Below, in pieces: positions 1 to 64,000 of a stretch of 64,000 nt of DNA. The translations under genes and the position numbers were made by a program. The notes beneath the pieces were generated by a model, which saw only the letters and a list, made by a program, of their open reading frames with translations, was not told the origin of the DNA and searched no databases. Numbering within the stretch: position 1 is the stretch's first letter; each line of letters opens with the position of its first letter. Source of the DNA: an uncultured Planctomycetia bacterium (GTDB lineage Bacteria; Planctomycetota; UBA8108); assembly GCA_964392615.1 (NCBI GenBank), contig CAYMRB010000002.1, positions 4,243-68,242 on the forward strand. Reading direction: 5' to 3'.

Positions 1-2789
1 TCGATCCAGGCGACGATGGCGCGACGCTCGTCCGTCGTGAGTCGCACGTCGTAGTGACCGCGATCCAGCAACTCGACGAGTCGGCTGCGGTGTGAACCGA
101 CGGAGTACGGCGCGAGCGGCAGATTGCCGCCGCCATAGCCGCTGAGCTTCGTGAAGTCGACGAAGGGGATCAGGCGGGCGAAAGACGTCGTCACCAGATG
201 GGGGACGTTCGGCCATGGCGGGCCCGGCGATTGGTTGTCGGCGCCCTTCGCGGGCACGAGGTGCCGGCCCGTCAGGTCGAAGCTCTTGTCCTCTCCATCG
301 CTGCCGTCGTGACAGCCGATGCACCGGCGGTCGAGCACGGGCTGAACGACGTCGCGGAAGCTCATCGGGATCGCCCCCCACGGTGGCGGCGTGATCTGGA
401 CGGGCGAACGAGCCAGCGCGGCAGGCGGTTGATTCGCGGGTACGGAGTCGTAGTCCTCATGACAGCCGATGCAGCTGGCGGTCTCGCCCGGGCGCAGGCT
501 CGTGAAGCTGCGCATGCGGCGGATGTCCATGTAGTTCTCATCGAGCGCTTCGAAAAAGAGCGCCGTGTCGGCCGGCACCTCGAACATCGCCGAGCCGTCC
601 TCCGCGACCGGGACAGTCCCGAGAATGCGTCGCGGCTCCCAGCCCGATCCGATGCCGACATCGAGTCGTTGCGGGATCGAGTGCTCGCGCTTGACGATCG
701 TCTCCAACACGCGCAGGTGCTTGACCCGACCGCGCTCGACGCCCTCCAGCCCGTCGTAGACATCGAGGAGCACGAGGGTCCCCGTCTTCTCCTTGTCGAT
801 TGGGCGGGGAGCGCCGGCCAGGTCGTGCGGGCGCTTTCGAGGCGCGAGAGGAATCGGGCTGTAGACGGAGCGCTCGGGGTCGCGGTAGATCAACTCCTTA
901 TTGCCGTGGACGTCCATCAGATAGAGCCCGTAGCCGGCGGGGGCCGCGTCGTGTGGCTCGAAGGAGTAGCAGACGAGGAAGTGCTTCTCCGACAGAGGAT
1001 ACGGCGAGTTGTACCAGCCACCGGCGGACGGGCCCGTGCCGCGCATCTCGGATGTTTCCGGGTAGCGCACTTCCGGCGTGACGCGTGCGAGGCTGCCCGG
1101 GGTCGCTCGCGGGCGGTCGAGATCGACGATGACGATGGGGCCAGCGCCGCTGTTGTGGTGCGCGGCTCCGGTCGCGATGGCCCGCGACGTGCCCGGAATC
1201 TGCCGGGCCTCGATGAACGACAACGGGCCGGGGCTGAATGCGAAGTGGTCGCCGTAGGCGAGGGCGGCTCGCGTGCCGTCGGGGTTCACGGTCCACAGGT
1301 ACTGGATCGTGTTGAACGGCTTCATGACGTATTCCCAGCGCATGTAGAGGATGCGGCCGTCATCGAGGACGCTGGGAAACCACTCTCCCTCCTTGGCCAC
1401 GGTGATCGGCTGGACGTCGGAGCCGTCCGCGGTCATGGAGAAGAGCGAGAAGACGATCGCCCAATCGCCGCACTGCACGTACTTCTCGCAGCGCGATGAC
1501 GTGAAGGCGATGCGCCCGCTCGGCAGGTAGCACGGCTCGGTGTTCTCGCCCGGGCCATCGGTCAATCGACGCAGGCCGGTGCCGTCGACGCCGATCTCGC
1601 AGAGCTGATAGTCGAGACAGGCGCCGCCGACGCGGCCGGGCTTGCCGTAAGGGTATACCGTCGGCTCCGGGCGTGGAGCCGCGTACGGGAAGACCACGCG
1701 GCGCGCGTCGTACGACAGATCGGGGCGGCCGATCGCGCCGGTGGGTAGTCGGTCGCCGATGAGGCTCCGCACGTCGCCGTCGGGCCGCAGGCCGCGAAGG
1801 ACGCAAAGGTCGCCGCCGGGTATCTGCGCGGAGCCGACGTGGTGCGAGCACTGGTGCCCGATCGGCGGGGTGTGCCTCTTGACGAAGAGGATCTCGTCGA
1901 AGTCGAGTAGCGGATTCGCAAAGGCCGCTTCTCGCACGACGCGGCGAGCGTCGCGATAGAGCCGCGGCCAACCGTCTGCAGCCGACAGGCCTTCGCTCTC
2001 CTTCCTGCAGAGCTCGTCGAATCGGCGTCGACACACGGCGAGTTTCTCGTCGGTCACACGAGCCACGTTGCGGGCGCCGAGCTCGCGCAGATCCGTCGCC
2101 AACAGACGGCCGCGAGCGATGACGTCGTCGACCGCCTGCCGGCTTCCCGGCCGCCGCCTCTTCGCGCGTTCCTGACGGTGCCAGTCGTTCTCGATCTGCC
2201 AGTCGGGATCGTTCCAGTCCGGAACCGCTTCCGGCGCCAGTGCGTCGGGCATACCCTTCGGGACGAAATCGACGCGTGAGACCACGGCGTTTGCCCCCGC
2301 GAGGCGAACGATTCCGACATCGATCTTGCCGTTCGCCGTGTGCGCTTTCCGGATGTCGTACGCGCGCCACTTGCCGGCAGGCTCGAAGAACTTCTCGATG
2401 ACGTCGCGATATTCGCCGCAAACCGTCACCGACTGCCGGCGCTGGTTGTTGCTCAGATCGATGAAGTGGAGGTACAGCTTGCCCTCGACACCCTGCGGAC
2501 AGCGGATCGTGAAACCGCCGCGGTCGAAGTACCAGCAGTAGCCACCGGTCGGGCCGCCGCGGTAGCTGCGGCCGCGCACCGTGTAATCGTAGCCCGGCGC
2601 AGCGACGACCTCGTCGTGTTCCGGACGCCACGCGGGATTCGACGGGCTGTAGAAGCCGCAGTCGATGTGCAGCACGCGGCTCGTCCCGCCGGGGCCGCGA
2701 TCCTCTTGTGCGATGCCGCTCGTCGCCAACACGAGGACGAGAAGGAGCAGAGCCCAGCTCGGTCGGTGGTGGGAGCCGTTGCGCGTCAT
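1..2789 (-). CDS. Secreted TolB-like beta-propeller protein with two C-terminal CxxCH haem-c motifs (HzsA-like architecture); the 3' end runs off the window
   Basis: Absent from the ORF track because it is open at the window edge. Hand translation of the minus strand from the ATG at 2789 is uninterrupted to nt 1. It begins MTRNGSHHRPSWALLLLVLVLATSGIAQ (signal peptide). PD40/TolB-like blades follow (LSYDARRVVF, PCYLPSGRIAFTSSR, RWEYV). The motifs SCIGCHEDY (nt 459-473) and RRCIGCHDG (nt 309-323) come next. It is collinear with the protein at 17944-20910. Confidence 0.8.
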   Translation of the reverse strand, partial: MTRNGSHHRPSWALLLLVLVLATSGIAQEDRGPGGTSRVLHIDCGFYSPSNPAWRPEHDEVVAAPGYDYTVRGRSYRGGPTGGYCWYFDRGGFTIRCPQGVEGKLYLHFIDLSNNQRRQSVTVCGEYRDVIEKFFEPAGKWRAYDIRKAHTANGKIDVGIVRLAGANAVVSRVDFVPKGMPDALAPEAVPDWNDPDWQIENDWHRQERAKRRRPGSRQAVDDVIARGRLLATDLRELGARNVARVTDEKLAVCRRRFDELCRKESEGLSAADGWPRLYRDARRVVREAAFANPLLDFDEILFVKRHTPPIGHQCSHHVGSAQIPGGDLCVLRGLRPDGDVRSLIGDRLPTGAIGRPDLSYDARRVVFPYAAPRPEPTVYPYGKPGRVGGACLDYQLCEIGVDGTGLRRLTDGPGENTEPCYLPSGRIAFTSSRCEKYVQCGDWAIVFSLFSMTADGSDVQPITVAKEGEWFPSVLDDGRILYMRWEYVMKPFNTIQYLWTVNPDGTRAALAYGDHFAFSPGPLSFIEARQIPGTSRAIATGAAHHNSGAGPIVIVDLDRPRATPGSLARVTPEVRYPETSEMRGTGPSAGGWYNSPYPLSEKHFLVCYSFEPHDAAPAGYGLYLMDVHGNKELIYRDPERSVYSPIPLAPRKRPHDLAGAPRPIDKEKTGTLVLLDVYDGLEGVERGRVKHLRVLETIVKREHSIPQRLDVGIGSGWEPRRILGTVPVAEDGSAMFEVPADTALFFEALDENYMDIRRMRSFTSLRPGETASCIGCHEDYDSVPANQPPAALARSPVQITPPPWGAIPMSFRDVVQPVLDRRCIGCHDGSDGEDKSFDLTGRHLVPAKGADNQSPGPPWPNVPHLVTTSFARLIPFVDFTKLSGYGGGNLPLAPYSVGSHRSRLVELLDRGHYDVRLTTDERRAIVAWI

Positions 2790-3152
2790 GCCACCATTCC
2801 TCAACAGAATGGATCTGAGAGCAAGCGCGGAATCCCAGCGTCGGTTGCGACCCAGGTCACGGTCGCGTCTCGAAGTCCTCGGCAGGCGTCGCTGTTCTAT
2901 CGAAGTCGGGCGAGCTGATCGTCGCCACGCCCAGGGCGGATCTGCGCATTCGAGGTGCGAGCCGTGTCGCGGGTGAGAAGGGCAGTTTCCTGCGCGAGCG
3001 CTGGACGCAGGAGAAGCCTCTGCCTCTGCAGGAAGACGGCGAGGGCTGGACGATGACCGTCCGCGAACCGATGGTCGTGCGATTGCGCTACGCCACACTT
3101 CGCTCGAAGAGCGGCTGAGCCGAGGGATGCCAGGCGCACCCCGAAACCGGGA

Positions 3153-4619
3153 TCACGGGCGCGCCTTGATCGCGGCCGCCAGCTGTCGGCTCGTCTTGCC
3201 GTACCGCTGGACGATATCCCCGTCGGGGAACTCCCGGGCGATCTTCTCGAGGTTGGCGTGCGGCCGCGATGCGTCCTCGCCGCGCCGGGGATCGTGTATC
3301 GCCGCGAGGAAGAGCGCGTCGTCGGCCATCGAGCTTTGAGGGTGCTTGGTCGCAAACGTCTGGAAGCCGCGCGCCACCTCTTCGTCGAGCCGCGAGCCCA
3401 ACCTCACGTTCCAGGCGCGGCGCAGCCGCCACAGGCAGAGCGGGATCGAGTACTCGACCTCCTCGATGTGACTGTACGACGGATAGTCGCTCGCGATCCG
3501 CTGGAAGAACTCGGCGGCCTGGCGATAGTGGCTTCCGGCGCTCACGTGCCCGAGATCCAACGGGCCGGTCCGCGGCACGGAGGCGTCGCGGGGATAGTCG
3601 TAGTACAGCCGGTTCGTGAACACGTCGGCCGCCCGGAAGGCGCGCCGGCCGCACTCGTGGAGGATGGCTGCCTTTGTCTCGTCGTCGGACCCACGCTCTC
3701 TCGCCTCCTCCTGTGCGAGGAACCAGCGGCACGTTTCGATCTGATCGTCGATGGCCGCCACGAGGTCGCCTGTACTGGACGAGCGTCTCGAGCGACGCGG
3801 TGGCGTGCTGACGTCGGGCCAGCCGGGCCAAGTGCCTCGCATCTCGAGGCTGCGATCTTCGCGCGCTGCGACCGAACGCTCGAAGAGCTCCATTGCCCCG
3901 CCGAAGTCGTGGGCCCTCATCCTCTTGAGCCCCGCGACGTAGAACAGGTTGTCGGCCAGGTGGCGTGCCGGCTTCGTGTCGGCAAACGCGAGGACGTCCT
4001 CGATGGTCGCGAATCGTTCGAGCACGCGCTGGAAGTAGTTCGCGACGAGCTCGCGCTTGTCTCCGTCGGGTTCACCGAAACCCTGAACGAGCCAGCGCAG
4101 GGAGTCCTGGGGCGAAGTCTTCGCGTAGTGTTGCGCTACGACCAGGCACGCGTCGTCGCGTCCCGGATGCACGCGGTGCCTCTCGAGCCAGCCTTGCAGG
4201 CCTCGCGTCGTGTCGGCCGACGGCGTACGGTCTTCGTCGTGGCGCCACCAGCCGGACGGCCCGAAGTATCCTCTGCCGACGATGTCCTTCCACTCCGCGA
4301 TGCCGCGCGGAATGCGCGACTCGGGAAAGCAGGCATTGAGGAGCCGCACCGCCTGATTCCGTCGCAGCGACGGAAGCGGCTTCAGCGCGTACCGCTCGAG
4401 GACGCGGACGGCTGCGGGGTGATCGATGGCCGCGATCGCGTCGAGGTGGCCCTGGGGATTGCTATCCTGCTGGATGCGTCGCTCGTGACGCCAGACGCGG
4501 AGGTGGTACCAGCTCTCACGTCCGATCCACGCGACGATGACGAGGCTGATGAACCCACAGGCCAACGCGAGGCGACGGCCACGTCGCTTTCGCCCGACAC
4601 GGTCTTGCTGACGCGTCAT
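3153..4619 (-). CDS. Hypothetical protein with a single N-terminal membrane anchor
   Basis: 488-aa ORF with balanced composition (W, Y, K, F, H present), unlike the overlapping Arg/Val-rich + strand ORF 3258-4796. The N-terminus is a basic stretch followed by the hydrophobic helix LALACGFISLVIVAWIG. I recognise no family. Confidence 0.55.
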   Translation of the reverse strand: MTRQQDRVGRKRRGRRLALACGFISLVIVAWIGRESWYHLRVWRHERRIQQDSNPQGHLDAIAAIDHPAAVRVLERYALKPLPSLRRNQAVRLLNACFPESRIPRGIAEWKDIVGRGYFGPSGWWRHDEDRTPSADTTRGLQGWLERHRVHPGRDDACLVVAQHYAKTSPQDSLRWLVQGFGEPDGDKRELVANYFQRVLERFATIEDVLAFADTKPARHLADNLFYVAGLKRMRAHDFGGAMELFERSVAAREDRSLEMRGTWPGWPDVSTPPRRSRRSSSTGDLVAAIDDQIETCRWFLAQEEARERGSDDETKAAILHECGRRAFRAADVFTNRLYYDYPRDASVPRTGPLDLGHVSAGSHYRQAAEFFQRIASDYPSYSHIEEVEYSIPLCLWRLRRAWNVRLGSRLDEEVARGFQTFATKHPQSSMADDALFLAAIHDPRRGEDASRPHANLEKIAREFPDGDIVQRYGKTSRQLAAAIKARP

Positions 4620-4717
4620 GACGCACTCTCCGACTTCTTCTTCTGCGGAGCACGATACCCGAGCGGACGGCCTGAATCCACTGGCGTTCGGCGCCCGCTA
4701 ACAGCCTCATCGTCGGG

Positions 4718-6091
4718 TTACGGACACGCCGGCGGACGCGTCGCGCAGTCGAGCGTCACGTCCGCGTCGAGCTCCGCTATGTCGCACTCGGGGTAGGGAG
4801 CAGGTGGAGGCGGGGCGCCGAGGAAGAGGTGGTTCAACAGGTAGCTCGGATCGGCTACGTCGACGATGTCGTCATCGTTGGCGTCGACCGCCGCGAGACA
4901 GCCGGGCCCACGGCCGCCGAGAAACAGCCAGCTGAGGGCGAAGACGGCATCGGACAGGTCGACGATGCCGTCTTCGTTGCCGTCGCCGCGCAGGAAGACG
5001 GGCAGGTCGCGATGCTCCTCGAGCTCCTCCTGCACGGCGTAGTAGGCGGGCTTCGGACCGTACTGCTCGTCGAAGAGGGACGGGTACTCGTCTCGCCGCC
5101 AGCCGTGCGCGTCGGAAATGTGCCAGGTGTTCCAGCCGACCACGCCGCCGCTCCGCTTCTCCAGAAGCTCCTCGACGATGCGGCGATAGGTCCCGGCTTG
5201 GGCCTCGAGCTGATCGGTCGAGTCATCGTCGATGAAGACGCTCGCCTCGGTGACGTGGAACTCGAGATCGCGCTCGTGGGCCCAATCGATCAACAGGCGC
5301 AGCGCGCGGCGATTCGACGACGTGTTCCAGCCGACAGCGACATGAGCCTGCCACCCGATGCCGTCAACGCGCAGCCCGCGATCGCGCAAGTACTGAACGG
5401 TCTCCTTGATGAGATCCCAGGAAGCCGTGGTGCTCGGCGACTCGTGGTGGTTGTAGATCAGTTTGAGATCCGGAGCGTGCTCGGCGGCGATCTCGAAGGC
5501 GTATCGGATGTAGAGCGGTGTCCGCCGCGCGTCGGTGTCGCGGCCGATCTTGAACCACGGACACTCCCAGCTCGTACCGGCCCTGTCCCTGTGCCAGTCG
5601 CCGTTGCGAACGGTTTCGTTGACCACGTCGATGGATACGAACCCCGGGCGGTCATTGTAGCGTTGGCACAGGGCGGTGAAGTACTCGCGCAGGTTCAGCT
5701 CGAGCTCGGCAGCCGTGCGGGAGTCGTCGCGCGCCCAATCGGAGCATTGCGGACTGACGGGGCCATGGATGCGAAGGACCTGGTCGTTCTCGACGACGTG
5801 TTGCACCCACGCGTCGCTGCGCGACCAATTCCACCTGTCGGGACTCGGATGCACGATGCTCTGCTTGAAGTCGTTCTCCGGAGTCACGTAGGCGAACTCG
5901 CGATCCAGCACCGTGCCCTGGCTCGTGCCGAAGGCCCACGATCCGGTCGTCGCGCCGATGAGCACGCGGCCTTCTTCGAAGTGGCTCGCGACGATCTCGC
6001 GCAGCCGCCGGCCCGACGGAACGGGGGGATCGCCTCCGTAGACGTGTGCGGATGCGAGGAGCAGGAGCAGGGAAACTCGAAGCGACAGCAT
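4718..6091 (-). CDS. GH10 family endo-beta-1,4-xylanase-like glycoside hydrolase with a C-terminal dockerin-like module
   Basis: GH10 blocks are present: YVTPENDFKQ, IDVVNET (acid/base Glu), GIGWQAHV and FHVTEASV (nucleophile Glu). Signal peptide MLSLRVSLLLLLASAHVYG. The track ORF extends to 6661 with an Arg-rich junk N-terminus overlapping the upstream gene, so I moved the start to the ATG at 6091. Confidence 0.8.
   Translation of the reverse strand: MLSLRVSLLLLLASAHVYGGDPPVPSGRRLREIVASHFEEGRVLIGATTGSWAFGTSQGTVLDREFAYVTPENDFKQSIVHPSPDRWNWSRSDAWVQHVVENDQVLRIHGPVSPQCSDWARDDSRTAAELELNLREYFTALCQRYNDRPGFVSIDVVNETVRNGDWHRDRAGTSWECPWFKIGRDTDARRTPLYIRYAFEIAAEHAPDLKLIYNHHESPSTTASWDLIKETVQYLRDRGLRVDGIGWQAHVAVGWNTSSNRRALRLLIDWAHERDLEFHVTEASVFIDDDSTDQLEAQAGTYRRIVEELLEKRSGGVVGWNTWHISDAHGWRRDEYPSLFDEQYGPKPAYYAVQEELEEHRDLPVFLRGDGNEDGIVDLSDAVFALSWLFLGGRGPGCLAAVDANDDDIVDVADPSYLLNHLFLGAPPPPAPYPECDIAELDADVTLDCATRPPACP
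4721..4996 (-). other. Dockerin-like double EF-hand module with a Cys-rich tail (C-terminus of the GH10 protein)
   Basis: RGDGNEDGIVDLSDAVFALSWLFLGG...C...DANDDDIVDVADPSYLLNHLFLGAPPP...ECD...DCATRPPACP. Confidence 0.7.
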
Positions 6092-6150
6092 GACGTCGAT
6101 CCTACCCCCTGGAGCGGTCGTGGACACCCTCGGCGAGCGAGAACCGGGCG

Positions 6151-7068
6151 TCAGCCCCGCAATACCGCGAGGAGGTTCTCGACCGCTGCCGACATCGCCC
6201 GATCGACGCTCTCCTGTGTGAAGCCGCCGACATGCGCCGACGCGATGACCCGCGGGTGCTGGACGAGGCGCCAATCCTCGGGTGGCTCGGACTCGAACGC
6301 ATCGAGAGCGACGCCGGCGATCCGATCCGCCTCGAGCGCCGCCAGTGTCGCGTCGGCGTCGAGCAAGCCGCCGCGTGCCGTGTTGACGATCAGAACGCCG
6401 CGCTTCGTTGACGCGACGGCTTCGGCGTCGATGATGGGGCTGCCGTCGGGACTCGGGGGGCAGTGCAGCGTGATCACGTCGGCCTGTGCGAGGAGCTCGC
6501 CCATCGAGCAATACTCGAGATCGCCGCTCGGGAACGGGTCGTATGCGAGCACGCGCATGCCGAGGGCGCGCGCCAGTCCCGCGACCAGCTGGCCGATCTT
6601 GCCGCAGCCGACGATGCCGAGCGTTCGTCCCTCGAGCTCGATTCCCTTGCGCCGTTCCCACTTTCGGGTCTTCAGCGCGTTGTCGCCGAAGGGCAGCGAC
6701 CTGGCGAGCGCGAGGACATGTCCGATCGTCAGCTCGGCGACGCCGCGCGCATTGGCACCTTCGGCGCGGCAGATCCGGATGGCGTTCCTCTCGGCGGCGT
6801 CGAGGTCGATGCTGTCGACTCCGGTGCCGTTGCGGCTGATGACTCGCAAGTCCGACGCGGCGTCGAGCACGCGCGCGGAGATCGTCTCGACACCGGCGAG
6901 ATAGCCAACGCAGCCGGGCAGGAGGGCAAGGAGCTCTTCTTCCGTCGGCAACGTTCCCGGCGTCGAGAACACGACCTCGTAGCCGGCGGCCTCGATCACG
7001 TCGAGCGACGGATGCCCGCTACGAGTGATCGAACGCGGTGTGACGAGTACTTTCACTTCTCTTGCCAC
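6151..7068 (-). CDS. D-isomer-specific 2-hydroxyacid dehydrogenase (phosphoglycerate dehydrogenase-like)
   Basis: Rossmann motif LGIVGCGKIGQLVA. Family blocks VNTARGGLLD and DAFESEPP...HPRVIASAHVGG. Confidence 0.85.
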   Translation of the reverse strand: MAREVKVLVTPRSITRSGHPSLDVIEAAGYEVVFSTPGTLPTEEELLALLPGCVGYLAGVETISARVLDAASDLRVISRNGTGVDSIDLDAAERNAIRICRAEGANARGVAELTIGHVLALARSLPFGDNALKTRKWERRKGIELEGRTLGIVGCGKIGQLVAGLARALGMRVLAYDPFPSGDLEYCSMGELLAQADVITLHCPPSPDGSPIIDAEAVASTKRGVLIVNTARGGLLDADATLAALEADRIAGVALDAFESEPPEDWRLVQHPRVIASAHVGGFTQESVDRAMSAAVENLLAVLRG

Positions 7069-7637
7069 TTCGGACTGTCGACGATCGCTGGCTTGCCATC
7101 CCTCTCGACGATGAGCTTGCGGTAGCCGCGCGTCTCGATCGTCCCGTAGTCGTGGCCGGCGTCGCCCCGGAACGCGAAGAACGTGATCAGGGGCTCTTCG
7201 AGCGACACGTTGACGCTGCGGTGCGCGTACCGACCCGGCACGTAGACCGCGTCACCTGGCTCGAGCTCTCGCGCTTCCCAATCGCCCTCGGGGTTCTCCA
7301 TCAGCATGTAGCCGTGCCCGCTCAGGCAGTAGTAGACCTCGGCCGTATCGAGAACCGTGTGGAAGTGTCCCTTCGTCATGAAGTACTCGTCACCGACCTT
7401 GCCCGGGTACACGATGCTCGTCCCGAAGGCGATCTCCGTGTCCTTCTCCGGCCGCCCCATGTCGTAGAACTCGTAGTTCAGGACGTCGTTCTCGGCGACC
7501 ATCGCGGCGTGTTTCTCGTCGTCGAGATACATGCCCTTCATGGCCGAGAGCTTCCTCCGGATCGGTTCGACGTCAGGGGAAAGGCCGTTGGTCAGGCTGA
7601 AGTTGACGAGCAGCGAGTTCGGATTCTCCATCGACAT
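7053..7637 (-). CDS. Cupin-type (archaeal-type) glucose-6-phosphate isomerase family protein
   Basis: Cupin metal-binding block GDEYFMTKGHFH plus PGDAVYVPGRYAHRSVN. The size (194 aa) fits cupin PGIs. I trimmed the start to MSMENP (7637), because the track extension is Arg-rich and overlaps the upstream gene. Confidence 0.7.
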   Translation of the reverse strand: MSMENPNSLLVNFSLTNGLSPDVEPIRRKLSAMKGMYLDDEKHAAMVAENDVLNYEFYDMGRPEKDTEIAFGTSIVYPGKVGDEYFMTKGHFHTVLDTAEVYYCLSGHGYMLMENPEGDWEARELEPGDAVYVPGRYAHRSVNVSLEEPLITFFAFRGDAGHDYGTIETRGYRKLIVERDGKPAIVDSPKWQEK

Positions 7638-7645
7638 GGCGACTA

Positions 7646-8596
7646 TTATTTCCGGGTGGATGCGGCGATCTCGGACAGCCTGTCGAACTCCGGGCCGCTC
7701 GACGGGATGTCGAGATCGAAGACCTCGGCGACGACGGAGAGCCAACCGTGCAGGAAGTAGACCCAACCGTCCTCGACAAGCAGTCCCTTCGACTCTTCCT
7801 GGGCGCGGGCCTGGTCGAGGAAGACCAGTTCGCCGCGATAGTTGAACTCCCACGCGATGCCGCCCTGCGGAAACTCCGCCGCATTCGTCAGCGGCGAACC
7901 CGGCGCGTCCTTGCCGAGTCCCGTCGCGTTGACGACCATCGAGCCTTCCTTCAGCTGCGCGACGACGGCGTCATTCTCGGCCGCCGTCGGACAGAGCGTG
8001 TAGTCGACGGGAATCGGGCAGTCCATCGCGGCGTGCACCGCCTTCATGTCCTCGAGCCGGGGCGCGCTGCGATTCGTGACGTGGATCCGCGCCGGGCGTC
8101 GCTCCGCGGGCTGCTGCTGCAGGTAGATCGTCAGCGCCAGCGACGAGCCTCCGGCGCCGAGAAGGCACACTTCGGCGCCCGACTTGCCCCAATGGGTCGT
8201 GTCCCTGACAGCCTCGAAGGACAGGCCGGCCGTGATCGGGTCCTTGGCGTGTCCTCGAAGCTGGCCGTCGCGCTTCGAGATGCAGCTCACCTCGCCGAGC
8301 TGCTCCGCGTACGGATCGAGCCAATCGAACCGGTCGCGTGCCGCGGTGAGCAGGTCGAGCTTGTGCGTCGTGACGAGCGCGCCGAGCGACAGAGGATCCG
8401 CCTTGAGGAAATCGACGACTCGACGGTACACCTCGGGATTGTCGTGATGCTTGCAGTCGATGCCGCGGATGCGGTCGCTGATGCCGAGGTGCTCCGCCCA
8501 CTTCGGGAACACCTTCATGATCGACGACTGGCCGGTCGTCACGCCGACGAAGTAGAAGCTGGGCTTGGTGGCGGGGGTGAGCTCGGACGCGATCAT
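7646..8596 (-). CDS. Shikimate/quinate 5-dehydrogenase-like (AroE family) oxidoreductase
   Basis: Blocks LLGAGGSSLALTIYL (NAD(P) loop) and VNATGLG; the length is as in the AroE family. Its start overlaps the stop of the FGGY kinase by 4 nt (ATGA). Confidence 0.6.
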   Translation of the reverse strand: MIASELTPATKPSFYFVGVTTGQSSIMKVFPKWAEHLGISDRIRGIDCKHHDNPEVYRRVVDFLKADPLSLGALVTTHKLDLLTAARDRFDWLDPYAEQLGEVSCISKRDGQLRGHAKDPITAGLSFEAVRDTTHWGKSGAEVCLLGAGGSSLALTIYLQQQPAERRPARIHVTNRSAPRLEDMKAVHAAMDCPIPVDYTLCPTAAENDAVVAQLKEGSMVVNATGLGKDAPGSPLTNAAEFPQGGIAWEFNYRGELVFLDQARAQEESKGLLVEDGWVYFLHGWLSVVAEVFDLDIPSSGPEFDRLSEIAASTRK

Positions 8597-10074
8597 TTCC
8601 AGAATCCCAGCATGTGCTCGTAGACGCGGATGAACTCCGTCTGGACGGTTCGGTACGCGGCGACCGACTCGCGGTCCGGCTCGACGGTGGTGCTCGATTC
8701 CCTGCGCTCGACCGCCGTGGCGACCGGATCGTCGATCAGCCCGACGCCGGCTGCTGCGAGCAGAGCAGCGCCCTTGATGCCCGCTTCGGGCTCGTCGGAG
8801 AGCTCGAGTGGCACCTCCATCACATCGGCCTTGATCTGATTCCAGAGCTTGTTGCGAGTGCCGCCGCCGACGCTGAATATCCGCGTGATCTCGTGCCCGA
8901 GCTTCCTGAATTGGGCCGCGTCCTTGCCCAGCGCGAGCGCCACGCCCTCCAGCACGGAGCGGACGAAGTGGGGCGCAGAGTGGTTGAGCGACAGCCCGAA
9001 GTAGCCGCCGCGCGCGGTCGTGTTCTCGCTGCGGCGTTCACCAAGCATGTAGGGGTAGAAGAGAAGTCCATCGCTGCCGACGGGAGCCCGTGACGCCATC
9101 GCGACCAGCTCGTCGTACGGCACGTCGCGGCCCGCTATGCCGTCGACGAAGTCCTTGCACCACTTCACGCTCAGGCCGGCGCAGTCGATCAGTGTGAACG
9201 GGATCCAGCCGTCGACCACATGGCGCAGATTCTGGATCGCCGGATCGAGCAGCGGCCGCTCGCTGTGCGTCGCGAGAAGCGCGCTCGTTCCCGTGACGTC
9301 CGCCGTGACGCCGTCCCCGACGATGCCGAAGCCGAGCATCGAGACCGGGAAATCGCCGCCGCCAGCGACGACGGGAACGCCCGACGGCAGACCGGTGAGC
9401 GCTGCGGCCTCGGCCGCCACGTGGCCGATGACCGCGCAGGATGGGTGCACCGGCGCGAACTTGTCGATGCTCACGCCGACGGCGTCGGCGAGATCGCTCG
9501 AGTAGCGGTCCGCGTGGCAGTCCCAGAGAAACGACCCGGACGCCTCGCTGGGGTCCGCCGCCGCGACGCCGGTCAGTCGGTAGTTGATGAAGTCCTTCGG
9601 GACGAGAAAGACCTCGGCGCGGTCGTAGACCTCCGGCTGCTCATCGCGATGCCAGCGCACCTTGATGCCGACCCAGGCGGGGTTCGGATAGCTGCCGGCG
9701 ATCTTCGCGAGCCGCTCCGCGTCGTGGTTCTCGCAGATGGCGTCGACTTGCGCGTCGCAGCGCTTGTCGCACCAGAGTTGGACCCACTCCGTCGTCACCT
9801 TGCCATCGGCGTCGATCCCGACCGGTCCGTGCATCTGCCCGCACGAGGCGATCGCCGCGATAGAGGCAGGGGCGACGCCGGTCTCCGACAGCACCTGACG
9901 GATCGCGGCGCACGTCTCCCGCCACCAATCGTCCGGTCGCTGCTGCGCCCAGCCCGGTTGCGGGCTGTCGACGTCGTGGTGGATCTGCGCGATGCCCAGA
10001 ATGCTGCCGGCCTCGGAGACGACCGCGGCGCGGGCGCTCTGGGTGCCGACGTCCAGAGCCAGGAGGTTGTTCAC
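8593..10074 (-). CDS. FGGY-family carbohydrate kinase (xylulokinase-like)
   Basis: N-terminal LALDVGTQSARAAV, internal GGGDFPVSMLG and C-terminal SVGGGTRNKLWNQIKADV are typical FGGY signatures. Confidence 0.85.
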   Translation of the reverse strand: MNNLLALDVGTQSARAAVVSEAGSILGIAQIHHDVDSPQPGWAQQRPDDWWRETCAAIRQVLSETGVAPASIAAIASCGQMHGPVGIDADGKVTTEWVQLWCDKRCDAQVDAICENHDAERLAKIAGSYPNPAWVGIKVRWHRDEQPEVYDRAEVFLVPKDFINYRLTGVAAADPSEASGSFLWDCHADRYSSDLADAVGVSIDKFAPVHPSCAVIGHVAAEAAALTGLPSGVPVVAGGGDFPVSMLGFGIVGDGVTADVTGTSALLATHSERPLLDPAIQNLRHVVDGWIPFTLIDCAGLSVKWCKDFVDGIAGRDVPYDELVAMASRAPVGSDGLLFYPYMLGERRSENTTARGGYFGLSLNHSAPHFVRSVLEGVALALGKDAAQFRKLGHEITRIFSVGGGTRNKLWNQIKADVMEVPLELSDEPEAGIKGAALLAAAGVGLIDDPVATAVERRESSTTVEPDRESVAAYRTVQTEFIRVYEHMLGFWK

Positions 10075-10098
10075 AGCGCTATCTCGGGGTTGTCGGGA

Positions 10099-11136
10099 TC
10101 AGTATCGCAACAGAACCTTGATGACCTCGCCGCGCTGGATGGCCGCGAGCGCATCGTTGATCTGTTCGACCGGGAACTCATGCGTGATGAACTCGCCCGG
10201 GCTGAGCTTGCCCTGTCGAATCCAGTCGCAGAGCGGCGCTTGCGCGGCGCGCTCGCGCGCACGAGTCGGCCACTGGTGTACGAAGAGATTGAAGTTGTAG
10301 GGGCCGGTGTGCTTGTTGACGACGATCGATTCGGCTGACACCACGCCGTAGACGCAGATCGATCCACCCAGCTTCACGAGCGGCAGCGCCGCGTTGATGA
10401 TCTCCTCCTTGCCGACCGCGTCGACGACGGCGTCGAGGGGCTTGCCGCGTTTCTCGGTCAGCTTGCCGATCTCCGGGTCGCCGAGGTCGAACACCTGGTC
10501 GGCACCCATCGCGGTCGCTCGCTCGCGCTTGTGAGCGAGAGGCGCGACGAGCCCGACCCAGCCCAGCCCGAGCAGCTTGGCGAACTTCACGAAGCTCAGG
10601 CCGACGGGGCCGCCGCCGAACACGAGGATGTCGTCGCCTTCCTGGAAGTGGAAGTCGCCGAAGGCGCCGTAGACCTCGCGCCAGGTGCACAGCAGCCCGG
10701 CGGCCTCGAGGGGGATGTCGGCGTCGACCGCACGCTGGATCTCGTAGCACTCGAACCAGCCGTGTTCGGCGTCCGCGACGCCATCTTCGACCATCGCGTC
10801 GTGGTCGTTCGCGAGCGTGTACTCGCAGAAACCGCCCCAGCCGGTCGCGTACTTCGGATCGTCGAACTCGAACAGGAGGCCGCCGATGACGCGATCGCCG
10901 ACCTTGAAGTTGCGGACCTTGTCGCCGACGGCCTCGACGACGCCGGCCACCTCGTGACCGAGCATCAGCGGGTAGTCCTCGACGCCGGGGAACTTGCCGG
11001 CGACGAGCTTGCTGTCCGTCGAGTTGCAGACGAGCGCCGCCTCGGTGCGGACCTTGGCCTGATAGGGGCCGACCTCGGGCGCACCGATTTCCACGAGCTC
11101 GACGCGGTTCGGTTCGACGACTGCGACTGCTCTCAT
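10099..11136 (-). CDS. Zinc-dependent medium-chain dehydrogenase/reductase (polyol or sugar dehydrogenase-like)
   Basis: GHEVAGVVEAVGDKV zinc-ligand block and the GDRV motif. Rossmann VFGGGPVGL. Confidence 0.85.
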   Translation of the reverse strand: MRAVAVVEPNRVELVEIGAPEVGPYQAKVRTEAALVCNSTDSKLVAGKFPGVEDYPLMLGHEVAGVVEAVGDKVRNFKVGDRVIGGLLFEFDDPKYATGWGGFCEYTLANDHDAMVEDGVADAEHGWFECYEIQRAVDADIPLEAAGLLCTWREVYGAFGDFHFQEGDDILVFGGGPVGLSFVKFAKLLGLGWVGLVAPLAHKRERATAMGADQVFDLGDPEIGKLTEKRGKPLDAVVDAVGKEEIINAALPLVKLGGSICVYGVVSAESIVVNKHTGPYNFNLFVHQWPTRARERAAQAPLCDWIRQGKLSPGEFITHEFPVEQINDALAAIQRGEVIKVLLRY

Positions 11137-11196
11137 GTGTTTCTCTCCAGATCAGGCCGGCTCCGTGTCGACAGCAGCCGGGACGGTCCAATCAGC

Positions 11197-12309
11197 TCAC
11201 TTGATCTTGTCGAGGTGGATGACCGACATGGTGTAGGGCGCGTCGTGCGCCGTATTGACCTTGTCCGGTCCGGTCACCATGTCGAAGTTCGAGATGATGA
11301 GCTCGTTGCCGCGCAGAATGGGCTCGCCGGGCTGATCGAGACCGCCCTTCGATCCATCGCAGTCGGGGCTTCTGGCGAGCACGGTGACCTCGCCCGACGG
11401 GGTGACCTTGCAGACGGCGTTTTCCGAGAAGTCGGCGACGTAGATGTTGTCCTGCGCGTCCATGCAGATGCCGTCGATCGTGCGCATGTTCGGGCTCTTC
11501 GCGAAGACCTCGTTGGTCTTCACCGCGCCGTTCTCGTCGAACGTGACCTTGTGGAGCGTGCCGTCGCCGAAGTTGCCGACGAACAGGTTGCCCTGGCTGT
11601 CGAAGGACATGCCGTCGAGCCCGTACTGGCAGTCCATGTTGAGCGTCTTGAACTCGACCAGGAGATTCTTATCGCTGCGATCGTTCTTGAGCTGGACGTT
11701 CCTGTCCTTCTCGTCGAAACGGTAGACGGCACTGACGAGCTGCTCGGACTCGATGGCCGGCAGCATGCTCTGCGTGACCCAGATCTTGCCCTTGTAGTAC
11801 TTCACCGCGTTGGGATGGCTCATACCCGACGCGATGACCTCGGTCTGCTCGACCTTGCCGTTCGCGATCTTAAGCTTGAGGATGCGCCCCTCGTTCTGTC
11901 CCTCGGGCTTGCCCGGCCAGCCCTGGTTGTCCGCGACGTATAAGCTGCCGTCAGGGCCCATGTCGATGCCCATCGGGCACGAGCGCGCCGTCTTCTCGAG
12001 CTTCGGGCACTCGGCGTAGAGCGAGACCGTGTTGTCCTTGGCGATCTTCATGAACACGCCGGGCTTCGTCATGTCGCCGTAGTTCGGACACGCGAGGATG
12101 ATGTTGCCCTCCCCGTCCATCGTCATGCCATCCGGCGTCGGACAGATATCGGGCAGCGTCAGGAAGAGCTCCGACGTCGTGACCGGAACCGCCTCGGTCG
12201 TCTCGGCCGTGATCTCGGTGTCCGACTTCGAACCGATGCAACCCGACAGCCAGCCCGCTGCGCACGACGCCAGCAGGACCAGTCCGAGCCGCTTGATGCG
12301 CGCCGTCAT
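11197..12309 (-). CDS. SMP-30/gluconolactonase/LRE-like beta-propeller lipoprotein
   Basis: Lipobox WLSGC. Repeated blades with DGMxxDxxGN(I/L)(Y/F)V(A/G) (MTMDGEGNIIL, MGPDGSLYVADN, MSFDSQGNLFVGN, CMDAQDNIYVADF). Confidence 0.7.
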   Translation of the reverse strand: MTARIKRLGLVLLASCAAGWLSGCIGSKSDTEITAETTEAVPVTTSELFLTLPDICPTPDGMTMDGEGNIILACPNYGDMTKPGVFMKIAKDNTVSLYAECPKLEKTARSCPMGIDMGPDGSLYVADNQGWPGKPEGQNEGRILKLKIANGKVEQTEVIASGMSHPNAVKYYKGKIWVTQSMLPAIESEQLVSAVYRFDEKDRNVQLKNDRSDKNLLVEFKTLNMDCQYGLDGMSFDSQGNLFVGNFGDGTLHKVTFDENGAVKTNEVFAKSPNMRTIDGICMDAQDNIYVADFSENAVCKVTPSGEVTVLARSPDCDGSKGGLDQPGEPILRGNELIISNFDMVTGPDKVNTAHDAPYTMSVIHLDKIK

Positions 12310-12508
12310 GTTCGTTCCCCTCCCTACTGACTCCTGGTGTGATGAGAGATACGCAGAGATGCGGAATAGCAGGTCCGAGCTCTGGTTCGGGACTCGAGTG
12401 GGCGCGCATCCTATGGCAGATCCAGCAAAGCATCAACGGTCTGCGATGGGCCACACGGGAGTTGACTTTCCGTGCGTTCACGGAGATCGTGCCGCCAAGG
12501 AGGGCGTG

Positions 12509-13507
12509 ATGAAGACGACGCTGTCGAGAATCGTTTTCGTGACTTTGGTCGCAGGGTGGATGGCCGGCTGCGGCAACGAGTCCGGCGTCGACGAGCCGAC
12601 CGGTGCCGCCACAGCCAGCGGCCTGACGGTGGCGTACTCCTCCGTCGGCGATCCGAACCCGTGGTTCCTCGCGTTCTCCGCCGACCTGGAGAAGGAGGCG
12701 AAGAAGCGCGGCTACACGTTCCGGGTCACCCACGCTCAGGCTCGCATCGAGAAGCAGATCTCCGACGTCGAGGACATCGTCGTGCAGAAGCCCGACTATC
12801 TCGTCCTCGGCCCGATCGATCGCGAGGGATCGGCGGACGCGCTGCGCATCGCGAAGAAGGCTGGCGTGCCCGTCGTCGTCGTGAATCGCGATATCGTCGG
12901 CGTCGCCGGCGAGGACTACGTGACGAAGATCTACTCCGACTTCGAGTGGATCGGCGGGAAGATGGCGGAGCTGATCCGGGACGCCTTCCCGGCCGACACG
13001 GCCGAAATCCGCGTCGTCGAGCTTCACGGCACCCCGGGCGGTGGCAACACCATCGACATGCAAAAGGGGTTCCGGAGGAAGATGGCGGAGTCTCCGCGGA
13101 TGAAGATCGTGTCGTCCCAATTGGGCGATTTCAACCGCGCCACCGCGTTGAAGGCGATGGAGAACATCCTCCAGTCCGGCATCGAGTTCGATGCGGTCGT
13201 CGGACACTTCGATGAGGAGGCGATCGGCGCGATCCAGGCGATGATGGCCGCCGGCAAGAAGATCGGCAGCGAGCCGTCGAAGGGCGAGATCATCGTCGTC
13301 GGCAACGGCGGCACCAAGGATGGTCTGCGGGCGATCAAGGCCGGGCAGTATCACAAGATCGTCTCGGTGACGCCGTACTACGCCGGACAGGTATTCGATG
13401 CGATCGAGGCCCACCGCAGGGGCGAGGAGCTTCCGGAGTACATCCGCGTGGAGGATATCGTCATCGGCGCGGCCACCGTGGATGAGCACATGGACAGCGG
13501 CTTCTGA
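12509..13507 (+). CDS. ABC sugar transporter, periplasmic substrate-binding lipoprotein (RbsB-like, PBP type 1)
   Basis: AGGAGG lies 6 nt upstream of the ATG at 12509. Lipobox WMAGC. The fold pattern is ribose-binding-protein-like (VPVVVVNRD, GAIQAMMAAGK, VVGNGGTKDGLRAIKAG). The track ORF start at 12098 is a junk extension across the divergent promoter. Confidence 0.85.
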   Translation: MKTTLSRIVFVTLVAGWMAGCGNESGVDEPTGAATASGLTVAYSSVGDPNPWFLAFSADLEKEAKKRGYTFRVTHAQARIEKQISDVEDIVVQKPDYLVLGPIDREGSADALRIAKKAGVPVVVVNRDIVGVAGEDYVTKIYSDFEWIGGKMAELIRDAFPADTAEIRVVELHGTPGGGNTIDMQKGFRRKMAESPRMKIVSSQLGDFNRATALKAMENILQSGIEFDAVVGHFDEEAIGAIQAMMAAGKKIGSEPSKGEIIVVGNGGTKDGLRAIKAGQYHKIVSVTPYYAGQVFDAIEAHRRGEELPEYIRVEDIVIGAATVDEHMDSGF

Positions 13508-13523
13508 TCATCTGCGACAGGAG

Positions 13524-15053
13524 ATGACATCGTCGCCGCCCCAGATCGAACACCTGCTTCAGATGCGGGGGATCACGAAGTCGTTTCCCGGCGTCAACGC
13601 GCTGCAGGGCGTCGACTTTCTCGTCAAGCGGGGAGAGGCCCACGCGCTGATGGGCGAGAACGGGGCGGGGAAGTCGACCCTCATCAAGATCCTCACGGGC
13701 ATCCTGCGGTGCGACGCCGGCGACATCGTTTTCGATGGACGGGATCTCTCTCCGGCTACGGCAGCCGATGCCCAGCGAGCGGGGATCAGCTCCGTCTACC
13801 AGGAGCTCGACCTGATTCCGCACCTCAGCGTCGCCGAGAACCTCTTCGTCGGGCGCGAGCCTCTGAAGCGGGGGCTCATCGATTGGCGCACCGTCAGGCG
13901 ACGGGCGCATGAGATCCTGGGCAACCTGGGGCTCGGCGATGTCGATGTCGACGCGCCGTCTCATCGCCAGAGCGTCGCGGTGCAGCAGATGGTCGCCATC
14001 GCGCGGGCCGTATCGGTCGACGCCAGGCTCTTGGTGATGGATGAGCCGACCTCGTCGCTCAGTGAGAGCGAGGTGGAAGTGCTGTTCGAGGTCATTCGCG
14101 CTCTCAAGCGGCGTGGGATCTCGATCATCTTCATCAGCCACAAGCTCGACGAGGTGTTCGAGATCTGCGAACGCGCGACGGTTCTGCGCGATGGGCAGCT
14201 GGTTGGCGAGTACCGGCTCGTGGAACTGGACAAGCTGCAGCTGGTTTCGCTGATGATCGGACGAGCAGCGGAGACGGTCCTCGAGCGGAAAAGAACGGGC
14301 GCCGAGGTCGCGGACGAACAGCGGCCGCTTCTGAGGGCGACCGGTCTGTCCAGAGGTCGCAGGACGCGCGAGATCAGCATCGAAGTCCGCACGGGCGAGA
14401 TCGTCGGCGTGGCCGGGCTGCTCGGATCGGGGCGCACGGAGCTGGCCCGTATCCTCTTCGGCGATGAGAGACCGGAGGCGGGCGCGCTCGAGATTCGAGG
14501 AGGAAGAGCCGCGATCTGCAGCCCGCGAGATGCCGTTCGTCTACACGTCGGCTTCTGCTCGGAGGATCGCAAGGAAGAGGGTATCTTCCCCGGCATGTCC
14601 GTCCTGGACAACATGACCATGGCCATGTTGCCTCGTCTGAGCCGGTTGGGCGTTCTCTCTCGCAGGGCGCAGCTCGATGTCGTCGAAAGGTACATCGACA
14701 AGCTGCAGATCGCCGCCTCCGGGCCTCACCAGCTGGCTGGGCAGTTGAGCGGAGGGAACCAACAGAAGGTTCTGCTCGCGCGCTGGCTTTGCATGAACCC
14801 GGTGCTGATGATCCTCGACGAGCCGACCCGCGGCATCGACGTCGGCGGGAAGTCGGAGATCGAGGACATCATCTGCGAGCTGGCGGAGGATGGCGTCGCG
14901 ATCCTCATGATCTCGTCCGAGCTGGAGGAGCTGATCCGATCGTGCGATCGGGTCGTCGTGTTGTCCGCAGGAAGGAAGGTGGGGGAGCTCGGTGCGCGAG
15001 AGATCTCCGAGGGGAGCCTTCTGCACATGATGGCTCACGGGCGTGAGGCGTGA
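13524..15053 (+). CDS. ABC sugar transporter ATPase with duplicated ATP-binding cassettes (RbsA/MglA-like)
   Basis: Walker A GENGAGKST, signature SGGNQQKVLLAR, Walker B LLVMDEPT and MILDEPTRGIDV. I trimmed the start to MTSSPPQ (13524). Confidence 0.9.
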   Translation: MTSSPPQIEHLLQMRGITKSFPGVNALQGVDFLVKRGEAHALMGENGAGKSTLIKILTGILRCDAGDIVFDGRDLSPATAADAQRAGISSVYQELDLIPHLSVAENLFVGREPLKRGLIDWRTVRRRAHEILGNLGLGDVDVDAPSHRQSVAVQQMVAIARAVSVDARLLVMDEPTSSLSESEVEVLFEVIRALKRRGISIIFISHKLDEVFEICERATVLRDGQLVGEYRLVELDKLQLVSLMIGRAAETVLERKRTGAEVADEQRPLLRATGLSRGRRTREISIEVRTGEIVGVAGLLGSGRTELARILFGDERPEAGALEIRGGRAAICSPRDAVRLHVGFCSEDRKEEGIFPGMSVLDNMTMAMLPRLSRLGVLSRRAQLDVVERYIDKLQIAASGPHQLAGQLSGGNQQKVLLARWLCMNPVLMILDEPTRGIDVGGKSEIEDIICELAEDGVAILMISSELEELIRSCDRVVVLSAGRKVGELGAREISEGSLLHMMAHGREA

Positions 15054-15972
15054 TGGCGTGATGTTTCGCAAGTACGAGACAGCGATCGCGTTCGTGGCGT
15101 TGATCGTCCTGAACGCCTGCTTCACGCCGAACTTCCTCTCGCTCGGGACGCTCGAGAACACGTTGGTTCAGGCCTTTCCGATCGTACTCGTCGCTCTCGG
15201 CATGACGCTCGTGATCTCGTCAGGGGGAATCGACATCTCGGTCGGAGCGATCATGGCCGTCGCCGGTGCCGTCCTGGCGCGCGTCTACACTGCGGACGTC
15301 GGCTTGGCATTGCCGATCGCTTGCGCTCTCGTCGGGGGTGGACTGTGCGGCTTGCTGAACGGTGTCCTCGTCGCGGGCTTCAGGATCCAGCCGATCATCG
15401 TGACCCTGGTCGTGATGATCGCGGGGCGCGGCCTGGCGCAGATCGTTCTCGGCGAGCCGGCCACGTCGCTGCTGTTCACCCCATTCAGCGAGTTCGGTCG
15501 CTTGAAGGTCGCGGGCGTGGTTCCGGTGCAGATTCCGATCCTGCTCGCCGTCGTCGCCGCGATGTTCTTCGTCGCGAAGAAGACCGCCTTCGCGAAGCGC
15601 GTCGAGGCCATTGGCGACAATCCGCGCGCGGCGCGTCTGGTCGGCATCCGCGTCGTGTTCGTCACTGCGACGGTCTACGTTCTGTGCGGCATGCTCTGCG
15701 CGGTCGCTGGCGTCATGGAGGCCTGCCGCGTCACGCAAGTCAACGCGGGCCAATTGGGCGTGCTGATCGAGCTCGATGCGATCGCCGCGGTCGCCATCGG
15801 GGGGACGCCCTTCTCCGGCGGGCGCGCGCGGATTCTGGGCACGGTCGTCGGCGCGATCACCGTTCAATTGGTCACCGTCGTCGTCAACATGAACAACATC
15901 GCGTTTCACTACTCGCTGCCTTTGAAGGCGGTGATCGTGATCCTGGCGCTGTGGACACAGAGGAGGAGGTAG
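15043..15972 (+). CDS. ABC sugar transporter permease (RbsC-like)
   Basis: Polytopic hydrophobic protein with the family block VISSGGIDISVGAIMAV. An alternative start is MFRKYE at 15061. Confidence 0.85.
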   Translation: MRRDGVMFRKYETAIAFVALIVLNACFTPNFLSLGTLENTLVQAFPIVLVALGMTLVISSGGIDISVGAIMAVAGAVLARVYTADVGLALPIACALVGGGLCGLLNGVLVAGFRIQPIIVTLVVMIAGRGLAQIVLGEPATSLLFTPFSEFGRLKVAGVVPVQIPILLAVVAAMFFVAKKTAFAKRVEAIGDNPRAARLVGIRVVFVTATVYVLCGMLCAVAGVMEACRVTQVNAGQLGVLIELDAIAAVAIGGTPFSGGRARILGTVVGAITVQLVTVVVNMNNIAFHYSLPLKAVIVILALWTQRRR

Positions 15973-15978
15973 CAGCCC

Positions 15979-16923
15979 GTGGCGGGAGGGAGCGACATGT
16001 TGCGCGTGATCCGATCCCAGGGACCGCTCGTCGCCCTGCTCGTGCTGTGCGTCGCGGCGACCTGCTACCGCAGCTCGTTCATCGATCCGACGAACCTGGC
16101 CAACATCCTCCGGCAGGTCAGCATTCCGGGTCTCGTCGCGATCGGCATGGCCTTCGTCATCCTGTCCGGCGGCATCGACCTCTCCGTCGGGTCCATCGCG
16201 GCGGTCGCATCCGTATTGGCAGCCAGGTGGAGTGGGGACAGCGCGGTGGCCATCGTCGTGCCGACGATGGTCGGCGCGGGCATCGGCATGATGAACGGGA
16301 CGTTGATCACCCGCGCGGGGATTCAGCCCTTCATCGCGACGCTCGCGACGATGTTGGGAGCGCGAGGGCTGGCGTTCATCGTCGCAGGAGGCAAGCCGGT
16401 GGGTGCGGACAAGGCCGGAGTGCTGTCGCAGATCGCGAAGGCGGATCTACTCGGCATCCCGGCGATGGCGCTGATCTACTTGCTCACGTTTCTCCTCGCC
16501 GTCGTCGTGGCCGGTCGCACACGCTTCGGCCGCGCTCTCTACGCGATCGGCGGCAACGAGGAGGCGGCCATCACGATGGGGCTGGCCGTCAAGCGCAACA
16601 AGCTGTTCGCATACACCATCTCAGGAGCGCTCGCCGGGATTGCAGGAGTGCTACTGACGTCGCGCATCGGCTCCGGGCAGCCGACCGCTGCGGCCGGATG
16701 GGAGCTCACCGCCATCGCCGCCGTCGTCATCGGAGGCATTTCGCTGACAGGAGGCGTCGGCCGGATGAGTCACACGCTGTACGGCGTGCTGATTCTCGGC
16801 GTGATACCCAACGTGATCAACCTGCAGGGCACGCTGTCCTATTGGTACGTCAATCTGATCACGGGGCTGCTGCTGTTGGCGATCGTCCTGCTGCAGTCGC
16901 GGATCGCGTCACGAGTGCGTTGA
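15979..16923 (+). CDS. ABC sugar transporter permease (second RbsC-like subunit)
   Basis: Block ILSGGIDLSVGSIAAV and a polytopic profile; it is a paralogue of the preceding permease. Confidence 0.85.
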   Translation: MAGGSDMLRVIRSQGPLVALLVLCVAATCYRSSFIDPTNLANILRQVSIPGLVAIGMAFVILSGGIDLSVGSIAAVASVLAARWSGDSAVAIVVPTMVGAGIGMMNGTLITRAGIQPFIATLATMLGARGLAFIVAGGKPVGADKAGVLSQIAKADLLGIPAMALIYLLTFLLAVVVAGRTRFGRALYAIGGNEEAAITMGLAVKRNKLFAYTISGALAGIAGVLLTSRIGSGQPTAAAGWELTAIAAVVIGGISLTGGVGRMSHTLYGVLILGVIPNVINLQGTLSYWYVNLITGLLLLAIVLLQSRIASRVR

Positions 16924-16942
16924 GACGTCGAGATCGCAGACC

Positions 16943-17905
16943 TCACTCGATCAGCGCAAACGCCTTCTTCATCGCCTTCGCTGTCGTAGCGGCCGCTTCG
17001 TCGTCAGCCATCTCGTTGAGCGCGCGGTTGAACGGTTCGGCGCGGACGGGGCCGTCGTAGCCGATCTCGACGAGCGCTTTCAGAAAACCGGCGACGTCGA
17101 TGACTCCGGTGGCCATCGGCAGCTCGCGTCGGTTGTCGATCTGCTTGTCGATGTCGACCCCGGTCGGCGCGTCGTTGAGGTCGACCGCGACCACGTCCTT
17201 GTTCTTCAGCGTGCGGATGTCGTCCGGCGTCTCGCGGGCGGTGTACCAATGCCAGCTGTCGAGGATGAAGCCGACGTTGTCCTGACCGGCTTCGGCGAGG
17301 AGCTCCTTCGTCTCGGCCATCGTGTGCACGAAGCAGTGTCGCGAGCGCGTCCAGAGCGTCTTCGTGCCGATGTACTCGAGACCGAGGCGCAAGCCGTGGT
17401 CCTTCAGGATGGAACCGACCTCGCGCAGCCGCCTCGAGTAGCGCCTGAACTGCTGCAGGTAGGTCAGATCGTCCTGGAACGGGCGGATCCACGTGCCGAT
17501 GCGCGTGACGCCTGCGCGCTGCAGCACCTTCGCGGCAGCGGCGAGCTTCGCGAGCCCGTCGCGGTACCGCCCGTCGCCGGCGTCGAGGGCGACCGGCAGA
17601 TTGCCCGCGCTGAGAACGAGCTTCCTTTCCGTCAGATCGGCGAGGAATCTCTCGAGCTCGGCTGCGGAGAGCCTGCCGAGGTCGGCTGTTTTCGCCTCGA
17701 CCGACTCGAAGCCATGACGCGCGGCGAGCTCGACAGCGCGGCGCTGGTCGGCGCGCACACCGATGCTGCCGCAGCGCAGGTCGATCGTCATGCGGCGCTT
17801 GCCTTCTCCTGGCGGAGCCGCGGCCGCGAAGGCAGGAGCCATGCCGACCGCGGCGGTCGACACGAGAGCGGCACGACAAAACGATCTACGGCTGATGGCT
17901 TGCAT
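16943..17905 (-). CDS. Tat-exported sugar phosphate isomerase/epimerase (xylose isomerase-like TIM barrel)
   Basis: Twin-arginine signal MQAISRRSFCRAALVSTAAVGMAPAFA. TIM-barrel family blocks LGLEYIG and FILDSWHWY. I trimmed the start from 18055 to 17905. Confidence 0.75.
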   Translation of the reverse strand: MQAISRRSFCRAALVSTAAVGMAPAFAAAAPPGEGKRRMTIDLRCGSIGVRADQRRAVELAARHGFESVEAKTADLGRLSAAELERFLADLTERKLVLSAGNLPVALDAGDGRYRDGLAKLAAAAKVLQRAGVTRIGTWIRPFQDDLTYLQQFRRYSRRLREVGSILKDHGLRLGLEYIGTKTLWTRSRHCFVHTMAETKELLAEAGQDNVGFILDSWHWYTARETPDDIRTLKNKDVVAVDLNDAPTGVDIDKQIDNRRELPMATGVIDVAGFLKALVEIGYDGPVRAEPFNRALNEMADDEAAATTAKAMKKAFALIE

Positions 17906-17943
17906 CGATCGATCTCCTCGTTCGTACTCGGTGCCCGCTGGTG

Positions 17944-20910
17944 TCAGTTCTTCATCGCGGTCAACGGCAGCGGGCGGAAGTCCGGCTCGTCGCGCCACTG
18001 GAAGTTCTTCTTGCCGAGATGCGTGCCGTAATAGGGCACGTTGGCGTCGATCCACGTGACGATGCGGATGAACTCTTCGCGTGTGACGCCCTTGCCACAG
18101 GGGGCGCTGCGAATGCGCTCGACCAGCGTGCTGCGATGCGAGCCGAAGGTCATCGGCAGCTCCGGAGGCACGTTGGCGGAGCCGTAGCCGTCGTTCAGAT
18201 AGCTGACGAGCCCCTTCTCGATGAAGTTCTCGTAGGAGCGATCGAACAACCTAGTGAGCTCGCCGGAGAGGTCGAGGTCGCCGGCGGGCTTCTCGCCGTC
18301 GTGACAGCCGACGCAGCGCTCGTCGAGAAGCGGGCGGATGTCGACCGCGTAGTGCACGGTGCGCGGCCCGATGTCGCCCGGCTGCGGCTGGAGCGTCTGC
18401 ACCGGGCCGGCCAGCGCCAGCGGCGTGGCGGACCGAGCGTCCGGCGTCCACTCGCTTCCCTCGTGACAACCGATGCAGGAGCGGGTTTCTCCCGGCATGA
18501 GGTTGACGAAGGTCCGCATGCGCTGCAGCTCCATGTAGTCGTCATCGAGTACCTGGAAGAAGAGGTTCTTCCCGGCCGGCACGGCGAAGTGGGCCGAGCC
18601 ATCCGCGTGGATCTTCGTGACGCCCCAGATCTTCTTGATGTTGACGTCGCACCGCATGCTGACGGCCGACGCCTGCAAGCCGGCGCCGTCTCCGTTCTGC
18701 GCCGAGCGCCACCCCTCGTTCCACGAGATGCCGATCGCCTCCATGACGCGCAGGTACTTCGCGCGGCCACGTTCGACGCCGGTCAGGCCGTGATACACGT
18801 CTTGCAGCAGGAGCGTCGCCAGCTTCGGAGGCTCGAGATCGTGAGACGTCGTCGACGATGGCGTCGCGGGCTCGCCCGTATACTCCAAGGGCGCGATCGC
18901 CGGCGGCTTGCGGCGTGGGCGCAGCGGGAACGGCTGGAAGCAGGAGATGTCGGGATGGCGGTAGAGCTCGGCGCGATTGCCCCACGCGTCGAGCAGGTAG
19001 AGGCCGTAGGCCTTCGGCGCGCTGCAGTGTGCTCCGCCGGGATTGTGGGCGACCAGGAAGAGCTTCTCCGACAGCGGGTAGGGCTCCTTGAAGTAGCCGA
19101 AGGTCCTGCCGCTGCGGTGGTGGCTCATTCCGGGGTAGCCGAGCTCGGGCGTCAGGTTCGTCATGGCGGACACGGTGCGAGGGTCGACCGATCGATCGAC
19201 CAATACGACCGGGCCGACCGACAGGCCGCAGTGGGGCGCAGCGACCGTGACGACCTGCTGGCTTCCCGGAATGGCTCGCGCGTCGACCATTCCCGCGGGC
19301 AGGATCAGATCGTTCTTGTACACATGAGTCGAGTGGCTGCCGTCCGGGCGCATCGCCCACAGGCTCTGGACATTGCCGAAGCCCTTGTCGACGTATTCCC
19401 AGCGCGTGTAGATCACGCGGCCGTCGTGCATCACGGAGGGGGACAGCTCGTTGACCGGCCCGGACGAGATGCAGCGCGGGTCAGCGCCGCTCTCGTCCAT
19501 CAGGTAGAGCGAGGTGACCGTCGAGCCGAAGCAGAAGACACGGCGCTTCGACCTCGTCGATGCGAACAGGATGTTGCCGTCGGGAAGATAGCAAGGATCG
19601 ACGTCCTCGAAGCGAAAGCGATCACCGTAGCTCTCGCGCAGTCGACTCTCCTCGGGGTCGTCGAAGGTCAGCTGTCGCAGATCGCTGCCATCGATTCCGA
19701 CCTCGTAGATGCGATAGCCCTCGCCCGGTGCAGCCTTGTAGGCGAAGACGACGCGTTCGCTGTCGAAGGACAGGTCGAATCGACCGAAGAGACCGCCGGC
19801 GAATTCGGGGACGATCTCCGTGACGCGACCGTCCGGTGCCACCGGCGACAGCACGCAGAGGTTGCCGCCCATCCGGCCGCTGCCGTCCCAGTGGTCGCTG
19901 TAGATGTGGCTCGACGAGTATGTCTGTCGCTTGACGAACAGCAGTCGGTCGAAGTCGAGCAGAGGATGCTCGAGCATGGCCTCGCGTCGCAGGGCGACGA
20001 GATCGTCCTCGACGCGTGTCGCCTCCTCCGGGTGGTGAGCTCGGTCGTCGCGCAGCACGGACTGCGCCAGCTCGAGCGCGTCCAGTCTCTCGAGATAGCG
20101 CGGGCCGTTCGGATACTGCGAGCCGAAGGATGCGATCATGTCCTCGATCGCCAGCCGCAGCGTCGCGACGTTGACGCTGCCGGGCGGCAGGAACGCGTTG
20201 CGGTAGATCGGCGGCACTCGGGAGATCTTCGCGTCGGGATCGGCGCGCTCCCACCCGAGCTCGTGGCGCGACCTCTCTCCCCTCCAGCTCAGCGGAAGCT
20301 TCGTCGTCGGCCCGGTCGGCTTCCAGTCCTTCGGGAAGCCGACGGGAGACTCGAAACGCAACGCGATGACGTTGGGCGGCGCGCCTCGGCGCGTGAGCTT
20401 CAGCGTGTGCTTGCCGTGCGTGATCGGGATGTCGGCGGTCTCCTCCCACTCCGCACCGCGGCGTCTCGGAGCAGGGCTGTCATCGTGCAGCTTCGGGCGA
20501 CGGAACGGGTTCGGCGGCAGATCGCCGGTCACTCGTCCGCAGTACGTGCCTGCGCTATCGTCGTCGAGCCAGATCTCGATCGGACGCCGCTCGGACGACG
20601 CATACCGGACGTGAAGCGTGTAGGTCGCGTCGACCGGAAAGTCGATGTCGTACTCGACGAACCACGGCCGGGCGGCGCGCGCGTACGAGCCTGCGACGAG
20701 CTCGGGATAGGTGTCGCGATAGTCGGCGTACAGGTCCGGGTTCGCGTAGACGTCCGCGTTGCCCCGATCGAAGGCCCACGCCGGTATCTCGAACTTGCCG
20801 GCCGCTGCGGTTTCGGCTGGCTCGGCGGTACCGCGCAGCAGCAGCGCGACGACCGCGAGCGCCAGAACCACCGATCGTCCACAGCGTCGTACGTTCGACC
20901 CGCATCTCAT
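17944..20910 (-). CDS. Secreted TolB-like beta-propeller protein with two C-terminal CxxCH motifs (HzsA-like); paralogue of 1-2789
   Basis: Signal peptide, then an N-terminal jelly-roll-like region (YTLHVRYAS...IEIWLDD). PD40-like blades follow (FDSERVVFAY, PCYLPDGNILFASTR, RWEYVDK). Then come SCIGCHEGS (nt 18463-18477) and ERCVGCHDGEKPAGDLDLSG (nt 18301-18315); the latter resembles the Planctomycete cytochrome c (PSCyt1) motif. Confidence 0.8.
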   Translation of the reverse strand: MRCGSNVRRCGRSVVLALAVVALLLRGTAEPAETAAAGKFEIPAWAFDRGNADVYANPDLYADYRDTYPELVAGSYARAARPWFVEYDIDFPVDATYTLHVRYASSERRPIEIWLDDDSAGTYCGRVTGDLPPNPFRRPKLHDDSPAPRRRGAEWEETADIPITHGKHTLKLTRRGAPPNVIALRFESPVGFPKDWKPTGPTTKLPLSWRGERSRHELGWERADPDAKISRVPPIYRNAFLPPGSVNVATLRLAIEDMIASFGSQYPNGPRYLERLDALELAQSVLRDDRAHHPEEATRVEDDLVALRREAMLEHPLLDFDRLLFVKRQTYSSSHIYSDHWDGSGRMGGNLCVLSPVAPDGRVTEIVPEFAGGLFGRFDLSFDSERVVFAYKAAPGEGYRIYEVGIDGSDLRQLTFDDPEESRLRESYGDRFRFEDVDPCYLPDGNILFASTRSKRRVFCFGSTVTSLYLMDESGADPRCISSGPVNELSPSVMHDGRVIYTRWEYVDKGFGNVQSLWAMRPDGSHSTHVYKNDLILPAGMVDARAIPGSQQVVTVAAPHCGLSVGPVVLVDRSVDPRTVSAMTNLTPELGYPGMSHHRSGRTFGYFKEPYPLSEKLFLVAHNPGGAHCSAPKAYGLYLLDAWGNRAELYRHPDISCFQPFPLRPRRKPPAIAPLEYTGEPATPSSTTSHDLEPPKLATLLLQDVYHGLTGVERGRAKYLRVMEAIGISWNEGWRSAQNGDGAGLQASAVSMRCDVNIKKIWGVTKIHADGSAHFAVPAGKNLFFQVLDDDYMELQRMRTFVNLMPGETRSCIGCHEGSEWTPDARSATPLALAGPVQTLQPQPGDIGPRTVHYAVDIRPLLDERCVGCHDGEKPAGDLDLSGELTRLFDRSYENFIEKGLVSYLNDGYGSANVPPELPMTFGSHRSTLVERIRSAPCGKGVTREEFIRIVTWIDANVPYYGTHLGKKNFQWRDEPDFRPLPLTAMKN

Positions 20911-21058
20911 CGCCTACTCTCCCGCTGCAGGGACAAGGAAACGCGCGCGATTGACACTTCTTCTCGCGCGCATTGTAGCCGTGCCGCACGAGGGAAGCCA
21001 AGTGGAAGGGCGGGCTCGTATCGTCTTCGAGCCGGTCAACACGATCCGCGAACGCGAT

Positions 21059-22981
21059 TCATCTTCGGCGCACTGACGCAGGCGAGACGTTCTGATAGAA
21101 GGTCACGACGCCAGCCTTCCCGCCGATGCCGAAGACATCCGGTCGACCATCGCTGTCGACATCTGCTACCTGAAGATCGATGCACGGATAGCCGGCGCCG
21201 CTGACGTCCGTGCGCCGCCACTGCGGTGTCGACGACGCGCCTCGGTTCTCGAGGACGATCACGCGATGGACCTGCTGGTCGCATCGGGCCGGATCGAAGT
21301 CGCAGGTCACGACGTCGAGATCGCCGTCGCCATCGATGTCGACGACCTCGAGACCGCGCGGCGCGTTGATCGCGGTAGCGACCTCGTGCCGACGCCAGAT
21401 GCCGAGCGGGTCGTCGGCCGGACACTCGAACCACGCGACCGTGTCGCCGCCGTGGCCTGCGGCGACGACGAGGTCGAGGTCGCCGTCCCCGTCGAGATCG
21501 CGCAGCTCGGTGTGCGACACGCCCTGCAGGGGCGCGACCGAGTGCCACGCCCAGTTGCCGACCGGGTCGTCCGGCGCCTCGTACCAGCCGCTCGCGAACG
21601 CGATATCGACACGGCCATCGCGATCCACGTCGCCGACGTCGAGGCCCGACTTGCCGCCGAGCGACTTCAGGGGGTGTCCCTCGTCGATGGCGCGACGCTG
21701 CCAGGTGCCGTCCGGCGCCGGGTCGAACCAGCAGACGGTGACGCGTGGGGCGTCTTCGTCGCCATCGGTGAAGGCTGCGACGAGCTCGTCGGCCTTCCCG
21801 TCACCGTCGATGTCGGCCGCGGCGAGATCGCGCAGATCGAGCGTGCTCGTGGCGATCGCATGAAACGTCCACTTCGCTTCCGACCACGGCGACTCCGGGT
21901 TTTCCCACCAGCCGAGGGCGCCGCGCTTCTTCGCGCTGATCACGTCGAGGTCGCCGTCGCCGTCCACATCGCGCAGCACCGCGGCGTCCGCGCCGATCGA
22001 TCCGCTCGCGTCGAGATTGCCGAAGCGCTTCCACTCGGCGACGCGTCGACCCTTCGTCTGGTACGCGAAGAGCACGCCGTCGCCGCCTGCGATCAGATCG
22101 GGTGTTCCGTTGCCGTCGAGATCGCCGGAGCGGATGAAACGAATGCGCGCTGCCGGCGAGAAGTCGCGATCGAAGTAGAACCGCGCCAAGCGCATCGTCG
22201 CCGCGCGCCCCGTCGTCCGCAGGTCGTAGCGTCGATACCGCCACGCGCCGTCGCCACACGCCTCTTCGACCAGCGCGGCCAGCGGCGGATCGTACTCCTT
22301 GAGCTCCTCGCGCGTGTCGACGTGGTTGTGCAGCGAGTCGTTGGTGCGATTCGTGTTGAACCAGGACTGGACGCCTTCAGCGAAGTACTCGCCGGGGGTC
22401 GTGCCGGCGTAGGTGTTCTCCCACAGGCCCTTCTCACGGGCCGCAGCGAACGTCGCCCGCAAGCGACTTCTGAAGGTCTCGTCGAGACGCCGCATCGTGC
22501 CGTCGATGCAGTGGGCGAACTCGTGAACGAGGATGCTCTCGTTCGCGTAGCGGTCGCCCGGCAGGTTGAGGAGGTTCTCCTCGCCGCAGCTCACCGGTTG
22601 GCCGCCGAAGCCGCGGGCGCGCAGATTCCAGAACAGGTTCGGCTTCATGCGGCTGTGTTCGGGAATGTCCGTGACCGCTTCGTTCGAGTGGATCACGACG
22701 AAGCGGACGCCGACCTCGCCCATCGCCTCGAGGACCTTGGGGCGCTCCTCGAGCATCTTCGCGATGAGGTGCGCGACCTCGCGCAGCGCCTCGTCCGCGA
22801 CGCGTTCCGAGCTGACGATCGAGATGCCGTGGAAATCCACGTACTTCTTGTAGAACGGGTCGACCTGGATCCGCGCCGGCGGCGCCGTGATGGGAAGCGG
22901 CCGATCGTCGCAGAGAACGACGGCGGGCAGGAGGGAGAGCGCGGGCAACACGAGGAGGACCGCAGGGGTGGTCGTTCGCAT
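21059..22981 (-). CDS. Secreted HExxH zinc-metallopeptidase-like domain fused to an FG-GAP/VCBS repeat beta-propeller
   Basis: Signal peptide MRTTTPAVLLVLPALSLLPAVVLC. HExxH in ILVHEFAHCID, with the downstream block GEYFAEGVQSWF. The C-terminal half has about 6 repeats of DxDGDGxxD(L/V) (DVDGDGDLDV, DIDGDGKADE, DVDRDGRVDI, DLDGDGDLDL, DIDGDGDLDV, DVDSDGRPDV). I trimmed the start from 23326 to 22981. Confidence 0.7.
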   Translation of the reverse strand: MRTTTPAVLLVLPALSLLPAVVLCDDRPLPITAPPARIQVDPFYKKYVDFHGISIVSSERVADEALREVAHLIAKMLEERPKVLEAMGEVGVRFVVIHSNEAVTDIPEHSRMKPNLFWNLRARGFGGQPVSCGEENLLNLPGDRYANESILVHEFAHCIDGTMRRLDETFRSRLRATFAAAREKGLWENTYAGTTPGEYFAEGVQSWFNTNRTNDSLHNHVDTREELKEYDPPLAALVEEACGDGAWRYRRYDLRTTGRAATMRLARFYFDRDFSPAARIRFIRSGDLDGNGTPDLIAGGDGVLFAYQTKGRRVAEWKRFGNLDASGSIGADAAVLRDVDGDGDLDVISAKKRGALGWWENPESPWSEAKWTFHAIATSTLDLRDLAAADIDGDGKADELVAAFTDGDEDAPRVTVCWFDPAPDGTWQRRAIDEGHPLKSLGGKSGLDVGDVDRDGRVDIAFASGWYEAPDDPVGNWAWHSVAPLQGVSHTELRDLDGDGDLDLVVAAGHGGDTVAWFECPADDPLGIWRRHEVATAINAPRGLEVVDIDGDGDLDVVTCDFDPARCDQQVHRVIVLENRGASSTPQWRRTDVSGAGYPCIDLQVADVDSDGRPDVFGIGGKAGVVTFYQNVSPASVRRR

Positions 22982-23294
22982 GGTCTCGTCTTCGCTGCGG
23001 ACAGGGTGGTAGGGAATCCGACTCTCGACGATAGCAAATCTCGTCTCGCGAGGGAGCCTGCCAGGGGCGGCGTCCGGGGGCAGCGCGAGGTCGCGGCAGA
23101 TCTCCGGCGCGGCCGAGGGGAGGAAAGGGACTGGAAAAGTCCTTTTGGTCCTGCTTCGCCCGTGGCATCTTTGTGTGCTGTCGATACGGACAAAAGATTG
23201 GCCCTCGTCGTGCATTTCCGAGTTCTGGCAACGAAGAGCCCGGCTGGAATGGCCGCCATCGCCGAATCGCCCCTCCTCAACGGGCTGGTAAGCC

Positions 23295-24401
23295 ATGGAA
23301 ATCGAATCACCTGCGGGGACGAGCATCGCCAGGGTCGCGCGGCTGATCGAGGAGGATCTGCTGCGTCGGGATCTTCTGCCGGATCAGCGGTACTTGACCG
23401 CGCAGGAAGCCGGCGAGCGCTTCGGAGTCCACCCGCGCATGGCCAGCCGCGCGATGAACGTCCTCGCGGAACGCCAGCTGTTGGTGCGCCGCCGGGGTTC
23501 CGGCACGATCGTCGGGCCCGGACTGCGCGAGTATCGCAAGTTTCGACTGCGGTGTGTGCACGTGCTGGTCTCGGAGAGTCGCTACCATCGCGGGCTGTCC
23601 GGCATGCACCTGCTGGAGGCAGTGCAGCGCGAGCTGGTGGGCCACGGCGTTCAGTTCAACGTCCTCCCGGCCGCCGACGAGGAGTCGTACGTGGCCGAGC
23701 TGCTTCGCCGGGGCACGGAGGACGGATCGTTGGCCGGACTGATCGTCATCGGGTGTGGACGCGCGACGCAGGAGCTCGTCGACGCCCGCAGGGTGCCGGC
23801 GGTCGTCTTCGGCCACGTGTATCCGATGACGCGAGACCTGCCCTCGGTGGACCTGGACCAGGAGAGTGCGGGGAGACTGCTCGCGCGCTGTGTCCTGGAG
23901 CGGGGGCACCGGCGGCTCGCGGTGATGGCGAACGACGTCTGGCTTCCCGGGGACAACCTGTTCCTTGACGGTGTGCAGGCAGAAGCTGCAGGGCGCGCGA
24001 CGGTGCTCGTGCGAGGACTGCCTCTGGAGGAGAAAGTCCTGCGAAGCGAGTTGGGCGACCTGATGTCGTCACCCGAGCCGCCGACGGCGTTCATCTGCCG
24101 CATGCCGTCGCGGGCGCGAATCGTGCTGGACGCTATTCGAGCGCGTGGCGCCGCCGTGCCGGAGGAGTTCGACGTCGTGTTCGACCATCCGCACGAGAGC
24201 GAGCAGGATACCCAGCTAAGCGACGTCCTGCAGTGCCCTCACGTCTTCTGCGAGGAGACCGAGGAGAGCCAGGCGGCGATCGTGTCGCGCATGTTGCGAG
24301 CGCTCGTCGATGGGGAGCGAATCGACAGCTCCACGATCGAGCTGCCGGTGCGCCTTGTCGTCCCGGATCACCGAACGAATCCGCCTCCGGAGAGGAGATG
24401 A
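23295..24401 (+). CDS. Transcriptional regulator: GntR-type winged-helix N-terminus fused to a LacI/PBP1-like sugar-binding domain
   Basis: wHTH segment YLTAQEAGERFGVHPRMASRAMNVLAERQLLVRRRGSGTIV, followed by a periplasmic-binding-protein-like effector domain (GLIVIGCG, VPAVVFGH, RRLAVMAN). Its stop overlaps the next start (ATGA at 24398-24401). Confidence 0.7.
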   Translation: MEIESPAGTSIARVARLIEEDLLRRDLLPDQRYLTAQEAGERFGVHPRMASRAMNVLAERQLLVRRRGSGTIVGPGLREYRKFRLRCVHVLVSESRYHRGLSGMHLLEAVQRELVGHGVQFNVLPAADEESYVAELLRRGTEDGSLAGLIVIGCGRATQELVDARRVPAVVFGHVYPMTRDLPSVDLDQESAGRLLARCVLERGHRRLAVMANDVWLPGDNLFLDGVQAEAAGRATVLVRGLPLEEKVLRSELGDLMSSPEPPTAFICRMPSRARIVLDAIRARGAAVPEEFDVVFDHPHESEQDTQLSDVLQCPHVFCEETEESQAAIVSRMLRALVDGERIDSSTIELPVRLVVPDHRTNPPPERR

Positions 24402-26953
24402 CACGCAGGACCATGCGCAGCACTTCGTTTGCAACCCTATTGTGGATCGTCGCCGCGTCGGTCGAGGCGCAGCAGCCGCGGGAATCCGCGCCGAACGTCG
24501 TTCTGCTGATGGCGGACGATCTCGGCTACGGCGATGTCGGCTTCACGGGAAACGCGATCGTCCAGACGCCACACCTCGACCGGCTCGCGGCGCGTGGCGT
24601 CCGTCTCGATCGGTTCTACTCGGCCGCGCCGGTGTGCTCTCCGACACGCGCGAGCTGCGTGACGGGGCGCCATCCGTACCGCGTCGGCATTCCGTGGGCG
24701 TTCGCAGGCGCGCTACCCGCGCGCGAGACGACGATCGGCGAGGCGCTTGGCGCGCTCGGCTACCGCACCGCGCACTTCGGAAAGTGGCACCTCGGCCTCC
24801 TGAGCCCGTCGGTGAAGCAGGGCTACGCGCCGGGCGACCCGAGTCCGCAGGCCTACGCCCCGCCTTGGGAGCACGGCTTCGCGGAGTGCTTCAGCGTGCT
24901 CAACAGCATTCCGACCTTCGATCCGTACTACATGCACTCCGGCGAGTTCGGCACCGAGGGCTATCGATTCGTCCTGGACCGTGCCATTCGCGGCGGCGAG
25001 CGCCAGGGCGGATTCGTCTGGCGCGACCGCTTCTGGACCGGACCGGGGACCTTGGTCGACGAGTGGTTGACGGGGCCTGTTCCGGACCTGCTCGTCGATC
25101 GCACGCTCGAGTTGGCGCGCGAGTCGAAGGCCGCCAACCGGCCGTTTCTCGCGTTGGTGTGGTTCTCCACGCCGCACACCCCGGTCGTCGCCGGTCCGAA
25201 GCACCGAGCGCTCTACCCGGATCGATCGATCGAGGAGCAGCACTGGTACGGCTCGATCTCGGCGATGGACGAGGCGATCGGTCGACTCGCGGCGGGGCTC
25301 GAAAAGCTCGACGTCGTGGACGACACGCTTCTATGGTTCTGCAGCGACAACGGACCGACCTGGGTCCACGAGCACGGCACGACCGGTGGTCTGCGCGCCC
25401 GCAAGGGAAGCCTCTACGAAGGTGGGATCCGCGTGCCGGCCCTCGTGCACTGGCCCGCAGGGCTCGAGGGAGGACGGAGCGTCGACGTGCCGATCGTGAC
25501 GAGCGATCTGCTGCCGACCGCCTTGGCCGCCGCCGGATCCGGTCCGCCGCGTCACGTCGAGCTCGACGGAGAGGACGTGCTGCCGATCCTCGCGGGGAAG
25601 AGAAAACAGCGCACGCGGCCGATCGGATTCCAGTCGCCTCGGCTCGAAAGCAAGGCGCGCGACACGAAGGCGTGGATGCAGATCGGCGGCCTGCAGCTGG
25701 CCTGGATCGACGGCGACGAGAAGCTCGTCAGCATGGACGGCGGGAAGAGCTGGCAGCTCTACGATCTTCGCTTCGACCGCGCCGAGCAGAACGATGTGTC
25801 CGCGGAGCGACCGGAGCGCGTGACCGCGATGCGTCAGGCTCTCGAGAGCTGGCGCCGGCGGTGCGCCACGAGCGCGCGGGGCGAGGACGCGGTTCCCGTG
25901 CTCGTCGCGCGCGAGACGGCCGTTGTCGGCGTCGAACGCTCGCCTTCGTGCTACGCGCAGTTTCGTGAGGGCTGCGTCTCCGTGACGAACGCGGGACGCC
26001 TGGTCGTCGTCGCGCAGGGGCGCGAGAAGAGCGCGTGGAGCGATCGATCGGGCCAGGACCTCGTCTGCCGCTTCAGTGACGACGGGGGCGACACGTGGGA
26101 GCCGACCGTGCTCGTGGCCGAGACGGGCGATCACTCGATCTGCCCGAACGCGACCGTCTACGATCGCGAGACCGACACGATTCACGTGCTGTACAACGTG
26201 TTTCTCTGGGACTTCCGGAAGCCCGACTCGCGGCGTCCGATGAAGGGGCGCGAGTGTCGGCAGTTCCAGGTTCGCAGCTCCGACGGGGGCGAGACGTGGT
26301 CGAAGCCTCGCGACATCACCGCGATGCTCGGCAGCGGAGGCTACACGACGGTGTTCGGATCCGGCGAGGGCATTCAGCTGCGTCGCGGATCGCACGCGGG
26401 CCGGCTCGTCGTGCCCGGCGGATTCCAGAATCGATGGGGCAACCGCTCATTCTACAGCGACGATCACGGCGTGACGTGGCGGGTCGGAGAGATCGCGCCC
26501 CGCGATCGCGTCAAGGGTCTCAACGTGCGTCTCGAGAACAAGGTCGCCGAGCTCGCGGACGGCACGCTCGTCCAGAACGTTCGACACACGCCCGAGCGCG
26601 TGCGCGCGTTCTCGAAGGACGGAGGGCAGACGTGGACGCCGCAGGAGGTCGACCGTGGCCTGCCCGCGGTCAGCTGCAACGGCAGCCTGCTGTGCGTTCA
26701 GGACGAGGCGGGGCGCGACGTACTCCTGTGCTCGGTTCCAGCCGGCCCGAGACGCACGCACGGTACGGTCTACGCGAGCACCGATGGTGGGCGCACTTGG
26801 CCGCGACGCGCGATGCTCGTCGAGAGCGAGTTCGCGTACTCGAGCCTCGTCGAGCTGCAGGACGGACGCATCGCGCTCGTCTACGAGGCGCGCAACCACC
26901 GCGATCTGTACGTCCGACGCTTCCGGCCGGACGACGTCTTTGCTGGAGAGTGA
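24398..26953 (+). CDS. Bifunctional fusion: Cys-type sulfatase (N-terminal, about nt 24488-25867) plus BNR/Asp-box sialidase-like beta-propeller (C-terminal, about nt 25898-26950)
   Basis: Signal peptide, then sulfatase blocks NVVLLMADDLGYGD and CSPTRASCVTGRHP (the C-x-P-x-R formylglycine motif), GKWHLG and SDNGP. The C-terminal half has five Asp-boxes (SDDGGDTW, SSDGGETW, SDDHGVTW, SKDGGQTW, STDGGRTW). FREG stands where GH33 enzymes have FRIP. I trimmed the start from 24233 to 24398 (RBS GGAGAGGAG). Confidence 0.8.
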   Translation: MTRRTMRSTSFATLLWIVAASVEAQQPRESAPNVVLLMADDLGYGDVGFTGNAIVQTPHLDRLAARGVRLDRFYSAAPVCSPTRASCVTGRHPYRVGIPWAFAGALPARETTIGEALGALGYRTAHFGKWHLGLLSPSVKQGYAPGDPSPQAYAPPWEHGFAECFSVLNSIPTFDPYYMHSGEFGTEGYRFVLDRAIRGGERQGGFVWRDRFWTGPGTLVDEWLTGPVPDLLVDRTLELARESKAANRPFLALVWFSTPHTPVVAGPKHRALYPDRSIEEQHWYGSISAMDEAIGRLAAGLEKLDVVDDTLLWFCSDNGPTWVHEHGTTGGLRARKGSLYEGGIRVPALVHWPAGLEGGRSVDVPIVTSDLLPTALAAAGSGPPRHVELDGEDVLPILAGKRKQRTRPIGFQSPRLESKARDTKAWMQIGGLQLAWIDGDEKLVSMDGGKSWQLYDLRFDRAEQNDVSAERPERVTAMRQALESWRRRCATSARGEDAVPVLVARETAVVGVERSPSCYAQFREGCVSVTNAGRLVVVAQGREKSAWSDRSGQDLVCRFSDDGGDTWEPTVLVAETGDHSICPNATVYDRETDTIHVLYNVFLWDFRKPDSRRPMKGRECRQFQVRSSDGGETWSKPRDITAMLGSGGYTTVFGSGEGIQLRRGSHAGRLVVPGGFQNRWGNRSFYSDDHGVTWRVGEIAPRDRVKGLNVRLENKVAELADGTLVQNVRHTPERVRAFSKDGGQTWTPQEVDRGLPAVSCNGSLLCVQDEAGRDVLLCSVPAGPRRTHGTVYASTDGGRTWPRRAMLVESEFAYSSLVELQDGRIALVYEARNHRDLYVRRFRPDDVFAGE

Positions 26954-26955
26954 CC

Positions 26956-29853
26956 ATGAATGCGGCCGTTTCTCAGCGGGGGCTCGGATCGCGTCTCCCG
27001 ATCCTCGTAGTCGTCATGGCGCTCCTGACGTGTGGGCTCGGCTGCGAGCGGAGCGGCGTGACCGCGTACGGTCACGGGCTGCTCTGGGATGAGCTGCCGC
27101 CGCTTCCCGACGCGCACGGCTTCGCCGGTCCGTTCGCGGGCGTGGTCGATAGCGATCTGCTGGTCGCGGGCGGGGCGAACTTTCCGGACGGTGTTCCGTG
27201 GCATCTTACCGGCGAGGGCTGGACGTCGCCGAAGCGCTACCACGAACGGATCTTCGTGCTGGAGCAGGAGCGGGCTGCAGCCGGGGGGCCTCCTGCCTGG
27301 CGTGAGTCGACGATTCGACTGCCGCGACCAATCGCGTACGGTGTCAGCGTCGCGGTCCCGGGCGGCCTGCTGCTGATCGGCGGGGAGCGGCAAGATCACC
27401 GCCGTGACGACGAGAAGAGGGAGTACGCGTCGGAGCGGGTGCTATCGGACGAGGTCCTCCTCGTGCGTCGACGACCTGGCGGTAGCGACATCGAGATCGA
27501 GCCGGGATTCCCGCGCCTCCCCTCGCCGATCGCGTTTGCCGGTGGAGCACGGATCGGGAATCACGTCTACATCGTCGGAGGTGATGACGGCGACGGGGCG
27601 ACGCGCAGCTTCTGGAGGCTCGATCTGTCGCAGCGTCCCCTGTCCTCCGCGAAGAACGGAACGAAGAGCGACGACTCGTGGCGATGGGAGTCTCTGCCCG
27701 CATGGCCCGGCCGTCCTCGCGTGCTGCCGGTCGTCGCGGCTCAGAGCGATGGACGCGAGACGTGCCTGTACGTCGTCAGCGGTCGCGAGGTCGTCGACGG
27801 CGAGTTTCGCTTGCACACGGACGCCTACCGATTCGAGCCGAGCCGCGAGCGCTGGAATCGCCTCGCCGACGTGCGCGTAGCGGACGACACGGCACCACGC
27901 TGCGTCATGGGCGGGGCGGCAGCGGCGGTCGGCACGCACGAGATCCTCGTCGTCGGCGGGGCGCGCGGCGATGTTCTCCTGCGACACGCGAACGAGTTGC
28001 CGCGCGAGATCGCGACGGCGGAGAAGGCTGGAGACACGGCCCTCGCTGATCGCCTGCGCGCTGAACGACTCGCGCTCTACGATCGCCACGTCGGCTTCAG
28101 CCGGGATGTCCTGAGCTACAACGCCGTCACCGACCGGTGGAGCCGCGTCGGCCAATTCCCGGCTGGTGAGCGCGTGCCGTCAGGGCCGGCGGTCGACCCT
28201 GGCGAGCGAGTCGCTACGGGCGCGCCGGTGACGACCGTAGCGGTGCATTGGGAAGGCGCCGTCGTCGTGCCGAGCGGCGAGATCAGTCCCGGCGTCCGCA
28301 CGCCGAGGGTCTTCTCCGTCGCCGTCGATCGCGGCGCGGTCTCTTTTGGCGTCGCGAACTGGACCGTGCTGGCGTTGTATCTCGCGGTCCTCGTCTGGAT
28401 GGGCTTCTACTTCTCGAGACGCGAACGCTCGACTGAGGACTTCTTCACCGCCGGAGGACGCATACCGTGGTGGGCGGCCGGACTGAGCATCTTCGGGACG
28501 ATGCTCTCTGCGATCACCTACTTGTCGATTCCCGCGCGGGCGTACGGAACGAACTGGAGCTGGCTGATCCAGAACTTCGGCATCCTGGCCGTCGCGCCAA
28601 TCGTCGCTTTTCTGTTCTTGCCGTTCTTCCGCAAGCTGCGCGTTACGAGTGCCTACGAGTACCTCGAAGCGCGATTCAACGTCTCCGTGAGGCTGTTCGG
28701 GAGCGCGTCGTTCATCCTCTTCCAGTTCGGTCGCATGGGCATCGTCGTCCTGCTGCCAGCCCTGGCACTCGCGGCGGTCACCGGCATCGACATCCTGTTC
28801 TGCATCGTCGTGATGGGAGTCCTCAGCACGCTCTACACCGTCCTCGGAGGCATCGAGGCCGTCGTATGGACCGACGTGTTGCAGGTCGTCGTGCTCATCG
28901 GCGGTGCGATCGCGGCAGTCGTCATGATCCTCGTCAACGTAGGCGACGGTCTGCCGGAGCTGTTGGCCGCGGCGTGGGAGGCGGGAAAGGTCGATCTCGT
29001 CACGGAGTTCCACTCGCACGACCTGAGCTGGGCGAGGGACGGCGTGCTCGTCATCCTGCTCGGCGCGGTGTTCAACTCGATCTTGCCCTATATCAGCGAT
29101 CAGGCGGTGATTCAGCGCTACATGACGGTGGCCGACGAGCGACAGGCACGTCGCGCGATCTGGACCAACGGCATTCTCGCCGTGCCGGCGTCTCTCCTGT
29201 TCTTCGGCGTCGGAACCGCGCTCTGGGTGTTCTACCGCGCACGTCCGGAAGCGTTGATGCCGCTGGAGAAGCCCGATCAGATCTTTCCGTGGTTCATCGC
29301 CCTCGAGATGCCCGCCGGCGTCGCCGGTCTGGTGATCGCGGGCGTCTTCGCCGCGTCGATGTCCAGTCTCGACTCCAGCCTGCATTCGATCGCGACGGCG
29401 GTGACCACCGACTTCTATCGTCGCTTCCGACCCGATAGCTCCGAGGCGGCGCGACTCCGCTTCGCGCGCGTGCTGACGGTCTTCCTGGGTGTCATCGGGA
29501 CGCTGTCGGCCATCTTGATGGCGACGATGGAGATCAAGTACCTGTGGGACGTGTTCCTGTCCATCACCGGCTTGTTGCTCGGGACGCTGGGGGGCTTGTT
29601 CACCGTGGGGATCCTGTTACGTCGCTGCAGCTCGATCCACGCCTGGTTCGGTATCGTCGCGAGTGTCGCCGTTCTGTACCTGGCGCGGCATCACAGCGAC
29701 CTGCACTTCCTGCTCAACGGAGTGCTGTCGCTCGGAACCTGTTTCATCGTGGCGCTTCTGTCGAGCTACGCGCTGCCGACGCGCGGTGGAGACGCCGAGC
29801 TGACGGTCCGCTCGTTGGTACCGGGCCGCGATGAGACGAGAGAGTCCGGGTAG
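26956..29853 (+). CDS. Fusion of a NanM-like sialic acid mutarotase (Kelch beta-propeller, about nt 27067-28323) with a sodium:solute symporter (SSS family, about nt 28339-29850)
   Basis: The N-terminal half matches E. coli NanM/YjhT blocks as I recall them: GFAGPFAGVVDSDLLVAGGANF, IAYGVSVAVPGGLLLIGGE and PSGEISPGVRTPRV. The C-terminal half has about 13 TM helices, opening with the SSS block TEDFFTAGGRIPWWAAGLSIFGTMLSAITYLSIPA. I trimmed the start from 26095 to 26956. Confidence 0.8.
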   Translation: MNAAVSQRGLGSRLPILVVVMALLTCGLGCERSGVTAYGHGLLWDELPPLPDAHGFAGPFAGVVDSDLLVAGGANFPDGVPWHLTGEGWTSPKRYHERIFVLEQERAAAGGPPAWRESTIRLPRPIAYGVSVAVPGGLLLIGGERQDHRRDDEKREYASERVLSDEVLLVRRRPGGSDIEIEPGFPRLPSPIAFAGGARIGNHVYIVGGDDGDGATRSFWRLDLSQRPLSSAKNGTKSDDSWRWESLPAWPGRPRVLPVVAAQSDGRETCLYVVSGREVVDGEFRLHTDAYRFEPSRERWNRLADVRVADDTAPRCVMGGAAAAVGTHEILVVGGARGDVLLRHANELPREIATAEKAGDTALADRLRAERLALYDRHVGFSRDVLSYNAVTDRWSRVGQFPAGERVPSGPAVDPGERVATGAPVTTVAVHWEGAVVVPSGEISPGVRTPRVFSVAVDRGAVSFGVANWTVLALYLAVLVWMGFYFSRRERSTEDFFTAGGRIPWWAAGLSIFGTMLSAITYLSIPARAYGTNWSWLIQNFGILAVAPIVAFLFLPFFRKLRVTSAYEYLEARFNVSVRLFGSASFILFQFGRMGIVVLLPALALAAVTGIDILFCIVVMGVLSTLYTVLGGIEAVVWTDVLQVVVLIGGAIAAVVMILVNVGDGLPELLAAAWEAGKVDLVTEFHSHDLSWARDGVLVILLGAVFNSILPYISDQAVIQRYMTVADERQARRAIWTNGILAVPASLLFFGVGTALWVFYRARPEALMPLEKPDQIFPWFIALEMPAGVAGLVIAGVFAASMSSLDSSLHSIATAVTTDFYRRFRPDSSEAARLRFARVLTVFLGVIGTLSAILMATMEIKYLWDVFLSITGLLLGTLGGLFTVGILLRRCSSIHAWFGIVASVAVLYLARHHSDLHFLLNGVLSLGTCFIVALLSSYALPTRGGDAELTVRSLVPGRDETRESG

Positions 29854-29866
29854 AGGGGGGAGCACC

Positions 29867-32824
29867 ATGCTCAGAATCGGAACGGTCGTCGCGGCTCTCG
29901 TACTTCTTTGCGGGCCGACTTTGCCGGTTGCGGCGGGCCCGCCGAATGTCCTGCTGATCGTCTCGGAGGACAACGGCCCGGAGCTCGGCTGCTACGGCGA
30001 TCCCTACGCGCGTACGCCGATCCTCGACCAGCTCGCCGCCGAGGGCTGTCGCTTCGAACGGGCGTTCGTGCCGTACTCGGTGTGCAGTCCGTCGCGCGCG
30101 TGCTTCCTGACCGGGCTCTATCCGCATCAGAACGGGCACCTGGGGCTGGCGACGCATCGCTTCGCGATGTACCGAGCGTTCGCGTCGATGCCGAGCTTGC
30201 TGAAGAAGGCCGGCTATCGCACGGGGCTCATCGGCAAGCTCCACGTCAACCCGGAGTCGGCGTTTCCATTCGACTTCCGAGCCATCCGGTCCGCGAACTT
30301 CAACAAGCGCAACGTCGTCGAGTATGCGAAGGCGGCGTCCGAGTTCTTCCGCGCCTCGGACGCGCCGTTCTTCCTGTCGATCAACTATCCCGACGCGCAC
30401 TTTCCGCTCTTGCGCCAGCAGTTCGGCGTGCCGGCGACTCCGATCCGCGCCGAGAGCGTGCGGCCGCTGCCCTGGGTCGGCGCCGACTCCGAACGGCTGA
30501 GGAGGTTCACCGCCGACTACTACAACTGTCTGGCGCGTCTCGACGTCGGCGTCGGACTCTTGCTCGACGAGCTCGAGCGATGCGGCAAGGCGGCCGACAC
30601 CCTCGTCATCTACATCGGCGATCACGGCGCGCAGTTCTCGCGTGGCAAGTGCTCTGTCTACGAGGCGGGGTTGCGCATTCCGATGATCGTGCGCTGGCCG
30701 GGACGCGCGCTGCCCGGTCGCGTGCGACGGGAGCTCGTCTCGACAGTCGACCTGCTGCCGACCGTGCTCGAGGCGACGGACCGTCCGGTCCCTGAGACGT
30801 TGTCCGGTCGCTCTCTCGTTCCCCTCCTGCGTGGAGAGATGCCGAGCTGGCGCGAGCACATCTTCGCGGTGACGACCGGGGCAGCGCCCTCGATCTCGTT
30901 CGTGCAGCTCTCCGTGCGTGACGATCGCTACAAACTGATCTCGTCGCCCCAGGCCGGCCGGGAGAGCCTGTTCGCCGCGGCGTACGCGAGCCGCTTCAAC
31001 GTCCACTTCGCGGCCGGAACGTCGGCCGAGGAGATTCGCGCCGCGTCGCCGGTCGTTCAGGACGCGTATCGACGATTTCTCCATCCGCCGCGGTACGAGC
31101 TCTACGACCTGCACGACGATCCGCACGAGTTCCTCGACCTCGCGCCCGACTCGAAGCATGCGGCCGTGAAGAAGCGTCTGATCGCGACGCTCGAACGCTG
31201 GCAGAACGAGACCCGCGACCCGTTCGGTGACCCCGAGATGCTCGAGCTCTTCGTGCGCGAACAGGACGCTGCGCGGTCGACCGACTATCGACGAAAGAAG
31301 GGCTTCCGCTGGCAGCACATCGATCGATTCGCCGCGTGGCGCGACGGGCGGTCCGACACTTCCACGCTGCGGCTCGGCCGTCCGTTCGGCAGCCATATGG
31401 TCGTGCAACGCGACAAGCCGATTGTCATTTGGGGGACGGCGGACGCCGGTCGCGAGTTGAGAGTACGGTTCGGCGTTCACGCCGCCCGCACGACCGCGGG
31501 CGCCGACGGAAGCTGGCGTGTCAAGCTCGACGCGCTGCCGGCGAGCTCGACGCCGCGTGAGCTCGTCGTCAGGTCTGGTGCCGAGGTCATGCGTCTCGAG
31601 GACGTTCTCGTCGGTGACGTCTGGCTCTGCGCGGGCCAGTCGAACATGCGTTTCACCGTGCGGCAGTCCGCAGGTGCCGCCGAGGCGATCGCTGCAGCGG
31701 CCGATCCCGAACTCCGCCTGCTGGACTATGCGGGGAGCATCTACCCGTCGCGACGCAAGTACCCGTTGGACGTCCTGCGACGCGTGACCGCGGAGAGCTA
31801 CTACTCGACCCGCGGGTGGCAGCGTTGCTCACCCGACACGGTTCCGACGTTCTCGGCCGTCGCGTACACCTTCGGCGCGGCGCTGCGCCGCGAGCTCGGC
31901 GTGCCGATCGGGCTCGTGCACAATGCGGTCGGCGGCGTGCCGATGGAGGCGTACATTCCGGCCGAGTTCCTCGCGGGCGATCCACAGCTCGCGCCGCTCC
32001 TCGTGCACTGGTACGAGAACCCCGAGTATCCCGCGTGGTGTCGACAGCGCGGTGCCTTCAATCTGAGCGCGTGGCTCGCCGCGCCGGAGCCCCCCGCACC
32101 GCATCACCCGTTCGAGCCCGGATTCCTGTTCGATGCCGGCATGCGGCCGTTCGCGGCCTTTCCGCTGCGCGGCTTCACGTGGTATCAGGGCGAGTCGAAC
32201 GCGACGGAAGACGGCGCTCGCGGCGCACCGGTGGCTGCCGCGGTGAACCGCCGCAAGTTGACGGCGCTCATCGAGAGCTGGCGTCGTGCGTGGGACGATC
32301 CGGAACTGCCGTTCCTGTTCGCTCAGCTGCCGGGGCTCGACCGTCCGTGGACGGTCTTCCGGGAGGTGCAGGCGCAGGTCGCGCGCGACACGAAGAACGT
32401 CCACATGGCGGTGACCATCGACGTCGGCCATCCGACGAACGTGCATCCGCGTCGCAAGAAGCCGGTGGGGGAGCGCCTCGCGCGTCTTGCCCTCGCCCAT
32501 GTTCACGGCAAGGACATCGTCGCCGGCGGACCCGTGCTTCGGGCGCACGAAACCGTCGGCGCAGAGATCCGGGTGTCGTTCGACCAGGTCGGAGGAGGCC
32601 TGGCGTCACGGGACGGCCAGGCGTTGCGCGAGTTCACGATCGCGGGTGACGATCGAGTCTTCCACCCAGCGACCGCGGCGATTCGCGGCGACCGCGTCGT
32701 GGTGTCGAGCGCGAAGGTGCAGCGCCCCGTCGCGGTGCGCTACGCGTGGTGCAGCGATCCGGACGTCAACCTCGTCAATGCCGAGCAGCTGCCGGCCGCA
32801 CCGTTTCGGACGGACCCGTGGTAG
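29867..32824 (+). CDS. Bifunctional fusion: Cys-type sulfatase (SGSH-like, about nt 29939-31240) plus sialate O-acetylesterase (SASA/DUF303, about nt 31364-32821)
   Basis: Sulfatase blocks NVLLIVSEDNGPELGCYG, CSPSRACFLTGLYPHQNG and YIGDHG. Esterase blocks FGSHMVVQRDKPIVIWG, VWLCAGQSNM, HNAVGGVPMEAYIP and FTWYQGESNA. The start is taken at MLRIGT (29867, preceded by GAGGGGGGA); the track start at 29831 is also possible. Confidence 0.8.
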   Translation: MLRIGTVVAALVLLCGPTLPVAAGPPNVLLIVSEDNGPELGCYGDPYARTPILDQLAAEGCRFERAFVPYSVCSPSRACFLTGLYPHQNGHLGLATHRFAMYRAFASMPSLLKKAGYRTGLIGKLHVNPESAFPFDFRAIRSANFNKRNVVEYAKAASEFFRASDAPFFLSINYPDAHFPLLRQQFGVPATPIRAESVRPLPWVGADSERLRRFTADYYNCLARLDVGVGLLLDELERCGKAADTLVIYIGDHGAQFSRGKCSVYEAGLRIPMIVRWPGRALPGRVRRELVSTVDLLPTVLEATDRPVPETLSGRSLVPLLRGEMPSWREHIFAVTTGAAPSISFVQLSVRDDRYKLISSPQAGRESLFAAAYASRFNVHFAAGTSAEEIRAASPVVQDAYRRFLHPPRYELYDLHDDPHEFLDLAPDSKHAAVKKRLIATLERWQNETRDPFGDPEMLELFVREQDAARSTDYRRKKGFRWQHIDRFAAWRDGRSDTSTLRLGRPFGSHMVVQRDKPIVIWGTADAGRELRVRFGVHAARTTAGADGSWRVKLDALPASSTPRELVVRSGAEVMRLEDVLVGDVWLCAGQSNMRFTVRQSAGAAEAIAAAADPELRLLDYAGSIYPSRRKYPLDVLRRVTAESYYSTRGWQRCSPDTVPTFSAVAYTFGAALRRELGVPIGLVHNAVGGVPMEAYIPAEFLAGDPQLAPLLVHWYENPEYPAWCRQRGAFNLSAWLAAPEPPAPHHPFEPGFLFDAGMRPFAAFPLRGFTWYQGESNATEDGARGAPVAAAVNRRKLTALIESWRRAWDDPELPFLFAQLPGLDRPWTVFREVQAQVARDTKNVHMAVTIDVGHPTNVHPRRKKPVGERLARLALAHVHGKDIVAGGPVLRAHETVGAEIRVSFDQVGGGLASRDGQALREFTIAGDDRVFHPATAAIRGDRVVVSSAKVQRPVAVRYAWCSDPDVNLVNAEQLPAAPFRTDPW

Positions 32825-32884
32825 CGAGCCAAGGCGATGGAGACACGTCTCTGCTTCCAAAGGACACCAACGAGGAAACCTGAC

Positions 32885-34150
32885 ATGATCCGCATCGTCC
32901 GACACCGTAATCTGTTGATCGCCGCTCTGATGTTCGGTCTCAACGCACCTGTCTCCAGCCAGGCGGATGCTCCGGCTGGATTCGACTTGCCGATTGTCGA
33001 TCTGGACGCTCGTGAAGACCTTCGCACCGTCGTGGATCGTGAGAAAGGCCAGTACCTTGGCCATCCGACCACGCTGCTGCTACGAGACGGGCGTACGATA
33101 CTGTGCGTCTACCCGAAGGGCCACGGCAGCGGCGCCGTCGTCTACAAGCGTTCGAAAGACGGTGGCAAGACATGGTCCGAGCGCCTGCCGACCCCCAAGA
33201 GCTGGGCGACCAGCAAGGAGGTGCCCACGCTCTACGAGACGGTCGATGCGACAGGCTCGCGCCGCGTGTTGATGTTCAGCGGACACCAGAACCGCTACCG
33301 CCCGGGCCCGCCCAACCGCATGGCTGTCAGCGACGACGGCGGGCTGACTTGGGGCGAGCTCGAGCCTATCCCCAACCAGATCGGCAGATCTGTGGTCATG
33401 AGCGACCTGATCGCCGTGAAGGACACGCCGGGTCACTATATGGCCAGCTACCACATGGACTGGCCTATCGACAGCGTGCGAACCTACCTTCTGTACACCT
33501 GCTTCACGGAAGACGGAGGCCTGACCTGGAGCGACCCGGTCACCATCCACTCCTCGCAGGACGACGACCTGGCCCTGTGCGAAGGCGGTTTCGTACGCGA
33601 TGGCTCGACCATCGCCGTGCTGCTGCGGGAGAACAGTCGCACCGCCCCGTCACAGATCATGTTCACCCGGGACGAGGGCCGCACTTGGACGAAGCCGCGT
33701 CCGTTGCCTCGCGCGTTGTGGGGTGATCGGCATCAGGTCGTAACGCTCAGAGATGGTCGGCTGCTGATCCAGTTCCGTGACTTCACGCCGAGGAGACGAA
33801 AGGGCAACCGGTCCAGCCCGACCGAGGGGGACTGGGCTGGCTGGGTGGGCACCTTCGAGGACTTGGTTCATGGACGGAAGGGGCAGTACCGGATCCGCGT
33901 GCGGGACAATCATCACGACTGGGATTGCGCATACCCGGCCATCGAGCAATTGCCCGATGGGACTCTGGTCAGCACCACCTACGGCTCTTGGGACGCTGGC
34001 GAGTCTCCCTACATCCTGAGTTACCGCTTCACCATCGATCAGCTGGACGCATTGGCAAAGCGGATCAACACCAAGGGGCAGCCTGCCGTACGCAATTACT
34101 TTCGTGGCAAGATGAATCTCTACACAGGCCACGCCCGACCGGGGCGGTAG
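32885..34150 (+). CDS. BNR/Asp-box repeat beta-propeller protein (sialidase-like; catalytic status uncertain)
   Basis: Asp-boxes SKDGGKTW, SDDGGLTW, TEDGGLTW and TRDEGRTW, plus a signal peptide. No clear RIP motif is visible. An alternative start is at 32837. Confidence 0.65.
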   Translation: MIRIVRHRNLLIAALMFGLNAPVSSQADAPAGFDLPIVDLDAREDLRTVVDREKGQYLGHPTTLLLRDGRTILCVYPKGHGSGAVVYKRSKDGGKTWSERLPTPKSWATSKEVPTLYETVDATGSRRVLMFSGHQNRYRPGPPNRMAVSDDGGLTWGELEPIPNQIGRSVVMSDLIAVKDTPGHYMASYHMDWPIDSVRTYLLYTCFTEDGGLTWSDPVTIHSSQDDDLALCEGGFVRDGSTIAVLLRENSRTAPSQIMFTRDEGRTWTKPRPLPRALWGDRHQVVTLRDGRLLIQFRDFTPRRRKGNRSSPTEGDWAGWVGTFEDLVHGRKGQYRIRVRDNHHDWDCAYPAIEQLPDGTLVSTTYGSWDAGESPYILSYRFTIDQLDALAKRINTKGQPAVRNYFRGKMNLYTGHARPGR

Positions 34151-34332
34151 CAAGGCGGGACCGCCGCGACGGTTTCCCACGGCGATCAGCCGTTCAAAAG
34201 GCAATTCGGCGCGATGGCGGCGCGACCGGCATCGAGTGCCTACGCGTTCGAGCGAGCTTGAAACTCTGGCGACGTCGGGGTAGCGTCGTTGGCGTGATCA
34301 CGAAGCCTGCGGAGCTTCCGCGGGGGGCTATC

Positions 34333-35838
34333 ATGCGGAGACGGTGCGTCATGTCGAAGTGGCTGTGGATTCCCCTCTGTCTCGCGATGACGGCTGCGAC
34401 GTGCTCGCCGGCGCCGGTGGCTGCACAGGAGGAGCGCGGGGAGGCGACCTATCGCCGCTTCACGAATCGCGAGGGACGCACGTTGCGGGCGCGTATCGTG
34501 AGTGTCGACGGCGACCGCGTGACCGTCGAACGGCGATCCGGGCGGCGATCGACGTATCGCATCGCGGTCTTCTCCGCGGCCGACCAGGCCTACATTCGCG
34601 AGTTTGCCGGTCGGGGCAAGCCCGCGTCGAAGACCTCGAAGTCTGCCGGGTGGTCTCGGTTCCGCGGCCCCGAGGGCATGGGGGTCTCCGGCGCGACCGA
34701 CCTTCCTCTCGAGTGGGACGCGGAGACCAACATCGCATGGCAGACTCCGCTTCCCGGCGCCGGCGCGTCGAGTCCGATCACGTACGGCGATCGCGTCTAC
34801 ATCACGTGCTACACCGGGTTCTTCGTTCCCGGTCAATCGGGAGGGAGCCAGGAGGATCTGAAGAGACACCTTCTCGCTGTGCGCCTCGCCGACGGCGAGA
34901 TCATCTGGAACAAGGCGGTGCCGGCCAAGCTGCCCGAGGAGGAGCGCATTCGCGACCACGGCTTCGCGGCCAGCTCGGTCATGGTGGACGCCAATCGCGT
35001 GTATGCGTTCTTCGGCAAGTCGGGAGTCATCGCGTTCGACCACGAAGGCGAGCAGCTCTGGCTCGCCGATGTGGGCTCGAGCACGAGCGGCTGGGGCTCG
35101 GCCGCGTCTCCGATCTTGCACGGCGGTTTGCTGTTCGTCAACGCGAGTGTCGAGAGCCAGTCGCTGGTGGCACTCGACCCCCGCACGGGCGACGAGAAGT
35201 GGCGGGCCGAGGGCATCCGCGAATCGTGGAACACGCCGCTCGTGGTCGACGCCAAGTCGGGACGCGAAGAGCTCATTATCGCCAGGGCGGGCCACGTGTT
35301 GGCCTTCGCACCGCAGACCGGCGAACAGCTGTGGTCGTGCAAGACGGACATCAAATGGTACATGGTTCCCAGTGCGGTCGCCTCTGACGGAATCGTGTAC
35401 TGCATCGGCGGTCGCTCGGGAACGGCCGCGCTCGCGGTGCGCACCGGCGGCAGCGGCGACGTGACCGACACGCATCGACTCTGGACGAGCAATAAGGGCT
35501 CGAATGTCTCGTCGCCGGTCTTCCTCGACGGGCACCTCTACTGGGCGCACGAGCAGCAAGGTATCGCGTACTGCGCCAAGGCGGATTCGGGCGAGATCGT
35601 GTACCAGGAGCGGCTGCCCCGCATCGGCCAGGTCTATACTTCGACCTTGCTCGCAGCCGGCCGGCTGTACTATGTCGGCCGCCGCGGCAGGACGGTCGTC
35701 CTGGCCGCCAAGCCCGAGTACGAGGAGCTCGCGGTCAACGACCTGTCCGACCGCAGCCTCTTCAACGGCAGCCCCGCGGTCGCGGGCAAGCACTTGCTGC
35801 TGCGATCCGACAAGTATCTGTACTGCATCGGCGAGTAG
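34333..35838 (+). CDS. Secreted PQQ-like (BamB-like) beta-propeller repeat protein with an N-terminal SHD1-like domain
   Basis: Signal peptide MSKWLWIPLCLAMTAATCSPAPVAAQ. SHD1-like segment FTNREGRTLRARIVSVDGDRVTVERRSGRRSTYRIAVFSAADQAYI. Propeller blades follow with AWQTPLPGAGASSPITYGDRVYI, W....G.. patterns and SSPVFLDGHLYW. I trimmed the start from 33925. Confidence 0.7.
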   Translation: MRRRCVMSKWLWIPLCLAMTAATCSPAPVAAQEERGEATYRRFTNREGRTLRARIVSVDGDRVTVERRSGRRSTYRIAVFSAADQAYIREFAGRGKPASKTSKSAGWSRFRGPEGMGVSGATDLPLEWDAETNIAWQTPLPGAGASSPITYGDRVYITCYTGFFVPGQSGGSQEDLKRHLLAVRLADGEIIWNKAVPAKLPEEERIRDHGFAASSVMVDANRVYAFFGKSGVIAFDHEGEQLWLADVGSSTSGWGSAASPILHGGLLFVNASVESQSLVALDPRTGDEKWRAEGIRESWNTPLVVDAKSGREELIIARAGHVLAFAPQTGEQLWSCKTDIKWYMVPSAVASDGIVYCIGGRSGTAALAVRTGGSGDVTDTHRLWTSNKGSNVSSPVFLDGHLYWAHEQQGIAYCAKADSGEIVYQERLPRIGQVYTSTLLAAGRLYYVGRRGRTVVLAAKPEYEELAVNDLSDRSLFNGSPAVAGKHLLLRSDKYLYCIGE

Positions 35839-35839
35839 G

Positions 35840-38326
35840 TCAGCAGTCAGCGTTGGTCGGCGTCGGCGGAGGACCGCCCATGAAGAGGAAGCCGAGCAGC
35901 GCGATCGCGTCGCTCACGTCGAGCGCTCCGTCGTGATTCGTGTCGGCGGCGTCGGCGCAGGCGATCGGTTCGCCGCCGTCGAAGAGCGCGAGAAGCACGA
36001 AGACCGCGTCGGAGATGTCGACCGCTCCGTCGCCGTTCCCGTCCCCGCGCAGGGCCGTCGCGACGGGCGGTGACCACGCTCCGGTCGTGTCGTACCGCAC
36101 GTGGCGGATGTCGACTCGATAACCGTCTCCGAACGATCCTCGTGTGTAGTCGCCGAAGAGCAGGCGAGGGTCGTCTCGCGTCGAGTTGTAGCCCGCTCCA
36201 GCGGAGGGAGTCAGTCGAATGCCGTCGCGCCAGACGTGGTAGGCGCCAGCGGCTCTGACGTGGGCGACGCGATAGTCGTGGAACGCACCGTCCTCGTTGT
36301 CGCCATGCTCGGCCTCGAACGTCGTCGAGCGAGTCGCTCGAGCGTGGATCTCGACGAGGATCAGATCGTCACCCGTTCCGAGCCATAGAGCGAAGCCCGC
36401 GGCGATGTCGTCGAAGCGCAGGCGGATCTCGACGGTCCAATCGCCGCCGTTCGCCGTGTTCCACGTCGTCGCGCCACCATCCGCTGTCGACGCCGTGCCG
36501 TTGAGCACCGCGTTGCCGGTGTCGGTCGTGTTGACGAGGCGCAGCGAGCCGTCGGCGTTCCGCGATAGCTCCACTCCGCCGTCGTCGGACCAGCCGTTCC
36601 GGTAGCTCGTGCCGTCCCAGATCGCGCCGGCGTCGAACTGACGTGTGAACGTCGCCGAGTCCCTCAGGGCGAGCATCGTGCCGTCACCGCGTGCCTCGAC
36701 GTCCATGCCCAGCGCACGCGCGATCTCGCGAGCGATGTGACGCTCGCCGGCACCGTTCGGGTGGACGTCGTCGTAGGTCAACAAGTCGGCGTCGGTGCCG
36801 TCCGTCACCTCGACGTGCAGGACGGCCGAAGTCGCCGTCGACCACTCGGCGACAGCAGTCGCGAGGAGCGCGTTGTACGCATCGATTCTGTCGTTGAGCG
36901 CCGGAAAGGCGCGGTGGCCCGAGCCGACGTACGGCAGCGATGTCAGGTAGATCGTGCAGTGCGGGTTCGCGTCTTGGAGCTGCGACGTCATTGTTCGGAC
37001 GTCCGCGAGCACCTGGTTCGGGAGGACCTCGACGATGTCGTTCGTGCCGATCATCACGACGGCCGTGTCCGGCGTGTACGTCGTGCCGATGTTGCCCGTG
37101 TCGCTCGCGGAGGGGTCGGGGTAGGGGACCCAATTCCCCGCCGTGTCGACCTCGTACTGCGCGGTCTGGCCGGTCCAGTTCCGCAACGTTCCCTCGCCGC
37201 GGTTGTTGCCGCGCCGGCCGGATGGCAGTGGCAGCCGGCCCGATTCCCAGTAGGCGCGCCAGCCCCAGTGACCATCGTGGACGTTCGAGAACGCCCGCCC
37301 GCGGTAGTCGGGAGTCGACACGGCTCCGCGCGCATACGCGCCGGTCACCGAGCCGACGAACGTCCACGCAGCGCCATGATCCGCGAGGTGCTTGAAGAGC
37401 TCGTACCGATAGCTCGGGTGCCCGGCGCCTCCCTGCGTGATCGAATCGCCGATCACGACGAGGTCGCCGTAATCGCGATCGACGACGCCGGCATCGATCA
37501 ATGCCCATGCGAATCGCTGTCCGACGACCCGCTTCGCTTCCTTGTCGAAGTGGAGGTCGTCGTGCAGTCGCGACCGGAGATCGAGATTGTCGACATAGGT
37601 GATGGTCGGATCGGTTGCGGCCAGGGCCGATTGGCGGGAGCGGACGAGGTCCCGCGTCGCGCCGGCGGCGGCGATGCCCCCGATGACGACGTGCATGCCC
37701 GTCGCTCGCGGTAGATCGGCTCGCAGGTTCGCCGCCAGCGCGGCAAGACGGTCGCCGGCGAGAGAGGCTTCGGAGGCGCTATCGCTCTCGCCCTGAAGAT
37801 ACAGGCAGCCGACGATCTCGAACGTGTGTCCGTCCGCGATCAACGCGGCCGTCGCGCGCTCTACCGTCGCGATGATCTCGTCGTACATGTGGCCGCCCGT
37901 CGACCGCGACCAGTGTGCGTTGCCGCCGCCGCCGCGACTGACCTTGATGATGCCGAAGTCGCGCACTCCGGACCGGTACAGCGTGCGCGCACAGCCGAAC
38001 TCGGGGCCCCAATGCGTCGCGCTGCCGGGATAGAAACCTCCCTGCTGCTCGCGCAACGTCGTGAACGCGCCGCCAGAGTCACCGATCGTCGTCGACGCGT
38101 TCGCGACGTTGCGCCAGAAGAACCAGACCTTGGCGTCCACCGGATCGACTCCGGGTGACGGATCGGGCTGGTTCGGCTCGTTTGTCGTCCCGAGGGAGTT
38201 CGACTGTCCGGTCAGGAGGAACAGGCGGTAGTGCTCGGCGCGGGCGAGCCGGACAGGCGTCGCAACGAGCGCGAGGGCAGCGAGGACGACGCCGACGGCG
38301 CGAGTGGTGCAGCGCGAAGCGTTCAT
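35840..38326 (-). CDS. Four-part secreted protein: SASA/DUF303-like esterase, SGNH/GDSL hydrolase, a divergent copy of the repeat module, and a dockerin-like tail
   Basis: aa 33-280: LLTGQSNSLG ... YLQGESDS (sialate O-acetylesterase-like). aa 286-540: VVIGDSITQGG ... MIGTNDI ... DDVHPN (SGNH blocks I, III and V). aa 556-754: WTVEIRLRF, ALWLGTGDDLILVEI, EHGDNEDGAFHDYRVAH, YHVWRDGIRL, VRYDTTGAWSPP. aa 759-828: dockerin-like tail. Confidence 0.75.
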   Translation of the reverse strand: MNASRCTTRAVGVVLAALALVATPVRLARAEHYRLFLLTGQSNSLGTTNEPNQPDPSPGVDPVDAKVWFFWRNVANASTTIGDSGGAFTTLREQQGGFYPGSATHWGPEFGCARTLYRSGVRDFGIIKVSRGGGGNAHWSRSTGGHMYDEIIATVERATAALIADGHTFEIVGCLYLQGESDSASEASLAGDRLAALAANLRADLPRATGMHVVIGGIAAAGATRDLVRSRQSALAATDPTITYVDNLDLRSRLHDDLHFDKEAKRVVGQRFAWALIDAGVVDRDYGDLVVIGDSITQGGAGHPSYRYELFKHLADHGAAWTFVGSVTGAYARGAVSTPDYRGRAFSNVHDGHWGWRAYWESGRLPLPSGRRGNNRGEGTLRNWTGQTAQYEVDTAGNWVPYPDPSASDTGNIGTTYTPDTAVVMIGTNDIVEVLPNQVLADVRTMTSQLQDANPHCTIYLTSLPYVGSGHRAFPALNDRIDAYNALLATAVAEWSTATSAVLHVEVTDGTDADLLTYDDVHPNGAGERHIAREIARALGMDVEARGDGTMLALRDSATFTRQFDAGAIWDGTSYRNGWSDDGGVELSRNADGSLRLVNTTDTGNAVLNGTASTADGGATTWNTANGGDWTVEIRLRFDDIAAGFALWLGTGDDLILVEIHARATRSTTFEAEHGDNEDGAFHDYRVAHVRAAGAYHVWRDGIRLTPSAGAGYNSTRDDPRLLFGDYTRGSFGDGYRVDIRHVRYDTTGAWSPPVATALRGDGNGDGAVDISDAVFVLLALFDGGEPIACADAADTNHDGALDVSDAIALLGFLFMGGPPPTPTNADC
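35843..36052 (-). other. Dockerin-like double EF-hand module (C-terminus of the multi-esterase)
   Basis: RGDGNGDGAVDISDAVFVLLALFDGGEPIACADAADTNHDGALDVSDAIALLGFLFMGGPPPTPTNADC. Confidence 0.75.
36065..36661 (-). repeat. Divergent tenth copy of the ~200-aa repeat module (lacks the CC pair)
   Basis: It has the same block order as the copies at 46.6-55.8 kb (see the finding), but with lower identity. Confidence 0.55.
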
Positions 38327-38345
38327 GGTCGTCTGTGGCTTCGAG

Positions 38346-41300
38346 TCAGCGTGTGGATTGAGTCGGGAGAAGGTCGCTGAAGGGCAGCTTGATCAAGGTC
38401 ATCGACCTGTACCCACTGCTCTCGTAGAGACACAGCAGGCTCTTCTCGTCTGCCGACACTTGCAGCGCGGAGTAGGCGAACGGGCCGTGAATGACTCTCA
38501 CGACGTGCCATGTCTTGCCGTTGTCCCTCGACACCGCGATCTGTCCGTTCTTGCGGCCGGCATTGGACGGGAACGACGCCCACAAGCCCCACCTGCCGTC
38601 CGGCTGGATCGGCCCCTTGATGACGCTGCCCATGCAGGCCACAGAGGGCAGGCCACGGTCGACGTCGAACGCGCTCCACGTCTCCCCGCCGTCGTGGCTG
38701 ATCGCCTTCTTGCGGAACAGGTCGCCGCCCTGGTTTCGAGCGATGAGCACGAGATCGCCGTTCGACGCCTCGACCACCTGGCATTCGTTGGGAAAGCCCT
38801 TACCACTCGCATCGGCAAGCGGCTCGGTTCGCTTCCAGGTGCTCCCGTCGTCATCGCTGTGTGCCACGACGACTTGCCACTGGCGCGAGCGCTTGCCGTT
38901 CTTGATGACCGGCAGCGTTCCCCACAGTCCCGTGACGATGCGGCCTTCGTGTGGGCCTCTCGTCAACTGGATCATCGCGCCCGGCGTGTTGGCATTCAGG
39001 AGATGAGGCGGCTTGACCTGGCGGCTGATGTCGACTGGCTTCGACCACGTCTTGCCGTCGTCGTCGCTGTGACAGACGAATGTCAGGACGTTGGCCTTTG
39101 GATCGTCGTAACCGAGGTTGGCCATCTTGATCCAGCCGGCGTCGCGAGCGTGCCGACCGTACGGGAAGCGAGCAAACATCAGCAGGATGCGCCCGCACCG
39201 TAGCTGGACGGTCAACGGGTCGTTGATCGAATTCATGCCGTCTTCGTGGGCTACGATCTCGTCGCTCCACGACTTGCCGCCATTCGTGCTGCGCTTGAGA
39301 ACGATGTCGTTTTGCGCGTGATCGTGAAGACCCAGTCGCCGCTCCGCGAATGCGAGGATGGTGCCTTTCTTCGTCACGAGCAGCGACGGGATGCGGTAGC
39401 CGTATTTCGTCGCGTTTCTCGCATGGCCTTCGCGAGGAGCGCTTTCAGGGAGGTTCCGTTGCTCGAAGATGATTCGGGCGTCGTTCGGCGCCACGAGGTC
39501 GCGCAACGGAATGCGTTGGAATACGAGGTGCGCCTGGCTGCCTTCGTAGAGGATGCCGACCGTGTCCTCGTCGACCATCGTCATGCAGGAGTACCCGGCG
39601 CCGAGGCCCTCATCCATTAGCAGTTGATGAGTCTCCGGCCACGTCATGCCGCGATCGCGCGATGCCTTGATCGTGATGTGATGGCGTCCGCGGACGCTGT
39701 TCGGATTCGAGAAGAGGAGCCAGCCGCCCGCCTCCTTGCGGAGTTCGCCATCGACGTCGATCAAGCTCGCCATGCACGCGCGGGGTTCGATGAGAGCGCG
39801 TTCGGACGTCGCGTGCTTCTGCCATGTCGTTCCCATATCGCGGGTCGTCATCACGACGCGCGCGGACTTGCGATTGTAGCGGCAGTTGAGCATCAGCACG
39901 CCCGGCTCGATCTCCACGACCTGCGACTCCGTCGTGTCATCGAACGCACCCGTCCCGACGCGCCACGTCTCGCCGTGATCCTTCGAGTAGATGATCGTCG
40001 AATGGGGCAGGCGCTTCTTTGCGGGCGGATCCTGATACTGAGCGGGGAAGACGATCGTGCCGTCGCGCATCGTGATCCCCTTGCCGGGGCCCTGGAGGAT
40101 GAAGCACCACGCGGGGTCCTTGATCTGCCGGGTGATGTTGATCGGCTTCGACCAGGTGATGCCGTCGTCGTCGCTGCGCACCAGCATCAGCTGACCCGTC
40201 TCCTCCGGCTTCAAGCCCGGGCCGGAGCCGCGCCAGGAGCGGTTGCCGTGGCTCCACGTCGCCGCCACCCAGATCGTGCCCGTGCCGCGGTCCACGAGCA
40301 CGGCCGGGTCGCCGATGCCGTCGTAGTGCCACTTCCGGTCGCCACCCATGTCCATGACGACTCGCATCGGCTCCCAGGTTCGCCCTCCATCCGTCGATCG
40401 CGACATGCCGACGTCGATGTCTCCTGGCAGATCGCCGCCGCCGCGCCTGCGGCAGTCGTAGACCGCGATCAGCGTCCCGGCGTTCGTCGTCGCGAGGCCC
40501 GGAATGCGATACGTGTGGACACCCTGATCACCGCCGTTGCGGAGCGCGACGCCCAGTCGGTTCGCGGGGCCGGATGCTGCGACCGGTCGGATCGTCTTGC
40601 CGTTCGAGAGTCCGACCGACACGACGGCTGCATCGACGACGTGATCGATGTTCGCACCGGCACGCAGCCGGAACCCGACCCAGAACCGATTCGCGCCGCT
40701 GCGCAGTTCCTGCTCGCCGCGAAAGGCGAGCGATCCCTTCGGCGCCTGGGGCTTGCCGAAAACCGTCGCGCCGGCGAACACGTTCGCGGTACGCGTGCGC
40801 CAGGAGCCGGAGCCCGTGAAGTACACCGTGACCGACTCGACGTCGGCCAAGTCGGTCGTGCCGCGCGTCGAGACCTCGATCGACGTGACCTTCAACGGAT
40901 CGAGGGCACCCGCGGCCTCGATCGTCAAGCCCGTGACCGGGTTCCCCGGCAGGCCGATGAGAACCGGTGTGACCGACCGAGCGGCCGTCGCCGAGACGAC
41001 CTTCATCGGCACCGGCCTCTCGAGGCGCACATCGTCGATCAGGAGGCCGGATTTCTGCGGGCTGGTGCAGAGGAAGCGCAGCTTTTCGATTCCTGCGTCG
41101 ACGGGTACGGCCACCTCGGTCAGGAAGCCGCCGACGCGAATCGTGCGGCTGCCGTCGTATAGTGTCCTCCACTCATCGTGACGCAGCCCCTCGATGCGGA
41201 ATGCGAACGGCTTGCGGGCCGTCCAGCGCTCGGCCCAGAAGGAGAGGCGATACGAGACGCCGGGCTTGACGGACGGCACGAGCTCGACCGAGCGATCGGC

Positions 41301-41549
41301 GCCGCCGAAGATGTGCAAGCACTGGCGCCCGCCGTGTCGGTGATGCGGATCGATCTCGGCGTGCCCCGATTCGGCCGACCAGCGTCCGACGGCAGTGGTC
41401 AACGTTTCGAACGGTCCCGACTTCGCCGCCTCGAAGCCCTCTGCGGCGATCAGCGCGGGATCGGCGCGATCTTCGCGAGCGCGGTCTTGCGCGGGGACGG
41501 TGGCCACGAGCGCGGCAAGGCCGAATGCGATCAGCATCTTCTCAACCAT
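38346..41549 (-). CDS. Secreted tandem double GH33 sialidase with N-terminal CBM-like and sialidase-associated N-terminal domains
   Basis: Catalytic domain 1 (about nt 39501-40559) has the RIP motif HTYRIPGLATTNAGTLIAVYD and five Asp-boxes (STDGGRTW, SDDDGITW, SKDHGETW, TRDMGTTW, SRDRGMTW). Catalytic domain 2 (about nt 38376-39458) has YGYRIPSLLVTKKGTILAFAE and five Asp-boxes (STNGGKSW, SDDDGKTW, SDDDGSTW, SHDGGETW, SRDNGKTW). The start is at MVEKMLIAFGLAALVATVPAQ (41549), or at MLIAFG (41537). Confidence 0.85.
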   Translation of the reverse strand: MVEKMLIAFGLAALVATVPAQDRAREDRADPALIAAEGFEAAKSGPFETLTTAVGRWSAESGHAEIDPHHRHGGRQCLHIFGGADRSVELVPSVKPGVSYRLSFWAERWTARKPFAFRIEGLRHDEWRTLYDGSRTIRVGGFLTEVAVPVDAGIEKLRFLCTSPQKSGLLIDDVRLERPVPMKVVSATAARSVTPVLIGLPGNPVTGLTIEAAGALDPLKVTSIEVSTRGTTDLADVESVTVYFTGSGSWRTRTANVFAGATVFGKPQAPKGSLAFRGEQELRSGANRFWVGFRLRAGANIDHVVDAAVVSVGLSNGKTIRPVAASGPANRLGVALRNGGDQGVHTYRIPGLATTNAGTLIAVYDCRRRGGGDLPGDIDVGMSRSTDGGRTWEPMRVVMDMGGDRKWHYDGIGDPAVLVDRGTGTIWVAATWSHGNRSWRGSGPGLKPEETGQLMLVRSDDDGITWSKPINITRQIKDPAWCFILQGPGKGITMRDGTIVFPAQYQDPPAKKRLPHSTIIYSKDHGETWRVGTGAFDDTTESQVVEIEPGVLMLNCRYNRKSARVVMTTRDMGTTWQKHATSERALIEPRACMASLIDVDGELRKEAGGWLLFSNPNSVRGRHHITIKASRDRGMTWPETHQLLMDEGLGAGYSCMTMVDEDTVGILYEGSQAHLVFQRIPLRDLVAPNDARIIFEQRNLPESAPREGHARNATKYGYRIPSLLVTKKGTILAFAERRLGLHDHAQNDIVLKRSTNGGKSWSDEIVAHEDGMNSINDPLTVQLRCGRILLMFARFPYGRHARDAGWIKMANLGYDDPKANVLTFVCHSDDDGKTWSKPVDISRQVKPPHLLNANTPGAMIQLTRGPHEGRIVTGLWGTLPVIKNGKRSRQWQVVVAHSDDDGSTWKRTEPLADASGKGFPNECQVVEASNGDLVLIARNQGGDLFRKKAISHDGGETWSAFDVDRGLPSVACMGSVIKGPIQPDGRWGLWASFPSNAGRKNGQIAVSRDNGKTWHVVRVIHGPFAYSALQVSADEKSLLCLYESSGYRSMTLIKLPFSDLLPTQSTR

Positions 41550-42762
41550 CGATCGACGGACTCCCGGGAGTGTCGTCGGTCGCACGACCGAGCAGCTCCT
41601 CGACGATGCGCCAGCAGACGAGCTGCATGCGCGGAAGGTGAAACGGCCCCTTCCAGAGATTCCCCTTGAGGGGGACCGATACGCGGCCATCCCGGTGCAG
41701 ATAGCCGTACCACTCGCCGTGCTCCCGATCGGGGAAACGCTCGTAGGACCAATCGTGTACCGCCTGGTGCCAGCGCGCGTACTTCTCGTCGCCGGTCAGC
41801 GCGAAGGACAGCAGCGTCGCGATGATCGTCTCGTTGTGCGGCCACCAGAACTTCATGTCGTGCCAGTACTCCTGCACCGGCTTGTCCCACAGGTCGCGGA
41901 AGTACAGTATGCCGCCGTACTCCTGATCCCAACCGCGGCGCCACATCCAGTCGAGCATTGTCGTGCCGAGCTCGACCAGATCGCTGTCGCCACCGCGGTG
42001 GCGCGCTTCGTCGAGGATGAACCACGCGGCCTCGATCGCGTGACCGGGATTCAGCGTGCGGCCGTCGAAGTGGTCGATGACCTCGCCGTTCGGACCGACC
42101 GCTTCCATCACGACCTCGAGGTCGGTCTTGACGAAGTCGCGACGAATCTCGTCGATCGACTTCTCGATCTGTTCATCGGCGAGAGGATCGTCGATCGTCT
42201 CGCGCAGCACCTGCGCGACGCCGAGCAGGATCATCGGCGCGCCGATCGCTTTGGCCGGACGCGTCTGCGGATCGACCTTCGGCGGAATCAGCCCGGGCGT
42301 CGCGAAGTAGCGAATGACCAGTCGGAACAGGTCTCGCGCCTGCTGAGCCGCCTCGTCGTCGCCGCTTGCGCGCGCGTAGGCGGCCAGCGCGATCGCCGCG
42401 AACGCTTCGGTGAACACGTAGCGGCGCTTGCGCAGCGGTCGGCCATCGCGCGTCACGTGAAAGAACATGCGGCCATCGTCGTCGAAGCCGTGCTCGCGGA
42501 TGAAGCGCACGCCGTGCGCGGCGAGCTCGAGCCACTCGGGACGCTTCTCGACCGTGTTATAGAGCGTGCCGAGGAGCCACGTGAACCGACCGTGCTGCCA
42601 CATGCCCTTGTCGTCATCGAGGACGCTGCCGTCGCGATCGAGCGCGAACCGAAAGCCGCCGTGCTCGCGGTCGACGCAGTGGTCGATCCAGAATGGCAGC
42701 GTGTCGCCGAGGAGGCCATCGCGATAGACGGCGAGCAGCTCCCGGAGGCGTGGCTCGTTCAT
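41542..42762 (-). CDS. N-acylglucosamine 2-epimerase (AGE/renin-binding-protein family; ManNAc to GlcNAc step of sialic acid catabolism)
   Basis: The alpha6/alpha6-barrel AGE family pattern runs throughout: LPFWIDHCVDREHGGF, MWQHGRFTWLL, NPGHAIEAAWFIL, KFWWPHNETI and GEWYGYLHRDG. Confidence 0.85.
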   Translation of the reverse strand: MNEPRLRELLAVYRDGLLGDTLPFWIDHCVDREHGGFRFALDRDGSVLDDDKGMWQHGRFTWLLGTLYNTVEKRPEWLELAAHGVRFIREHGFDDDGRMFFHVTRDGRPLRKRRYVFTEAFAAIALAAYARASGDDEAAQQARDLFRLVIRYFATPGLIPPKVDPQTRPAKAIGAPMILLGVAQVLRETIDDPLADEQIEKSIDEIRRDFVKTDLEVVMEAVGPNGEVIDHFDGRTLNPGHAIEAAWFILDEARHRGGDSDLVELGTTMLDWMWRRGWDQEYGGILYFRDLWDKPVQEYWHDMKFWWPHNETIIATLLSFALTGDEKYARWHQAVHDWSYERFPDREHGEWYGYLHRDGRVSVPLKGNLWKGPFHLPRMQLVCWRIVEELLGRATDDTPGSPSIDG

Positions 42763-44480
42763 GGCGATTCTCCAGGTTCGTCGATGGGCATGTTCACGTG
42801 GCGCGAGCTGGCGGGGTTCGCCTGGATCCAGGCGCGAATGCGCGCGATCACCTCGGGGTGATCAGCCGACACGTCGTCGTGCTCGGACACTCCGAACGTC
42901 GCGCGGATGTCGAACAGCTGCACAGAGCCGTCTGCCAGAAACACGCACTTCCACTTGCCGTGACGTGCGAAGCGGGCGAATCGGCGGTCGACCGGGATCG
43001 TCGCGGCGAGTCGCCGCTTGACCGCAGCGTGCCGTGGATCGGCAGCGACGTTGAACCACTCCTCGGGATCGACCTCCAGATCGTAGAGCTCCTCGCTGCC
43101 GTCGAAGTAGCGGATGTAGCGCCACCGCTCGGTGAACACGCTGTGCGTGCCGCGACCGACCGACGCGACGACGTGCCGCGTCCACTCGCGACGTGGATCT
43201 CCGACGAGAGGGAGCAGGCTCCTGCCCTCCAGCTCGGAGCGCATGGGAAGGCCACACGCGTCGATCAGCGTGGGGTAGAGGTCGAGAAGGCTGACGGGTG
43301 CGTCACAGCGTGAACCGGGCGCGAAGCCCCTCGGTGGGGCACCGCGCGGCGGCACGATGACGAGCGGCACGCGCAGCGAGCCGCGCCACGGGTCGTGCTT
43401 GCCCCAGTGCTCCTTCTCGCCGAGCGACCAGCCGTGGTCGGACCACAGGACGATCCACGTGTTGTCCGCCTGCTCGCTGCGGTCGAGCGCGTCGACGACT
43501 TTGCCGACCTGCGCGTCGGCGAATGCGATGGTCGCGAGGTACGCAGCGACCCCGGCGCGCCATTGGCCCTCGCGAGCGACCGTGGCGTGTGTTCCCGCCG
43601 ACCAGGCCGCACCGGCAAGGTCTCTGCCGGCTCGCGGTACATCGTGGAGGTCGCCGGCGATCGTCGGCGGTAGCGCGACGCGCTGAGGGTCGAACAGCTC
43701 GAAGTACTTGCGCGGCACGATGAACGGTTGGTGTGGCTTGTAGAAGCCGACCGCCAGAAAGAACGGAGCGTCTCGACGCCTCTCGAGCTTCTCGACGGCC
43801 CAGCGCGCGATCCTGCCGTCCGGAAACGCGTCGTCGTCGACGTCCAGCGGTCCCCATTCGAACGTGTCGTACGTCATCGTGGGCCGATCGATGAGCGACA
43901 GGCCGCCGTTCATCGGCAGCGTGCAGCGAATGCCGTCTCGATCGATGCGTCGCGACTCGCCGCCTTCGAGTCCCGCGGCGAGGAACTCGTCGTGGGTGAA
44001 CGGAGTGCCGACGATGCCGCAGTCCGGTCCGTACTCGTGCCAGAGCTCGGGAAGCCGCTGACCGAGGCCGTGGTTGACCTTGCCCGCGCCGAGCACGCGA
44101 TAGCCGTGCCGCTTGAAGTGCAGAGGAAGGCCGACAGCGTTCGGGACGCGATCGGCGTACGTTCCGAGGTTCGTGTAGACGCCGGTCGTCTCCGGACGCA
44201 TTCCGGTCAGCACGGCGGCGCGCGAGGGCCCGCAGATCGGGGACACGCAGTGTGCGTTCGTGAACAGCACGCCGCGGTGAGCGAGGCGGTCGATGTTCGG
44301 AGTCCGCGCGTCCGGATGCCCATCGAGGCAGCCGACCCAATCGGCGAGGTCGTCGACCGCGATGAAGAGGACGTTCGGGCGCTTCGGCGCGGCAGCGGCG
44401 GCGGTATCGAACGACGCCGCACACCACGAGCCGACCACGAGCACGAGAGCGACTCGTTGCAGCCTCTCAGGGACCGTCAT
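42759..44480 (-). CDS. Cys-type sulfatase (iduronate-2-sulfatase-like)
   Basis: Signal peptide, then NVLFIAVDDLADWVGCLDG, TPNIDRLA and CGPSRAAVLTGMRPETTG (C-x-P-x-R), plus WSDHGWSLGEKEHWGK. I trimmed the start from 44933 to 44480. Its stop overlaps the AGE start by 4 nt. Confidence 0.85.
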   Translation of the reverse strand: MTVPERLQRVALVLVVGSWCAASFDTAAAAAPKRPNVLFIAVDDLADWVGCLDGHPDARTPNIDRLAHRGVLFTNAHCVSPICGPSRAAVLTGMRPETTGVYTNLGTYADRVPNAVGLPLHFKRHGYRVLGAGKVNHGLGQRLPELWHEYGPDCGIVGTPFTHDEFLAAGLEGGESRRIDRDGIRCTLPMNGGLSLIDRPTMTYDTFEWGPLDVDDDAFPDGRIARWAVEKLERRRDAPFFLAVGFYKPHQPFIVPRKYFELFDPQRVALPPTIAGDLHDVPRAGRDLAGAAWSAGTHATVAREGQWRAGVAAYLATIAFADAQVGKVVDALDRSEQADNTWIVLWSDHGWSLGEKEHWGKHDPWRGSLRVPLVIVPPRGAPPRGFAPGSRCDAPVSLLDLYPTLIDACGLPMRSELEGRSLLPLVGDPRREWTRHVVASVGRGTHSVFTERWRYIRYFDGSEELYDLEVDPEEWFNVAADPRHAAVKRRLAATIPVDRRFARFARHGKWKCVFLADGSVQLFDIRATFGVSEHDDVSADHPEVIARIRAWIQANPASSRHVNMPIDEPGESP

Positions 44481-45585
44481 CGAAGATCCTCCTCGCCTTG
44501 TCGAGTATCCACTGATAGCGTTCGAGGCTGACGTCCGGCGGGCAGGAGTGGTCGGAGTGGAAGATGTAGCCGCCGTCCCACGCGAGTGGCACCTTGCGCT
44601 CGAGCTCGGCCAGAAGGGCGTCTCGACCGCCGGCCATCTTCGTCGCGTCGATATTGCCGTAGAACGCCAGCTCGCGGCCGTAGCGTTCACGGAGCGCGAC
44701 TCCGTCCATGCCTGCCTTGACCTCGAGCGGATTGAGCACCTGGACGCCGGCGTCGATGATGTCGTCGAGGAGCGGCTCGACTTGACCGTCGGTGTGCATC
44801 CAGAACGCGATGTCCTCGGAGCGCAGGAACTCGCCGAGACGCGCGACGTGCGGCTTGAAGATGCTCCGCCACATCTGCGGCGACAGCATCGGTCCTGTCG
44901 AGGAGCCGAGATCGTCCGCGGCGAGAATGCCATCGGGCTTCATGCCGAGCTCGGCGCACCGCCTGAGCGTGGCGATGACGAGATCCTGAAACGTCCCCGC
45001 CATCTCGCTGACCCAATCGGGCTCGAGCGCGAGGTCCATCAGGAGGTTCTCCATGCCGCGGTGCCGCCACGTCGCCTCCATCGGTCCGTAGACCATGAAG
45101 AGGATGTAGCGGTCCGTGGCGCGCAGACGCTCGTACTTCGCGACCGCCTCGCTCCAGGTGGGATACGGGTCGAAGTGGCCGAAGTACTGCACGTCGTCGA
45201 CGCGCGATGGCTCGCGAGGATCGTCCGAGAGACGGAAGCGCTCCTTGATGGCGGTCCACGCGTCCTGGTCCGTCGTCACGTGACGGACGAAGTGCATCGT
45301 CGACGAGAGACCTTCCTGCTTCGTGATCGTGTAGCCGTAGCGATCCTCGTAGGTGATGTTGCCGTCGCGGCGCTCGAGCACCTTCATCTCGAAGCGCGGT
45401 GACGCGTCGACGAACATCATCTCGATGTCGAAGTCGAAGTAGTCCGCGAGGGAGGCGTCGCGCGGAATTCCCTCGTCATACCAGGCCGCCGCGGTCTGCA
45501 TCCACGGCGACTCGTGAACGGGGAGACGGTCCGGCCGCTCGAAGCGCAGCGCCGTCTGAACGCGGTCTCGGGACGTCGGGCTCAC
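44467..45585 (-). CDS. Uroporphyrinogen decarboxylase (URO-D/MtaA-like) family protein, function unknown in this context
   Basis: The 372-aa TIM-barrel-like protein has length and C-terminal blocks (HTDGQVEPLLDDIIDAGVQVLNPLE, YIFHSDHS) reminiscent of the URO-D/methylcobamide methyltransferase superfamily. It is the first gene of the minus-strand operon. Confidence 0.55.
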   Translation of the reverse strand: MSPTSRDRVQTALRFERPDRLPVHESPWMQTAAAWYDEGIPRDASLADYFDFDIEMMFVDASPRFEMKVLERRDGNITYEDRYGYTITKQEGLSSTMHFVRHVTTDQDAWTAIKERFRLSDDPREPSRVDDVQYFGHFDPYPTWSEAVAKYERLRATDRYILFMVYGPMEATWRHRGMENLLMDLALEPDWVSEMAGTFQDLVIATLRRCAELGMKPDGILAADDLGSSTGPMLSPQMWRSIFKPHVARLGEFLRSEDIAFWMHTDGQVEPLLDDIIDAGVQVLNPLEVKAGMDGVALRERYGRELAFYGNIDATKMAGGRDALLAELERKVPLAWDGGYIFHSDHSCPPDVSLERYQWILDKARRIFDDGP

Positions 45586-45734
45586 CGGGGCACTCCCATC
45601 GTGTTCGCAGCGCGCGGATGTCGTCGTAAAGCGCTCGTAGGGGACATCTTAGGACAGTTTCGGTGATCCTGCGAGTGCCGTCCCAGAGTCTTCTCACCGT
45701 CATGAGCAAGATCTCCGGGCGACATTCCCGGAAA

Positions 45735-45765
45735 ATGTTATTGACAGCTGTGGCATGTTATAACA
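45735..45765. promoter_or_regulatory. Candidate GntR-type operator: direct ATGTTAT repeat 20 bp apart, with the second copy inside a perfect palindrome TGTTATAACA
   Basis: ATGTTAT occurs at 45735-45741 and 45755-45761. TGTTATAACA at 45756-45765 is self-complementary and fits the generic GntR-family GT-N(x)-AC operator pattern. It is the most AT-rich spot of the 224-bp divergent intergenic region, 45 nt upstream of the GntR/FCD gene start. Confidence 0.35.
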
Positions 45766-45809
45766 CGCTTGATGTCCACGAGGAAGTGAAAAGCGAACGC
45801 TGAGTTGCC

Positions 45810-46511
45810 ATGAAAGAAACCCTCGCTCGACGCGCCTACGAACAGCTCCGGCTCAAGCTCTCGCGGGGCGAATTCCCGCCGGGGACGCGCCTCGTCAACC
45901 GCACCCTCGCGAAGGAGCTCGGCGTCAGCTTCACGCCGGTGCGCGAGGCGATCAACCAGCTCGCGAGCGAGGGTCTGGTCGAGTACGTGCGCGGCGGTGG
46001 CGCGTTCGTGCGGCACATCGACCGGCGTGATGTCGCGCAGCTCTACGACCTGCGCTCGGTCATCGAGCCGTTCGCGGTCGCTGAAGCGGCGAAGCACATC
46101 TCCGAGCACGAGATCGAGGAGCTGCAGGAAATCTGCGATGACTGGCTCGAGCTGGCGGACGCTATTCGCACCAGCGACAGCCAGGTGGCGACGCAGGAGC
46201 AGGCGTTCCTGTGGGCCGCCGCCGAGGAGCGGTTTCACCACGTGCTGATCGACGCGGCGCGGAACCGGTGGCTCGCGAAGGTCGCGAAGGATCTGCTACT
46301 CGCGTCGCAGGCATTCGCGCCGCTGCGGTCCGCCAGTGAGCTCCTGACGCCGGGCGTGGCAGCCATCACTTGTGAGGATCACGCGAACCTCGTGGGCATT
46401 CTGCGTCGCCGAGACGCGGAGGCCGCGAGCGCATGGATGGTCGAGCACATCCGCGTCGGGCGGCAATACGTGCTCGACTTCCTGCGTCAATCGAACCAAC
46501 GGTCGGATTGA
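45810..46511 (+). CDS. GntR-family transcriptional regulator, FadR/FCD subfamily (NanR-like)
   Basis: wHTH segment LVNRTLAKELGVSFTPVREAINQLASEGLVEYVRGGGAFV, followed by an all-helical FCD-type effector domain (LYDLRSVIEPFAV...FHHVLIDAARN). Confidence 0.8.
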   Translation: MKETLARRAYEQLRLKLSRGEFPPGTRLVNRTLAKELGVSFTPVREAINQLASEGLVEYVRGGGAFVRHIDRRDVAQLYDLRSVIEPFAVAEAAKHISEHEIEELQEICDDWLELADAIRTSDSQVATQEQAFLWAAAEERFHHVLIDAARNRWLAKVAKDLLLASQAFAPLRSASELLTPGVAAITCEDHANLVGILRRRDAEAASAWMVEHIRVGRQYVLDFLRQSNQRSD

Positions 46512-46563
46512 ACGAACGATGTCGGCGCGCAGCGCCACTCGACGGATTGAAGGGTCTGAGAGG

Positions 46564-49500
46564 ATGAGCGACATGTCACGGAGAAGGCTCGTACTGCTTC
46601 TAACAGTGTGCGCTTCGTGCGCGTGGGCGACGACGGCTTCGGCTCTCGACGGCATGAAGGACTCGACGCAGTTTCCCCATGCGCTCGAGTTCGAGACCGA
46701 CGGTGAGATTCCGTCAGTCGAGGGCGCTGCCGATGGCTGGCAGGAAACCGTGTGGACCATCGACGGCGCCTCCGCGCCGAGTCTCAGCGTCGCCGGCGGC
46801 GTGATGACGGTCGATACCGTCGGCGTCGGCGGCGGGCACGACCTGCGTCTGCCCGTCGGCACATCGGCGTGGGCTGCGGAGGTCGGTCCGGATACGTCGT
46901 ACACGTTCGAGGCGCGATTGAAGGTCACCGCGCAGGGCGGTAGCGATCCGGGCTTCACGTTCTGGCTCGGCAACGGTGTCGCGGCCGAGACGGCGGTCGT
47001 GCAAGTGCGCACCGACGAGGTCATGTACGGGCGCACGACGCAGGTCCTTCATGAGGGCGACAACGCGGCGGAGTTCGTCACGGTTCGCATCGCCCACGAC
47101 GGCGAGACCGGGCTGCACACGATCTACCGCAACGGCGTAGCGATCGGTAGCGACCTCGGCCCGTCCGATCTCCAGCACGGGAACAACTGGGTCATCCTCG
47201 TCGACTTCGGCGGTGCCAACGAGGTGGCGGCCGTCGTCGATTACGTCCGCTGGGACGCGACGGGCGCGTACGAGCCGGACGACGGTACCCGCGACGCGAG
47301 CGAGCTCGCGCACAAGCTGCTCTTCGAGACCGACGGCGAGCTGCCGTCCGTCGAAGGCGCGGCCGACGGTTGGGGCGAGCGCGCCTGGCATACGCTGGCC
47401 GGCGTCTCGGCCTCGGGTCGACCGACGCTCGAGGTCTCGGGCGGCTGGCTGCGGTACGACTCGTTCACCGGTGACGGAACGAGCTCGTCCGGTGGCGAGT
47501 GGATTCAGAACGGACGGGGCTCCAGTGCGTGGGCGGGCGAGGTCGTCGCTGCCGGGGCGTCGTACACCCTCGAGGTCAGCATCCGCGTGACGAGCGCGGC
47601 TGGCGGCGGCACGATCCTTTGGGTCGGCAACGGATCGAACCTCTTGAACCTCAAGGTGAGCACCGACGCGCTCGCCGCCGGTGGCGGTTTCGGCGTGGAG
47701 GGGCTGGACAACTCGTCGGCTCCGGTGACGCTTCGCCTGGCATACGACGCGTCGGCAGGAACCTACGACATCTGGCACGACGAGGCGCTCGTCGGCGACG
47801 ACGTGACCCCGGCGGATGGCAACGACGACCGGATGATCCTGATCGACTGCTGCTCGAGCCTCGCGTCCGCTGGCGAGATCGACTACGTGCGCTGGACGGC
47901 CGCGGGAGCCCTCGATCCGTCGACGGCCTCCTCGACGTTCGCTCACGCGCTGGAGTTCGAAACCGACGGTGAGCTGCCGCAGTTCGAGGGCGCCGCGGAC
48001 GGATGGACGATGACCGGCGGCTGGAAGGTCGACGGTGCGCCGCCGAGCCTCGACGTGGTCGACGGCTTGCTGCAGTTCGATACGTTCACGGTCAACGGCG
48101 GCACGGGAGGAGCTCCCGATATCCACATGGAAGGCGGATCGGCGTGGGAGGCCGAGGTCGTGACGCCCGGAGCGTCGTTCACGCTCGAGGTCGGACTTCG
48201 GGTCCTCGATGCGTCGTCGAGCGGTGTCGCGCTGTTTCTCGGCAGCGGCAGTCGACGTCTGATCCTCAACGTCTCTCCGAGCGCCGTGCTCACCAACTCG
48301 GGCGAGGGCACGCTGCACGAGGGGGACAACGCGTCGGAGCTCGTGGCGATTCGCGTCGGCTTCGACAGCGCGACGGCGCGGCACTACGTGTGGCGCAACG
48401 GCATCCTGATTGGCGACGGTCTCGAGGCCCAGGCGCATGGTGACGCGCGCTGCATCCTGCTCGACACGTCGAGCGGCTTCGCGATCCGCGGCGAGCTCGA
48501 CTATGTGTGCTGGGAGGCGGGGCTGTACCCGCCGCCGGACTCCGGTGAGGACAATGAGGCCCCAGCCCCGCCGACCGGTCTCGTCGCCGAAGCGGGCGTC
48601 TCGACCGTGAGTCTCGACTGGGACTCGAACTCGGAAGACGACGTCGCCGGCTACAACGTCTATCGCTCCGAGACGAGCGGCGGTCCCCACGCTCTCCTCG
48701 CCGACGGCGTCGGGCAGAGCGCGTTCGTCGACGACACGGTGGCGAACGGAACGGAATACTTCTACGTCGTGACCGCCGTCGACGCTTCCGAGAACGAGTC
48801 GGACGCGTCGGACGAGGCGAGCGCGACGCCGGGCTTCGGCGGGGAAGCTGAGGCGGACGCGTTCGGTCACTGTCTGCACTTCGAGGTCGACGGCGAGCTG
48901 CCGAACGTCGAGGGAGTCGCGGACGGCGTGATGCTCGACGCGAGCTGGAACGCGACGCCGGATGTGCCGCCGACGATGACGGTCTCCGACGGACTGGTGC
49001 ACTTCGAGTCCGCCCTGCCCGGTCAGCACGCGATCACGATGACGGCCGGCTCCGCGTGGAACACCGAGGTCGGCGCCAGCGGCACGTACACGATCGAGGC
49101 GAGCCTGAGCGTGACGTCCGCTACGCAGGGTTTCGTGTTCTGGGTCGAGGGCGGTGGACGTCGATTGATCCTGCGCGTCGACACGAACGGCATCTTCACG
49201 TGGGACGGCGCGCAGCTCCACGAGGGCGACAACGCGTCGCGACTGGTGCTCGTCCGCGTCGGATACGAGCCGATCGGCGGCCTCTACTACGTGTGGCGCA
49301 ACGGCATCCTGATCGGCGACGGCGTCGCGCCCAGCGCGTCGACCGGCGACGCCCGCGTCTTCCTGATCGATTGCTGCTCGAGCACTCAGGCGACCGGCGC
49401 GATGGACTATCTCTGCTGGGACGCGACCGGCATCTATCCGCCGGCGTCGATCGTCGACGAGGTGCCGCCCGCGGCGCCGACGGGCCTCGCGGCCACGGGC

Positions 49501-51231
49501 GGGATCGGCGCGGTGATGCTCGACTGGGACTCCAACGCCGAGGACGACCTCGCGAGCTACAACGCATACCGCTCCGAGTCGCCCGGCGGCCCGTACGAGC
49601 TCATCGCCGAAGGCGTCGGCTCGAGCGACTATGTCGATACGACGGCCATCAACGGCACGACGTACCATTACGTCGTCACTGCCGTCGACGGTTCGGACAA
49701 CGAGTCCGACGCATCGGACGAGGCGAGCGCGGCGCCGAGCGCGCCCGACGAGCTCGGCGCCTCGACCTTCGCGCACTGCCTGCTGTTCGAGACCAACGGC
49801 GAGCTGCCGTCGGTCGAGGGCGCCGGCGATGGGTGGGCAGAGGACGCGTCGTGGAACCAGAACGATCCGGATCCGCCGACGCTCGCCGTCTTCGGCGGTC
49901 GGCTGATCTTCGACTCCGCGCTCGCGGGGCAGCACGCAATCACGATGTGGGAAGGCTCGGCATGGGAAGCGGAGATCGACGCGAGCGTGTCGTACACCAT
50001 GGAGCTCGACGTCAAGGTGAACGCGAGCGCCGGCGACGCTTCGGGCGTGACCGTGTGGCTCGCCAACGGCAGCACGCGATTGATCCTGCGCGTCGACACG
50101 AACGGTGTCTACACGTGGGCGGGCGATGAGCTCGACGCGAGCGACAACTCGGCCGAGTTCGCGACGATCCGCGTCGGCTACGATGCGCTCGGCGGTCTGT
50201 ACTACGTGTGGCGCAACGGCGTGCTGATCGGGGATGGCGTGCCGCCCAGCGGCAGTACTGCGCGCACGGCCGTGTTCCTGATCGACTGCTGCACGTCGGT
50301 GCAGGTCACCGGCGAGTTCGACTCGGTGTGCTGGACGGCCGACGGCATCTACGGGCCGGACCTCACGGCGCCGGATGCGCCGACCGGTCTCGGTGCCACT
50401 GGCGGTGAAGGCGAGGTTGCGCTCGACTGGGACGACAACGCCGACGCGGACCTCGCGGCCTACGATGTGCTGCGATCCGAGATGGCCGGTGGGCCGTACG
50501 ACGTGATCGCAAGCGATGTCGCGACGAGCTCGTACGTCGATACGGACGTCGTCAACGGCACGACGTACCACTACGTCGTCGTCGCCGTCGACACGAGCGG
50601 CAATCTCTCCGGCGCTTCGAACGAGGCGTCGGCGACTCCGGAGGACGTCACCGCGCCGAGCGCGCCTACGGGGCTCATGGCGGTCGGCGGTGACGCGGAG
50701 GTCATTCTCGACTGGGACGACAACGCCGAGGCTGACCTCGCGAGCTACAGCGTGCTGCGCTCGGAGACGACCGGCGGGCCGTACACCGAGGTCGCGAGCG
50801 GCCTCGCGACGAGCGATTGGGTCGATACCGCCGTCGTGAACGGTACGACGTACTACTACGTGGTGACGGCTACAGACACGGCGGACAACGAGTCCGACGA
50901 GTCGGTCGAAGCCGAAGCGACGCCGCTCGAGCCTGGCGGCCTCCAGCTGCCCGGCGACTGCAACCAGGACGGCGAGGTCGATGTGTCGGACGCTCTCTGC
51001 CTGTTCGGCTTCCTGTTCACCGGCGTGACTCCGGAGCTGCCCTGCGGCGATGGCTCGATTGACGATCCTGCGAACCTCACTCTGTTGAACTACAACGCTG
51101 GCACGGACCAGCAGCTCGACATCTCCGACGGCATCGCCGCGCTGGGCTACCTGTTCCTCGGCGGCCCGCCGCACGCCCTCGGTGAGGAGTGCATCCGCAT
51201 CGTCGACTGTGCGGACGTCTGTACCCCTTGA
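46564..51231 (+). CDS. Giant secreted repeat protein A: 5 copies of an uncharacterised ~200-aa module, 4 FN3 domains and a dockerin-like tail
   Basis: GAGAGG precedes the ATG at 46564. Signal peptide MSDMSRRRLVLLLTVCASCAWATTASA. The modules and FN3 domains are as listed in the repeat features. The antisense 1534-aa ORF is Arg-rich junk. Confidence 0.8.
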   Translation: MSDMSRRRLVLLLTVCASCAWATTASALDGMKDSTQFPHALEFETDGEIPSVEGAADGWQETVWTIDGASAPSLSVAGGVMTVDTVGVGGGHDLRLPVGTSAWAAEVGPDTSYTFEARLKVTAQGGSDPGFTFWLGNGVAAETAVVQVRTDEVMYGRTTQVLHEGDNAAEFVTVRIAHDGETGLHTIYRNGVAIGSDLGPSDLQHGNNWVILVDFGGANEVAAVVDYVRWDATGAYEPDDGTRDASELAHKLLFETDGELPSVEGAADGWGERAWHTLAGVSASGRPTLEVSGGWLRYDSFTGDGTSSSGGEWIQNGRGSSAWAGEVVAAGASYTLEVSIRVTSAAGGGTILWVGNGSNLLNLKVSTDALAAGGGFGVEGLDNSSAPVTLRLAYDASAGTYDIWHDEALVGDDVTPADGNDDRMILIDCCSSLASAGEIDYVRWTAAGALDPSTASSTFAHALEFETDGELPQFEGAADGWTMTGGWKVDGAPPSLDVVDGLLQFDTFTVNGGTGGAPDIHMEGGSAWEAEVVTPGASFTLEVGLRVLDASSSGVALFLGSGSRRLILNVSPSAVLTNSGEGTLHEGDNASELVAIRVGFDSATARHYVWRNGILIGDGLEAQAHGDARCILLDTSSGFAIRGELDYVCWEAGLYPPPDSGEDNEAPAPPTGLVAEAGVSTVSLDWDSNSEDDVAGYNVYRSETSGGPHALLADGVGQSAFVDDTVANGTEYFYVVTAVDASENESDASDEASATPGFGGEAEADAFGHCLHFEVDGELPNVEGVADGVMLDASWNATPDVPPTMTVSDGLVHFESALPGQHAITMTAGSAWNTEVGASGTYTIEASLSVTSATQGFVFWVEGGGRRLILRVDTNGIFTWDGAQLHEGDNASRLVLVRVGYEPIGGLYYVWRNGILIGDGVAPSASTGDARVFLIDCCSSTQATGAMDYLCWDATGIYPPASIVDEVPPAAPTGLAATGGIGAVMLDWDSNAEDDLASYNAYRSESPGGPYELIAEGVGSSDYVDTTAINGTTYHYVVTAVDGSDNESDASDEASAAPSAPDELGASTFAHCLLFETNGELPSVEGAGDGWAEDASWNQNDPDPPTLAVFGGRLIFDSALAGQHAITMWEGSAWEAEIDASVSYTMELDVKVNASAGDASGVTVWLANGSTRLILRVDTNGVYTWAGDELDASDNSAEFATIRVGYDALGGLYYVWRNGVLIGDGVPPSGSTARTAVFLIDCCTSVQVTGEFDSVCWTADGIYGPDLTAPDAPTGLGATGGEGEVALDWDDNADADLAAYDVLRSEMAGGPYDVIASDVATSSYVDTDVVNGTTYHYVVVAVDTSGNLSGASNEASATPEDVTAPSAPTGLMAVGGDAEVILDWDDNAEADLASYSVLRSETTGGPYTEVASGLATSDWVDTAVVNGTTYYYVVTATDTADNESDESVEAEATPLEPGGLQLPGDCNQDGEVDVSDALCLFGFLFTGVTPELPCGDGSIDDPANLTLLNYNAGTDQQLDISDGIAALGYLFLGGPPHALGEECIRIVDCADVCTP
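46672..47277 (+). repeat. Repeat module copy A1 (divergent, no CC pair)
   Basis: FPHALEFETDGEIPSVEGAADGW ... TSAWAAEV ... SYTFEA ... LHEGDNAAEFVTVRIAHD ... IYRNGVAIG ... VVDYVRWDATGAYEP. Confidence 0.8.
47305..47919 (+). repeat. Repeat module copy A2
   Basis: LAHKLLFETDGELPSVEGAADGW ... SSAWAGEV ... SYTLEV ... YDIWHDEALVGD ... ILIDCCSS ... EIDYVRWTAAGALDP. Confidence 0.8.
47938..48534 (+). repeat. Repeat module copy A3 (no CC pair)
   Basis: FAHALEFETDGELPQFEGAADGW ... GSAWEAEV ... LHEGDNASELVAIRVGFD ... HYVWRNGILIGDG ... ELDYVCWEAGLYPP. Confidence 0.8.
48862..49443 (+). repeat. Repeat module copy A4
   Basis: FGHCLHFEVDGELPNVEGVADG ... GSAWNTEV ... RRLILRVDTNG ... LHEGDNASRLVLVRVGYE ... YYVWRNGILIGDG ... 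FLIDCCSS ... MDYLCWDATGIYPP. Confidence 0.85.
49768..50358 (+). repeat. Repeat module copy A5
   Basis: FAHCLLFETNGELPSVEGAGDGW ... GSAWEAEI ... SYTMEL ... TRLILRVDTNG ... YYVWRNGVLIGDG ... FLIDCCTSVQ ... EFDSVCWTADGIYGP. Confidence 0.85.
50941..51228 (+). other. Dockerin-like double EF-hand module with a Cys-rich tail (C-terminus of giant protein A)
   Basis: PGDCNQDGEVDVSDALCLFGFLFTG...LPCGDGSIDDPANLTLLNYNAGTDQQLDISDGIAALGYLFLGGPPHALGEECIRIVDCADVCTP. Confidence 0.75.
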
Positions 51232-51316
51232 CGAACGAGGAGAACGAGCCGCGGCGCCTTCTTCCAGCGGGCGCCCGGCTCGCAATCCCTTCCGAATGAT
51301 CCCGAAAGGAAACGAC

Positions 51317-54300
51317 ATGTCGATCCCACGACGACTCCTGGCGGTATCGATCGGCTTCGTGCTGACGATGCCGTGCTATGCGGGCTTCGAGCGGGCCGAG
51401 TCGATCGACTTCGAGCACTTTCTCGAGTTCGAAGACGATGGCGTCTTGCCGTCGGCCGAGGGCCTCGCGGATGGTTGGCTCGAGGATGCGGTCTGGAACA
51501 TCGACGGCGACACGCCTCCGATGCTGAGCGTCGCTGACGGTTTGCTACGCTTCCAGTCCGTCCCGGCGGGCCAGCAGTCCATCACCATGTGGGGCGGCTC
51601 GGCGTGGGAGACGGAGGTGACTCCGGAGACGTCGTACACGATGGAGGTACGCGTCCGCGTGCTCGCGGCTGGCGGCGCGCAGCCGGGCGTGGTTCTGTGG
51701 CTCGCGAACGGTCAGAGACGATTGATTCTCCGCGTCGGCGTCGACGGGCTCTTCACGTGGGGGGGCGAGCAGCTCGACGCAGGCGACAACTCGACCGACT
51801 TCGTCACGATTCGCGTCGCCTATCATGCTGCCAGCGCCACGTATTGGGTTTGGCGTAACGACGTCCTGGTTGGCAATCGCGTGCCGGACAGCGGCGCAGC
51901 CGCCCAGGGGCGGACGGCGGTCTTTCTGATCGACTGCTGCACGTCGGTCGAGGTCGAAGGCGAGCTCGACTGGGTGCGCTGGGACGCGACCGAGGCCTTC
52001 GCGCCTCCCGCCGATCCGGACGACGAAACCGCACCTCCGGCGCCGACGGGCCTCGCCGCGGTCGGCGAGGACGGTCGCGTGCTGCTCGACTGGGACGACA
52101 ACACCGACGACGAGTTCGTGTGTTATGCCCTCTACCGTTCCGAAGACGCGGGCGGCCCGTTCGACCTCGTCGACGACGCTCTCTTCACGAGCGAGGCGAT
52201 CGACACGGATGTCGCGAATGGCACGACGTACCACTACGTCGTCCGCGCGGTCGACGCGAACGACAACGAGTCGGACGAGTCGAACGAGGCGAACGCGACG
52301 CCGTCGTCGGGCGTCGACGTGACGGCTCCGGAGATGCCGGTCGGCCTCATCGCGACGTCGCGCGGCGGCGCGATCTTCCTCGACTGGAACGACAACCTCG
52401 AGGGCGACCTCGCCGGCTACATCGTCAGTCGCTCGGAGGTCGCCGGCGGCCCGTACGCCGTCCTCGCGGACGACGTGACGATCAGCGAGTTCGAGGATGA
52501 CGCCGTCGCGGCGCAGACGCGTTACTACTACATCGTCGCGGCGTACGACGATGCGGACAATGCGTCCGACCCGACGCCGGAGGTCAGCTCCATCGTCACG
52601 ATCGGTATCGACGACGAGATCGAGAAGGAGGCGGAGGACTTCCCGCACAAGCTGCTCTTCGACGTCGACGGGCTTCTGCCGACCGAGGAGGGAGCCGATG
52701 ACGGCTGGACGATGGAGGCGTTCAACATCGGCGAGGGTGCGGCGCCGCCGAGCGTCGACGTGGTCGACGGACACCTCGCCTTCGAGACGGTTCTCGCCGG
52801 CCAATGGTCGCTGACGAACAACGGCGGCGCGTGGACGGCGGAGATCGACCCCACCGTGTCGTACACGTTCGAGGTCGCCATTCGGGTCACCGCTGCCAGC
52901 GGCGGAGTCCCGGGCGCGGTGATGTGGCTCGCCAACGGTCAGGAGCGTCTGGTCCTCGTCATCGGCACGGACAGCGTTTCGACGTGGTCCGGCACCCAAC
53001 TTCACGAAGGGGACAACTCCACGGAGTTCGTGTCGTTTCGCATCGCGTACGATGCCGCGAGCGGGCTGTACTTCGTCTGGCGGGACGGAGCCCTGATCGG
53101 CACGGAGATCCCCGCCGACGCCGCGGACGGTCGCACGGCCCTCTTCCTGCTCGACTGCTGTTCGACCGTGCAAGCGGCCGGCGAGGTCGACTACGTGTGC
53201 TGGGACGCCTCGGGTGCGTACTGGCCGCCGGTCGACGAAGGCGACGTGACAGCTCCCGACGCACCGACGGGTCTCGCCGCGGTGGCCGAGGAGTCGCGCG
53301 TCACGTTGAGCTGGGAGGAGAATTCGGAGCCGGATCTCGGCTCGTACCAGGTGGGACGCAGCGAGGACTCCGGCGGCCCGTACGAGATCATCGCCGAGAC
53401 GGGAGCGACGTCGTACGACGACGAGGCCGTCGTCAACGGGACGACGTACTTCTATGTCGTCTACGCCGTCGACGTGAACCGCAACGTTTCGGATCCGTCC
53501 GACGAGGTCGAGGCCACGCCGGAGGAAGGTGTCGACCTCACGGCGCCGGCGGCACCGACGGGCCTGCGCGCCGTGGTGACGCAGTTTGCCGAGGTCGCGC
53601 TGAGCTGGAATCTCGGCCCGGAGTTCGACCTCGACACGTACAACGTGTACCGATCCGAAACGGCCGGTGGGCCGTACGATATCATCGCCGAGGCGCTTTC
53701 GTTCTTCGAGGCCTCGTACACCGACGATGCCGTCGACCTGGGGACCACGTACTACTACGTCGTCACGGCGGTCGATGTGTCAGGCAACGAGTCCGAGTAC
53801 TCGGCAGAAGAGAGCGCCACACCGGAGGAGTTCGAGGGCTTCCCGGAGCGCGACGCGATGACCTTTGCGCACAAGCTCCTCTTCGAGGACGACGGCGTGC
53901 TACCGTCGGTCGAAGGAGCGGACGACGGCTGGGCCGAGGACGCCGCGTGGAACATCGGCGGTGACGTGGCCCCGTCGCTCGACGTGGTCGACGGGCTGCT
54001 GCAGTTCGAGTCGGTCCTGCCCGGACAGCAGTCGATCAAGCTGGAGGCCGGTTCGGCCTGGGCGGCCGAGGTCGATCCGGAGACGTCGTACACGTTCGAG
54101 GTGGGCCTGCGCATGATTGCGACGGATGCTCCGAATCCGGGCGCCTCCCTGTGGTTCGCCAACGGCGGGACACGGTTGATTCTGCGCGTTGATCTGAACG
54201 GTCTGTACACGTGGTCCGGTCAGCAGCTCAGTGACGAGGACAACACGGCGGACTTCGTGGCCCTCCGCGTCGCGTACGACGCCGCCCGCGGCGTGTACTT

Positions 54301-54772
54301 CGTCTGGCGCAACGAGGTCCTGGTCGGCGACGCGTTGCCCGAGGATGCCGCGGCAGCGGGTGGCCGGACGGCGGTCTTCCTGATCGACTGCTGCACGAGC
54401 GTCCAGGCGCAAGGCGAGTTCGACTACGTGTGCTGGGACGCGACCGGCGCCTACGCCCCCGGTGACGGCGGCGAGGAGCGGCCGCAGTTCCGTCGCGGCG
54501 ATGCCGACGCGAGCGGTCTCCTTCAGCTCAACGATGCGATCTTCGTGTTCAACTTCCTGTTCCTCGGCGGCCCGGACACGACGTGTCAGGAGGCCGCCGA
54601 CGCGGACAATAACAACCGGGTCGAGCTGACCGACGGTATCCGCGTGCTGAACTTCCTGTTCACCGGCGGACCGCCGCCTGTCGATCCCGGCCCGACCGAC
54701 TGCGGCACCGATTCCGACGCGCCGGGCTCGCCGGGTGATCTCGGCTGCGTCGAGTACGAAGCCTGTCCCTGA
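51317..54772 (+). CDS. Giant secreted repeat protein B: 3 copies of the module, 4 FN3 domains and a dockerin-like tail
   Basis: AAAGGAAA precedes the ATG at 51317. Signal peptide MSIPRRLLAVSIGFVLTMPCYAG. FN3 pairs lie between the modules (for example LDWDDNTDDEFVCYALYRSEDAGGP...GTTYHYVVRAVDANDNESD). Confidence 0.8.
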   Translation: MSIPRRLLAVSIGFVLTMPCYAGFERAESIDFEHFLEFEDDGVLPSAEGLADGWLEDAVWNIDGDTPPMLSVADGLLRFQSVPAGQQSITMWGGSAWETEVTPETSYTMEVRVRVLAAGGAQPGVVLWLANGQRRLILRVGVDGLFTWGGEQLDAGDNSTDFVTIRVAYHAASATYWVWRNDVLVGNRVPDSGAAAQGRTAVFLIDCCTSVEVEGELDWVRWDATEAFAPPADPDDETAPPAPTGLAAVGEDGRVLLDWDDNTDDEFVCYALYRSEDAGGPFDLVDDALFTSEAIDTDVANGTTYHYVVRAVDANDNESDESNEANATPSSGVDVTAPEMPVGLIATSRGGAIFLDWNDNLEGDLAGYIVSRSEVAGGPYAVLADDVTISEFEDDAVAAQTRYYYIVAAYDDADNASDPTPEVSSIVTIGIDDEIEKEAEDFPHKLLFDVDGLLPTEEGADDGWTMEAFNIGEGAAPPSVDVVDGHLAFETVLAGQWSLTNNGGAWTAEIDPTVSYTFEVAIRVTAASGGVPGAVMWLANGQERLVLVIGTDSVSTWSGTQLHEGDNSTEFVSFRIAYDAASGLYFVWRDGALIGTEIPADAADGRTALFLLDCCSTVQAAGEVDYVCWDASGAYWPPVDEGDVTAPDAPTGLAAVAEESRVTLSWEENSEPDLGSYQVGRSEDSGGPYEIIAETGATSYDDEAVVNGTTYFYVVYAVDVNRNVSDPSDEVEATPEEGVDLTAPAAPTGLRAVVTQFAEVALSWNLGPEFDLDTYNVYRSETAGGPYDIIAEALSFFEASYTDDAVDLGTTYYYVVTAVDVSGNESEYSAEESATPEEFEGFPERDAMTFAHKLLFEDDGVLPSVEGADDGWAEDAAWNIGGDVAPSLDVVDGLLQFESVLPGQQSIKLEAGSAWAAEVDPETSYTFEVGLRMIATDAPNPGASLWFANGGTRLILRVDLNGLYTWSGQQLSDEDNTADFVALRVAYDAARGVYFVWRNEVLVGDALPEDAAAAGGRTAVFLIDCCTSVQAQGEFDYVCWDATGAYAPGDGGEERPQFRRGDADASGLLQLNDAIFVFNFLFLGGPDTTCQEAADADNNNRVELTDGIRVLNFLFTGGPPPVDPGPTDCGTDSDAPGSPGDLGCVEYEACP
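51410..52009 (+). repeat. Repeat module copy B1
   Basis: FEHFLEFEDDGVLPSAEGLADGW ... GSAWETEV ... SYTMEV ... RRLILRVGVDG ... YWVWRNDVLVGN ... FLIDCCTSVE ... ELDWVRWDATEAFAPP. Confidence 0.85.
52640..53230 (+). repeat. Repeat module copy B2
   Basis: FPHKLLFDVDGLLPTEEGADDGW ... GGAWTAEI ... SYTFEV ... LHEGDNSTEFVSFRIAYD ... YFVWRDGALIG ... FLLDCCSTVQ ... EVDYVCWDASGAYWPP. Confidence 0.85.
53864..54460 (+). repeat. Repeat module copy B3
   Basis: FAHKLLFEDDGVLPSVEGADDGW ... GSAWAAEV ... SYTFEV ... TRLILRVDLNG ... YFVWRNEVLVGD ... FLIDCCTSVQ ... EFDYVCWDATGAYAP. Confidence 0.85.
54488..54769 (+). other. Dockerin-like double EF-hand module with a Cys-rich tail (C-terminus of giant protein B)
   Basis: RRGDADASGLLQLNDAIFVFNFLFLGGPDTTCQEAADADNNNRVELTDGIRVLNFLFTGGPPPVDPGPTDCGTDSDAPGSPGDLGCVEYEACP. 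Confidence 0.7.
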
Positions 54773-54799
54773 TTCGGCCGCCGTTGCAGAGCGATCGCG

Positions 54800-57700
54800 A
54801 TGGCCGTGATCGATCCTACGAGAATCGATAGCGACATGAACAGCCCCCACGAGAACCTCCTGATCTCGACCGGTCCGAGCCGGATCGTCGCGGCTGTCGT
54901 GACCGCTCTGCTTCTTCCATGCGTGCCGTCACTGGCCGACGACCCGGTTATCACCGAGTTCCTCGCCGCCAACTCGAGCTCGCTTCGCGACAGCGACGGG
55001 GACACGTCTGACTGGATCGAGATCCACAATCCCGGCGCCGAGAGCGTTGAGCTCGGCGGGTGGCGCCTGACGGATGACAGCCTGCTCCTGAAGTGGGCGT
55101 TCCCCGATCTCGAGCTGCCCGCCGACGCACGCCTCGTGGTCTTCGCCTCTGGGAAAGACCGGACGGATACGGGAGACGGTGGGGCGGTCGTCGACAGCGG
55201 TCGCGATTCGTCGACCTTCGCCCACCGCCTCGAGTTCGACGATGACGGCGTGCTGCCATCGGTCGAGGGGGGCGACGATGGTTGGCGTGAGGACGCTGCG
55301 TGGAACGTCGGCGGGCCTCCGCCGAGTCTCGACGTTGCCGATGGCCTCCTGGCATTCGAGTCGGTCCTCTCCGGCCAACAGGCGATCACGATGCCGGGCG
55401 GGTCGGCATGGGAGGCGGGAATCGACGCGGGGACGTCGTACACGTTCGAGGTGCGGCTGCGAGTCGTCTCGTCCGGCGGCGCGAACCCCGGCGCGATCAT
55501 CTGGTTGGCCAACGGCGAGGAGCGGCTGATTCTCCGCGTCGAGGAGAACGGCGTCAGCACGTGGTCGGGAATCGACCTCGATCCCGACGGACGCGACAAC
55601 GCCACCGAACTCGTCGCGTTTCGAGTCGCCTATGACGCGACCGACGGCCTGTACACCGTCTGGCGCGACGGCGTGCTCCTCGGCGATGATGTTCCGTCTG
55701 ACGGCGCAGCGAGCGGCGGCCGCACGGCGGTCTACCTGATCGATTGCTGCTCGAGCGTGCAAGTCGCGGGCGAGCTCGACTGGGTGCGCTGGGACGCGAC
55801 GGGGGCCTATCCCCCTCCCGGTGCCGGCGGCGGAGTCGACCTGCCGGAGCTGCACACGAACTTCTCTCTGTCGTCGAGCGGCGAGTACCTCGCGCTCGTC
55901 TCGCCCGACGGGACGCGCGTGTCGACGGAGTTCGCACCGTCATTTCCACTGCAGCGACGTGACGTGTCCTACGGTCCGGATGGTTACTACCTGACGCCCA
56001 CACCGGGCGCGCCGAACGGTACGGCCGTCGCCGGTTTCACGGCGGACCCCGAGTTCAGCCGGGCGCGCGGCTTCTACGACGCGTCGTTCGACCTCGCGTT
56101 GTCGACCGCGACGCCGGGAGCCTCGATTCGCTACACGGTCGACGGCAGCAAGCCGAGCGCCGACGACGGGCTGCTCTACTCGGGCCCGATCGAGGTGACG
56201 ACGACGACCTGCGTCCGCGCGATCGCATTCGCCGAGGGGTTCGCATCGTCGAAAGCGATCACCCACAGCTACCTGTTTCTCGAGGACGTGCTGCGGCAGA
56301 CCGGCGCCGGGTTTCCGGTCGATCCGGATTGGGACTACGACATGGACCCGAACGTCGTCGACGACCCGCGATACGCCGACGGCATGATCGGCGCGTTGCG
56401 CTCGCTGCCGACGCTGTCCCTGGCGCTACCGGTCGAGGACATGTTCGGGCCGAGCGGCATCCACGCGAACCCGACGCAGGGAGGCTTCGCGTGGGAGCGT
56501 GAGACTTCTGCGGAGTGGATTCTACCGGACGGCACGACCGCGTTTCAGGTCGACTGCGGCGTGCGGATCCAGGGCGCGGGCAGTCGTTTCCGGTCTCTCG
56601 GCAAGAAGTCATTCCGTCTGGCGTTCCGCAGCCGATACGGTCCCGGCAAGCTCGAGTATCCGATCTTCGGCTTCGACGCTGCCGATGAGTTCGACACGCT
56701 GGTCGTGCGCGGCAACTACTTCGACACGTGGAGCGTGCATACGTCAGGCGACGGCGAGACGATCGGCTGGGAGGCCGCGCTGCTGTTCCGCGATCCGTTC
56801 GGTTACATCAGCCAAGCGGACAGCGGCCACACCACGCTGCACGGCACCTGGGTGCATCTGTACATCGACGGGCTGTACTGGGGGGTGTACAACGTCACGG
56901 AGCGTCCCGACGAGGAGTTCGCCGCGTCCTATTTCGGCGGTGATCCGGAAGACTACGACGTCCTCAAGCAGCGCCCGCGCGGCGCCGGAAACGGCAGCCC
57001 CCCCGATCTCGTCAGCGGCGATCGGGCCGGGTGGAACGAGCTTCGCGATCTGGTCCTGGACGACATCGCGTCGTCGGAGGTCTATGCGGAGGTCGGTGAG
57101 CGCCTCGATCTCGGCGCGTTTGCAGACTACCTGATCCTGAACCTGTGGGGCGGCAATCAGGACTGGCCGCACAACAATTGGTACGCGATCCGCGACGCCG
57201 AAGACGGCACGCCTTTTCGTTTCATCGCGTGGGACACGGAGAACTTCATCTTCCGGCTCAATGAGTCCGGCAAGCTCAATACGAGCGTCGACCACTCTCC
57301 GGGCATCCTGTACAGCCGGCTGCGGACGAACGAGGAATTCCGCGTGCTGTTCGGCGACCACGCGCACCGCTTGCTGTTTCACGGTGGAGCGTTCACGCCC
57401 GAGAGCGCGAGCGAGCGCTTTTCCGCCATCGCCGACGAGATACGCGACGCGATGGACGGCGAAGCCGCGCGCTGGGGCGATACGCGCATCGAACCCCCGC
57501 GCAACCGACTCGACACATGGGAGGTCGTGATCGCCGACAAGCTGGGACGGTACTTCCCGCGGCGAACGGACATCGCGCTGGGGCAGTTCCGATCGATCGG
57601 TCTCTATCCGGACGTCGACGCGCCCGTATACAATCGGCACGGTGGGGCGATCGACCCAGGGTTCGCGTTGCGGGTCTCGGCGCCTGCGGGGACCGTTTGG

Positions 57701-59239
57701 CTCACGCTGGATGGAAGCGATCCACGTCTGCCCGGCGGCTCGGTGTCCCCGAGTGCCACTGAGGTCGGTACGGAAGGCGCGGCGCTCCTGAACGCCGGTG
57801 CGCCGGCGCGGGCTCTCGTACCCACGGACGGCGCGCTCGGAGTCGAATGGACCCACCTAGCGTTCGACGACGCGACATGGCTCTCGGGAGCTACCGGCGT
57901 CGGCTTCGAGCGCTCGAGCGGCTTCGAGGACCTCATCGGACTCGACGTCGAAACGCAGGCGTGGAACGTCAACGAGACGGTGTACGTCCGCGTGCCTTTC
58001 GAGCTCGATGGCGATCCGGCGGCCGTCGGCCTCCTGACCCTGCGGATGCAGTACGACGACGGATTCGTCGCCTACCTGAACGGCACCGAGATCGCGTCGC
58101 GCAACGCGCCCGACGACCTGACGTGGAATTCGGGAGCGACGCGTGGTCACACGGACAGCGCCGCAACCGTGTTCGAGAGCATCGACGTCAGCGAGCACGT
58201 GGACGCGCTGCGACGAGGAACGAACGTCTTGGCGATCCACGGTCTCAATTCCGGCGTCAACTCGAGCGATCTCCTGTTCGTGCCGGAGATCAACGCGGTT
58301 CGCTTGGGCGGTGTCGGTCTGGTCTTGGACCGTACGACGATCGCGCGATCCCGTGCGCGTGCCGGCGACGAGTGGAGCGCGCTGCACGAAGCGACCTTCG
58401 TCGTCGATTCCTCGGTGCTCCGAATCACGGAGATCATGTACCACCCGCGGCCTGCGCCGGTGCTCCCTGACGATCCGCCCGGCGGGAGTCCGTTCTCCGA
58501 CGACGATTTCGAGTTCATCGAGCTTCGCAACGTCGGGGACGTGCCGATCAATCTCGTCGGCATGCGGTTCGTCTCCGGGATCGAGTTCACGTTCCCGGCG
58601 GGCAGTCAGGACCCGGCCGATGACTTGCAGCCGGGCGAGTTCGTGCTCGTCGTCGAGAATCTGGAGGCGTTCCGTTCGCGTTACGACGTGACGGACCTCT
58701 ACATCGCCGGGCAGTATCGCGGCAACCTCGACAACGACGGCGAGTCCATCGTCCTCGTCGACGCCCTCGGACGGTTGACCCTCGACTTCGTCTACAGCGA
58801 CAACTGGCATCGCATCACGGATGGTCTCGGGCGCTCGCTCGAGATCATCGATGCCACCGCACCGCCCGAGACGTGGGGGCTGCGCACGTCCTGGAGCGCG
58901 AGCGAGGTCGACGACGGCACTCCGGGTACCGGGCCGGATCTCATCGACGGTGGCCTGCAACGTCCGGGCGACATCAACCAGGACGGAAACGTCGACATCT
59001 CAGACGGGGTCGGCCTCCTGGGCCACCTGTTCGGCGGCGCGTTGCCGGTCCTGCCGTGTGGCGACGGTACGGTACGAGACGCGGCGAACCGCGCGCTTCT
59101 CGATGGCTCCGGCGACGGTTCCGTCGATCTGTCGGATGCCGTCTATCTCCTCAACTACTTGTTCCAGGGCGGTCCGCCTCACGCGGGCGGCGTCGAATGC
59201 GTTTCGGTTTCCGGTTGCCCGCGCGGTTGCGATTCGTAA
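54800..59239 (+). CDS. CotH-family protein with N- and C-terminal lamin-tail domains (LTD), one inserted repeat module, a chitobiase/hexosaminidase-C-like domain and a dockerin-like tail
   Basis: LTD 1: VITEFLAANSSSLRDSDGDTSDWIEIHNPGAESVELGGWRLTDD ... LVVFASGKDR [module] ELHTNFSLSSSGEYLALVSPDG. CotH core: ETSAEWILPDGTTAFQVDCGVRIQGAGSRFRSLGKKSFRLAFRSRYG ... LVVRGNYFD ... VHLYIDGLYWGVYNVTERPDEEF. LTD 2: LRITEIMYHP...FEFIELRNVGDVPINLVGMRF...GEFVLVV...NLDNDGESIVLVDALG. An alternative start is MNSPHE at 54836. Confidence 0.8.
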   Translation: MAVIDPTRIDSDMNSPHENLLISTGPSRIVAAVVTALLLPCVPSLADDPVITEFLAANSSSLRDSDGDTSDWIEIHNPGAESVELGGWRLTDDSLLLKWAFPDLELPADARLVVFASGKDRTDTGDGGAVVDSGRDSSTFAHRLEFDDDGVLPSVEGGDDGWREDAAWNVGGPPPSLDVADGLLAFESVLSGQQAITMPGGSAWEAGIDAGTSYTFEVRLRVVSSGGANPGAIIWLANGEERLILRVEENGVSTWSGIDLDPDGRDNATELVAFRVAYDATDGLYTVWRDGVLLGDDVPSDGAASGGRTAVYLIDCCSSVQVAGELDWVRWDATGAYPPPGAGGGVDLPELHTNFSLSSSGEYLALVSPDGTRVSTEFAPSFPLQRRDVSYGPDGYYLTPTPGAPNGTAVAGFTADPEFSRARGFYDASFDLALSTATPGASIRYTVDGSKPSADDGLLYSGPIEVTTTTCVRAIAFAEGFASSKAITHSYLFLEDVLRQTGAGFPVDPDWDYDMDPNVVDDPRYADGMIGALRSLPTLSLALPVEDMFGPSGIHANPTQGGFAWERETSAEWILPDGTTAFQVDCGVRIQGAGSRFRSLGKKSFRLAFRSRYGPGKLEYPIFGFDAADEFDTLVVRGNYFDTWSVHTSGDGETIGWEAALLFRDPFGYISQADSGHTTLHGTWVHLYIDGLYWGVYNVTERPDEEFAASYFGGDPEDYDVLKQRPRGAGNGSPPDLVSGDRAGWNELRDLVLDDIASSEVYAEVGERLDLGAFADYLILNLWGGNQDWPHNNWYAIRDAEDGTPFRFIAWDTENFIFRLNESGKLNTSVDHSPGILYSRLRTNEEFRVLFGDHAHRLLFHGGAFTPESASERFSAIADEIRDAMDGEAARWGDTRIEPPRNRLDTWEVVIADKLGRYFPRRTDIALGQFRSIGLYPDVDAPVYNRHGGAIDPGFALRVSAPAGTVWLTLDGSDPRLPGGSVSPSATEVGTEGAALLNAGAPARALVPTDGALGVEWTHLAFDDATWLSGATGVGFERSSGFEDLIGLDVETQAWNVNETVYVRVPFELDGDPAAVGLLTLRMQYDDGFVAYLNGTEIASRNAPDDLTWNSGATRGHTDSAATVFESIDVSEHVDALRRGTNVLAIHGLNSGVNSSDLLFVPEINAVRLGGVGLVLDRTTIARSRARAGDEWSALHEATFVVDSSVLRITEIMYHPRPAPVLPDDPPGGSPFSDDDFEFIELRNVGDVPINLVGMRFVSGIEFTFPAGSQDPADDLQPGEFVLVVENLEAFRSRYDVTDLYIAGQYRGNLDNDGESIVLVDALGRLTLDFVYSDNWHRITDGLGRSLEIIDATAPPETWGLRTSWSASEVDDGTPGTGPDLIDGGLQRPGDINQDGNVDISDGVGLLGHLFGGALPVLPCGDGTVRDAANRALLDGSGDGSVDLSDAVYLLNYLFQGGPPHAGGVECVSVSGCPRGCDS
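55217..55816 (+). repeat. Repeat module copy C1 (inserted within the N-terminal LTD of the CotH-family protein)
   Basis: FAHRLEFDDDGVLPSVEGGDDGW ... GSAWEAGI ... SYTFEV ... ERLILRVEENG ... YTVWRDGVLLGDD ... YLIDCCSSVQ ... ELDWVRWDATGAYPP. Confidence 0.85.
58955..59236 (+). other. Dockerin-like double EF-hand module with a Cys-rich tail (C-terminus of the CotH-family protein)
   Basis: PGDINQDGNVDISDGVGLLGHLFGGALPVLPCGDGTVRDAANRALLDGSGDGSVDLSDAVYLLNYLFQGGPPHAGGVECVSVSGCPRGCDS. Confidence 0.75.
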
Positions 59240-59324
59240 ACTCGTAGCTCGCCTCCTGCCGCGAGATGCCGGGCCCGAGCCATCGGGTCGAACGTTGCGC
59301 TGCCCTGACCTGCCGAGAATCGAC

Positions 59325-60263
59325 ATGCCGAAGCTGACTGGACTGATCGCAGCCACGTACACACCGATGCACGCCGACGGCCGCTTGGCGCTGGACAAGG
59401 TCGACGAGCTGGCCGAGCGGCTTATCGCAGACGGCGTGTCAGGCGCGTTCCTGTGCGGAACGACCGGCGAGTTCGCGTCGTTGACCGCGGTGGAGCGCGC
59501 GGCGGTCTGCGAGCGCTGGGTCGCGGCTACCGCTGGGCGCATCGCAGTGATCGCGCACGTCGGCGGCACCTGTGCGCAGCAATCCAAGGCGCTGGCGTCT
59601 CGAGCGCAGATGGCCGGTGTGGACGCGATCGCGTGCATCGCGCCGTACTTCTTCAAGCCGAGGACCGTCGAGGATCTCGTCGCGTACTGTGCCGAGGTCG
59701 CCGCCGCGGCACCGGAAGTGCCGTTCTACTATTACCACCTGCCGGCCTTGACCGACGTCGACCTGCCGATGGTCGAGTTCCTCCGCATCGGTGCGGATCG
59801 TATCCCGATGCTCGCAGGCGTGAAGTTCAGCCATAACAACCTGATGGATCTCGCGCAGTGTGTCGCGCTCGACGACGGGCGCTATGATTTGCTGTTCGGC
59901 TGCGATGAGACTCTGCTGAGCGGTCTGGCCTTCGGCTGTGAGGGCGCGGTCGGCACGACGTACGGCTTCGCGGCACCGCTCTACCATCGGATCATCGACG
60001 CGTTCGCGGCGGGCGACGTCGCGACGGCGCAGCGGCTCCAACTTCGCTCGATCGAGTGGGTGAGCATCTTCGTCCGCTTCGGCGGCCATCGCGCGATGAA
60101 GGCTGTCATGAAGCTGAGCGGCATCGATTGCGGACCGGTCCGGCCGCCGCTCGCTCCCCTGTCCGACGAGGAGTACGAAGAGCTCACGAACGAGCTGACG
60201 GCCGCCGGATTCGACGAGGCTCGGGCGAGCGCGCCCGCATGCCCGCGCAGCGAGGCGGTCTGA
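59325..60263 (+). CDS. nanA: N-acetylneuraminate lyase (DHDPS/NAL family)
   Basis: GTTGEFASLT, the Tyr block YYYHLPALTDV (NAL-type IPAL/LPAL rather than the DHDPS-type NVPxRT) and the Schiff-base Lys in LAGVKFSHNNL. I trimmed the start from 58821 to MPKLTGLIAATYTP (59325). The call is supported by the sialic-acid locus context. Confidence 0.75.
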   Translation: MPKLTGLIAATYTPMHADGRLALDKVDELAERLIADGVSGAFLCGTTGEFASLTAVERAAVCERWVAATAGRIAVIAHVGGTCAQQSKALASRAQMAGVDAIACIAPYFFKPRTVEDLVAYCAEVAAAAPEVPFYYYHLPALTDVDLPMVEFLRIGADRIPMLAGVKFSHNNLMDLAQCVALDDGRYDLLFGCDETLLSGLAFGCEGAVGTTYGFAAPLYHRIIDAFAAGDVATAQRLQLRSIEWVSIFVRFGGHRAMKAVMKLSGIDCGPVRPPLAPLSDEEYEELTNELTAAGFDEARASAPACPRSEAV

Positions 60264-60268
60264 CGGGG

Positions 60269-60296
60269 CCGCAAATCAGCACTATCCGTGCTGCGG
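60269..60296. terminator. Candidate bidirectional stem-loop between convergent genes
   Basis: In CCGCAaatcAGCACtatccGTGCTGCGG, AGCAC/GTGCT forms a perfect 5-bp stem, extended by GCGG/CCGC across a bulge. There is no U-tract. Confidence 0.3.
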
Positions 60297-60304
60297 ACGG
60301 CGGT

Positions 60305-61042
60305 TCAATCGCCCACCAGCGGCGCGGTCTGCTCCTGGCTCGTGATGCCCGGCGGCAGCTCGAGGATGCGGATGTTGCGGAAGTGGATCTCGGCGCCTTC
60401 GGACTCGAGGCACAGATAGCCCTTCTTGACCGACGCGTTGCGTACTCCGTTGACGAACTTGCCGTTGACGGACAGCTTGACGACTCCGTCGACGCAGACG
60501 ACGTCGTACACGTTCCACTCGCCCCGGCCCTTGCAGCGGTTCTCGATCGACTTGCTGCGGCTGCCGCGCGGGTTGTCCGGGGTCGCCTTCAGGCCGCCGG
60601 CGCCGAAGAGCTCGCCGTGCACGTAGGCGATCGGCGGCAGCGAGCCGTCCTTGCGCTTGTGGCGGTTGACCCAGTCGAGCTCGAGCATCTGGACCTCGAG
60701 TCCCTTCGGTAGCCGGCGACCTTTCGGTACCGTGCCGGTGCTCCACGCGAAGACGCCGGAGTTGCCGCCCGGCTCCATGTGGCGCCACTCGATGTGCAGG
60801 ATGAAGTTCTCGTACTGCTTCTCGGATCGCATCACGCCGATCGGGCGCCCCTTGCAGACGAGCAGGCCGTCGCGAACGGACCACGTGTCTTCCGCCGTGT
60901 TGACGTTGACCCAGCCCGTCAGGTCCTTGCCGTTGAACAGGCTGCGGAACTGCGGGACATCGGGCTCGGCAGGCGCGCGATCGCCGCCGAGCAGGAAGAT
61001 CACGCCGCCGATCAGCACTGCCGCGATCGCGAGGATTCTCAT
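60305..61042 (-). CDS. DUF1080 (3-keto-disaccharide hydrolase-like) family secreted protein
   Basis: Signal anchor [19 protein letters not shown], then the family blocks [25 protein letters not shown] and [12 protein letters not shown] trimmed the start from 61144. Confidence 0.75.
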
Positions 61043-61187
61043 CGTGTCGTCTCCGTTCCTGTCATGACGTTCGGTCGACGCGGTTCGAGGCGTACCGATC
61101 GAGTCCCCAGGGGGGCGACCGCTCCGTCCTGGTCCGGCGCTCATCGTCCGGACCGGGACGGAGTGATCGATCGGCCGCGCGAGGCGA

Positions 61188-62645
61188 TCAGTCGAAGAGC
61201 TCGCGCACCTCGATGTTGCGGTACTCGACGCGCGTGCCCTTGTGGTGCAGCTGGTACGCGAAGAGGCCTGCGTCGCTTCGGCCGCCGCTCGCCTCGCGAA
61301 TTCGATCGCGGATGACCTTGCCGTTGAGCTTGATCACGATGTGATCGCCGACCGCGATCACGTGCTGCGTGATCCAGATCGGCTCCTTCGCCGTGTCGAC
61401 GCCGAGGAACTCGTTGAGCTCCTTCTCGTTCACAGCGGGATCACCCGGGTAGAGCGTGCCGGTCTTCTTGCCGTCGCCCGGGCCGACCTTGACCTGCGCC
61501 TCATCGCCGTTCGGCCAGTTCTTCCACTCCTTGCGGTCGCCTCGCGGAAGCAGGTTCTTCTCGCGAGCGCAGCGGAAGTACATGCCGCTGTTGCCGCCGG
61601 GATTGAGGCGCACGTCGGCGCGGTACTCGAAGTTCTTGTACGGGCGTTTGATGTGGTAGATGTGGCTCGAGCCGGGGCCGGGCTTCCCCTTCGGCCAGTA
61701 GCCCTGCAGGATGCCGCCGGGTTGCACGGTCCAGTGCTGGCGCGTCTGTTCGGGGTTGTCGGTCGTCTCCCACTCCTCGCCCCATTTGAGCGTCTTGCCG
61801 TCGAAGATGCGCTGCCACGGCCCGGCCTTCTTCGCGTGGCCGTGTTGCACGTAGGCCTTCGCCTTGCCGAGCGCCCAGCGGATGCCGCCGAGGAGGTGCG
61901 TCTGGTAGACCGGGTTGGTCCAGACGTCGGGACGGTGCCCGAGCGACGTGAAGAACACTCGTCCCTTGCCGTGCATCTTGCACCACGCGATCGCGACGTC
62001 GGTGTCCGGGGGAAGATTCTTCGCCTTCAGTGACACCTCGTTCAGGCTGAGGATCACGTGGATGCGATCGCGCGAGTAGTTCTTGTACCAGTAGATCTCG
62101 TCCTGGATCTTCCACTGCGTGTCGAGGTGGACGGCCGACGGGTGGGACGGGTCTTCCACGTCGATCGTCACCGGAGGGCTGCCGGCGCCCCACGGGTGGC
62201 CCTTGAACGAGCCGCCGATCATCTTCCAGTAGGGTTCCCAGTTCTTGTACGTGTCGGTCGCGGCATGGGTGCCAATGAAGGCGCCACCCTTCTCGACGAA
62301 CTCGATCAGCGCGGCGCGGCCCGCCTCGTCGAGCGGGAACTTGCCGAGATCGCCGGTCGTGTTGTTGAAGAAGATCGCGTCGTAGGCGGCGAGCCCCTCG
62401 CGCGTGACCTTCTCGGTGGTCTCGGTGATGTCGATGTCGAAGAGACCGGACTCCGCGGCCATCTTCGGCAGCACCTTCTTCGACGCGTTGATCCCGCCGC
62501 CGTGGCGGAATCCGGCCGTCGTGGTGAGGCAGAGGATACGCGGTTTCTTGTCCCCGTCCGCGGCGACGATCGCTCGCGACGCGAGGCCGGCGACGATGCA
62601 GACGACAGTGACGAGCAGGGCACGACGACTCGTGATGGGCATCAT
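61188..62645 (-). CDS. ThuA-like (class I glutamine-amidotransferase-like) domain fused to a DUF1080 domain
   Basis: N-terminal half: [13 protein letters not shown] ... FKGHPWG ... DEIYWYKNY ... FFTSLGHR (ThuA pattern). C-terminal half: [13 protein letters not shown] ... [12 protein letters not shown] ... [11 protein letters not shown] (DUF1080 pattern). Confidence 0.75.
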
Positions 62646-62925
62646 TCTCTCCCGCTGAGCTTCAAGGTGGGACCCCGCTCATGCTGTCACGCCGACGGTG
62701 CCGCGACAGGAGCGGATCCGAGGCCCCTCATCGTAGCCGAGCCGAAGCGCGTTCTCCGCGCCGTTTTGCCCGGTCGCGGAGACCTCGCTCCGTCCCTTTC
62801 ACCCCGCGGTGGCAAGAACCTGTTGGCGAAGCCGCCGGTCGTGCCGTCATCTCTTGCGAGTAGTGATCCGTTCGATGGCGAGCGGATGCGGACTCTCTGC
62901 AAGGACCCTGACGGCGCACGCAGGA

Positions 62926-64000
62926 ATGGCTTCCGATACGAGCCTTCTCGATCGCTGGATCGAACGGCGGGACGCGCACGCTTTTCGCGAGATCGTCGTG
63001 CGCTACGCCGCGCTCGTTCACGGGGCGTGTCTGCGCGTCCTGCGCAACGACGCCGATGCCCAGGACGCGGCGCAGATCTGCTTCATCAAGCTCGCGCGCG
63101 CCGACGAGGCTCCCACGCGATCTCTGGGCGGTTGGCTGCACGCGATGGCCGTGCGCGCGTCGATCGACCTGAAGCGCGCACGGGAGCGGCGGTCGGAGCG
63201 CGAACGACGGTATGCGACGGCACGCCGGTCCGCGGGTGACGAGCCGAGCTGGGACGAGGTTCAGTCCGATGTCGACGTGGCGATCGCCGAGCTGCCCGAG
63301 TCGCTGCGGCGGCCGATCGTCGACCACTTCCTCCGCGGTCGCACGCACGACGCGATCGCCGCCGAGCTCGGCGTGTCGCGCCAGACCGTCACGCACCGCA
63401 TCGGCAAGGGGGTCGAGCAGATCCGTCGCCTCTTGCGCCGTCGCGGCTGGCGCGCGGGCATACCGCTTCTGGTGGCGTCGCTGCCGTCCCTCGCGGAGGC
63501 CGCAGCACCGCCCCAGCTGACCGCCGCGTTGGGGCGCCTCGCGTTGTCGGGTGTCGCTCCGGCCGCGTCCGCCTCGGCCGCCCCGGGCGCCGCGCATCTG
63601 TCCGCGAAGATCGGAGTGTTCCTGATGACGAAGAAGCTCGTCGTGAGCGCCGGGATCGCCGTCCTGGTCGTGCTCGGCATCTGGTTCGGTTTGGGGAAGG
63701 GGCTCTTCGTCGATGAGCCTCACGGTCCGGGCGAGCGCGAGACAGCCAGCGTCCACGGCGAGCGCGACGAAGTTCCCGCCGCAACGCGCACGGCAACGGA
63801 GCACCGCGCGGCGACGTCGAAGGACGGCGCAGACGTCGGCGAAGGGACGACGACCGGCACGGCCGCCGTCGCAGACAGCGTGCGTGGGCTCGTCGTCGAC
63901 GCGAGCGGGTCTCCAGCTGCGCGGTGCCGCGTCGCGTGGGCTCGTATTCGCGGCAAGGAACGCGGGGTCGAGATCGTCGAGGAGACGAGGGCCGACGAGA
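62926..64000 (+). CDS. ECF (sigma-70 family) sigma factor fused to a transmembrane segment and an extracytoplasmic extension; the 3' end runs off the window
   Basis: Absent from the ORF track because it is open at the window edge. Hand translation from the ATG at 62926 gives region 2 (LLDRWIERRDAHAFREIVVRYAALVHGACLRVLRNDADAQDAAQICFIKL) and region 4 (LPESLRRPIVDHFLRGRTHDAIAAELGVSRQTVTHRIGKGVEQIRRLL). A TM helix follows (LVVSAGIAVLVVLGIWFGLG), then an extension containing VRGLVVDASGSPAA. There is no stop codon before nt 64000. Confidence 0.75.
   Translation, partial: MASDTSLLDRWIERRDAHAFREIVVRYAALVHGACLRVLRNDADAQDAAQICFIKLARADEAPTRSLGGWLHAMAVRASIDLKRARERRSERERRYATARRSAGDEPSWDEVQSDVDVAIAELPESLRRPIVDHFLRGRTHDAIAAELGVSRQTVTHRIGKGVEQIRRLLRRRGWRAGIPLLVASLPSLAEAAAPPQLTAALGRLALSGVAPAASASAAPGAAHLSAKIGVFLMTKKLVVSAGIAVLVVLGIWFGLGKGLFVDEPHGPGERETASVHGERDEVPAATRTATEHRAATSKDGADVGEGTTTGTAAVADSVRGLVVDASGSPAARCRVAWARIRGKERGVEIVEETRADE

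What the first reader, a model, noticed from the sequence alone, without database searches (positions are those of the whole stretch)
4721..59236. Five different secreted proteins share one C-terminal dockerin-like double EF-hand, Cys-rich tail, and no cohesin partner is visible
The same ~70-95 aa tail ends five proteins: the GH10 hydrolase (4721-4996), the multi-esterase (35843-36052), giant protein A (50941-51228), giant protein B (54488-54769) and the CotH-family protein (58955-59236). The consensus is (R/P)GD.N.DG.VD.SDA...L..LF.GG.....C...D.N.D..(V/L)D(I/L)SD.I.LL.(F/Y)LF.GGPP......C. That is two calcium-loop-plus-helix units, as in type I dockerins. Conserved Cys residues are interspersed, and four of the five tails end in a short Cys-containing terminus (ACP, CTP, ACP, GCDS, ADC). 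Giant A and the CotH protein additionally share LPCGDG(S/T)(I/V).D.AN..LL between the loops. Catalytic enzymes and the repeat-module proteins therefore carry one common address tag. This suggests co-assembly on a scaffold or a shared surface-anchoring or sorting route, in the manner of a cellulosome. No protein in the window looks like a cohesin.
Basis: partly seen in the sequence, partly recalled or inferred. Interest (0 to 1): 0.72.

Follow-up and report, generated by a model that had tools for sequence, protein, structure and literature searches.

The report
Planctomycete-type dockerin tails on five secreted proteins
Five secreted proteins in this window end in the same calcium-binding, disulfide-braced dockerin module, a very common but uncurated Planctomycetota variant whose likely cohesin partners are encoded outside the window.

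Summary
Exactly five ORFs in the window end in one homologous 70-96 aa tail: a GH10 xylanase, a SASA/GDSL esterase, two giant repeat proteins and an LTD/CotH protein. All five have Sec signal peptides.

The tail is a dockerin.
- It has two 12-residue calcium loops, each followed by a helix.
- A confident AlphaFold model (pLDDT 92.8) matches only cellulosomal dockerins in the PDB.
- Pfam Dockerin_1 scores at or below its threshold.

It belongs to a very large, mostly Planctomycetota subfamily, with about 31,600 clusters at E<=1e-10. This subfamily adds an LFLGGPPP motif and a C-terminal extension. Co-varying cysteines in that extension imply one or two disulfides.

No cohesin lies in the window, even when it is searched with a lineage-specific cohesin profile. 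However, the same module flanks true cohesin domains in many Planctomycetota proteins with the layout signal peptide-Doc-Coh-Doc. These proteins share contigs and MAGs with single-tail cargo proteins.

So the cellulosome-like reading is plausible, and a similar "planctosome" has already been hypothesised. It remains unproven for this genome, which was not found in the collections searched. I class it as a new variant of a known kind, of moderate interest.

The parts
4721..4996 (-). Dockerin-type tail of the GH10 xylanase, 4-Cys form (C33, C71, C84, C91). Loops are DGNEDGIVDLSD and DANDDDIVDVAD; it ends ...PPACP.
4718..6091 (-). GH10 endo-xylanase gene, 457 aa, with Sec signal peptide MLSLRVSLLLLLASAHVYG.
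   Evidence: Pfam Glyco_hydro_10, 164 bits; start codon
35843..36052 (-). Dockerin-type tail of the esterase. This is the shortest, 2-Cys form, ending ...NADC. It is the most canonical of the five: Dockerin_1 scores 23.0 bits against a cut-off of 22.9.
35840..38326 (-). SASA plus GDSL carbohydrate esterase gene, 828 aa, with a signal peptide.
50941..51228 (+). Dockerin-type tail of giant protein A. It is the subtype with the LPCGDG insert and a C-terminal C..I..C...C motif. The second loop is degenerate (NAGTDQQLDISD).
46564..51231 (+). Giant protein A, about 1555 aa, with a signal peptide. It carries at least 5 copies of an unannotated module of about 200 aa, plus Ig-like repeats.
54488..54769 (+). 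Dockerin-type tail of giant protein B, 4-Cys form, ending ...YEACP.
51296..54772 (+). Giant protein B, about 1150 aa, with a signal peptide and the same 200-aa module at its N-terminus.
58955..59236 (+). Dockerin-type tail of the LTD/CotH protein. It is the LPCGDG-insert subtype and ends ...CPRGCDS.
54800..59239 (+). LTD - 200-aa module - CHB_HEX_C/Fn3_assoc - CotH protein, 1479 aa, with a signal peptide.

Best explanation
Each tail is a true dockerin module of a Planctomycetota-specific subfamily.

Anatomy of the module:
- Two duplicated segments, each a 12-residue calcium loop (D-x-N/D-x-D-G-x-V-D-I/L-S-D) followed by a helix ending in LF-x-GG.
- A proline-rich turn (PPPxxPxP).
- A short C-terminal extension pinned back on the module by one disulfide (inter-repeat Cys to C-terminal Cys) or two.

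Proposed mechanism. The five proteins leave the cytoplasm through Sec. The tail folds with calcium and oxidised cysteines outside the cytoplasm. It then docks non-covalently onto cohesin domains of adaptor or scaffold proteins encoded elsewhere in the genome. The typical adaptor is signal peptide-Doc-Coh-Doc or a longer Doc/Coh alternation. In this way a xylanase, an acetyl/sialate esterase, a CotH-family protein and two giant repeat proteins would be held together next to a sulfated/sialylated-glycan utilisation locus.

Shown here:
- The homology of the five tails.
- The dockerin sequence signature and predicted fold.
- The signal peptides.
- The cysteine co-variation.
- Cohesin-bearing proteins that carry the same module in related organisms and contigs.

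Inferred, not shown:
- That this genome has such a cohesin protein.
- That the tails bind it.
- The disulfide pairing.
- The cellular location of the assembly.
For: Sequence:
- Both loops keep the ligand positions 1, 3, 5 and 12 in 9 of 10 loops.
- The family consensus shows near-identical repeats, with I-S at loop positions 10-11 and L-N..LF-L in both helices.

Profile matches:
- Pfam Dockerin_1 scores 23.0, 22.0, 16.7 and 9.9 bits.
- The family profile's significant PDB matches (E<=0.001) are type I and related dockerins, plus one EF-hand carrier protein; the best is E 1.5e-4.

Fold:
- AlphaFold2 gives pLDDT 92.8 and pTM 0.83, with helices at 14-26 and 48-59.
- All 30 Foldseek PDB hits are cellulosomal dockerins, with target-normalised TM 0.34-0.83 (0.53-0.83 for single dockerin modules) and probability 0.60-1.00, at least 0.84 for 28 of the 30.

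Export: all five proteins have signal peptides.

Partner:
- The top family hits are Doc-Coh-Doc proteins. Pfam Cohesin scores 28-46 bits against a cut-off of 24.1 in P0199, P0124, P0145 and P0272.
- The P0199 model (pLDDT 84.6) gives 50 of 50 top Foldseek hits to cohesins, with E down to 1.5e-6.
- 160 of 389 collected proteins carry a cohesin. The commonest architectures are DCD (79), DDCD (24), CD (23), DCDCD (13) and DCCD (13).

Co-occurrence of cohesin proteins and cargo:
- MAG O7J95 has single-tail proteins of both subtypes (P0018, P0070, P0042). It also has P0290, which is 42% identical over its full length to the Doc-Coh-Coh-Doc protein P0197.
- Loci L056, L068, L088 and L126 hold a cohesin ORF and a separate Doc-only ORF.

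Position and copy number: the module also occurs at N-termini and in tandem, as an interaction module would.

Literature: cohesin/dockerin assemblies have already been proposed for Planctomycetes (PMC6461901).
Against: - No cohesin lies in the 64-kb window.
- The source genome was not found in the collections searched, so the presence of a cohesin in it is untested.
- Four of the five tails fall below Pfam's Dockerin_1 cut-off.
- Foldseek E-values for the tail are weak, 0.06 to 1.8, because the domain is small.
- No binding was tested or modelled.
- Many genomes are known to carry dockerin-like modules without cohesins (Peer et al. 2009, as cited in PMC6461901). Homology alone therefore does not prove cohesin binding.
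- The protein sets used for architecture counts were chosen by score and are biased towards multi-copy proteins.
Confidence: 0.6

Rival explanations
1. Orphan dockerin-like module. The fold is a dockerin, but in this organism it does not bind a cohesin. It would instead act as a calcium- and disulfide-stabilised cap, or it would bind some other surface component such as an outer-membrane protein, the S-layer or a glycan.
For: No cohesin lies in the window. Cargo in the family is very diverse and mostly not carbohydrate-active: di-haem oxidoreductase, penicillin amidase, alpha-2-macroglobulin, FG-GAP and beta-helix proteins. About 31,600 clusters carry the module, which may well outnumber the cohesin proteins. 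Dockerins without cohesins are reported in many genomes (Peer et al. 2009, as cited in PMC6461901).
Against: The same subfamily module is fused to true cohesin domains in many proteins, and these co-occur with cargo on contigs and MAGs. The two repeats keep their internal symmetry at the helix positions that contact cohesin in solved complexes. That would be expected for a conserved protein-binding face rather than for a simple stabiliser.
Confidence: 0.27
2. C-terminal sorting signal. The tail would be recognised by a dedicated secretion or attachment machinery and then cleaved or covalently attached, like a T9SS C-terminal domain or a PEP-CTERM signal.
For: All five window copies end exactly at the C-terminus, as do almost all of 110 short metagenomic hits (0-6 residues from the end). 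Orthologous GH10 enzymes in the FCB (Fibrobacterota-Chlorobiota-Bacteroidota) group carry a T9SS Por_Secre_tail at the same position.
Against: Across the family the module also sits at N-termini: 17 of 37 single-copy proteins of at least 250 aa have it away from the C-terminus. It also occurs internally and in 2-12 tandem copies. It has no transmembrane helix or basic tail, and it does not match Por_Secre_tail or any sorting-signal model. It is a confidently folded dockerin.
Confidence: 0.06
3. Chance resemblance or low-complexity Asp/Gly/Pro-rich ends produced by the 67% G+C composition.
For: The sequence is G+C-rich and the tails are rich in D, G and P.
Against: The tails share 16 invariant columns and 37-53% identity. 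External homologues reach E 9e-27. The fold prediction is confident. Only these five ORF ends in the window match.
Confidence: 0.01

Closest known systems
Type I dockerins of clostridial and ruminococcal cellulosomes (Pfam PF00404; for example PDB 1OHZ, 2MTE, 4DH2, 5M2O)
   Same: Both have a duplicated segment of a calcium loop plus a helix, with the same loop ligand positions. The predicted fold is the same (target-normalised TM 0.53-0.83 to single dockerin modules). Both sit at the C-terminus of secreted glycoside hydrolases and esterases. Both keep internal two-fold symmetry.
   Different: The host is a PVC (Planctomycetota-Verrucomicrobiota-Chlamydiota) bacterium, most likely Planctomycetota and, from general knowledge of that phylum, diderm, not a Gram-positive anaerobe. 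The tails add a conserved F-x-R-G-D start, LF-L-G-G helix ends, a PPPxxPxP turn and a Cys-bearing C-terminal extension; clostridial dockerins, from my own knowledge, generally lack conserved cysteines. Most tails score below the Pfam cut-off. Cargo extends far beyond carbohydrate-active enzymes.
The hypothetical 'planctosome' of freshwater Planctomycetes (Andrei et al. 2019, ISME J, PMC6461901)
   Same: Both are a non-cellulosomal cohesin/dockerin assembly proposed for Planctomycetes. Both involve a lamin-tail-domain protein and an adaptor that carries a dockerin and a cohesin.
   Different: That model concerns peptidases in Nemodlikiaceae, and it places the cohesin on the LTD protein. Here the LTD/CotH protein carries the dockerin, the cargo is glycan-directed, and the adaptors found are Doc-Coh-Doc. 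The Cys-braced subfamily is not mentioned in the cohesin/dockerin passages of that paper read here.
Non-cellulosomal cohesin-dockerin pairs (Archaeoglobus fulgidus cohesin, PDB 2XDH; Clostridium perfringens glycosidase complexes, the latter from my own knowledge)
   Same: Cohesin and dockerin modules are used outside cellulose degradation. In C. perfringens they link sialidases and other mucin-degrading enzymes, which resembles the sialic-acid and sulfatase context of this window.
   Different: The lineages and module subtypes differ. No experimental data exist for the Planctomycetota system.
NCBIfam NF041540, GC-type dockerin domain
   Same: It is also a C-terminal dockerin-like domain model. 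It gives the best NCBIfam hit for two of the tails.
   Different: Scores are 23.1 and 15.8 bits against a cut-off of 29, and three tails do not hit at all. The tails are therefore not members by NCBI's criterion.
T9SS C-terminal domain (Pfam PF18962, Por_Secre_tail)
   Same: It occupies the same position on orthologous GH10 xylanases in FCB-group bacteria, so it is a functional analogue as a localisation tag.
   Different: The fold is an unrelated beta-sandwich, it depends on the T9SS, and it is strictly C-terminal and cleaved. None of these properties applies here.

Membership tests
Dockerin (type I-like, Pfam PF00404) | Two tandem segments of about 22 residues, each a 12-residue calcium loop (ligands at positions 1, 3, 5 and 12) followed by an alpha-helix | tested here: met
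   Loops read directly from the sequence. Family consensus. Predicted helices at 14-26 and 48-59. One of the ten loops, the second loop of giant A, is degenerate.
Dockerin (type I-like, Pfam PF00404) | Score at or above the Pfam gathering threshold of 22.9 bits | tested here: inconclusive
   Tails scanned alone scored 23.0 (esterase), 22.0 (CotH), 16.7 (giant A), 9.9 (GH10) and no hit (giant B). Many family relatives pass, for example P0121 at 149 bits.
Dockerin (type I-like, Pfam PF00404) | Dockerin three-dimensional fold | tested here: met
   AlphaFold2 pLDDT 92.8. All 30 Foldseek PDB hits are dockerins, with target-normalised TM 0.34-0.83 (0.53-0.83 for single dockerin modules) and probability 0.60-1.00. 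E-values are only 0.06-1.8 for this small domain. This is a predicted structure, not a solved one.
Dockerin (type I-like, Pfam PF00404) | Calcium-dependent binding to a cognate cohesin | not testable with these tools
   Needs pull-down or ITC experiments, or complex modelling. The structure tool returns single chains only.
Cellulosome-like cohesin-dockerin system | A cohesin-bearing scaffold or adaptor encoded in the same genome | tested here: inconclusive
   Not met within the window. The source genome was not found in the collections searched. Met in related Planctomycetota contigs and MAGs: L056, L068, L088, L126, MAG O7J95 and MAG HY721.
Cellulosome-like cohesin-dockerin system | An anchoring module on the scaffold (SLH domain, sortase signal or membrane anchor) and a substrate-binding CBM | tested here: not met
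   Apart from the signal peptide, the Doc-Coh-Doc proteins examined show only dockerin and cohesin domains, plus Pfam EF-hand models matching the dockerin calcium loops. No SLH, CBM or transmembrane anchor was found.
NCBIfam NF041540, GC-type dockerin | Score at or above the curated cut-off of 29 bits | tested here: not met
   Scores were 23.1 and 15.8 bits; three tails gave no hit.
C-terminal sorting domains (T9SS CTD, PEP-CTERM-like) | Obligate location at the extreme C-terminus, in a single copy | tested here: not met
   17 of 37 single-copy family members have the module away from the C-terminus, and some proteins have 2-12 tandem copies.
C-terminal sorting domains (T9SS CTD, PEP-CTERM-like) | A match to the Por_Secre_tail model, or a transmembrane helix followed by a basic cluster | tested here: not met
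   No such Pfam or NCBIfam hit even at E<=10. The tails end in Cys-x(0-2) with no hydrophobic stretch.
Canonical EF-hand pair | Helix-loop-helix with an entering helix, and a score above the Pfam EF-hand thresholds | tested here: not met
   EF-hand_1/5/6/7 scored 15-17 bits against cut-offs of 25-30, and only for the esterase tail. The model shows no helix before the first loop.

The most novel reading that the evidence does not exclude
The disulfide-braced dockerins and the Doc-Coh-Doc adaptors form a self-assembling network. Each adaptor has one cohesin and two dockerins, so adaptors could chain or branch, and single-dockerin cargo could cap or decorate the chains.

The network would organise dozens of exported proteins in Planctomycetota, possibly inside their enlarged periplasm rather than on the cell surface. 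The cargo seen in related loci includes classes that are typically periplasmic: alpha-2-macroglobulin, di-haem peroxidase and penicillin amidase.

The 2-Cys dockerins on adaptors and the 4-Cys dockerins on cargo could then be two specificity tiers, like type I and type II in cellulosomes.
Probability: 0.2. Interest if true: 0.75.

Novelty: new variant of a known kind. Interest (0 to 1): 0.42.

Why it matters
If the tails do dock onto cohesin adaptors, Planctomycetota would organise xylanases, esterases, CotH-family proteins and many non-CAZyme proteins into calcium-dependent assemblies. That would carry the cohesin-dockerin principle well beyond anaerobic cellulose degraders, into abundant marine and freshwater glycan degraders.

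In practical terms, the subfamily is very large (about 31,600 clusters at 50% identity with E<=1e-10). Pfam Dockerin_1 captures it only partly, and no curated NCBIfam model captures it. A dedicated HMM would improve annotation of Planctomycetota exported proteins.

The conserved disulfide brace is also of interest as a natural way to stabilise dockerins in oxic, low-calcium water, and as a possible orthogonal cohesin-dockerin pair for protein engineering.

Tried and rejected
- **Genome scan with the five-tail alignment.** The search for related loci on genome contigs failed because no 7-10 column stretch was conserved enough. The best match was only 74% identity, to a Pirellulaceae MAG, so the source species is not among the representative genomes.
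- **Exact look-ups of two window proteins.** These found no source contig.
- **The 55 PVC loci around FGGY-kinase homologues (L001-L055).** They contain no tail at all. The module is therefore lineage-restricted rather than general to PVC bacteria.
- **Organism names from cluster members.** None were returned.
- **Gene neighbourhood of the Doc-Coh protein on a 7.87-Mb contig.** It showed no anchoring or secretion genes, only a tail-bearing beta-helix protein 6 kb away.
- **The 200-aa repeat module.** It gave no significant Pfam or PDB sequence match (best E 0.18-0.32).
- **Literature.** Searches for 'GC-type dockerin' and for disulfide-containing non-cellulosomal dockerins found nothing relevant. 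The paper under id PMC3035643 (given for Peer et al. 2009 in the reference list of PMC6461901) is not held.
- **Readings rejected.** These were chance or low-complexity similarity, a canonical EF-hand, a T9SS or PEP-CTERM-like sorting signal, and a T1SS/RTX-type C-terminal signal. The last is ruled out because all five proteins have Sec signal peptides.

Full report
**1. Observation**

The GH10 tail (4721-4996) and the esterase tail (35843-36052) are on the minus strand. The giant A (50941-51228), giant B (54488-54769) and CotH (58955-59236) tails are on the plus strand.

They align with 37-53% identity to the GH10 tail and 16 invariant columns. A profile of the five finds exactly those five ORF ends in the six-frame translation of the window (E 2e-32 to 4e-35), and the next best hit has E about 1. 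Because that test is circular, the independent support matters more: the same profile retrieves 899 external proteins at E<=1e-3, the best at 9e-27.

All five tails end with a Cys within the last four residues. Cys counts are 4, 2, 6, 4 and 4. Giant A and the CotH protein share the LPCGDG...AN..LL insert between the two loops.

All five proteins have Sec-type signal peptides. The GH10 gene really starts at 6091, giving 457 aa.

**2. What the tail is**

Each tail holds two 12-residue loops of the form D-x-N/D-x-D-G-x-V-D-(I/L)-(S/T/A)-D, each followed by a helix. This is the dockerin 'F-hand' duplication.

- Pfam Dockerin_1 is the only consistent family hit: 23.0, 22.0, 16.7 and 9.9 bits against a cut-off of 22.9. 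EF-hand models score well below threshold.
- NCBIfam's GC-type dockerin model scores 23.1 bits against a cut-off of 29, so the tails are not members of that curated family.
- A profile of 115 family members gives, against PDB sequences at E<=0.001, type I and related dockerins plus one EF-hand carrier protein; the best is E 1.5e-4.
- An AlphaFold2 model of the GH10 tail is confident (pLDDT 92.8, pTM 0.83), with helices at 14-26 and 48-59 plus two short ones.
- All 30 Foldseek hits in the PDB are cellulosomal dockerins, with target-normalised TM 0.34-0.83 (0.53-0.83 for single dockerin modules) and probability 0.60-1.00. E-values are weak (0.06-1.8), as expected for so small a domain.

**3. The family**

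An exhaustive HMMER search of 1.84 billion cluster representatives finds 51,259 proteins at E<=1e-3, 31,620 at E<=1e-10 and 2,128 at E<=1e-30. Nearly all named members come from Planctomycetota MAGs; one is from Thermoanaerobaculia.

The consensus over 695 copies is F-x-R-G-D-x-N-x-D-G-x-V-D-I-S-D-A...L..L-F-L-G-G..P-x-C-x-D-A-A-D-x-N-D-D-G-x-V-D-I-S-D...L..L-F-L-G-G-P-P-P-x-x-P-x-P-x-(C)-G-x-D-P-T-x-D-x-L-x-C-....-(C). The two repeats are nearly identical at loop positions 10-11 and in the helix.

Four cysteine positions behave as two co-varying pairs.
- The inter-repeat Cys (92%) and the 'L-x-C' Cys (86%) occur together (odds ratio 74).
- The 'x-C-G' Cys (40%) and the terminal Cys (31%) occur together (odds ratio 269).
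- Copies therefore carry either two or four cysteines, which I read as one or two disulfides bracing the C-terminal extension. This is inference. Sequence relatedness inflates these statistics, and I could not measure distances in the model.

In the window, GH10 and giant B are the 4-Cys form and the esterase is a short 2-Cys form. Giant A and the CotH protein belong to a sister subtype with the insert and a C..(I/V)..C...C ending. That subtype is also found in external proteins (P0005, P0042, P0115).

**4. The cohesin question**

The window has no cohesin.
- Pfam scans of about 34 ORFs gave none.
- A cohesin HMM that I built from Planctomycetota sequences gave nothing better than E 0.47 on the six-frame translation.

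However, the best-scoring family members carry several copies of the tail flanking Pfam Cohesin domains. These include P0199 (390 aa, signal peptide-Doc-Coh-Doc, Cohesin 28 bits against a cut-off of 24.1), P0124 (46 bits), P0145 (38 bits) and P0272 (32 bits).

An AlphaFold2 model of P0199 (pLDDT 84.6) gives 50 of 50 top Foldseek hits to cohesins of types I, II and III, with E down to 1.5e-6.

Among the 389 proteins collected, 160 have a cohesin. It always occurs with the dockerin module, in the architectures DCD (79), DDCD (24), CD (23), DCDCD (13) and DCCD (13).

Cohesin-bearing proteins and single-tail proteins co-occur.
- MAG O7J95 has P0018, P0070 and P0042 (both tail subtypes). It also has P0290, which is 42% identical over its full length to the Doc-Coh-Coh-Doc protein P0197.
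- MAG HY721 has P0273 and P0320.
- A 7.87-Mb contig has a DDCD protein 6 kb from a beta-helix protein that ends in the tail.
- L068, L088 and L126 show the same pairing on single contigs.

Dockerins on cohesin proteins are mostly the 2-Cys form (76%). Those on single-dockerin cargo are mostly the 4-Cys form (63%). This hints at two tiers, but the sample is biased.

**5. Context and cargo**

The window is 64-69% G+C in 4-kb windows and is a glycan-utilisation region. It encodes:
- sulfatases;
- BNR sialidases;
- a NanM-like epimerase in one ORF with a sodium:solute symporter;
- GlcNAc 2-epimerase;
- a DHDPS/NanA-family lyase;
- an FGGY kinase;
- a sugar ABC transporter;
- ThuA and 3-keto-disaccharide hydrolase proteins.

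The FGGY kinase is at most 74% identical to anything in the representative genomes. Its nearest relatives are in Pirellulaceae, Phycisphaerales and Verrucomicrobiota. The host is therefore a PVC bacterium, most likely Planctomycetota.

Elsewhere the tail sits on a di-haem oxidoreductase, a penicillin amidase (at the N-terminus), alpha-2-macroglobulin, and FG-GAP, PKD, NHL, RHS and beta-helix proteins. It is therefore a general docking tag and not specific to carbohydrate-active enzymes.

Tagged genes cluster. In 80 related loci, 29 have more than one tagged ORF and some have five within 20 kb. This mirrors the three consecutive tagged genes at 46.5-59.2 kb here.

Orthologues of the GH10 enzyme show tail swapping.
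- The closest (58-61% identity, about 424 aa) carry a different, Cys-poor dockerin-like tail.
- Forms of about 368 aa have no tail.
- Forms of about 465 aa from FCB-group bacteria carry a T9SS Por_Secre_tail.

The C-terminus of this enzyme is evidently a slot for localisation modules.

**6. Mechanism and rivals**

The best-supported reading (confidence about 0.6) runs as follows. The proteins are exported by Sec. The tail folds with calcium and disulfides, then docks non-covalently on cohesin domains of Doc-Coh-Doc-type adaptors encoded elsewhere. This would co-localise the five proteins.

- **Main rival (about 0.27): an orphan dockerin.** It would bind something else or merely stabilise the protein. 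This cannot be excluded without the genome.
- **C-terminal sorting signal: unlikely (about 0.06).** The module also occurs at N-termini (17 of 37 single-copy proteins), internally and in up to 12 tandem copies. It also lacks any sorting-signal signature.
- **Chance similarity: excluded.**

**7. Comparison and novelty**

By sequence signature and predicted fold this is a dockerin. By function it is probably a dockerin too, but the defining property of cohesin binding is untested.

It differs from classical type I dockerins in four ways: the host phylum, the F-x-R-G-D and LFLGG motifs, the proline turn, and the disulfide-braced extension. Pfam captures it only marginally, and the curated NCBIfam dockerin_GC model does not capture it at all.

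A cohesin/dockerin 'planctosome' was proposed for freshwater Planctomycetes in 2019 (PMC6461901) and is cited as a hypothesis since. The general idea is therefore not new. Searches of the held literature found no description of this Cys-bearing subfamily or of the Doc-Coh-Doc adaptors.

I rate it a new variant of a known kind, with interest 0.42.

**8. Limits**

- No binding was tested, no complex was modelled, and no solved structure exists.
- The disulfide pairing, the location of the assembly (surface or periplasm) and the presence of a cohesin in this particular genome are all inferred.
- Architecture and cysteine statistics come from score-selected, phylogenetically related samples.

Noticed in passing
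window 46564-51231 (giant A), 51296-54772 (giant B), 55187-55834 (CotH protein residues about 130-345): An unannotated module of about 200 aa (F-x-H-x-L-E-F-x-x-D-G-x-L-P-S-V-E-G-x-x-D-G-W ... C-C-S-S ... W-D-A-x-G) is repeated at least five times in giant A. It also occurs at the N-terminus of giant B and once in the CotH protein, with 41-58% identity between copies. It has no significant Pfam or PDB sequence match (best E 0.18-0.32).
   Followed up: partly
window 26095-29853 (+): A NanM-like N-acetylneuraminate epimerase domain (residues 472-748) and a sodium:solute symporter domain (783-1185) lie in one ORF, which suggests an epimerase-transporter fusion. Nearby ORFs also look fused: sulfatase+BNR (24233-26953) and sulfatase+SASA esterase (29831-32824). 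The true start codons were not resolved.
   Followed up: no
window 3-3152 (-) and 17944-20910 (-): Two large paralogous proteins carry the Pfam HZS_alpha (hydrazine synthase alpha middle) domain, one of them with a PD40 repeat, inside a sugar-utilisation locus. Their role here is unknown.
   Followed up: no
P0390-P0509 (GH10 homologues of window 4718-6091): The C-terminal tail is swapped among close GH10 orthologues. Some carry a Cys-poor dockerin-like tail (DFNLDRxVD...W), some carry none, and FCB-group forms carry a T9SS Por_Secre_tail (PF18962).
   Followed up: yes
L083, L104, L105, L125 (metagenome contigs); also L085, L093, L116: Three to five tail-bearing genes occur within about 20 kb, in an arrangement conserved across L083, L104, L105 and L125. 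In L083 they include a di-haem oxidoreductase (DHOR) and a penicillin amidase with the module at its N-terminus; L081 has an alpha-2-macroglobulin with the tail. These cargo classes are typically periplasmic, which raises the possibility that the system works in the periplasm.
   Followed up: partly
window 50941-51228 (giant A tail): The second calcium loop of giant A is degenerate (NAGTDQQLDISD, with positions 1 and 3 lacking Asp/Asn). This tail also has two extra cysteines (C7 in the first loop and C20 in the first helix) that are not conserved in the family.
   Followed up: no
window 58821-60263 (+) against 54800-59239 (+): The listed 480-aa ORF for the DHDPS/NanA-family lyase overlaps the end of the CotH gene by about 420 nt. 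The Pfam domain starts at residue 172, and a plausible start (MPKLTGLIAATY...) lies after the CotH stop, so the mechanical ORF start is too far upstream.
   Followed up: partly
P0121, P0127, P0129 and similar (family members, not in the window): Some proteins consist of 7-12 tandem copies of the dockerin module with no cohesin. Some also carry a peptidoglycan-binding domain (PG_binding_1) or bacterial TSP3 repeats. A multi-dockerin protein with a peptidoglycan anchor could be the cell-wall attachment point of the system.
   Followed up: no

What the first reader, a model, noticed from the sequence alone, without database searches (positions are those of the whole stretch)
24398..26953. Single polypeptide fusing a Cys-type sulfatase to a BNR/Asp-box sialidase-like propeller
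The 851-aa protein has a complete S1 sulfatase domain (DDLGYGD, CSPTRASCVTGR, GKWHLG) followed, without a frame break, by a five-Asp-box propeller (SDDGGDTW, SSDGGETW, SDDHGVTW, SKDGGQTW, STDGGRTW). I am not aware of a characterised sulfatase-sialidase fusion. Coupling the two activities would make sense for substrates where sulfate blocks sialidase action or the reverse. Examples are 6-sulfo-sialyl glycans of mucins and the O-sulfated sialic acids of echinoderms and other marine invertebrates. One caveat applies. At the position of the GH33 FRIP motif the sequence reads QFREG, so the propeller could be a binding domain rather than a catalytic one.
Basis: partly seen in the sequence, partly recalled or inferred. 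Interest (0 to 1): 0.7.

Follow-up and report, generated by a model that had tools for sequence, protein, structure and literature searches.

The report
Sulfatase–sialidase fusion in sialic-acid operon
A marine planctomycete encodes one secreted protein that joins an apparently active sulfatase to an apparently active sialidase inside a sialic-acid feeding operon. Related genomes link the same modules again and again, which points to a so-far undescribed pathway for eating sulfated sialic acids.

Summary
ORF 24398-26953 (+) encodes an 851-aa protein with a signal peptide, an S1 formylglycine sulfatase domain and a GH33 six-bladed propeller, joined by a linker of about 5-10 residues.

Both domains keep every catalytic residue.

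The fusion is not an artefact. It recurs at 62-78% identity in independent assemblies, and AlphaFold2 models it as a compact two-domain protein (pLDDT 92, pTM 0.89).

The gene sits in a tight operon with a NanM-SSS sialic-acid transporter, a second sulfatase fused to a sialate O-acetylesterase-like (SASA) module, further sialidases, GlcNAc 2-epimerase and a NanA-like lyase.

The propeller belongs to a distinct GH33 clade with [FY]RE and WSDRSGQD motifs. Across phyla this clade is repeatedly adjacent or fused to two sulfatase families, to SASA esterases and to canonical sialidases.

Free-standing orthologues of the sulfatase domain lie inside compact nan operons in Bacteroidota and Akkermansiaceae.

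Best reading: a bifunctional enzyme for sulfated sialoglycans, with the sulfatase probably acting on O-sulfated sialic acid itself. No microbial enzyme with that activity has been reported. Biochemistry is untested.

The parts
24398..26953 (+). Whole gene: 851-aa sulfatase-GH33 fusion protein (stop codon included)
   Evidence: ATGA overlap with the upstream gene and a GGAGAGGAG Shine-Dalgarno sequence.
24398..24472 (+). Predicted Sec signal peptide (aa 1-25, MTRRTMRSTSFATLLWIVAASVEA|QQ)
   Evidence: Read from the sequence: basic n-region, hydrophobic core, VEA cleavage motif. AF2 pLDDT is below 62 for aa 1-30. This is an inference; no signal-peptide predictor was run.
24473..25882 (+). S1 formylglycine-dependent sulfatase domain ('SulfA', aa 26-495), including the C-terminal subdomain and helix 472-493
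   Evidence: Pfam PF00884 and PF16347. PDB phmmer: 7STT 1e-54, and S1_19 and S1_16 sulfatases about 1e-50. Foldseek TM 0.80 to S1_19 6PSM.
24635..24649 (+). CSPTR formylglycine motif (C80 becomes FGly; R84)
   Evidence: C80 is conserved in 60 of 62 and R84 in 60 of 62 SulfA-family sequences.
24515..24520 (+). Metal-binding D40 and D41. The other active-site residues are K129 (24782-24784), H131 (24788-24790), H260 (25175-25177), D317/N318 (25346-25351) and K336 (25403-25405).
   Evidence: These are conserved in 61-62 of 62 family members and invariant in the fusion homologues that cover them. Their catalytic roles are assigned from established knowledge of S1 sulfatases.
25877..25906 (+). Short inter-domain linker (aa about 494-503)
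   Evidence: AF2 secondary structure shows helix 472-493, then strand 499-503, which already belongs to the propeller. pTM 0.89 indicates a fixed domain arrangement.
25907..26950 (+). GH33 six-bladed beta-propeller of the 'FRE clade' (aa 504-851)
   Evidence: Pfam BNR_2 and BNR_3. PDB 1EUR 4e-33. Foldseek TM 0.78 to 1EUR. At least 44% identity to clade members against about 30% to canonical GH33 domains.
25958..25972 (+). QFREG, the clade's version of the FRIP motif. R523 (25964-25966) is the first Arg of the triad. E524 replaces the canonical Ile.
   Evidence: R523 is kept in 115 of 116 and E524 in 113 of 116 clade sequences.
26036..26059 (+). WSDRSGQD loop. D549 (26042-26044) is the acid/base Asp. 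R550 is specific to the clade.
   Evidence: Both D549 and R550 are kept in 116 of 116 sequences.
26534..26536 (+). E713, partner of the nucleophile Tyr (M. viridifaciens E260)
   Evidence: 116 of 116.
26582..26584 (+). R729, second Arg of the triad (M. viridifaciens R276)
   Evidence: 116 of 116.
26753..26755 (+). R786, third Arg of the triad (M. viridifaciens R342)
   Evidence: 116 of 116.
26837..26839 (+). Y814, nucleophile Tyr (M. viridifaciens Y370), in the FAYSS motif
   Evidence: 114 of 116. The titles of PDB entries 1WCQ and 2BER identify Y370 as the nucleophilic active-site Tyr.
26075..26800 (+). Span holding the five Asp boxes (26075-26098, 26276-26299, 26456-26479, 26612-26635, 26777-26800)
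   Evidence: Pfam PF02012.
23295..24401 (+). Upstream regulator (GntR-type HTH plus periplasmic-binding-protein sensor domain). Its stop overlaps the target's start.
   Evidence: The same regulator type sits next to nan genes in L033 and L035.
26956..29853 (+). NanM (sialic acid mutarotase, Kelch) fused to a sodium:solute symporter. It starts 2 nt after the target's stop.
   Evidence: Pfam PF24996 and PF00474. NCBIfam sss and N-acetylneuraminate epimerase. Start shown.
29831..32824 (+). Second fusion in the operon: SGSH-like S1 sulfatase ('SulfB') fused to a roughly 500-aa SASA (sialate O-acetylesterase family) module
   Evidence: The SulfB best PDB hit is human SGSH 4MHX at 6e-54, followed by S1_8 structures.
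35840..45585 (-). Divergent block on the minus strand: SASA+GDSL esterase (35840-38326), tandem GH33 with BNR_assoc_N (38346-41690), GlcNAc 2-epimerase (41542-42762), third sulfatase 'SulfC' (42759-44933; its start is probably over-called) and a URO-D/MtaA-like protein (44467-45585)
58821..60263 (+). DHDPS-family protein, a candidate N-acetylneuraminate lyase (its start is probably over-called by about 170 aa)
   Evidence: It is 43-47% identical to the DHDPS genes in related nan loci.

Best explanation
The gene encodes a secreted or periplasmic bifunctional enzyme of a sialic-acid harvesting operon in a marine member of the Planctomycetaceae.

The C-terminal GH33 propeller is an active retaining exo-sialidase of a distinct clade. 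It releases sialic acid from sulfated sialoglycoconjugates.

The N-terminal formylglycine sulfatase removes a sulfate ester that would otherwise block release, uptake or catabolism. The most likely target is an O-sulfate on the sialic acid itself (Neu5Ac/Neu5Gc 8-O- or 9-O-sulfate, as in echinoderm and vertebrate glycans).

The desulfated Neu5Ac is then handed to the translationally coupled NanM-SSS mutarotase/transporter. A NanA-like lyase and GlcNAc 2-epimerase encoded in the same window complete its breakdown. The neighbouring sulfatase-SASA fusion and the SASA/GDSL esterase remove further decorations.

Shown here: the architecture, the catalytic residue sets, the folds, recurrence of the fusion, and the gene-neighbourhood and fusion network.

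Inferred: both activities, the substrate, the position of the sulfate, and the order of action.
For: 1. Both active sites are intact and conserved.

2. The AF2 model has pLDDT 92.2 and pTM 0.89, with a linker of about 5-10 residues. Foldseek places the two halves with S1_19/S1_16 sulfatases (TM 0.80) and with M. viridifaciens sialidase (TM 0.78).

3. The operon is tightly packed: regulator | fusion | NanM-SSS | SulfB-SASA, with overlapping or 2-nt junctions. The window also holds further GH33 genes, a SASA/GDSL esterase, AGE and a DHDPS-family gene, and no galactosidase or hexosaminidase lies between 23 and 46 kb.

4. Free-standing SulfA orthologues (48-56% identity) lie inside nan loci in 5 of 6 contexts examined.
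- L035, Akkermansiaceae: regulator, DHDPS, NanM-SSS, AGE, GDSL, SulfA, BNR_2.
- L033, Puteibacter caeruleilacunae: SulfA lies among SASA/GDSL, DHDPS, NanM-SSS and AGE.
- L032: GntR, DHDPS, SSF, SusCD, SulfA.
- L031 also carries nan genes.
- L036: the SASA gene overlaps the SulfA start.

5. Twenty-six species-level loci were fetched by the propeller motif alone. Fifteen carry a SulfA or SulfB orthologue (46-70% identity), either adjacent or fused.

6. All pairwise fusions exist: SulfA-prop (target), SulfB-prop (L011, L012, L015, P0247), SulfB-SASA (window), SASA-prop (L020), GH33-SASA-prop (L024). P0243 carries GH33-SASA-SulfB-prop in a single 2026-aa chain.

7. SASA is a sialic-acid-specific decoration remover. 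Its repeated fusion and overlap with these sulfatases suggests that they work on the same sugar.

8. O-sulfated and O-sulfated/O-acetylated sialic acids are documented in sea urchin gametes and in vertebrates (PMC13634767, PMC9304399).
Against: - No biochemistry exists for any member of SulfA, SulfB or the FRE-clade propeller.
- The nearest characterised sulfatases act on Gal-4-sulfate in carrageenan or on Gal/GalNAc-4S (S1_19, S1_16; about 27% identity), not on sialic acid.
- One SulfA orthologue (L034) has no sialic-acid genes nearby.
- Some related loci do carry GH20, GH109 or GH2 genes (L031, L036), so action on the underlying glycan is not excluded.
- No formylglycine-generating enzyme gene lies in the window, although two flank the homologue in L001.
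- Sulfatases are very numerous in these phyla, which raises the background chance of adjacency. That does not explain adjacency of the same two orthologous families.
- The SulfAtlas subfamily could not be assigned.
Confidence: 0.45

Rival explanations
1. The protein is the same bifunctional enzyme, but the sulfatase acts on the sugar beneath or beside the sialic acid. Candidate groups are Gal-3S/4S/6S, GalNAc-4S/6S or GlcNAc-6S in sulfated sialyl-LacNAc, sialyl-Lewis or mucin-type glycans. It would act either after the sialidase uncaps the chain, or before it, to relieve sulfate hindrance of the sialidase.
For: The closest sequence and structure relatives are Gal-4S-specific S1_19 and S1_16 sulfatases. 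Every carbohydrate sulfatase characterised so far on host glycans acts on Gal, GalNAc or GlcNAc (PMC10017367). L031 and L036 carry GH20, GH109 or GH2 genes near SulfA.
Against: The window operon and the compact nan loci L032, L033 and L035 contain no galactosidase or hexosaminidase that could use a desulfated underlying glycan. The sulfatases are repeatedly fused or overlapped with SASA esterases, which act on sialic acid itself. Identity to S1_16 and S1_19 enzymes is only about 27%, too low to carry over specificity.
Confidence: 0.3
2. The substrate is not an animal-type sialoglycan. It would be a sulfated microbial or algal polymer carrying a related nonulosonic or ulosonic acid (Kdn, legionaminic or pseudaminic acid). 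The FRE-clade propeller would be specialised for that sugar, and the sulfatases would strip the polymer.
For: The FRE clade is distinct from canonical GH33 (about 30% identity, with clade-specific invariants E524 and R550). It is often fused to a canonical GH33, which suggests a complementary rather than redundant specificity. The host organisms are marine polysaccharide degraders.
Against: The loci carry GlcNAc 2-epimerase, NanM and a NanA-like lyase, the pathway for N-acetylneuraminic acid via ManNAc. They also carry SASA esterases typical of O-acetyl-Neu5Ac.
Confidence: 0.1
3. The propeller is a non-catalytic, lectin-like module that targets the sulfatase to sialylated or other glycans.
For: The FRIP motif is altered to FREG. 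A non-catalytic BNR protein does exist in the same operon: 32837-34150 lacks the equivalents of R68, D92 and R276.
Against: All six catalytic residues are present in the target, and each is kept in at least 114 of 116 clade sequences. The clade occurs mostly as free-standing proteins of about 390-420 aa annotated as exo-alpha-sialidase. A pure binding role would not hold the acid/base Asp, the Glu and the nucleophile Tyr invariant.
Confidence: 0.05
4. The fusion is an assembly or sequencing artefact that joins two adjacent genes.
For: Unfused SulfA | FRE-propeller neighbours do exist, in L011.
Against: The same continuous ORF is found in at least nine clusters at 62-100% identity, from the JGI, ENA, NCBI and Logan sources, and in four species-level MAGs. 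The junction sequence is conserved. AF2 packs the two domains confidently.
Confidence: 0.02

Closest known systems
Micromonospora viridifaciens sialidase (GH33; PDB 1EUR, 1EUS, 2BER, 1WCQ)
   Same: It has the same six-bladed propeller (Foldseek TM 0.78; phmmer E 4e-33; about 30% identity). The Arg triad, the Asp acid/base, the Glu/Tyr nucleophile pair and the Asp boxes all align.
   Different: The target has [FY]RE[GQ] in place of FRIP, and a clade-specific WSDRSGQD loop with an invariant Arg after the catalytic Asp. It has no C-terminal galactose-binding module and instead carries an N-terminal sulfatase. Its specificity is unknown.
S1_19 and S1_16 carbohydrate sulfatases (PsS1_19B 6PSM/6PRM, ZgCgsA 9HH2, AMOR S1_16 9FO1) and the Pedobacter yulinensis sulfatase PyuS (7STT)
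   Same: They share the formylglycine-sulfatase fold, and the target keeps the S1 catalytic motifs (CxPxR, the metal-binding Asp/Asn pairs, the catalytic Lys/His). TM is about 0.8 and E is 1e-50 to 1e-54.
   Different: Identity is only 23-28%. Those enzymes remove 4-O-sulfate from galactose in carrageenan, and the natural substrate of PyuS is unknown. The target's family (SulfA) is embedded in sialic-acid loci. Its SulfAtlas subfamily was not assigned.
Formosa agariphila GH78-S1 'alpha-L-rhamnosidase/sulfatase' (PDB 6HR5)
   Same: It is a precedent for a single polypeptide that joins a glycoside hydrolase to an S1 sulfatase for stepwise breakdown of a sulfated marine glycan. The molecule name appears. 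The biology is from my own knowledge of the ulvan pathway.
   Different: It has a different GH family (GH78, not GH33), a different sulfatase subfamily and a different substrate (ulvan). It has no link to sialic acid.
Sialate O-acetylesterases of nan clusters (SASA/GDSL; NanS/EstA type)
   Same: The role is analogous: an accessory enzyme in a sialic-acid locus removes a decoration from sialic acid so that sialidase, transporter and lyase can act. SASA modules are fused to, or overlap, the same sulfatase families and the same propeller clade.
   Different: They are esterases for acetyl groups, not sulfate, with an unrelated fold and mechanism.
Canonical Bacteroides-type sialidases (BNR_assoc_N + BNR_2; e.g. 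BTSA 4BBW, and window gene 38346-41690)
   Same: They share the GH33 catalytic machinery and the same operon context.
   Different: They are only about 30% identical and keep the FRIP motif (YRIP). In L016, L017, L024 and P0243 they are fused to the FRE-clade propeller, so the two types are probably not redundant.

Membership tests
S1 formylglycine-dependent sulfatases (Pfam PF00884; SulfAtlas family S1) | C/S-x-P-x-R motif carrying the formylglycine precursor | tested here: met
   C80-S-P-T-R84. C80 and R84 are each conserved in 60 of 62 SulfA-family sequences.
S1 formylglycine-dependent sulfatases (Pfam PF00884; SulfAtlas family S1) | Metal-binding Asp/Asp and Asp/Asn pairs, plus the catalytic Lys/His residues | tested here: met
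   D40, D41, K129, H131, H260, D317, N318 and K336 are present and conserved in 61-62 of 62 sequences. Roles are assigned from knowledge of arylsulfatase A-type active sites.
S1 formylglycine-dependent sulfatases (Pfam PF00884; SulfAtlas family S1) | Alkaline-phosphatase-like alpha/beta fold with a C-terminal subdomain | tested here: met
   In the AF2 model pLDDT is mostly above 90 over aa 31-495. Foldseek target-normalised TM is 0.77-0.81 to S1_19, S1_16 and PyuS structures.
S1 formylglycine-dependent sulfatases (Pfam PF00884; SulfAtlas family S1) | A maturation enzyme (FGE or anSME) available in the organism | not testable with these tools
   No FGE-sulfatase domain was found in the 64-kb window, and the rest of the genome is not available. 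Two FGE genes flank the 72%-identical homologue in L001.
S1 formylglycine-dependent sulfatases (Pfam PF00884; SulfAtlas family S1) | Assignment to a numbered S1 subfamily, which would predict specificity | not testable with these tools
   SulfAtlas HMMs are not available. The best solved relatives (S1_19, S1_16, PyuS) are only 23-28% identical, so this is probably a different subfamily.
GH33 exo-alpha-sialidases | Six-bladed beta-propeller with Asp-box repeats | tested here: met
   There are five Asp boxes and matches to Pfam BNR_2, BNR_3 and BNR. The AF2 model is all-beta over aa 499-842. TM is 0.78 to 1EUR.
GH33 exo-alpha-sialidases | Arginine triad that binds the sialic-acid carboxylate | tested here: met
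   R523, R729 and R786 align with M. viridifaciens R68, R276 and R342. They are kept in 115-116 of 116 clade sequences.
GH33 exo-alpha-sialidases | Nucleophile Tyr with its Glu partner, and an acid/base Asp | tested here: met
   Y814, E713 and D549 align with Y370, E260 and D92. They are kept in 114-116 of 116 sequences.
GH33 exo-alpha-sialidases | Canonical F/Y-R-I-P motif | tested here: not met
   The motif reads Q-F-R-E-G. Only the aromatic residue and the Arg are kept, and Ile-Pro is replaced by Glu-Gly/Gln throughout the clade. The functional residue of the motif, the Arg, is present, so this marks a subclade and does not exclude membership.
GH33 exo-alpha-sialidases | Hydrolysis of alpha-sialosides | not testable with these tools
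   This needs an enzyme assay.
Sialic-acid (nan) utilisation locus | Co-located sialidase, sialic-acid transporter, N-acetylneuraminate lyase and ManNAc/GlcNAc epimerase | tested here: met
   The window holds NanM-SSS at 26956-29853, AGE at 41542-42762 (NCBIfam AcylGsamEpipAGE, E 2e-116), a DHDPS-family gene at 58821-60263, GH33 genes and SASA esterases. That the DHDPS-family gene is a NanA lyase is inferred from family and context only.

The most novel reading that the evidence does not exclude
SulfA (this protein's N-terminal domain), and probably SulfB as well, would be the first sialate O-sulfatases. The [FY]RE/WSDRSGQD GH33 clade would be a sialidase adapted to sulfated or otherwise decorated sialic acids. 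Together with SASA esterases, and possibly a corrinoid/URO-D-like O-demethylase system, they would form a widespread marine pathway for decorated sialic acids (8/9-O-sulfo, O-acetyl and 8-O-methyl Neu5Ac/Neu5Gc of echinoderms and vertebrates) that has not been described.
Probability: 0.4. Interest if true: 0.8.

Novelty: new variant of a known kind. Interest (0 to 1): 0.62.

Why it matters
O-sulfated sialic acids have been known for decades in echinoderm gametes and were recently reported as widespread in vertebrates. The sulfotransferases were identified only in 2022. A 2023 review states that no microbial sulfatase acting on sulfated sialic acid has been reported (PMC10017367).

This locus and its relatives give concrete candidate genes that can be cloned:
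- two sulfatase families;
- one distinct sialidase clade;
- a cultured carrier organism, Puteibacter caeruleilacunae.

If confirmed, the enzymes would fill the catabolic side of sialic-acid sulfation. They would provide analytical reagents for sulfo-sialoglycans, a need noted in PMC13634767. They would also explain how marine Planctomycetota, Verrucomicrobiota, Lentisphaerota and Bacteroidota recycle decorated animal sialoglycans.

If the sulfatase instead acts on neighbouring Gal or GlcNAc, the protein is still an uncharacterised GH33-S1 bifunctional enzyme, useful for sulfated sialyl-Lewis and mucin-type glycans.

Tried and rejected
- **Frameshift or assembly artefact.** Rejected: the fusion recurs in independent assemblies.
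- **Non-catalytic propeller.** Rejected as unlikely after mapping the catalytic residues against 1EUR and across 116 clade members.
- **Other BNR domains of the window in the same clade.** They are not. The tandem GH33 propellers are only about 30% identical, and BNR437 lacks catalytic residues.
- **S1 subfamily from solved structures.** Inconclusive. 7STT (PyuS) has no known natural substrate, and S1_19 and S1_16 are only about 27% identical.
- **Literature.** Searches for a sulfatase-sialidase fusion, a GH33-sulfatase multimodular enzyme, 'sialate/sialic acid sulfatase' and PDB 7LBU found nothing relevant.
- **Large mixed alignment A3.** It mis-registered most propeller-only rows, so only 10 rows were usable for propeller conservation. 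I rebuilt a propeller-only alignment. A3 still gave a confident AF2 model.
- **Model coordinates.** They are not exposed, so the distance between active sites and their relative orientation could not be measured.
- **FGE in the window.** None found.
- **One failed call.** One search failed because a search term was too short.

Full report
**1. The observation**

The window has about 67% G+C. Frame +2 is open from 24233 to 26953. The ATG at 24398 follows a GGAGAGGAG Shine-Dalgarno sequence and overlaps the stop codon of the upstream gene as ATGA. The product is 851 aa.

Pfam finds Sulfatase (aa 32-380, E 6e-44) with the SGSH_C subdomain, and BNR_2 (aa 548-825, E 2e-29). The N-terminus (MTRRTMRSTSFATLLWIVAASVEA|QQ) reads as a Sec signal peptide. 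That is my inference from the sequence.

**2. It is not an artefact**

A search of 5.8 billion proteins returned nine clusters with the same full-length architecture. They are 62-100% identical, cover 87-100% of the query, and come from JGI, ENA, NCBI and Logan data. The junction sequence is conserved among them.

A motif scan of one genome per GTDB species found the fusion in four Planctomycetaceae MAGs, L005-L008. One homologue, P0003/L004, carries an additional N-terminal sulfatase.

In the library of 50%-identity representatives, all these collapse into a single cluster represented by P0001.

AlphaFold2 on a 134-sequence alignment gives mean pLDDT 92.2 and pTM 0.89. A helix ends at residue 493 and the first propeller strand starts at 499, so this is a compact two-domain protein with a very short linker.

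**3. Are both halves catalytic?**

*Propeller.*
- The best solved relative is the Micromonospora viridifaciens sialidase (1EUR, E 4e-33; Foldseek TM 0.78).
- In the HMMER alignment, and in an independent MAFFT alignment that includes canonical GH33 domains, R523, D549, E713, R729, R786 and Y814 align with R68, D92, E260, R276, R342 and Y370.
- These residues are invariant in the fusion homologues. Each is present in at least 114 of 116 members of the wider clade.
The Arg is retained and only Ile-Pro is replaced.

*Sulfatase.*
- C80/R84 (the formylglycine motif), D40/D41, K129/H131, H260, D317/N318 and K336 are present. They are conserved in 60-62 of 62 family sequences.
- The fold matches S1_19 and S1_16 carrageenan sulfatases and the P. 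yulinensis sulfatase (E 1e-50 to 1e-54, TM about 0.8, 23-28% identity).
- No PDB chain covers both halves (query-normalised TM at most 0.44).

**4. Genomic context in the window**

| Coordinates | Strand | Product |
|---|---|---|
| 23295-24401 | + | GntR-HTH/PBP regulator |
| 24398-26953 | + | Sulfatase-GH33 fusion (the finding) |
| 26956-29853 | + | NanM mutarotase fused to a sodium:solute symporter; starts 2 nt after the fusion's stop |
| 29831-32824 | + | SGSH-like sulfatase (SulfB; best PDB hit human SGSH, 6e-54) fused to a roughly 500-aa SASA module |
| 32837-34150 | + | BNR protein lacking catalytic residues |
| 35840-38326 | - | SASA+GDSL esterase |
| 38346-41690 | - | BNR_assoc_N plus two catalytic GH33 propellers |
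| 41542-42762 | - | GlcNAc 2-epimerase (NCBIfam E 2e-116) |
| 42759-44933 | - | Third sulfatase (SulfC) |
| 44467-45585 | - | URO-D/MtaA-like protein |
| 45810-46511 | + | GntR/FCD regulator |
| 58821-60263 | + | DHDPS-family protein, a candidate NanA |

No galactosidase or hexosaminidase lies between 23 and 46 kb. This is a sialic-acid utilisation locus enriched in enzymes that remove decorations.

**5. The propeller belongs to a distinct, sulfatase-associated GH33 clade**

Proteins at least 44% identical to the target's propeller share [FY]RE[GQ], WSDRSGQD and FAYSS. Canonical GH33 domains, including those in the same window, are only about 30% identical. Most members are free-standing proteins of about 390-420 aa from uncultured marine Planctomycetota, Verrucomicrobiota, Lentisphaerota (Victivallales), Bacteroidota, Fimbriimonadia and others.

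Twenty-six species-level loci were retrieved by the propeller motif alone. Fifteen contain an orthologue of SulfA (50-70% identity) or SulfB (46-64%). SulfB is the immediate neighbour in L014, L018, L019, L025, L026 and L027.

The fusion architectures found are:

| Architecture | Where |
|---|---|
| SulfA-prop | target, L005-L008 |
| Sulfatase-SulfA-prop | P0003/L004 |
| SulfB-prop | L011, L012, L015, P0247 |
| SASA-prop | L020 |
| GDSL-prop | P0121 |
| Canonical GH33-SASA-prop | L024 |
| Prop-canonical GH33 | L016, L017 |
| BNR_2-prop | L019 |
| Canonical GH33-SASA-SulfB-prop, one 2026-aa chain | P0243 |
| A third sulfatase type fused to a more distant GH33 propeller | P0318 |

L011 shows the unfused SulfA | propeller gene pair. 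L014 (Victivallales) and L016 (Planctomycetaceae) contain essentially the window's gene set as separate genes.

SulfA and SulfB share only about 25-35% identity, so sulfatase-propeller fusion arose at least twice.

**6. The sulfatase family is itself a nan-locus component**

I examined the contexts of six free-standing SulfA orthologues (48-56% identical). Five lie in sialic-acid loci:

| Locus | Organism | Gene content |
|---|---|---|
| L031 | Bacteroidota PUL | BNR_2, two sulfatases, SusCD, SulfA, AGE, NanM-SSS, DHDPS, GH20, PhyH, GDSL, SASA |
| L032 | Bacteroidota | GntR, DHDPS, SSF, SusCD, SulfA |
| L033 | Puteibacter caeruleilacunae, a named Bacteroidota species | AGE, regulator, URO-D/corrinoid genes, SulfA, URO-D, GDSL+SASA, DHDPS, NanM-SSS, AGE |
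| L035 | Akkermansiaceae MAG | regulator, DHDPS, NanM-SSS, AGE, GDSL, SulfA, BNR_2 |
| L036 | Bacteroidetes | a SASA/GDSL gene overlapping the SulfA start |
| L034 | unknown | counter-example: only another sulfatase nearby |

Several of these loci contain no glycosidase other than sialidases.

**7. Mechanism proposed**

Shown here: two intact active sites, a rigid fusion, a secretion signal, operon coupling to a sialic-acid transporter, and a cross-phylum network of adjacency and fusion. That network links two sulfatase families, SASA esterases, this GH33 clade and canonical sialidases.

Inferred: the protein acts in the periplasm or at the cell surface on sulfated sialoglycoconjugates. The propeller cleaves the sialoside. 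The sulfatase removes a sulfate that would block cleavage, transport by NanM-SSS, or lyase/epimerase catabolism.

I favour sulfate on the sialic acid itself (8-O or 9-O), at about 0.45. The reasons are:
- SulfA sits in compact nan operons with no enzymes for the underlying glycan.
- These sulfatases are fused or overlapped with SASA esterases, which act on sialic acid.
- Such sugars, including doubly sulfated/acetylated forms, exist in marine animals.

The main rival, at about 0.3, is desulfation of neighbouring Gal, GalNAc or GlcNAc. It is supported by the nearest characterised relatives (Gal-4S sulfatases) and by all precedent for host-glycan sulfatases.

The order of action is unknown.

**8. 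Clade-specific residues**

E524, which follows the first Arg, and R550, which follows the acid/base Asp, replace hydrophobic residues of canonical GH33. They may simply pair with each other behind the active site. Alternatively they may contact the ligand. Influenza neuraminidase has analogous R118-E119 and D151-R152 dyads, as I recall from memory. Neither possibility was tested.

**9. Comparison with what is known, and novelty**

Each domain is a member of a well-known family, and the membership tests were met except for the literal FRIP motif. GH-sulfatase fusions have a precedent in the GH78-S1 enzyme of the ulvan pathway (PDB 6HR5).

What I could not find described is a GH33-S1 fusion, this GH33 clade, or any sialate sulfatase. 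A 2023 review says none has been reported, and phrase searches found nothing.

I therefore rate it a new variant of a known kind. There is a substantial chance (about 0.4) that it marks a truly new enzymatic activity and pathway.

**10. Limits**

- There is no biochemistry.
- There is no SulfAtlas or CAZy subfamily assignment.
- There are no model coordinates.
- The context survey is small: 6 SulfA loci and 26 propeller loci.
- Sulfatases are abundant in these phyla.
- The source organism is known only by similarity to Planctomycetaceae MAGs.

Noticed in passing
window 29831-32824 (+): This is a second sulfatase fusion in the same operon: an SGSH-like (S1_8-like) sulfatase joined to a roughly 500-aa SASA sialate O-acetylesterase-family module (997 aa). 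Its sulfatase family (SulfB) is the most frequent neighbour or fusion partner of the FRE-clade propeller in other phyla.
   Followed up: partly
window 26956-29853 (+): NanM (Kelch sialic-acid mutarotase) is fused to a sodium:solute symporter and starts 2 nt after the target's stop. The same fusion recurs in L013, L014, L016, L031, L033 and L035.
   Followed up: partly
window 44467-45585 (-); L033 4728-9492 and 12349-13392: A URO-D/MtaA-like methyltransferase-family gene sits next to the sulfatases. In Puteibacter caeruleilacunae the SulfA gene is surrounded by three URO-D genes plus B12-binding, Met_synt_B12 and CobW genes. This may be a corrinoid-dependent O-demethylase system for 8-O-methyl sialic acids, which is speculative. 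URO-D-like genes also occur in L006, L014, L016 and L024.
   Followed up: no
window 32837-34150 (+): A 437-aa BNR_2 protein in the operon lacks the equivalents of the first and second triad Arg and the acid/base Asp (His, gap and Glu at those columns). It is probably a non-catalytic propeller.
   Followed up: partly
window 38346-41690 (-): An 1114-aa protein carries BNR_assoc_N plus two GH33 propellers. Both have complete catalytic residue sets. Neither belongs to the FRE clade (about 30% identity).
   Followed up: partly
P0243 (2026 aa, metagenomic protein; no locus fetched): A single chain carries BNR_assoc_N/canonical GH33, SASA, SulfB and an FRE-clade propeller. All four module types of this pathway are fused together.
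   Followed up: partly
L004 803-1759 and 3816-4595; L031 18720-19505: PhyH (Fe/2-oxoglutarate dioxygenase family) genes recur inside these sialic-acid loci. Their role is unknown. They might modify or demodify Neu5Gc or other decorated sialic acids.
   Followed up: no
window 42759-44933 (-) and 58821-60263 (+): The start codons are probably over-called. The sulfatase domain of SulfC begins about 185 aa into the ORF, and the long version overlaps the URO-D-like gene by about 470 nt. The DHDPS domain begins about 170 aa into its ORF.
   Followed up: no
window 46519-51231 and 51296-54772 (+): Two very large ORFs (about 1570 and 1158 aa) with coding-type GC3 have no Pfam match at all. They lie downstream of a GntR/FCD regulator and upstream of a CotH/LTD/CHB_HEX_C protein (54800-59239).
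   Followed up: no
L001 3102-9148: Next to the 72%-identical fusion homologue lie two FGE-sulfatase (formylglycine-generating enzyme) genes and a 1287-aa protein that combines a SulfB-type sulfatase with a Peptidase_C1 and a lectin-like domain.
   Followed up: no
window 3-3098 (-) and 17944-20910 (-): Two proteins of about 1000 aa carry the HZS_alpha (hydrazine synthase alpha middle) domain. An FG-GAP repeat protein (21059-23326) and a sugar ABC transporter block (12098-16923) lie close by. These look like typical planctomycete surface or periplasmic proteins, unrelated to the finding.
   Followed up: no

Follow-up and report, generated by a model that had tools for sequence, protein, structure and literature searches.

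A sulfatase–CE20 esterase fusion protein encoded in a predicted sialic-acid locus of an uncultured planctomycete

The locus and the reading frame of the fusion gene

The window, i.e. the whole stretch of 64,000 nucleotides that was analysed, contains a gene for a sulfatase fused to a CE20 esterase. The gene and the features around it are (window positions):

23295..24401, plus strand: regulator with a GntR-type HTH and a periplasmic-binding fold, heading the row of plus-strand genes
24413..26953, plus strand: second fusion, a sulfatase from a different S1 subfamily (nearest 7STT, S1_16/S1_19) plus a GH33-type BNR_2 sialidase domain
27016..29853, plus strand: NanM sialate mutarotase fused to a SiaT-like sodium/sialic-acid symporter
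Immediately 5' of the fusion gene start: GAGGGGGGAG, Shine-Dalgarno-like
29867..32824 (stop codon counted in), plus strand: sulfatase–CE20 esterase fusion gene, 985 aa, from the ORF call and its translation
32885..34150, plus strand: divergent BNR_2 (GH33-like) protein, 421 aa
34351..35838, plus strand: PQQ_2 beta-propeller protein, kept in the related locus L012
35840..38326, minus strand: SASA + GDSL double esterase, 828 aa
38346..41690, minus strand: GH33 exo-alpha-sialidase, 1114 aa, with BNR_assoc_N and two BNR_2 modules
41542..42762, minus strand: N-acylglucosamine 2-epimerase (AGE), ManNAc to GlcNAc
42759..44933, minus strand: third sulfatase of the locus, start codon uncertain
45810..46511, plus strand: GntR/FCD regulator, NanR-type family
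59334..60263, plus strand: DHDPS-family protein, NanA-like

Between the NanM-SSF stop codon and the fusion gene lie 13 nt, and a gap of 60 nt separates the fusion gene from the downstream GH33-like gene. Judged by its predicted gene products, the locus is a sialic-acid locus. The setting proposed in the original prediction is borne out by the SiaT-like transporter (match to SiaT 5NV9, E 3e-108), the GH33 sialidase (the 1114-aa protein matches GH33 sialidases with E 1e-130 to 1e-139), the AGE epimerase and the NanA-like lyase, for which the best NCBIfam match is N-acetylneuraminate lyase, under the trusted cut-off. The claim that the operon holds two independent sulfatase fusions also stood: two genes upstream, a Sulfatase and a BNR_2 domain lie within one ORF, and the sulfatase domains of the two fusions share 25% identity and have different nearest relatives in the PDB. 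The 828-aa SASA + GDSL esterase and the fused CE20 are unrelated in sequence. No gene for a formylglycine-generating enzyme (FGE) was identified among the scanned ORFs of the window. A GH10 gene is present 23 kb upstream of the fusion gene.

The fusion could in principle be an artefact, two neighbouring genes having been joined through an overlooked frameshift or stop or through a chimeric assembly. In a Planctomycetaceae relative (L017) the genes for the sulfatase and the CE20 are neighbours that share 4 nt (ATGA), the CE20 having its own signal peptide, and an assembly error could merge such a pair. Against this, no in-frame stops occur across the ORF (29831/29867..32824, plus strand), and the frameshift or stop looked for at the suspected junction (nt 31169–31438) is absent from the coding frame. 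GC3 is 0.77–0.93 in the same frame throughout that region, and the remaining two frames are interrupted near the junction by stops at 31167, 31179, 31228 and 31458. The 985-aa protein was found unchanged on three independent metagenome contigs; two are identical in the DNA of the gene, and the third has 3 nt differences that are synonymous, since it encodes the same protein. The presence of one protein on three contigs therefore excludes an assembly or frameshift artefact. The linker between the domains lacks the signal peptide expected of a separate esterase gene, and a homologue with 54–55% identity (P0001) has the same domain order on two further contigs. An artefactual fusion, which we regard as extremely improbable, is thus refuted as far as the sequence data reach, and the single 985-aa ORF originally described holds.

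Domain architecture and catalytic residues

The domains and motifs of the fusion protein, all on the plus strand, are:

29867..29938: signal-peptide-like N-terminus, MLRIGTVVAALVLLCGPTLPVAAG, residues 1–24 (sequence and model; putative cleavage site)
29939..31342: S1 formylglycine-dependent sulfatase domain, S1_8/SGSH-like, residues 25–492 (Pfam, alignments, fold match)
30083..30097: formylglycine motif C73-S-P-S-R77 (motif, alignments)
31343..31372: interdomain linker, around residues 493–502 (AlphaFold2 model, comparison with stand-alone CE20)
31373..32821: CE20/SASA esterase, residues 503–985 (Pfam, alignments, model, Foldseek)
31634..31648: SGNH block I GQSNM with the nucleophile Ser592 (motif, alignment)
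32186..32200: SGNH block III QGESN with the oxyanion-hole Asn778 (motif, alignment)
32438..32449: SGNH block V N858-V-H860-P with the catalytic His860 (motif, alignment, PMC12313940)

The AlphaFold2 model (mean pLDDT 86.9) shows two modules, predicted to be well folded, connected by a linker that would be flexible. The signal-peptide-like region forms a helix at residues 2–14 and has low pLDDT at 16–22, and the 985-aa protein would be exported and thereby secreted. The only internal low-confidence stretches are residues 496–498 of the linker, with pLDDT < 50, and 781–785. The linker stands where stand-alone CE20 genes have their signal peptide. The pTM is 0.62, and the relative placement of the two domains is not fixed by the model. 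Both domains assigned in the original prediction scored above the Pfam cut-offs with the Sulfatase, SGSH_C and SASA profiles, and the motifs quoted there were all found (CSPSR at residue 73, FGSHMVV at 507, GQSNM at 590 and QGESN at 774).

The sulfatase half matches the Sulfatase profile PF00884 with 158.1 bits (cut-off 25; residues 26–305) and the SGSH_C profile with 77 bits (cut-off 29), and ends in the C-terminal motif GFRWQH (residues 479–484), the natural end of the domain. Together with the formylglycine motif, D35, K124, H126, H178, D252, H253 and K261 make up the catalytic and metal-binding set, which is complete, (nearly) invariant in the family alignment, and aligns with the catalytic residues of SGSH and S1_8A. 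In sequence searches SGSH was the top match, S1_8A aligned end to end, the S1_11 enzyme 7P24 scored about as S1_8A did, and 6HR5 was also among the matches. The top Foldseek matches were SGSH (TM 0.75), S1_8A and S1_8B. The active-site pattern of the fusion is GDHG...RGK (D252, H253, K261), which resembles that of S1_8A (GDHG...RDK) and differs from that of SGSH (SDNG...SGR). The catalytic residues are, by alignment, of the O-sulfatase type (DH...K). The description as SGSH-like thus applies at the level of the family and not of the active site, and an identity as sulfamidase (EC 3.10.1.1) was ruled out, as the DN...R active site of SGSH is absent. All characterised S1_8 enzymes act at position 2 of a hexo- or pentopyranose, with Gal-2S, Xyl-2S and GlcNS as substrates (PMC12549532).

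The esterase half matches the SASA profile PF03629 with 54.5 bits (cut-off 24.8). In the model, strands 512–590 and 890–971 flank an alpha/beta core, i.e. an SGNH core lies between beta-sandwiches, and block II is represented by VGG (689–690). The proposed check of a Ser/Asp/His triad was answered in part: Ser592 and His860 are present, and the third position, Asp in many CE20 enzymes, is Asn858 (N-V-H). In the closest CE20 homologues the Asn state was seen in 74 block-V-like motif matches, and it prevails in the clade. Asn in place of Asp is accepted in CE20 and normal in active enzymes (PMC12313940). The fused esterase lacks the ancillary (X448) domain; the insert of ~190 residues in other CE20s is replaced by ~40 residues, as seen in alignments to 9H4U, 7KMM and 9EGA, in which residue 211 of the esterase half is followed by residue 253 and the target skips ~190 residues. 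Foldseek matched the esterase half to the CE20 enzyme 7KMM (TM 0.85) and to mammalian SIAE (TM 0.75). By sequence, the nearest characterised esterases are CE20 enzymes for xylan or xyloglucan (E 2e-80 to 1e-71), while SIAE gave just 2e-20. A sialate specificity of the esterase would thus be based on the genomic context and not on the nearest characterised homologues. Activity on sialate has been predicted for one clade of CE20 (PMC13450560). Overall, the conserved residues suggest that both halves are complete enzymes and probably active.

Related fusions and their gene context

In Planctomycetota, Verrucomicrobiota and Victivallales the same type of sulfatase shares a polypeptide with CE20 and/or GH33, the domain orders numbering at least 10. 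Among the best 120 homologues, 64 join it to GH33 and/or CE20, in 9 domain orders, and the combination with CE20 occurs in at least 17 clusters (clustering at 50% identity). The domain orders are interspersed across the sulfatase tree (neighbour-joining, without support values), which therefore points to repeated independent fusion events.

Blastopirellula sp. JC732 has a minimal nan operon of the composition [GH33>CE20>sulfatase]-NanA-NanM/SSF-AGE-regulator, and the genes called up to 10 kb on either side gave no record of a further glycosidase family. The content of this operon therefore implies a role of the sulfatase in the harvest of sialic acid itself. L059 and L063 have triple fusions (GH33, CE20, sulfatase) next to NanA, and in L064 a CE20>sulfatase and a GH33 + sulfatase fusion lie within 8 kb of each other; the contexts of L063 and L064 resemble that of JC732. 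Co-occurrence of the two kinds of fusion in other genomes, which the original prediction had proposed to look for, was thus found. In L012 (Victivallales) the sulfatase and the CE20 are stand-alone genes within one nan-type locus. The closest stand-alone CE20 genes from other phyla also lie in nan clusters, L019 (Bacteroidetes) and L021 (Pelomonas aquatica). The association of the CE20 with sialidase, transporter or catabolic genes thus extends over the operon in the window, L059, L063, L064, L012, L019 and L021; no sialidase was found within 10 kb of the P0001 homologue. A NanM>sulfatase fusion was seen in one unconfirmed case, on a long-read contig of 1.96x. Because sulfatase and GH33 genes are very numerous in Planctomycetota, gene adjacency alone is weak evidence, and it is the fusions that count.

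Proposed function and comparison with known systems

We consider it fairly likely that the sulfatase–CE20 protein, with its two complete enzymes, serves sialoglycan harvest by clearing O-acetyl and O-sulfate groups; the activities, their order and the substrate are inferred. The CE20 half would take O-acetyl groups off sialic acid, and the sulfatase half would take a sulfate ester off the same terminal epitope, in which the sulfate would be on the sialic acid or on the adjoining sugar. The GH33 sialidases of the locus would then free Neu5Ac or Neu5Gc, to be taken up by NanM-SiaT and broken down by the NanA-like lyase and the AGE epimerase. The fusion may have arisen from two adjacent, translationally coupled genes with loss of the esterase signal peptide, and could offer fixed stoichiometry and proximity of both de-decorating activities on a doubly blocked substrate. 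Sulfate together with O-acetyl on sialic acids occurs naturally, for example in sea-urchin gametes (PMC13634767).

One possible but doubtful form of this function is that the sulfatase is a sialate O-sulfatase, removing 8-O- or 9-O-sulfate from bound or released sialic acid. Its partners in the fusions act on sialic acid itself, and in the minimal nan operon of JC732 the sialidase-esterase-sulfatase fusion is the sole secreted enzyme. The S1_8 enzymes characterised so far are exo-acting and have a pocket as active site, and a sialoglycan ends in sialic acid. Sulfated sialic acids, some of them also O-acetylated, are known from echinoderms and from vertebrates, in which sialic-acid sulfation is reportedly widespread. 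According to a 2023 review (PMC10017367), there had been no report of a sulfatase from a microbe with activity on sulfated sialic acid, so sialate desulfation requires an enzyme yet to be found. In our search of the literature we found no paper on sialate sulfatase activity from any organism. However, the S1_8 specificities established so far all concern ring position 2 and not the glycerol side chain, and we know of no sialoglycan sulfate at position 2. In the glycans known so far, sulfate on the Gal, GalNAc or GlcNAc adjoining sialic acid is far commoner. The locus in the window has three different types of sulfatase, and a multiply sulfated glycan therefore fits better than one sulfate on sialic acid. 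The NanM>sulfatase fusion would have pointed to a free monosaccharide as substrate, but it is represented by the one unconfirmed case mentioned above.

Four observations would fit a sulfated, acetylated non-sialoglycan (algal xylan, fucoidan or carrageenan-type) as substrate, the sialic-acid locus being incidental: xylan or xyloglucan is deacetylated by the characterised CE20 enzymes closest to the esterase half, lambda-carrageenan is the substrate of the bacterial S1_8 enzymes closest to the sulfatase half, GH10 is encoded 23 kb upstream of the fusion gene, and the 10 kb around P0001 contain no sialidase. Such a substrate is nevertheless unlikely, as the gene sits between the SiaT-type transporter and GH33-like genes with gaps of 13 and 60 nt, the same types of sulfatase and CE20 repeatedly share a polypeptide with GH33, the closest stand-alone CE20 genes are in nan clusters, and the ancillary domain, which in the xylan and xyloglucan enzymes lines the substrate cleft, is missing from the fused CE20. 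It is also very unlikely that one of the domains is catalytically silent and a binding module only, for instance the sulfatase as an anchor to sulfated glycans for the esterase. Carbohydrate-active proteins are known to include binding modules that derive from enzymes and are inactive, and the Asn instead of the canonical Asp in block V of the esterase could be read in this way. But the catalytic and metal-binding set of the sulfatase is fully kept, including the formylglycine Cys, and so are the Ser, His and oxyanion-hole residues of the esterase, with Asn being normal in active CE20 enzymes.

With sialoglycan harvest as the preferred reading, the fusions join a distinct sulfatase lineage to two types of enzyme that act directly on sialic acid, in operons predicted to collect sialic acid and no other sugar. 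The set of sulfatase, esterase and sialidase fusions, in its many domain orders, consists of uncharacterised bacterial enzymes and provides the best available candidates for desulfating sialic-acid-capped sugars. It yields a short and concrete list of genes, one of them in the cultured strain Blastopirellula sp. JC732, and synthetic standards of sulfated sialic acids already exist. If the sulfatase does act on sialate, the fusions would amount to a full apparatus for unmasking sialic acids that carry both sulfate and O-acetyl groups; if the sulfate is on the adjoining sugar, the family would still have a new sulfatase specificity. Their activities would show how marine and environmental PVC bacteria overcome two chemical blocks that shield sialoglycans from sialidases, and such enzymes would be useful tools for the analysis of modified sialic acids.

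The order of events proposed for the fused esterase is that of E. coli NanS, Bacteroides fragilis EstA and Tannerella forsythia NanS, in which deacetylation precedes sialidase action or uptake (PMC10017367). The architecture of these enzymes is different (GDSL/SGNH with or without SASA), the neighbouring 828-aa SASA + GDSL protein being closer to their type than the fused CE20 is, and none of them is joined to a sulfatase. For residues 503–985 the best matches in sequence and fold are Fl8CE20_II (9H4U), PpCE20_II (9EGA) and XacXaeA (7KMM), which have the GQSNM, GESN and (D/N)xH blocks and the flanking beta-sandwiches in common with the fused esterase. These three act on xylan or xyloglucan and carry inside the SGNH core an ancillary domain of ~190 residues, missing from the fused esterase, that helps to form the substrate cleft and a water-mediated triad. 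Mammalian SIAE (8F9O–8F9R), a CE20 enzyme of ~490 residues, has the same plan as the fused esterase without the ancillary domain, and its substrate class is the one presumed here. The two share ~24% identity (E 2e-20, fold TM ~0.75), and SIAE is described as having a Ser-His dyad held by a backbone carbonyl and has no fusion partner.

The fusion sulfatase has its fold and formylglycine machinery in common with human N-sulfoglucosamine sulfohydrolase (SGSH, 4MHX) and with S1_8A, S1_8B and S1_8C of Pseudoalteromonas distincta (9BB9, 9BBD/9BEF and 9BBA), which are exo-2-O-sulfatases. SGSH and the S1_8 enzymes are its best matches in sequence (E 1.6e-54 and 2.4e-39) and in fold (TM ~0.75), but the identity is just ~25–30%, and their context is heparan sulfate or carrageenan, whereas the fusion sulfatase has a sialic-acid context and an esterase as partner. 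An earlier example of an S1 sulfatase combined with a second enzyme of glycan degradation is the alpha-L-rhamnosidase/sulfatase GH78 entry 6HR5, which comes from an ulvan utilisation locus of Formosa agariphila. It differs from the fusion described here in partner domain, sulfatase subfamily and substrate, and does not belong to a combinatorial family of domain orders.

The fused gene and its product

In the window, whose G+C content is 64–69%, the frame from 29831 to 32824 (+) is not interrupted by a stop codon and gives, from the gene-caller start ATG at 29867 (preceded by the purine-rich GAGGGGGGAG), a product of 985 residues that holds all motifs quoted in the original prediction. Between nt 31169 and 31438 GC3 is 0.77–0.93 and the frame is unchanged throughout; the stops at 31167, 31179, 31228 and 31458 lie in the two alternative frames. 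The same protein, with the same neighbours, is present on three independent metagenome contigs, two of which are identical in DNA while the third has three nucleotide differences that leave the protein unchanged. The identical protein on three contigs and the continuous coding signal rule out a frameshift or a chimeric assembly as the origin of the fusion. The predicted single-frame sulfatase-esterase fusion is thereby confirmed, including at the domain junction, where a hidden frameshift or stop would have split it. The identical genome is absent from the GTDB representative set, in which the nearest matches (61–65% identity) are Planctomyces/Planctomycetaceae MAGs.

Three Pfam domains score above their curated cut-offs: Sulfatase with 158 bits (residues 26–305), SGSH_C with 77 and SASA with 54.5. 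An AlphaFold2 model built from 26 sequences had a mean pLDDT of 86.9 and a pTM of 0.62, with pLDDT below 50 solely at residues 496–498 and 781–785 and in the signal-peptide region 16–22. We read the layout as follows.

Domain layout of the 985-residue protein
1–24, signal-peptide-like N-terminus
25–492, sulfatase domain, ending in the natural family motif GFRWQH (479–484)
493–502, linker
503–985, esterase: beta-sandwich, SGNH core and second beta-sandwich

The sulfatase half has a full catalytic set (D35, C73-S-P-S-R77, K124, H126, H178, D252, H253, K261), invariant or nearly so in an alignment with twelve relatives. Human N-sulfoglucosamine sulfohydrolase (SGSH) was the top PDB sequence match (E 1.6e-54), and the carrageenan enzyme S1_8A aligned over the full length (E 2.4e-39). 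Foldseek gave a TM of 0.75 to SGSH, followed in the ranking by S1_8A and then S1_8B, the solved exo-2-O-sulfatases of Pseudoalteromonas distincta. The active-site motifs GDHG...RGK resemble those of the O-sulfatase S1_8A (GDHG...RDK), unlike those of SGSH (SDNG...SGR); judged from these motifs, the domain should be an O-sulfatase of SGSH-like lineage rather than a sulfamidase, and it is a candidate member of subfamily S1_8.

The esterase half contains the blocks GQSNM (Ser592), VGG, QGESN (Asn778) and N858-V-H860-P. Its top PDB sequence matches are the xylan/xyloglucan CE20 enzymes 9H4U (E 2e-80), 7KMM and 9EGA, and 7KMM is also the best Foldseek match of the C-terminal half (TM 0.85; mammalian SIAE, about 0.75). 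The window esterase does not have the ancillary domain of about 190 residues, a segment over which the CE20 alignments jump. Eukaryotic sialic-acid esterases, described as Ser-His dyad enzymes, likewise have no ancillary domain (PMC12313940). The window esterase therefore shares the domain plan of SIAE, to which its sequence is modestly similar (E 2e-20). CE20 enzymes tolerate Asn instead of Asp at block V (PMC12313940), and Asn was the commonest residue at this position among motif matches in close homologues (74 N versus 44 D). N-V-H-P was dropped as a signature of fused esterases, since most close homologues that stand alone have it too. For the esterase, fusion to a sulfatase is a minority state: most of the nearest CE20 homologues either stand alone, with about 510 aa, or belong to the CE20+GDSL type found in Verrucomicrobiota. 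Stand-alone and CE20+GDSL proteins at 50–59% identity resemble the window esterase more closely than do most of the fused homologues, which weakens the idea of an exclusive clade of fused CE20 domains. Four proteins of about 1000 aa (P0248, P0249, P0254, P0258) each consist of two tandem CE20/SASA esterase modules.

The surrounding locus

The fusion lies in a row of plus-strand genes, with gaps of 13 nt and 60 nt to its neighbours.

Genes of the locus (window coordinates, strand, description)
23295–24401, +, GntR-type regulator
24413–26953, +, sulfatase-BNR_2 sialidase fusion
27016–29853, +, NanM mutarotase fused to an SSF symporter, 945 aa
29867–32824, +, sulfatase-CE20 fusion under study, between the NanM-SSF and BNR_2 genes
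32885–34150, +, BNR_2 protein, 421 aa, directly downstream of the fusion
34351–35838, +, PQQ_2 (BamB-like) beta-propeller protein
35840–38326, -, SASA then GDSL/SGNH esterase, 828 aa
38346–41690, -, sialidase, 1114 aa, matching solved GH33 sialidases
after the 1114-aa sialidase, -, N-acylglucosamine 2-epimerase
after the epimerase, -, third sulfatase of the locus
44467–45585, -, URO-D-like gene, after the third sulfatase
past the minus-strand group, GntR/FCD regulator
13 kb beyond that regulator, DHDPS-family gene, best match N-acetylneuraminate lyase

The symporter half of the NanM fusion matches SiaT, which transports sialic acid in Proteus mirabilis (E 3e-108), and the 1114-aa sialidase matches solved GH33 sialidases (E 1e-130 to 1e-139); the locus is one for harvesting sialic acid. 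Between them, the sulfatase domains of the operon's two fusions share only 25% identity, which rules out a recent duplication as their source, and the nearest solved relatives of the sulfatase at 24413–26953 are 7STT and S1_16/S1_19, unlike those of the fusion under study. The two fusions are thus independent, as originally proposed. The neighbouring 828-aa SASA+GDSL protein, which is almost without PDB relatives, gives the locus another esterase of unrelated sequence: its direct comparison with the fused CE20 domain showed no detectable similarity.

Several further features of the window were recorded. The 421-aa BNR_2 protein has diverged far from the sialidases of known structure, the best of which it matches at E 1e-6. 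NanM-SiaT-like symporter fusions are widespread in Bacteroidota, Verrucomicrobiota and Planctomycetota, annotated just as 'sodium/solute symporter', and NanM+BNR_2 fusions are known too (P0423, P0424, P0458, P0459). The PQQ_2 propeller gene is conserved in its place beside the esterase genes, with a counterpart in L012 of Victivallales (9538–10941, -). URO-D-family genes recur near sulfatase/CE20 genes in several unrelated loci (L004 13566–15605, L012 6586–7623, L013 about 15803–16411), and two copies directly follow the gene for P0001, a relative at 54–55% identity. The URO-D-family genes match MtaA/CmuA methyltransferases weakly; that they serve to demethylate O-methylated sialic acids is no more than a guess. 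At 46372–59239 (+) three consecutive very large ORFs encode 1619, 1196 and 1479 aa; the first two have zero Pfam matches, and in the last Pfam recognises Lamin-tail, CHB_HEX_C and CotH kinase domains. Two large proteins with an HZS_alpha domain ('hydrazine synthase alpha middle domain'; 3–3152 and 17944–20910, both -) and an FG-GAP repeat protein (21059–23326, -), all predicted to be exported, flank the sialic-acid locus. What looks like a separate sugar-utilisation locus lies upstream, at 4718–6661 (-) and 12098–16923 (+): it has a gene of the GH10 xylanase family and a sugar ABC transporter made up of a binding protein, an ATPase and two permeases, and close by are dehydrogenases and an FGGY kinase.

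Fusion architectures and loci in other organisms

A search of 5.8 billion proteins returned many with both Sulfatase and SASA domains, their database label being merely 'sulfatase-like hydrolase/transferase'. The sulfatase-then-esterase order was seen in the alignment in the window protein and P0001 only, the other aligned relatives being mostly esterase-then-sulfatase or sialidase-esterase-sulfatase. We assigned architectures to the best 120 matches by querying them with the domains of the window protein.

Architectures among the best 120 matches (N- to C-terminal; S, window-type sulfatase)
Sulfatase without recognised fusion partner, 49
GH33>CE20>S, 15
GH33>S, 14
CE20>S, 12
S>GH33, 10
Other sulfatase>S, 7
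S>GH33>S, 4
S>CE20>S, 3
S>CE20, 2 (P0001 and P0058, to which the window protein adds a third)
S>GH33>CE20, 1
CE20>S>GH33, 1

HMMER, run exhaustively against 1.84 billion cluster representatives, gave at least 17 clusters (50% identity) in which a sulfatase and CE20 occur together, with further domain orders among them. The architectures are interspersed on a neighbour-joining tree made for the sulfatase domain, which carries no support values; there the neighbours of the window sulfatase are stand-alone and S>GH33 proteins, and P0001 falls elsewhere. This pattern argues for repeated fusion events.

Some candidates were set aside. The nearest CE20 relative (P0121 in locus L058, 63% identity, with an SGSH_C remnant) was not counted as a fusion; on its 5x long-read contig a frame change appears to break the sulfatase region. 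An apparent SGL-NanM-sulfatase fusion (P0259, L061 844–3771) was discarded as a pointer to a free-sialic-acid substrate: its long-read contig is covered 1.96x, a dedicated search of 5.8 billion proteins gave no second NanM>sulfatase fusion, and it is probably an error-merged ORF. In the Planctomycetaceae locus L017 (7033–9321) a tblastn match spans both domains, but the ORF list and translation give two genes, a 494-aa sulfatase and a CE20 with its own signal peptide (MKYLFAFLMTAIAVC...), overlapping by ATGA; this arrangement is likely the state before fusion, with the ancestral order of the window gene still unfused.

In three of the Planctomyces/Planctomycetaceae MAGs (L006, L007, L010) a stand-alone 493-aa window-type sulfatase immediately precedes a protein 1638–1687 aa long, with the order other sulfatase>CE20>GH33 in all three by window-domain scan and, in L007, by Pfam. 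In L012 sulfatase and CE20 are separate genes of one locus, which also has a double GH33, a NanA-like gene, URO-D-like and PQQ genes and an SSF fragment. A triple fusion adjoins DHDPS in L063, and in L064 CE20>sulfatase and GH33+sulfatase fusions lie 8 kb apart around a GntR/FCD regulator, a layout that mirrors the window locus. The nearest stand-alone CE20 genes of Bacteroidetes (L019) and Pelomonas aquatica (L021) are inside nan clusters. The cultured Blastopirellula sp. JC732 encodes a 1670-aa GH33>CE20>sulfatase protein followed by DHDPS, NanM-SSF, AGE and a regulator; since the genes called in the 10 kb to each side yielded no further glycosidase family, its sulfatase seems to serve sialic-acid release itself.

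Proposed function and position of the sulfate

The best-supported reading of the sequence is a secreted two-enzyme protein that would remove O-acetyl and O-sulfate groups at sialylated termini. GH33 sialidases could then free sialic acid, which NanM-SiaT would take up and the lyase and epimerase would catabolise. The GH33/SiaT locus and the recurrent GH33/CE20 fusions support, as far as computation goes, the sialoglycan substrate originally proposed. It is possible, if rather doubtful, that the sulfate sits on sialic acid itself and not on an adjacent sugar. The characterised S1_8 enzymes are exo-acting, the fusion partners of the sulfatase act on sialic acid, and sialic acids with 8-O- or 9-O-sulfate, as well as with both sulfate and O-acetyl, exist (PMC13634767); however, every characterised S1_8 enzyme works on pyranose position 2 (Gal-2S, Xyl-2S, GlcNS; PMC12549532), and the window locus has three different sulfatases.

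According to a 2023 review (PMC10017367), there is no report of a microbial sulfatase that acts on sulfated sialic acid. In the mostly non-subscription literature searched we found no published description of sulfatase-CE20, sulfatase-GH33 or sulfatase-sialidase/-esterase fusions and no paper naming a 'sialate sulfatase' or 'sialic acid sulfatase'; the sulfatase-esterase pairing, the combinatorial family and the implied sulfatase specificity thus appear undescribed there. The family makes the question of which enzyme desulfates sialoglycans or sialic acid open to direct experiment, and PDB 6HR5 offers a precedent for a multi-enzyme glycan-degrading protein that includes a sulfatase.
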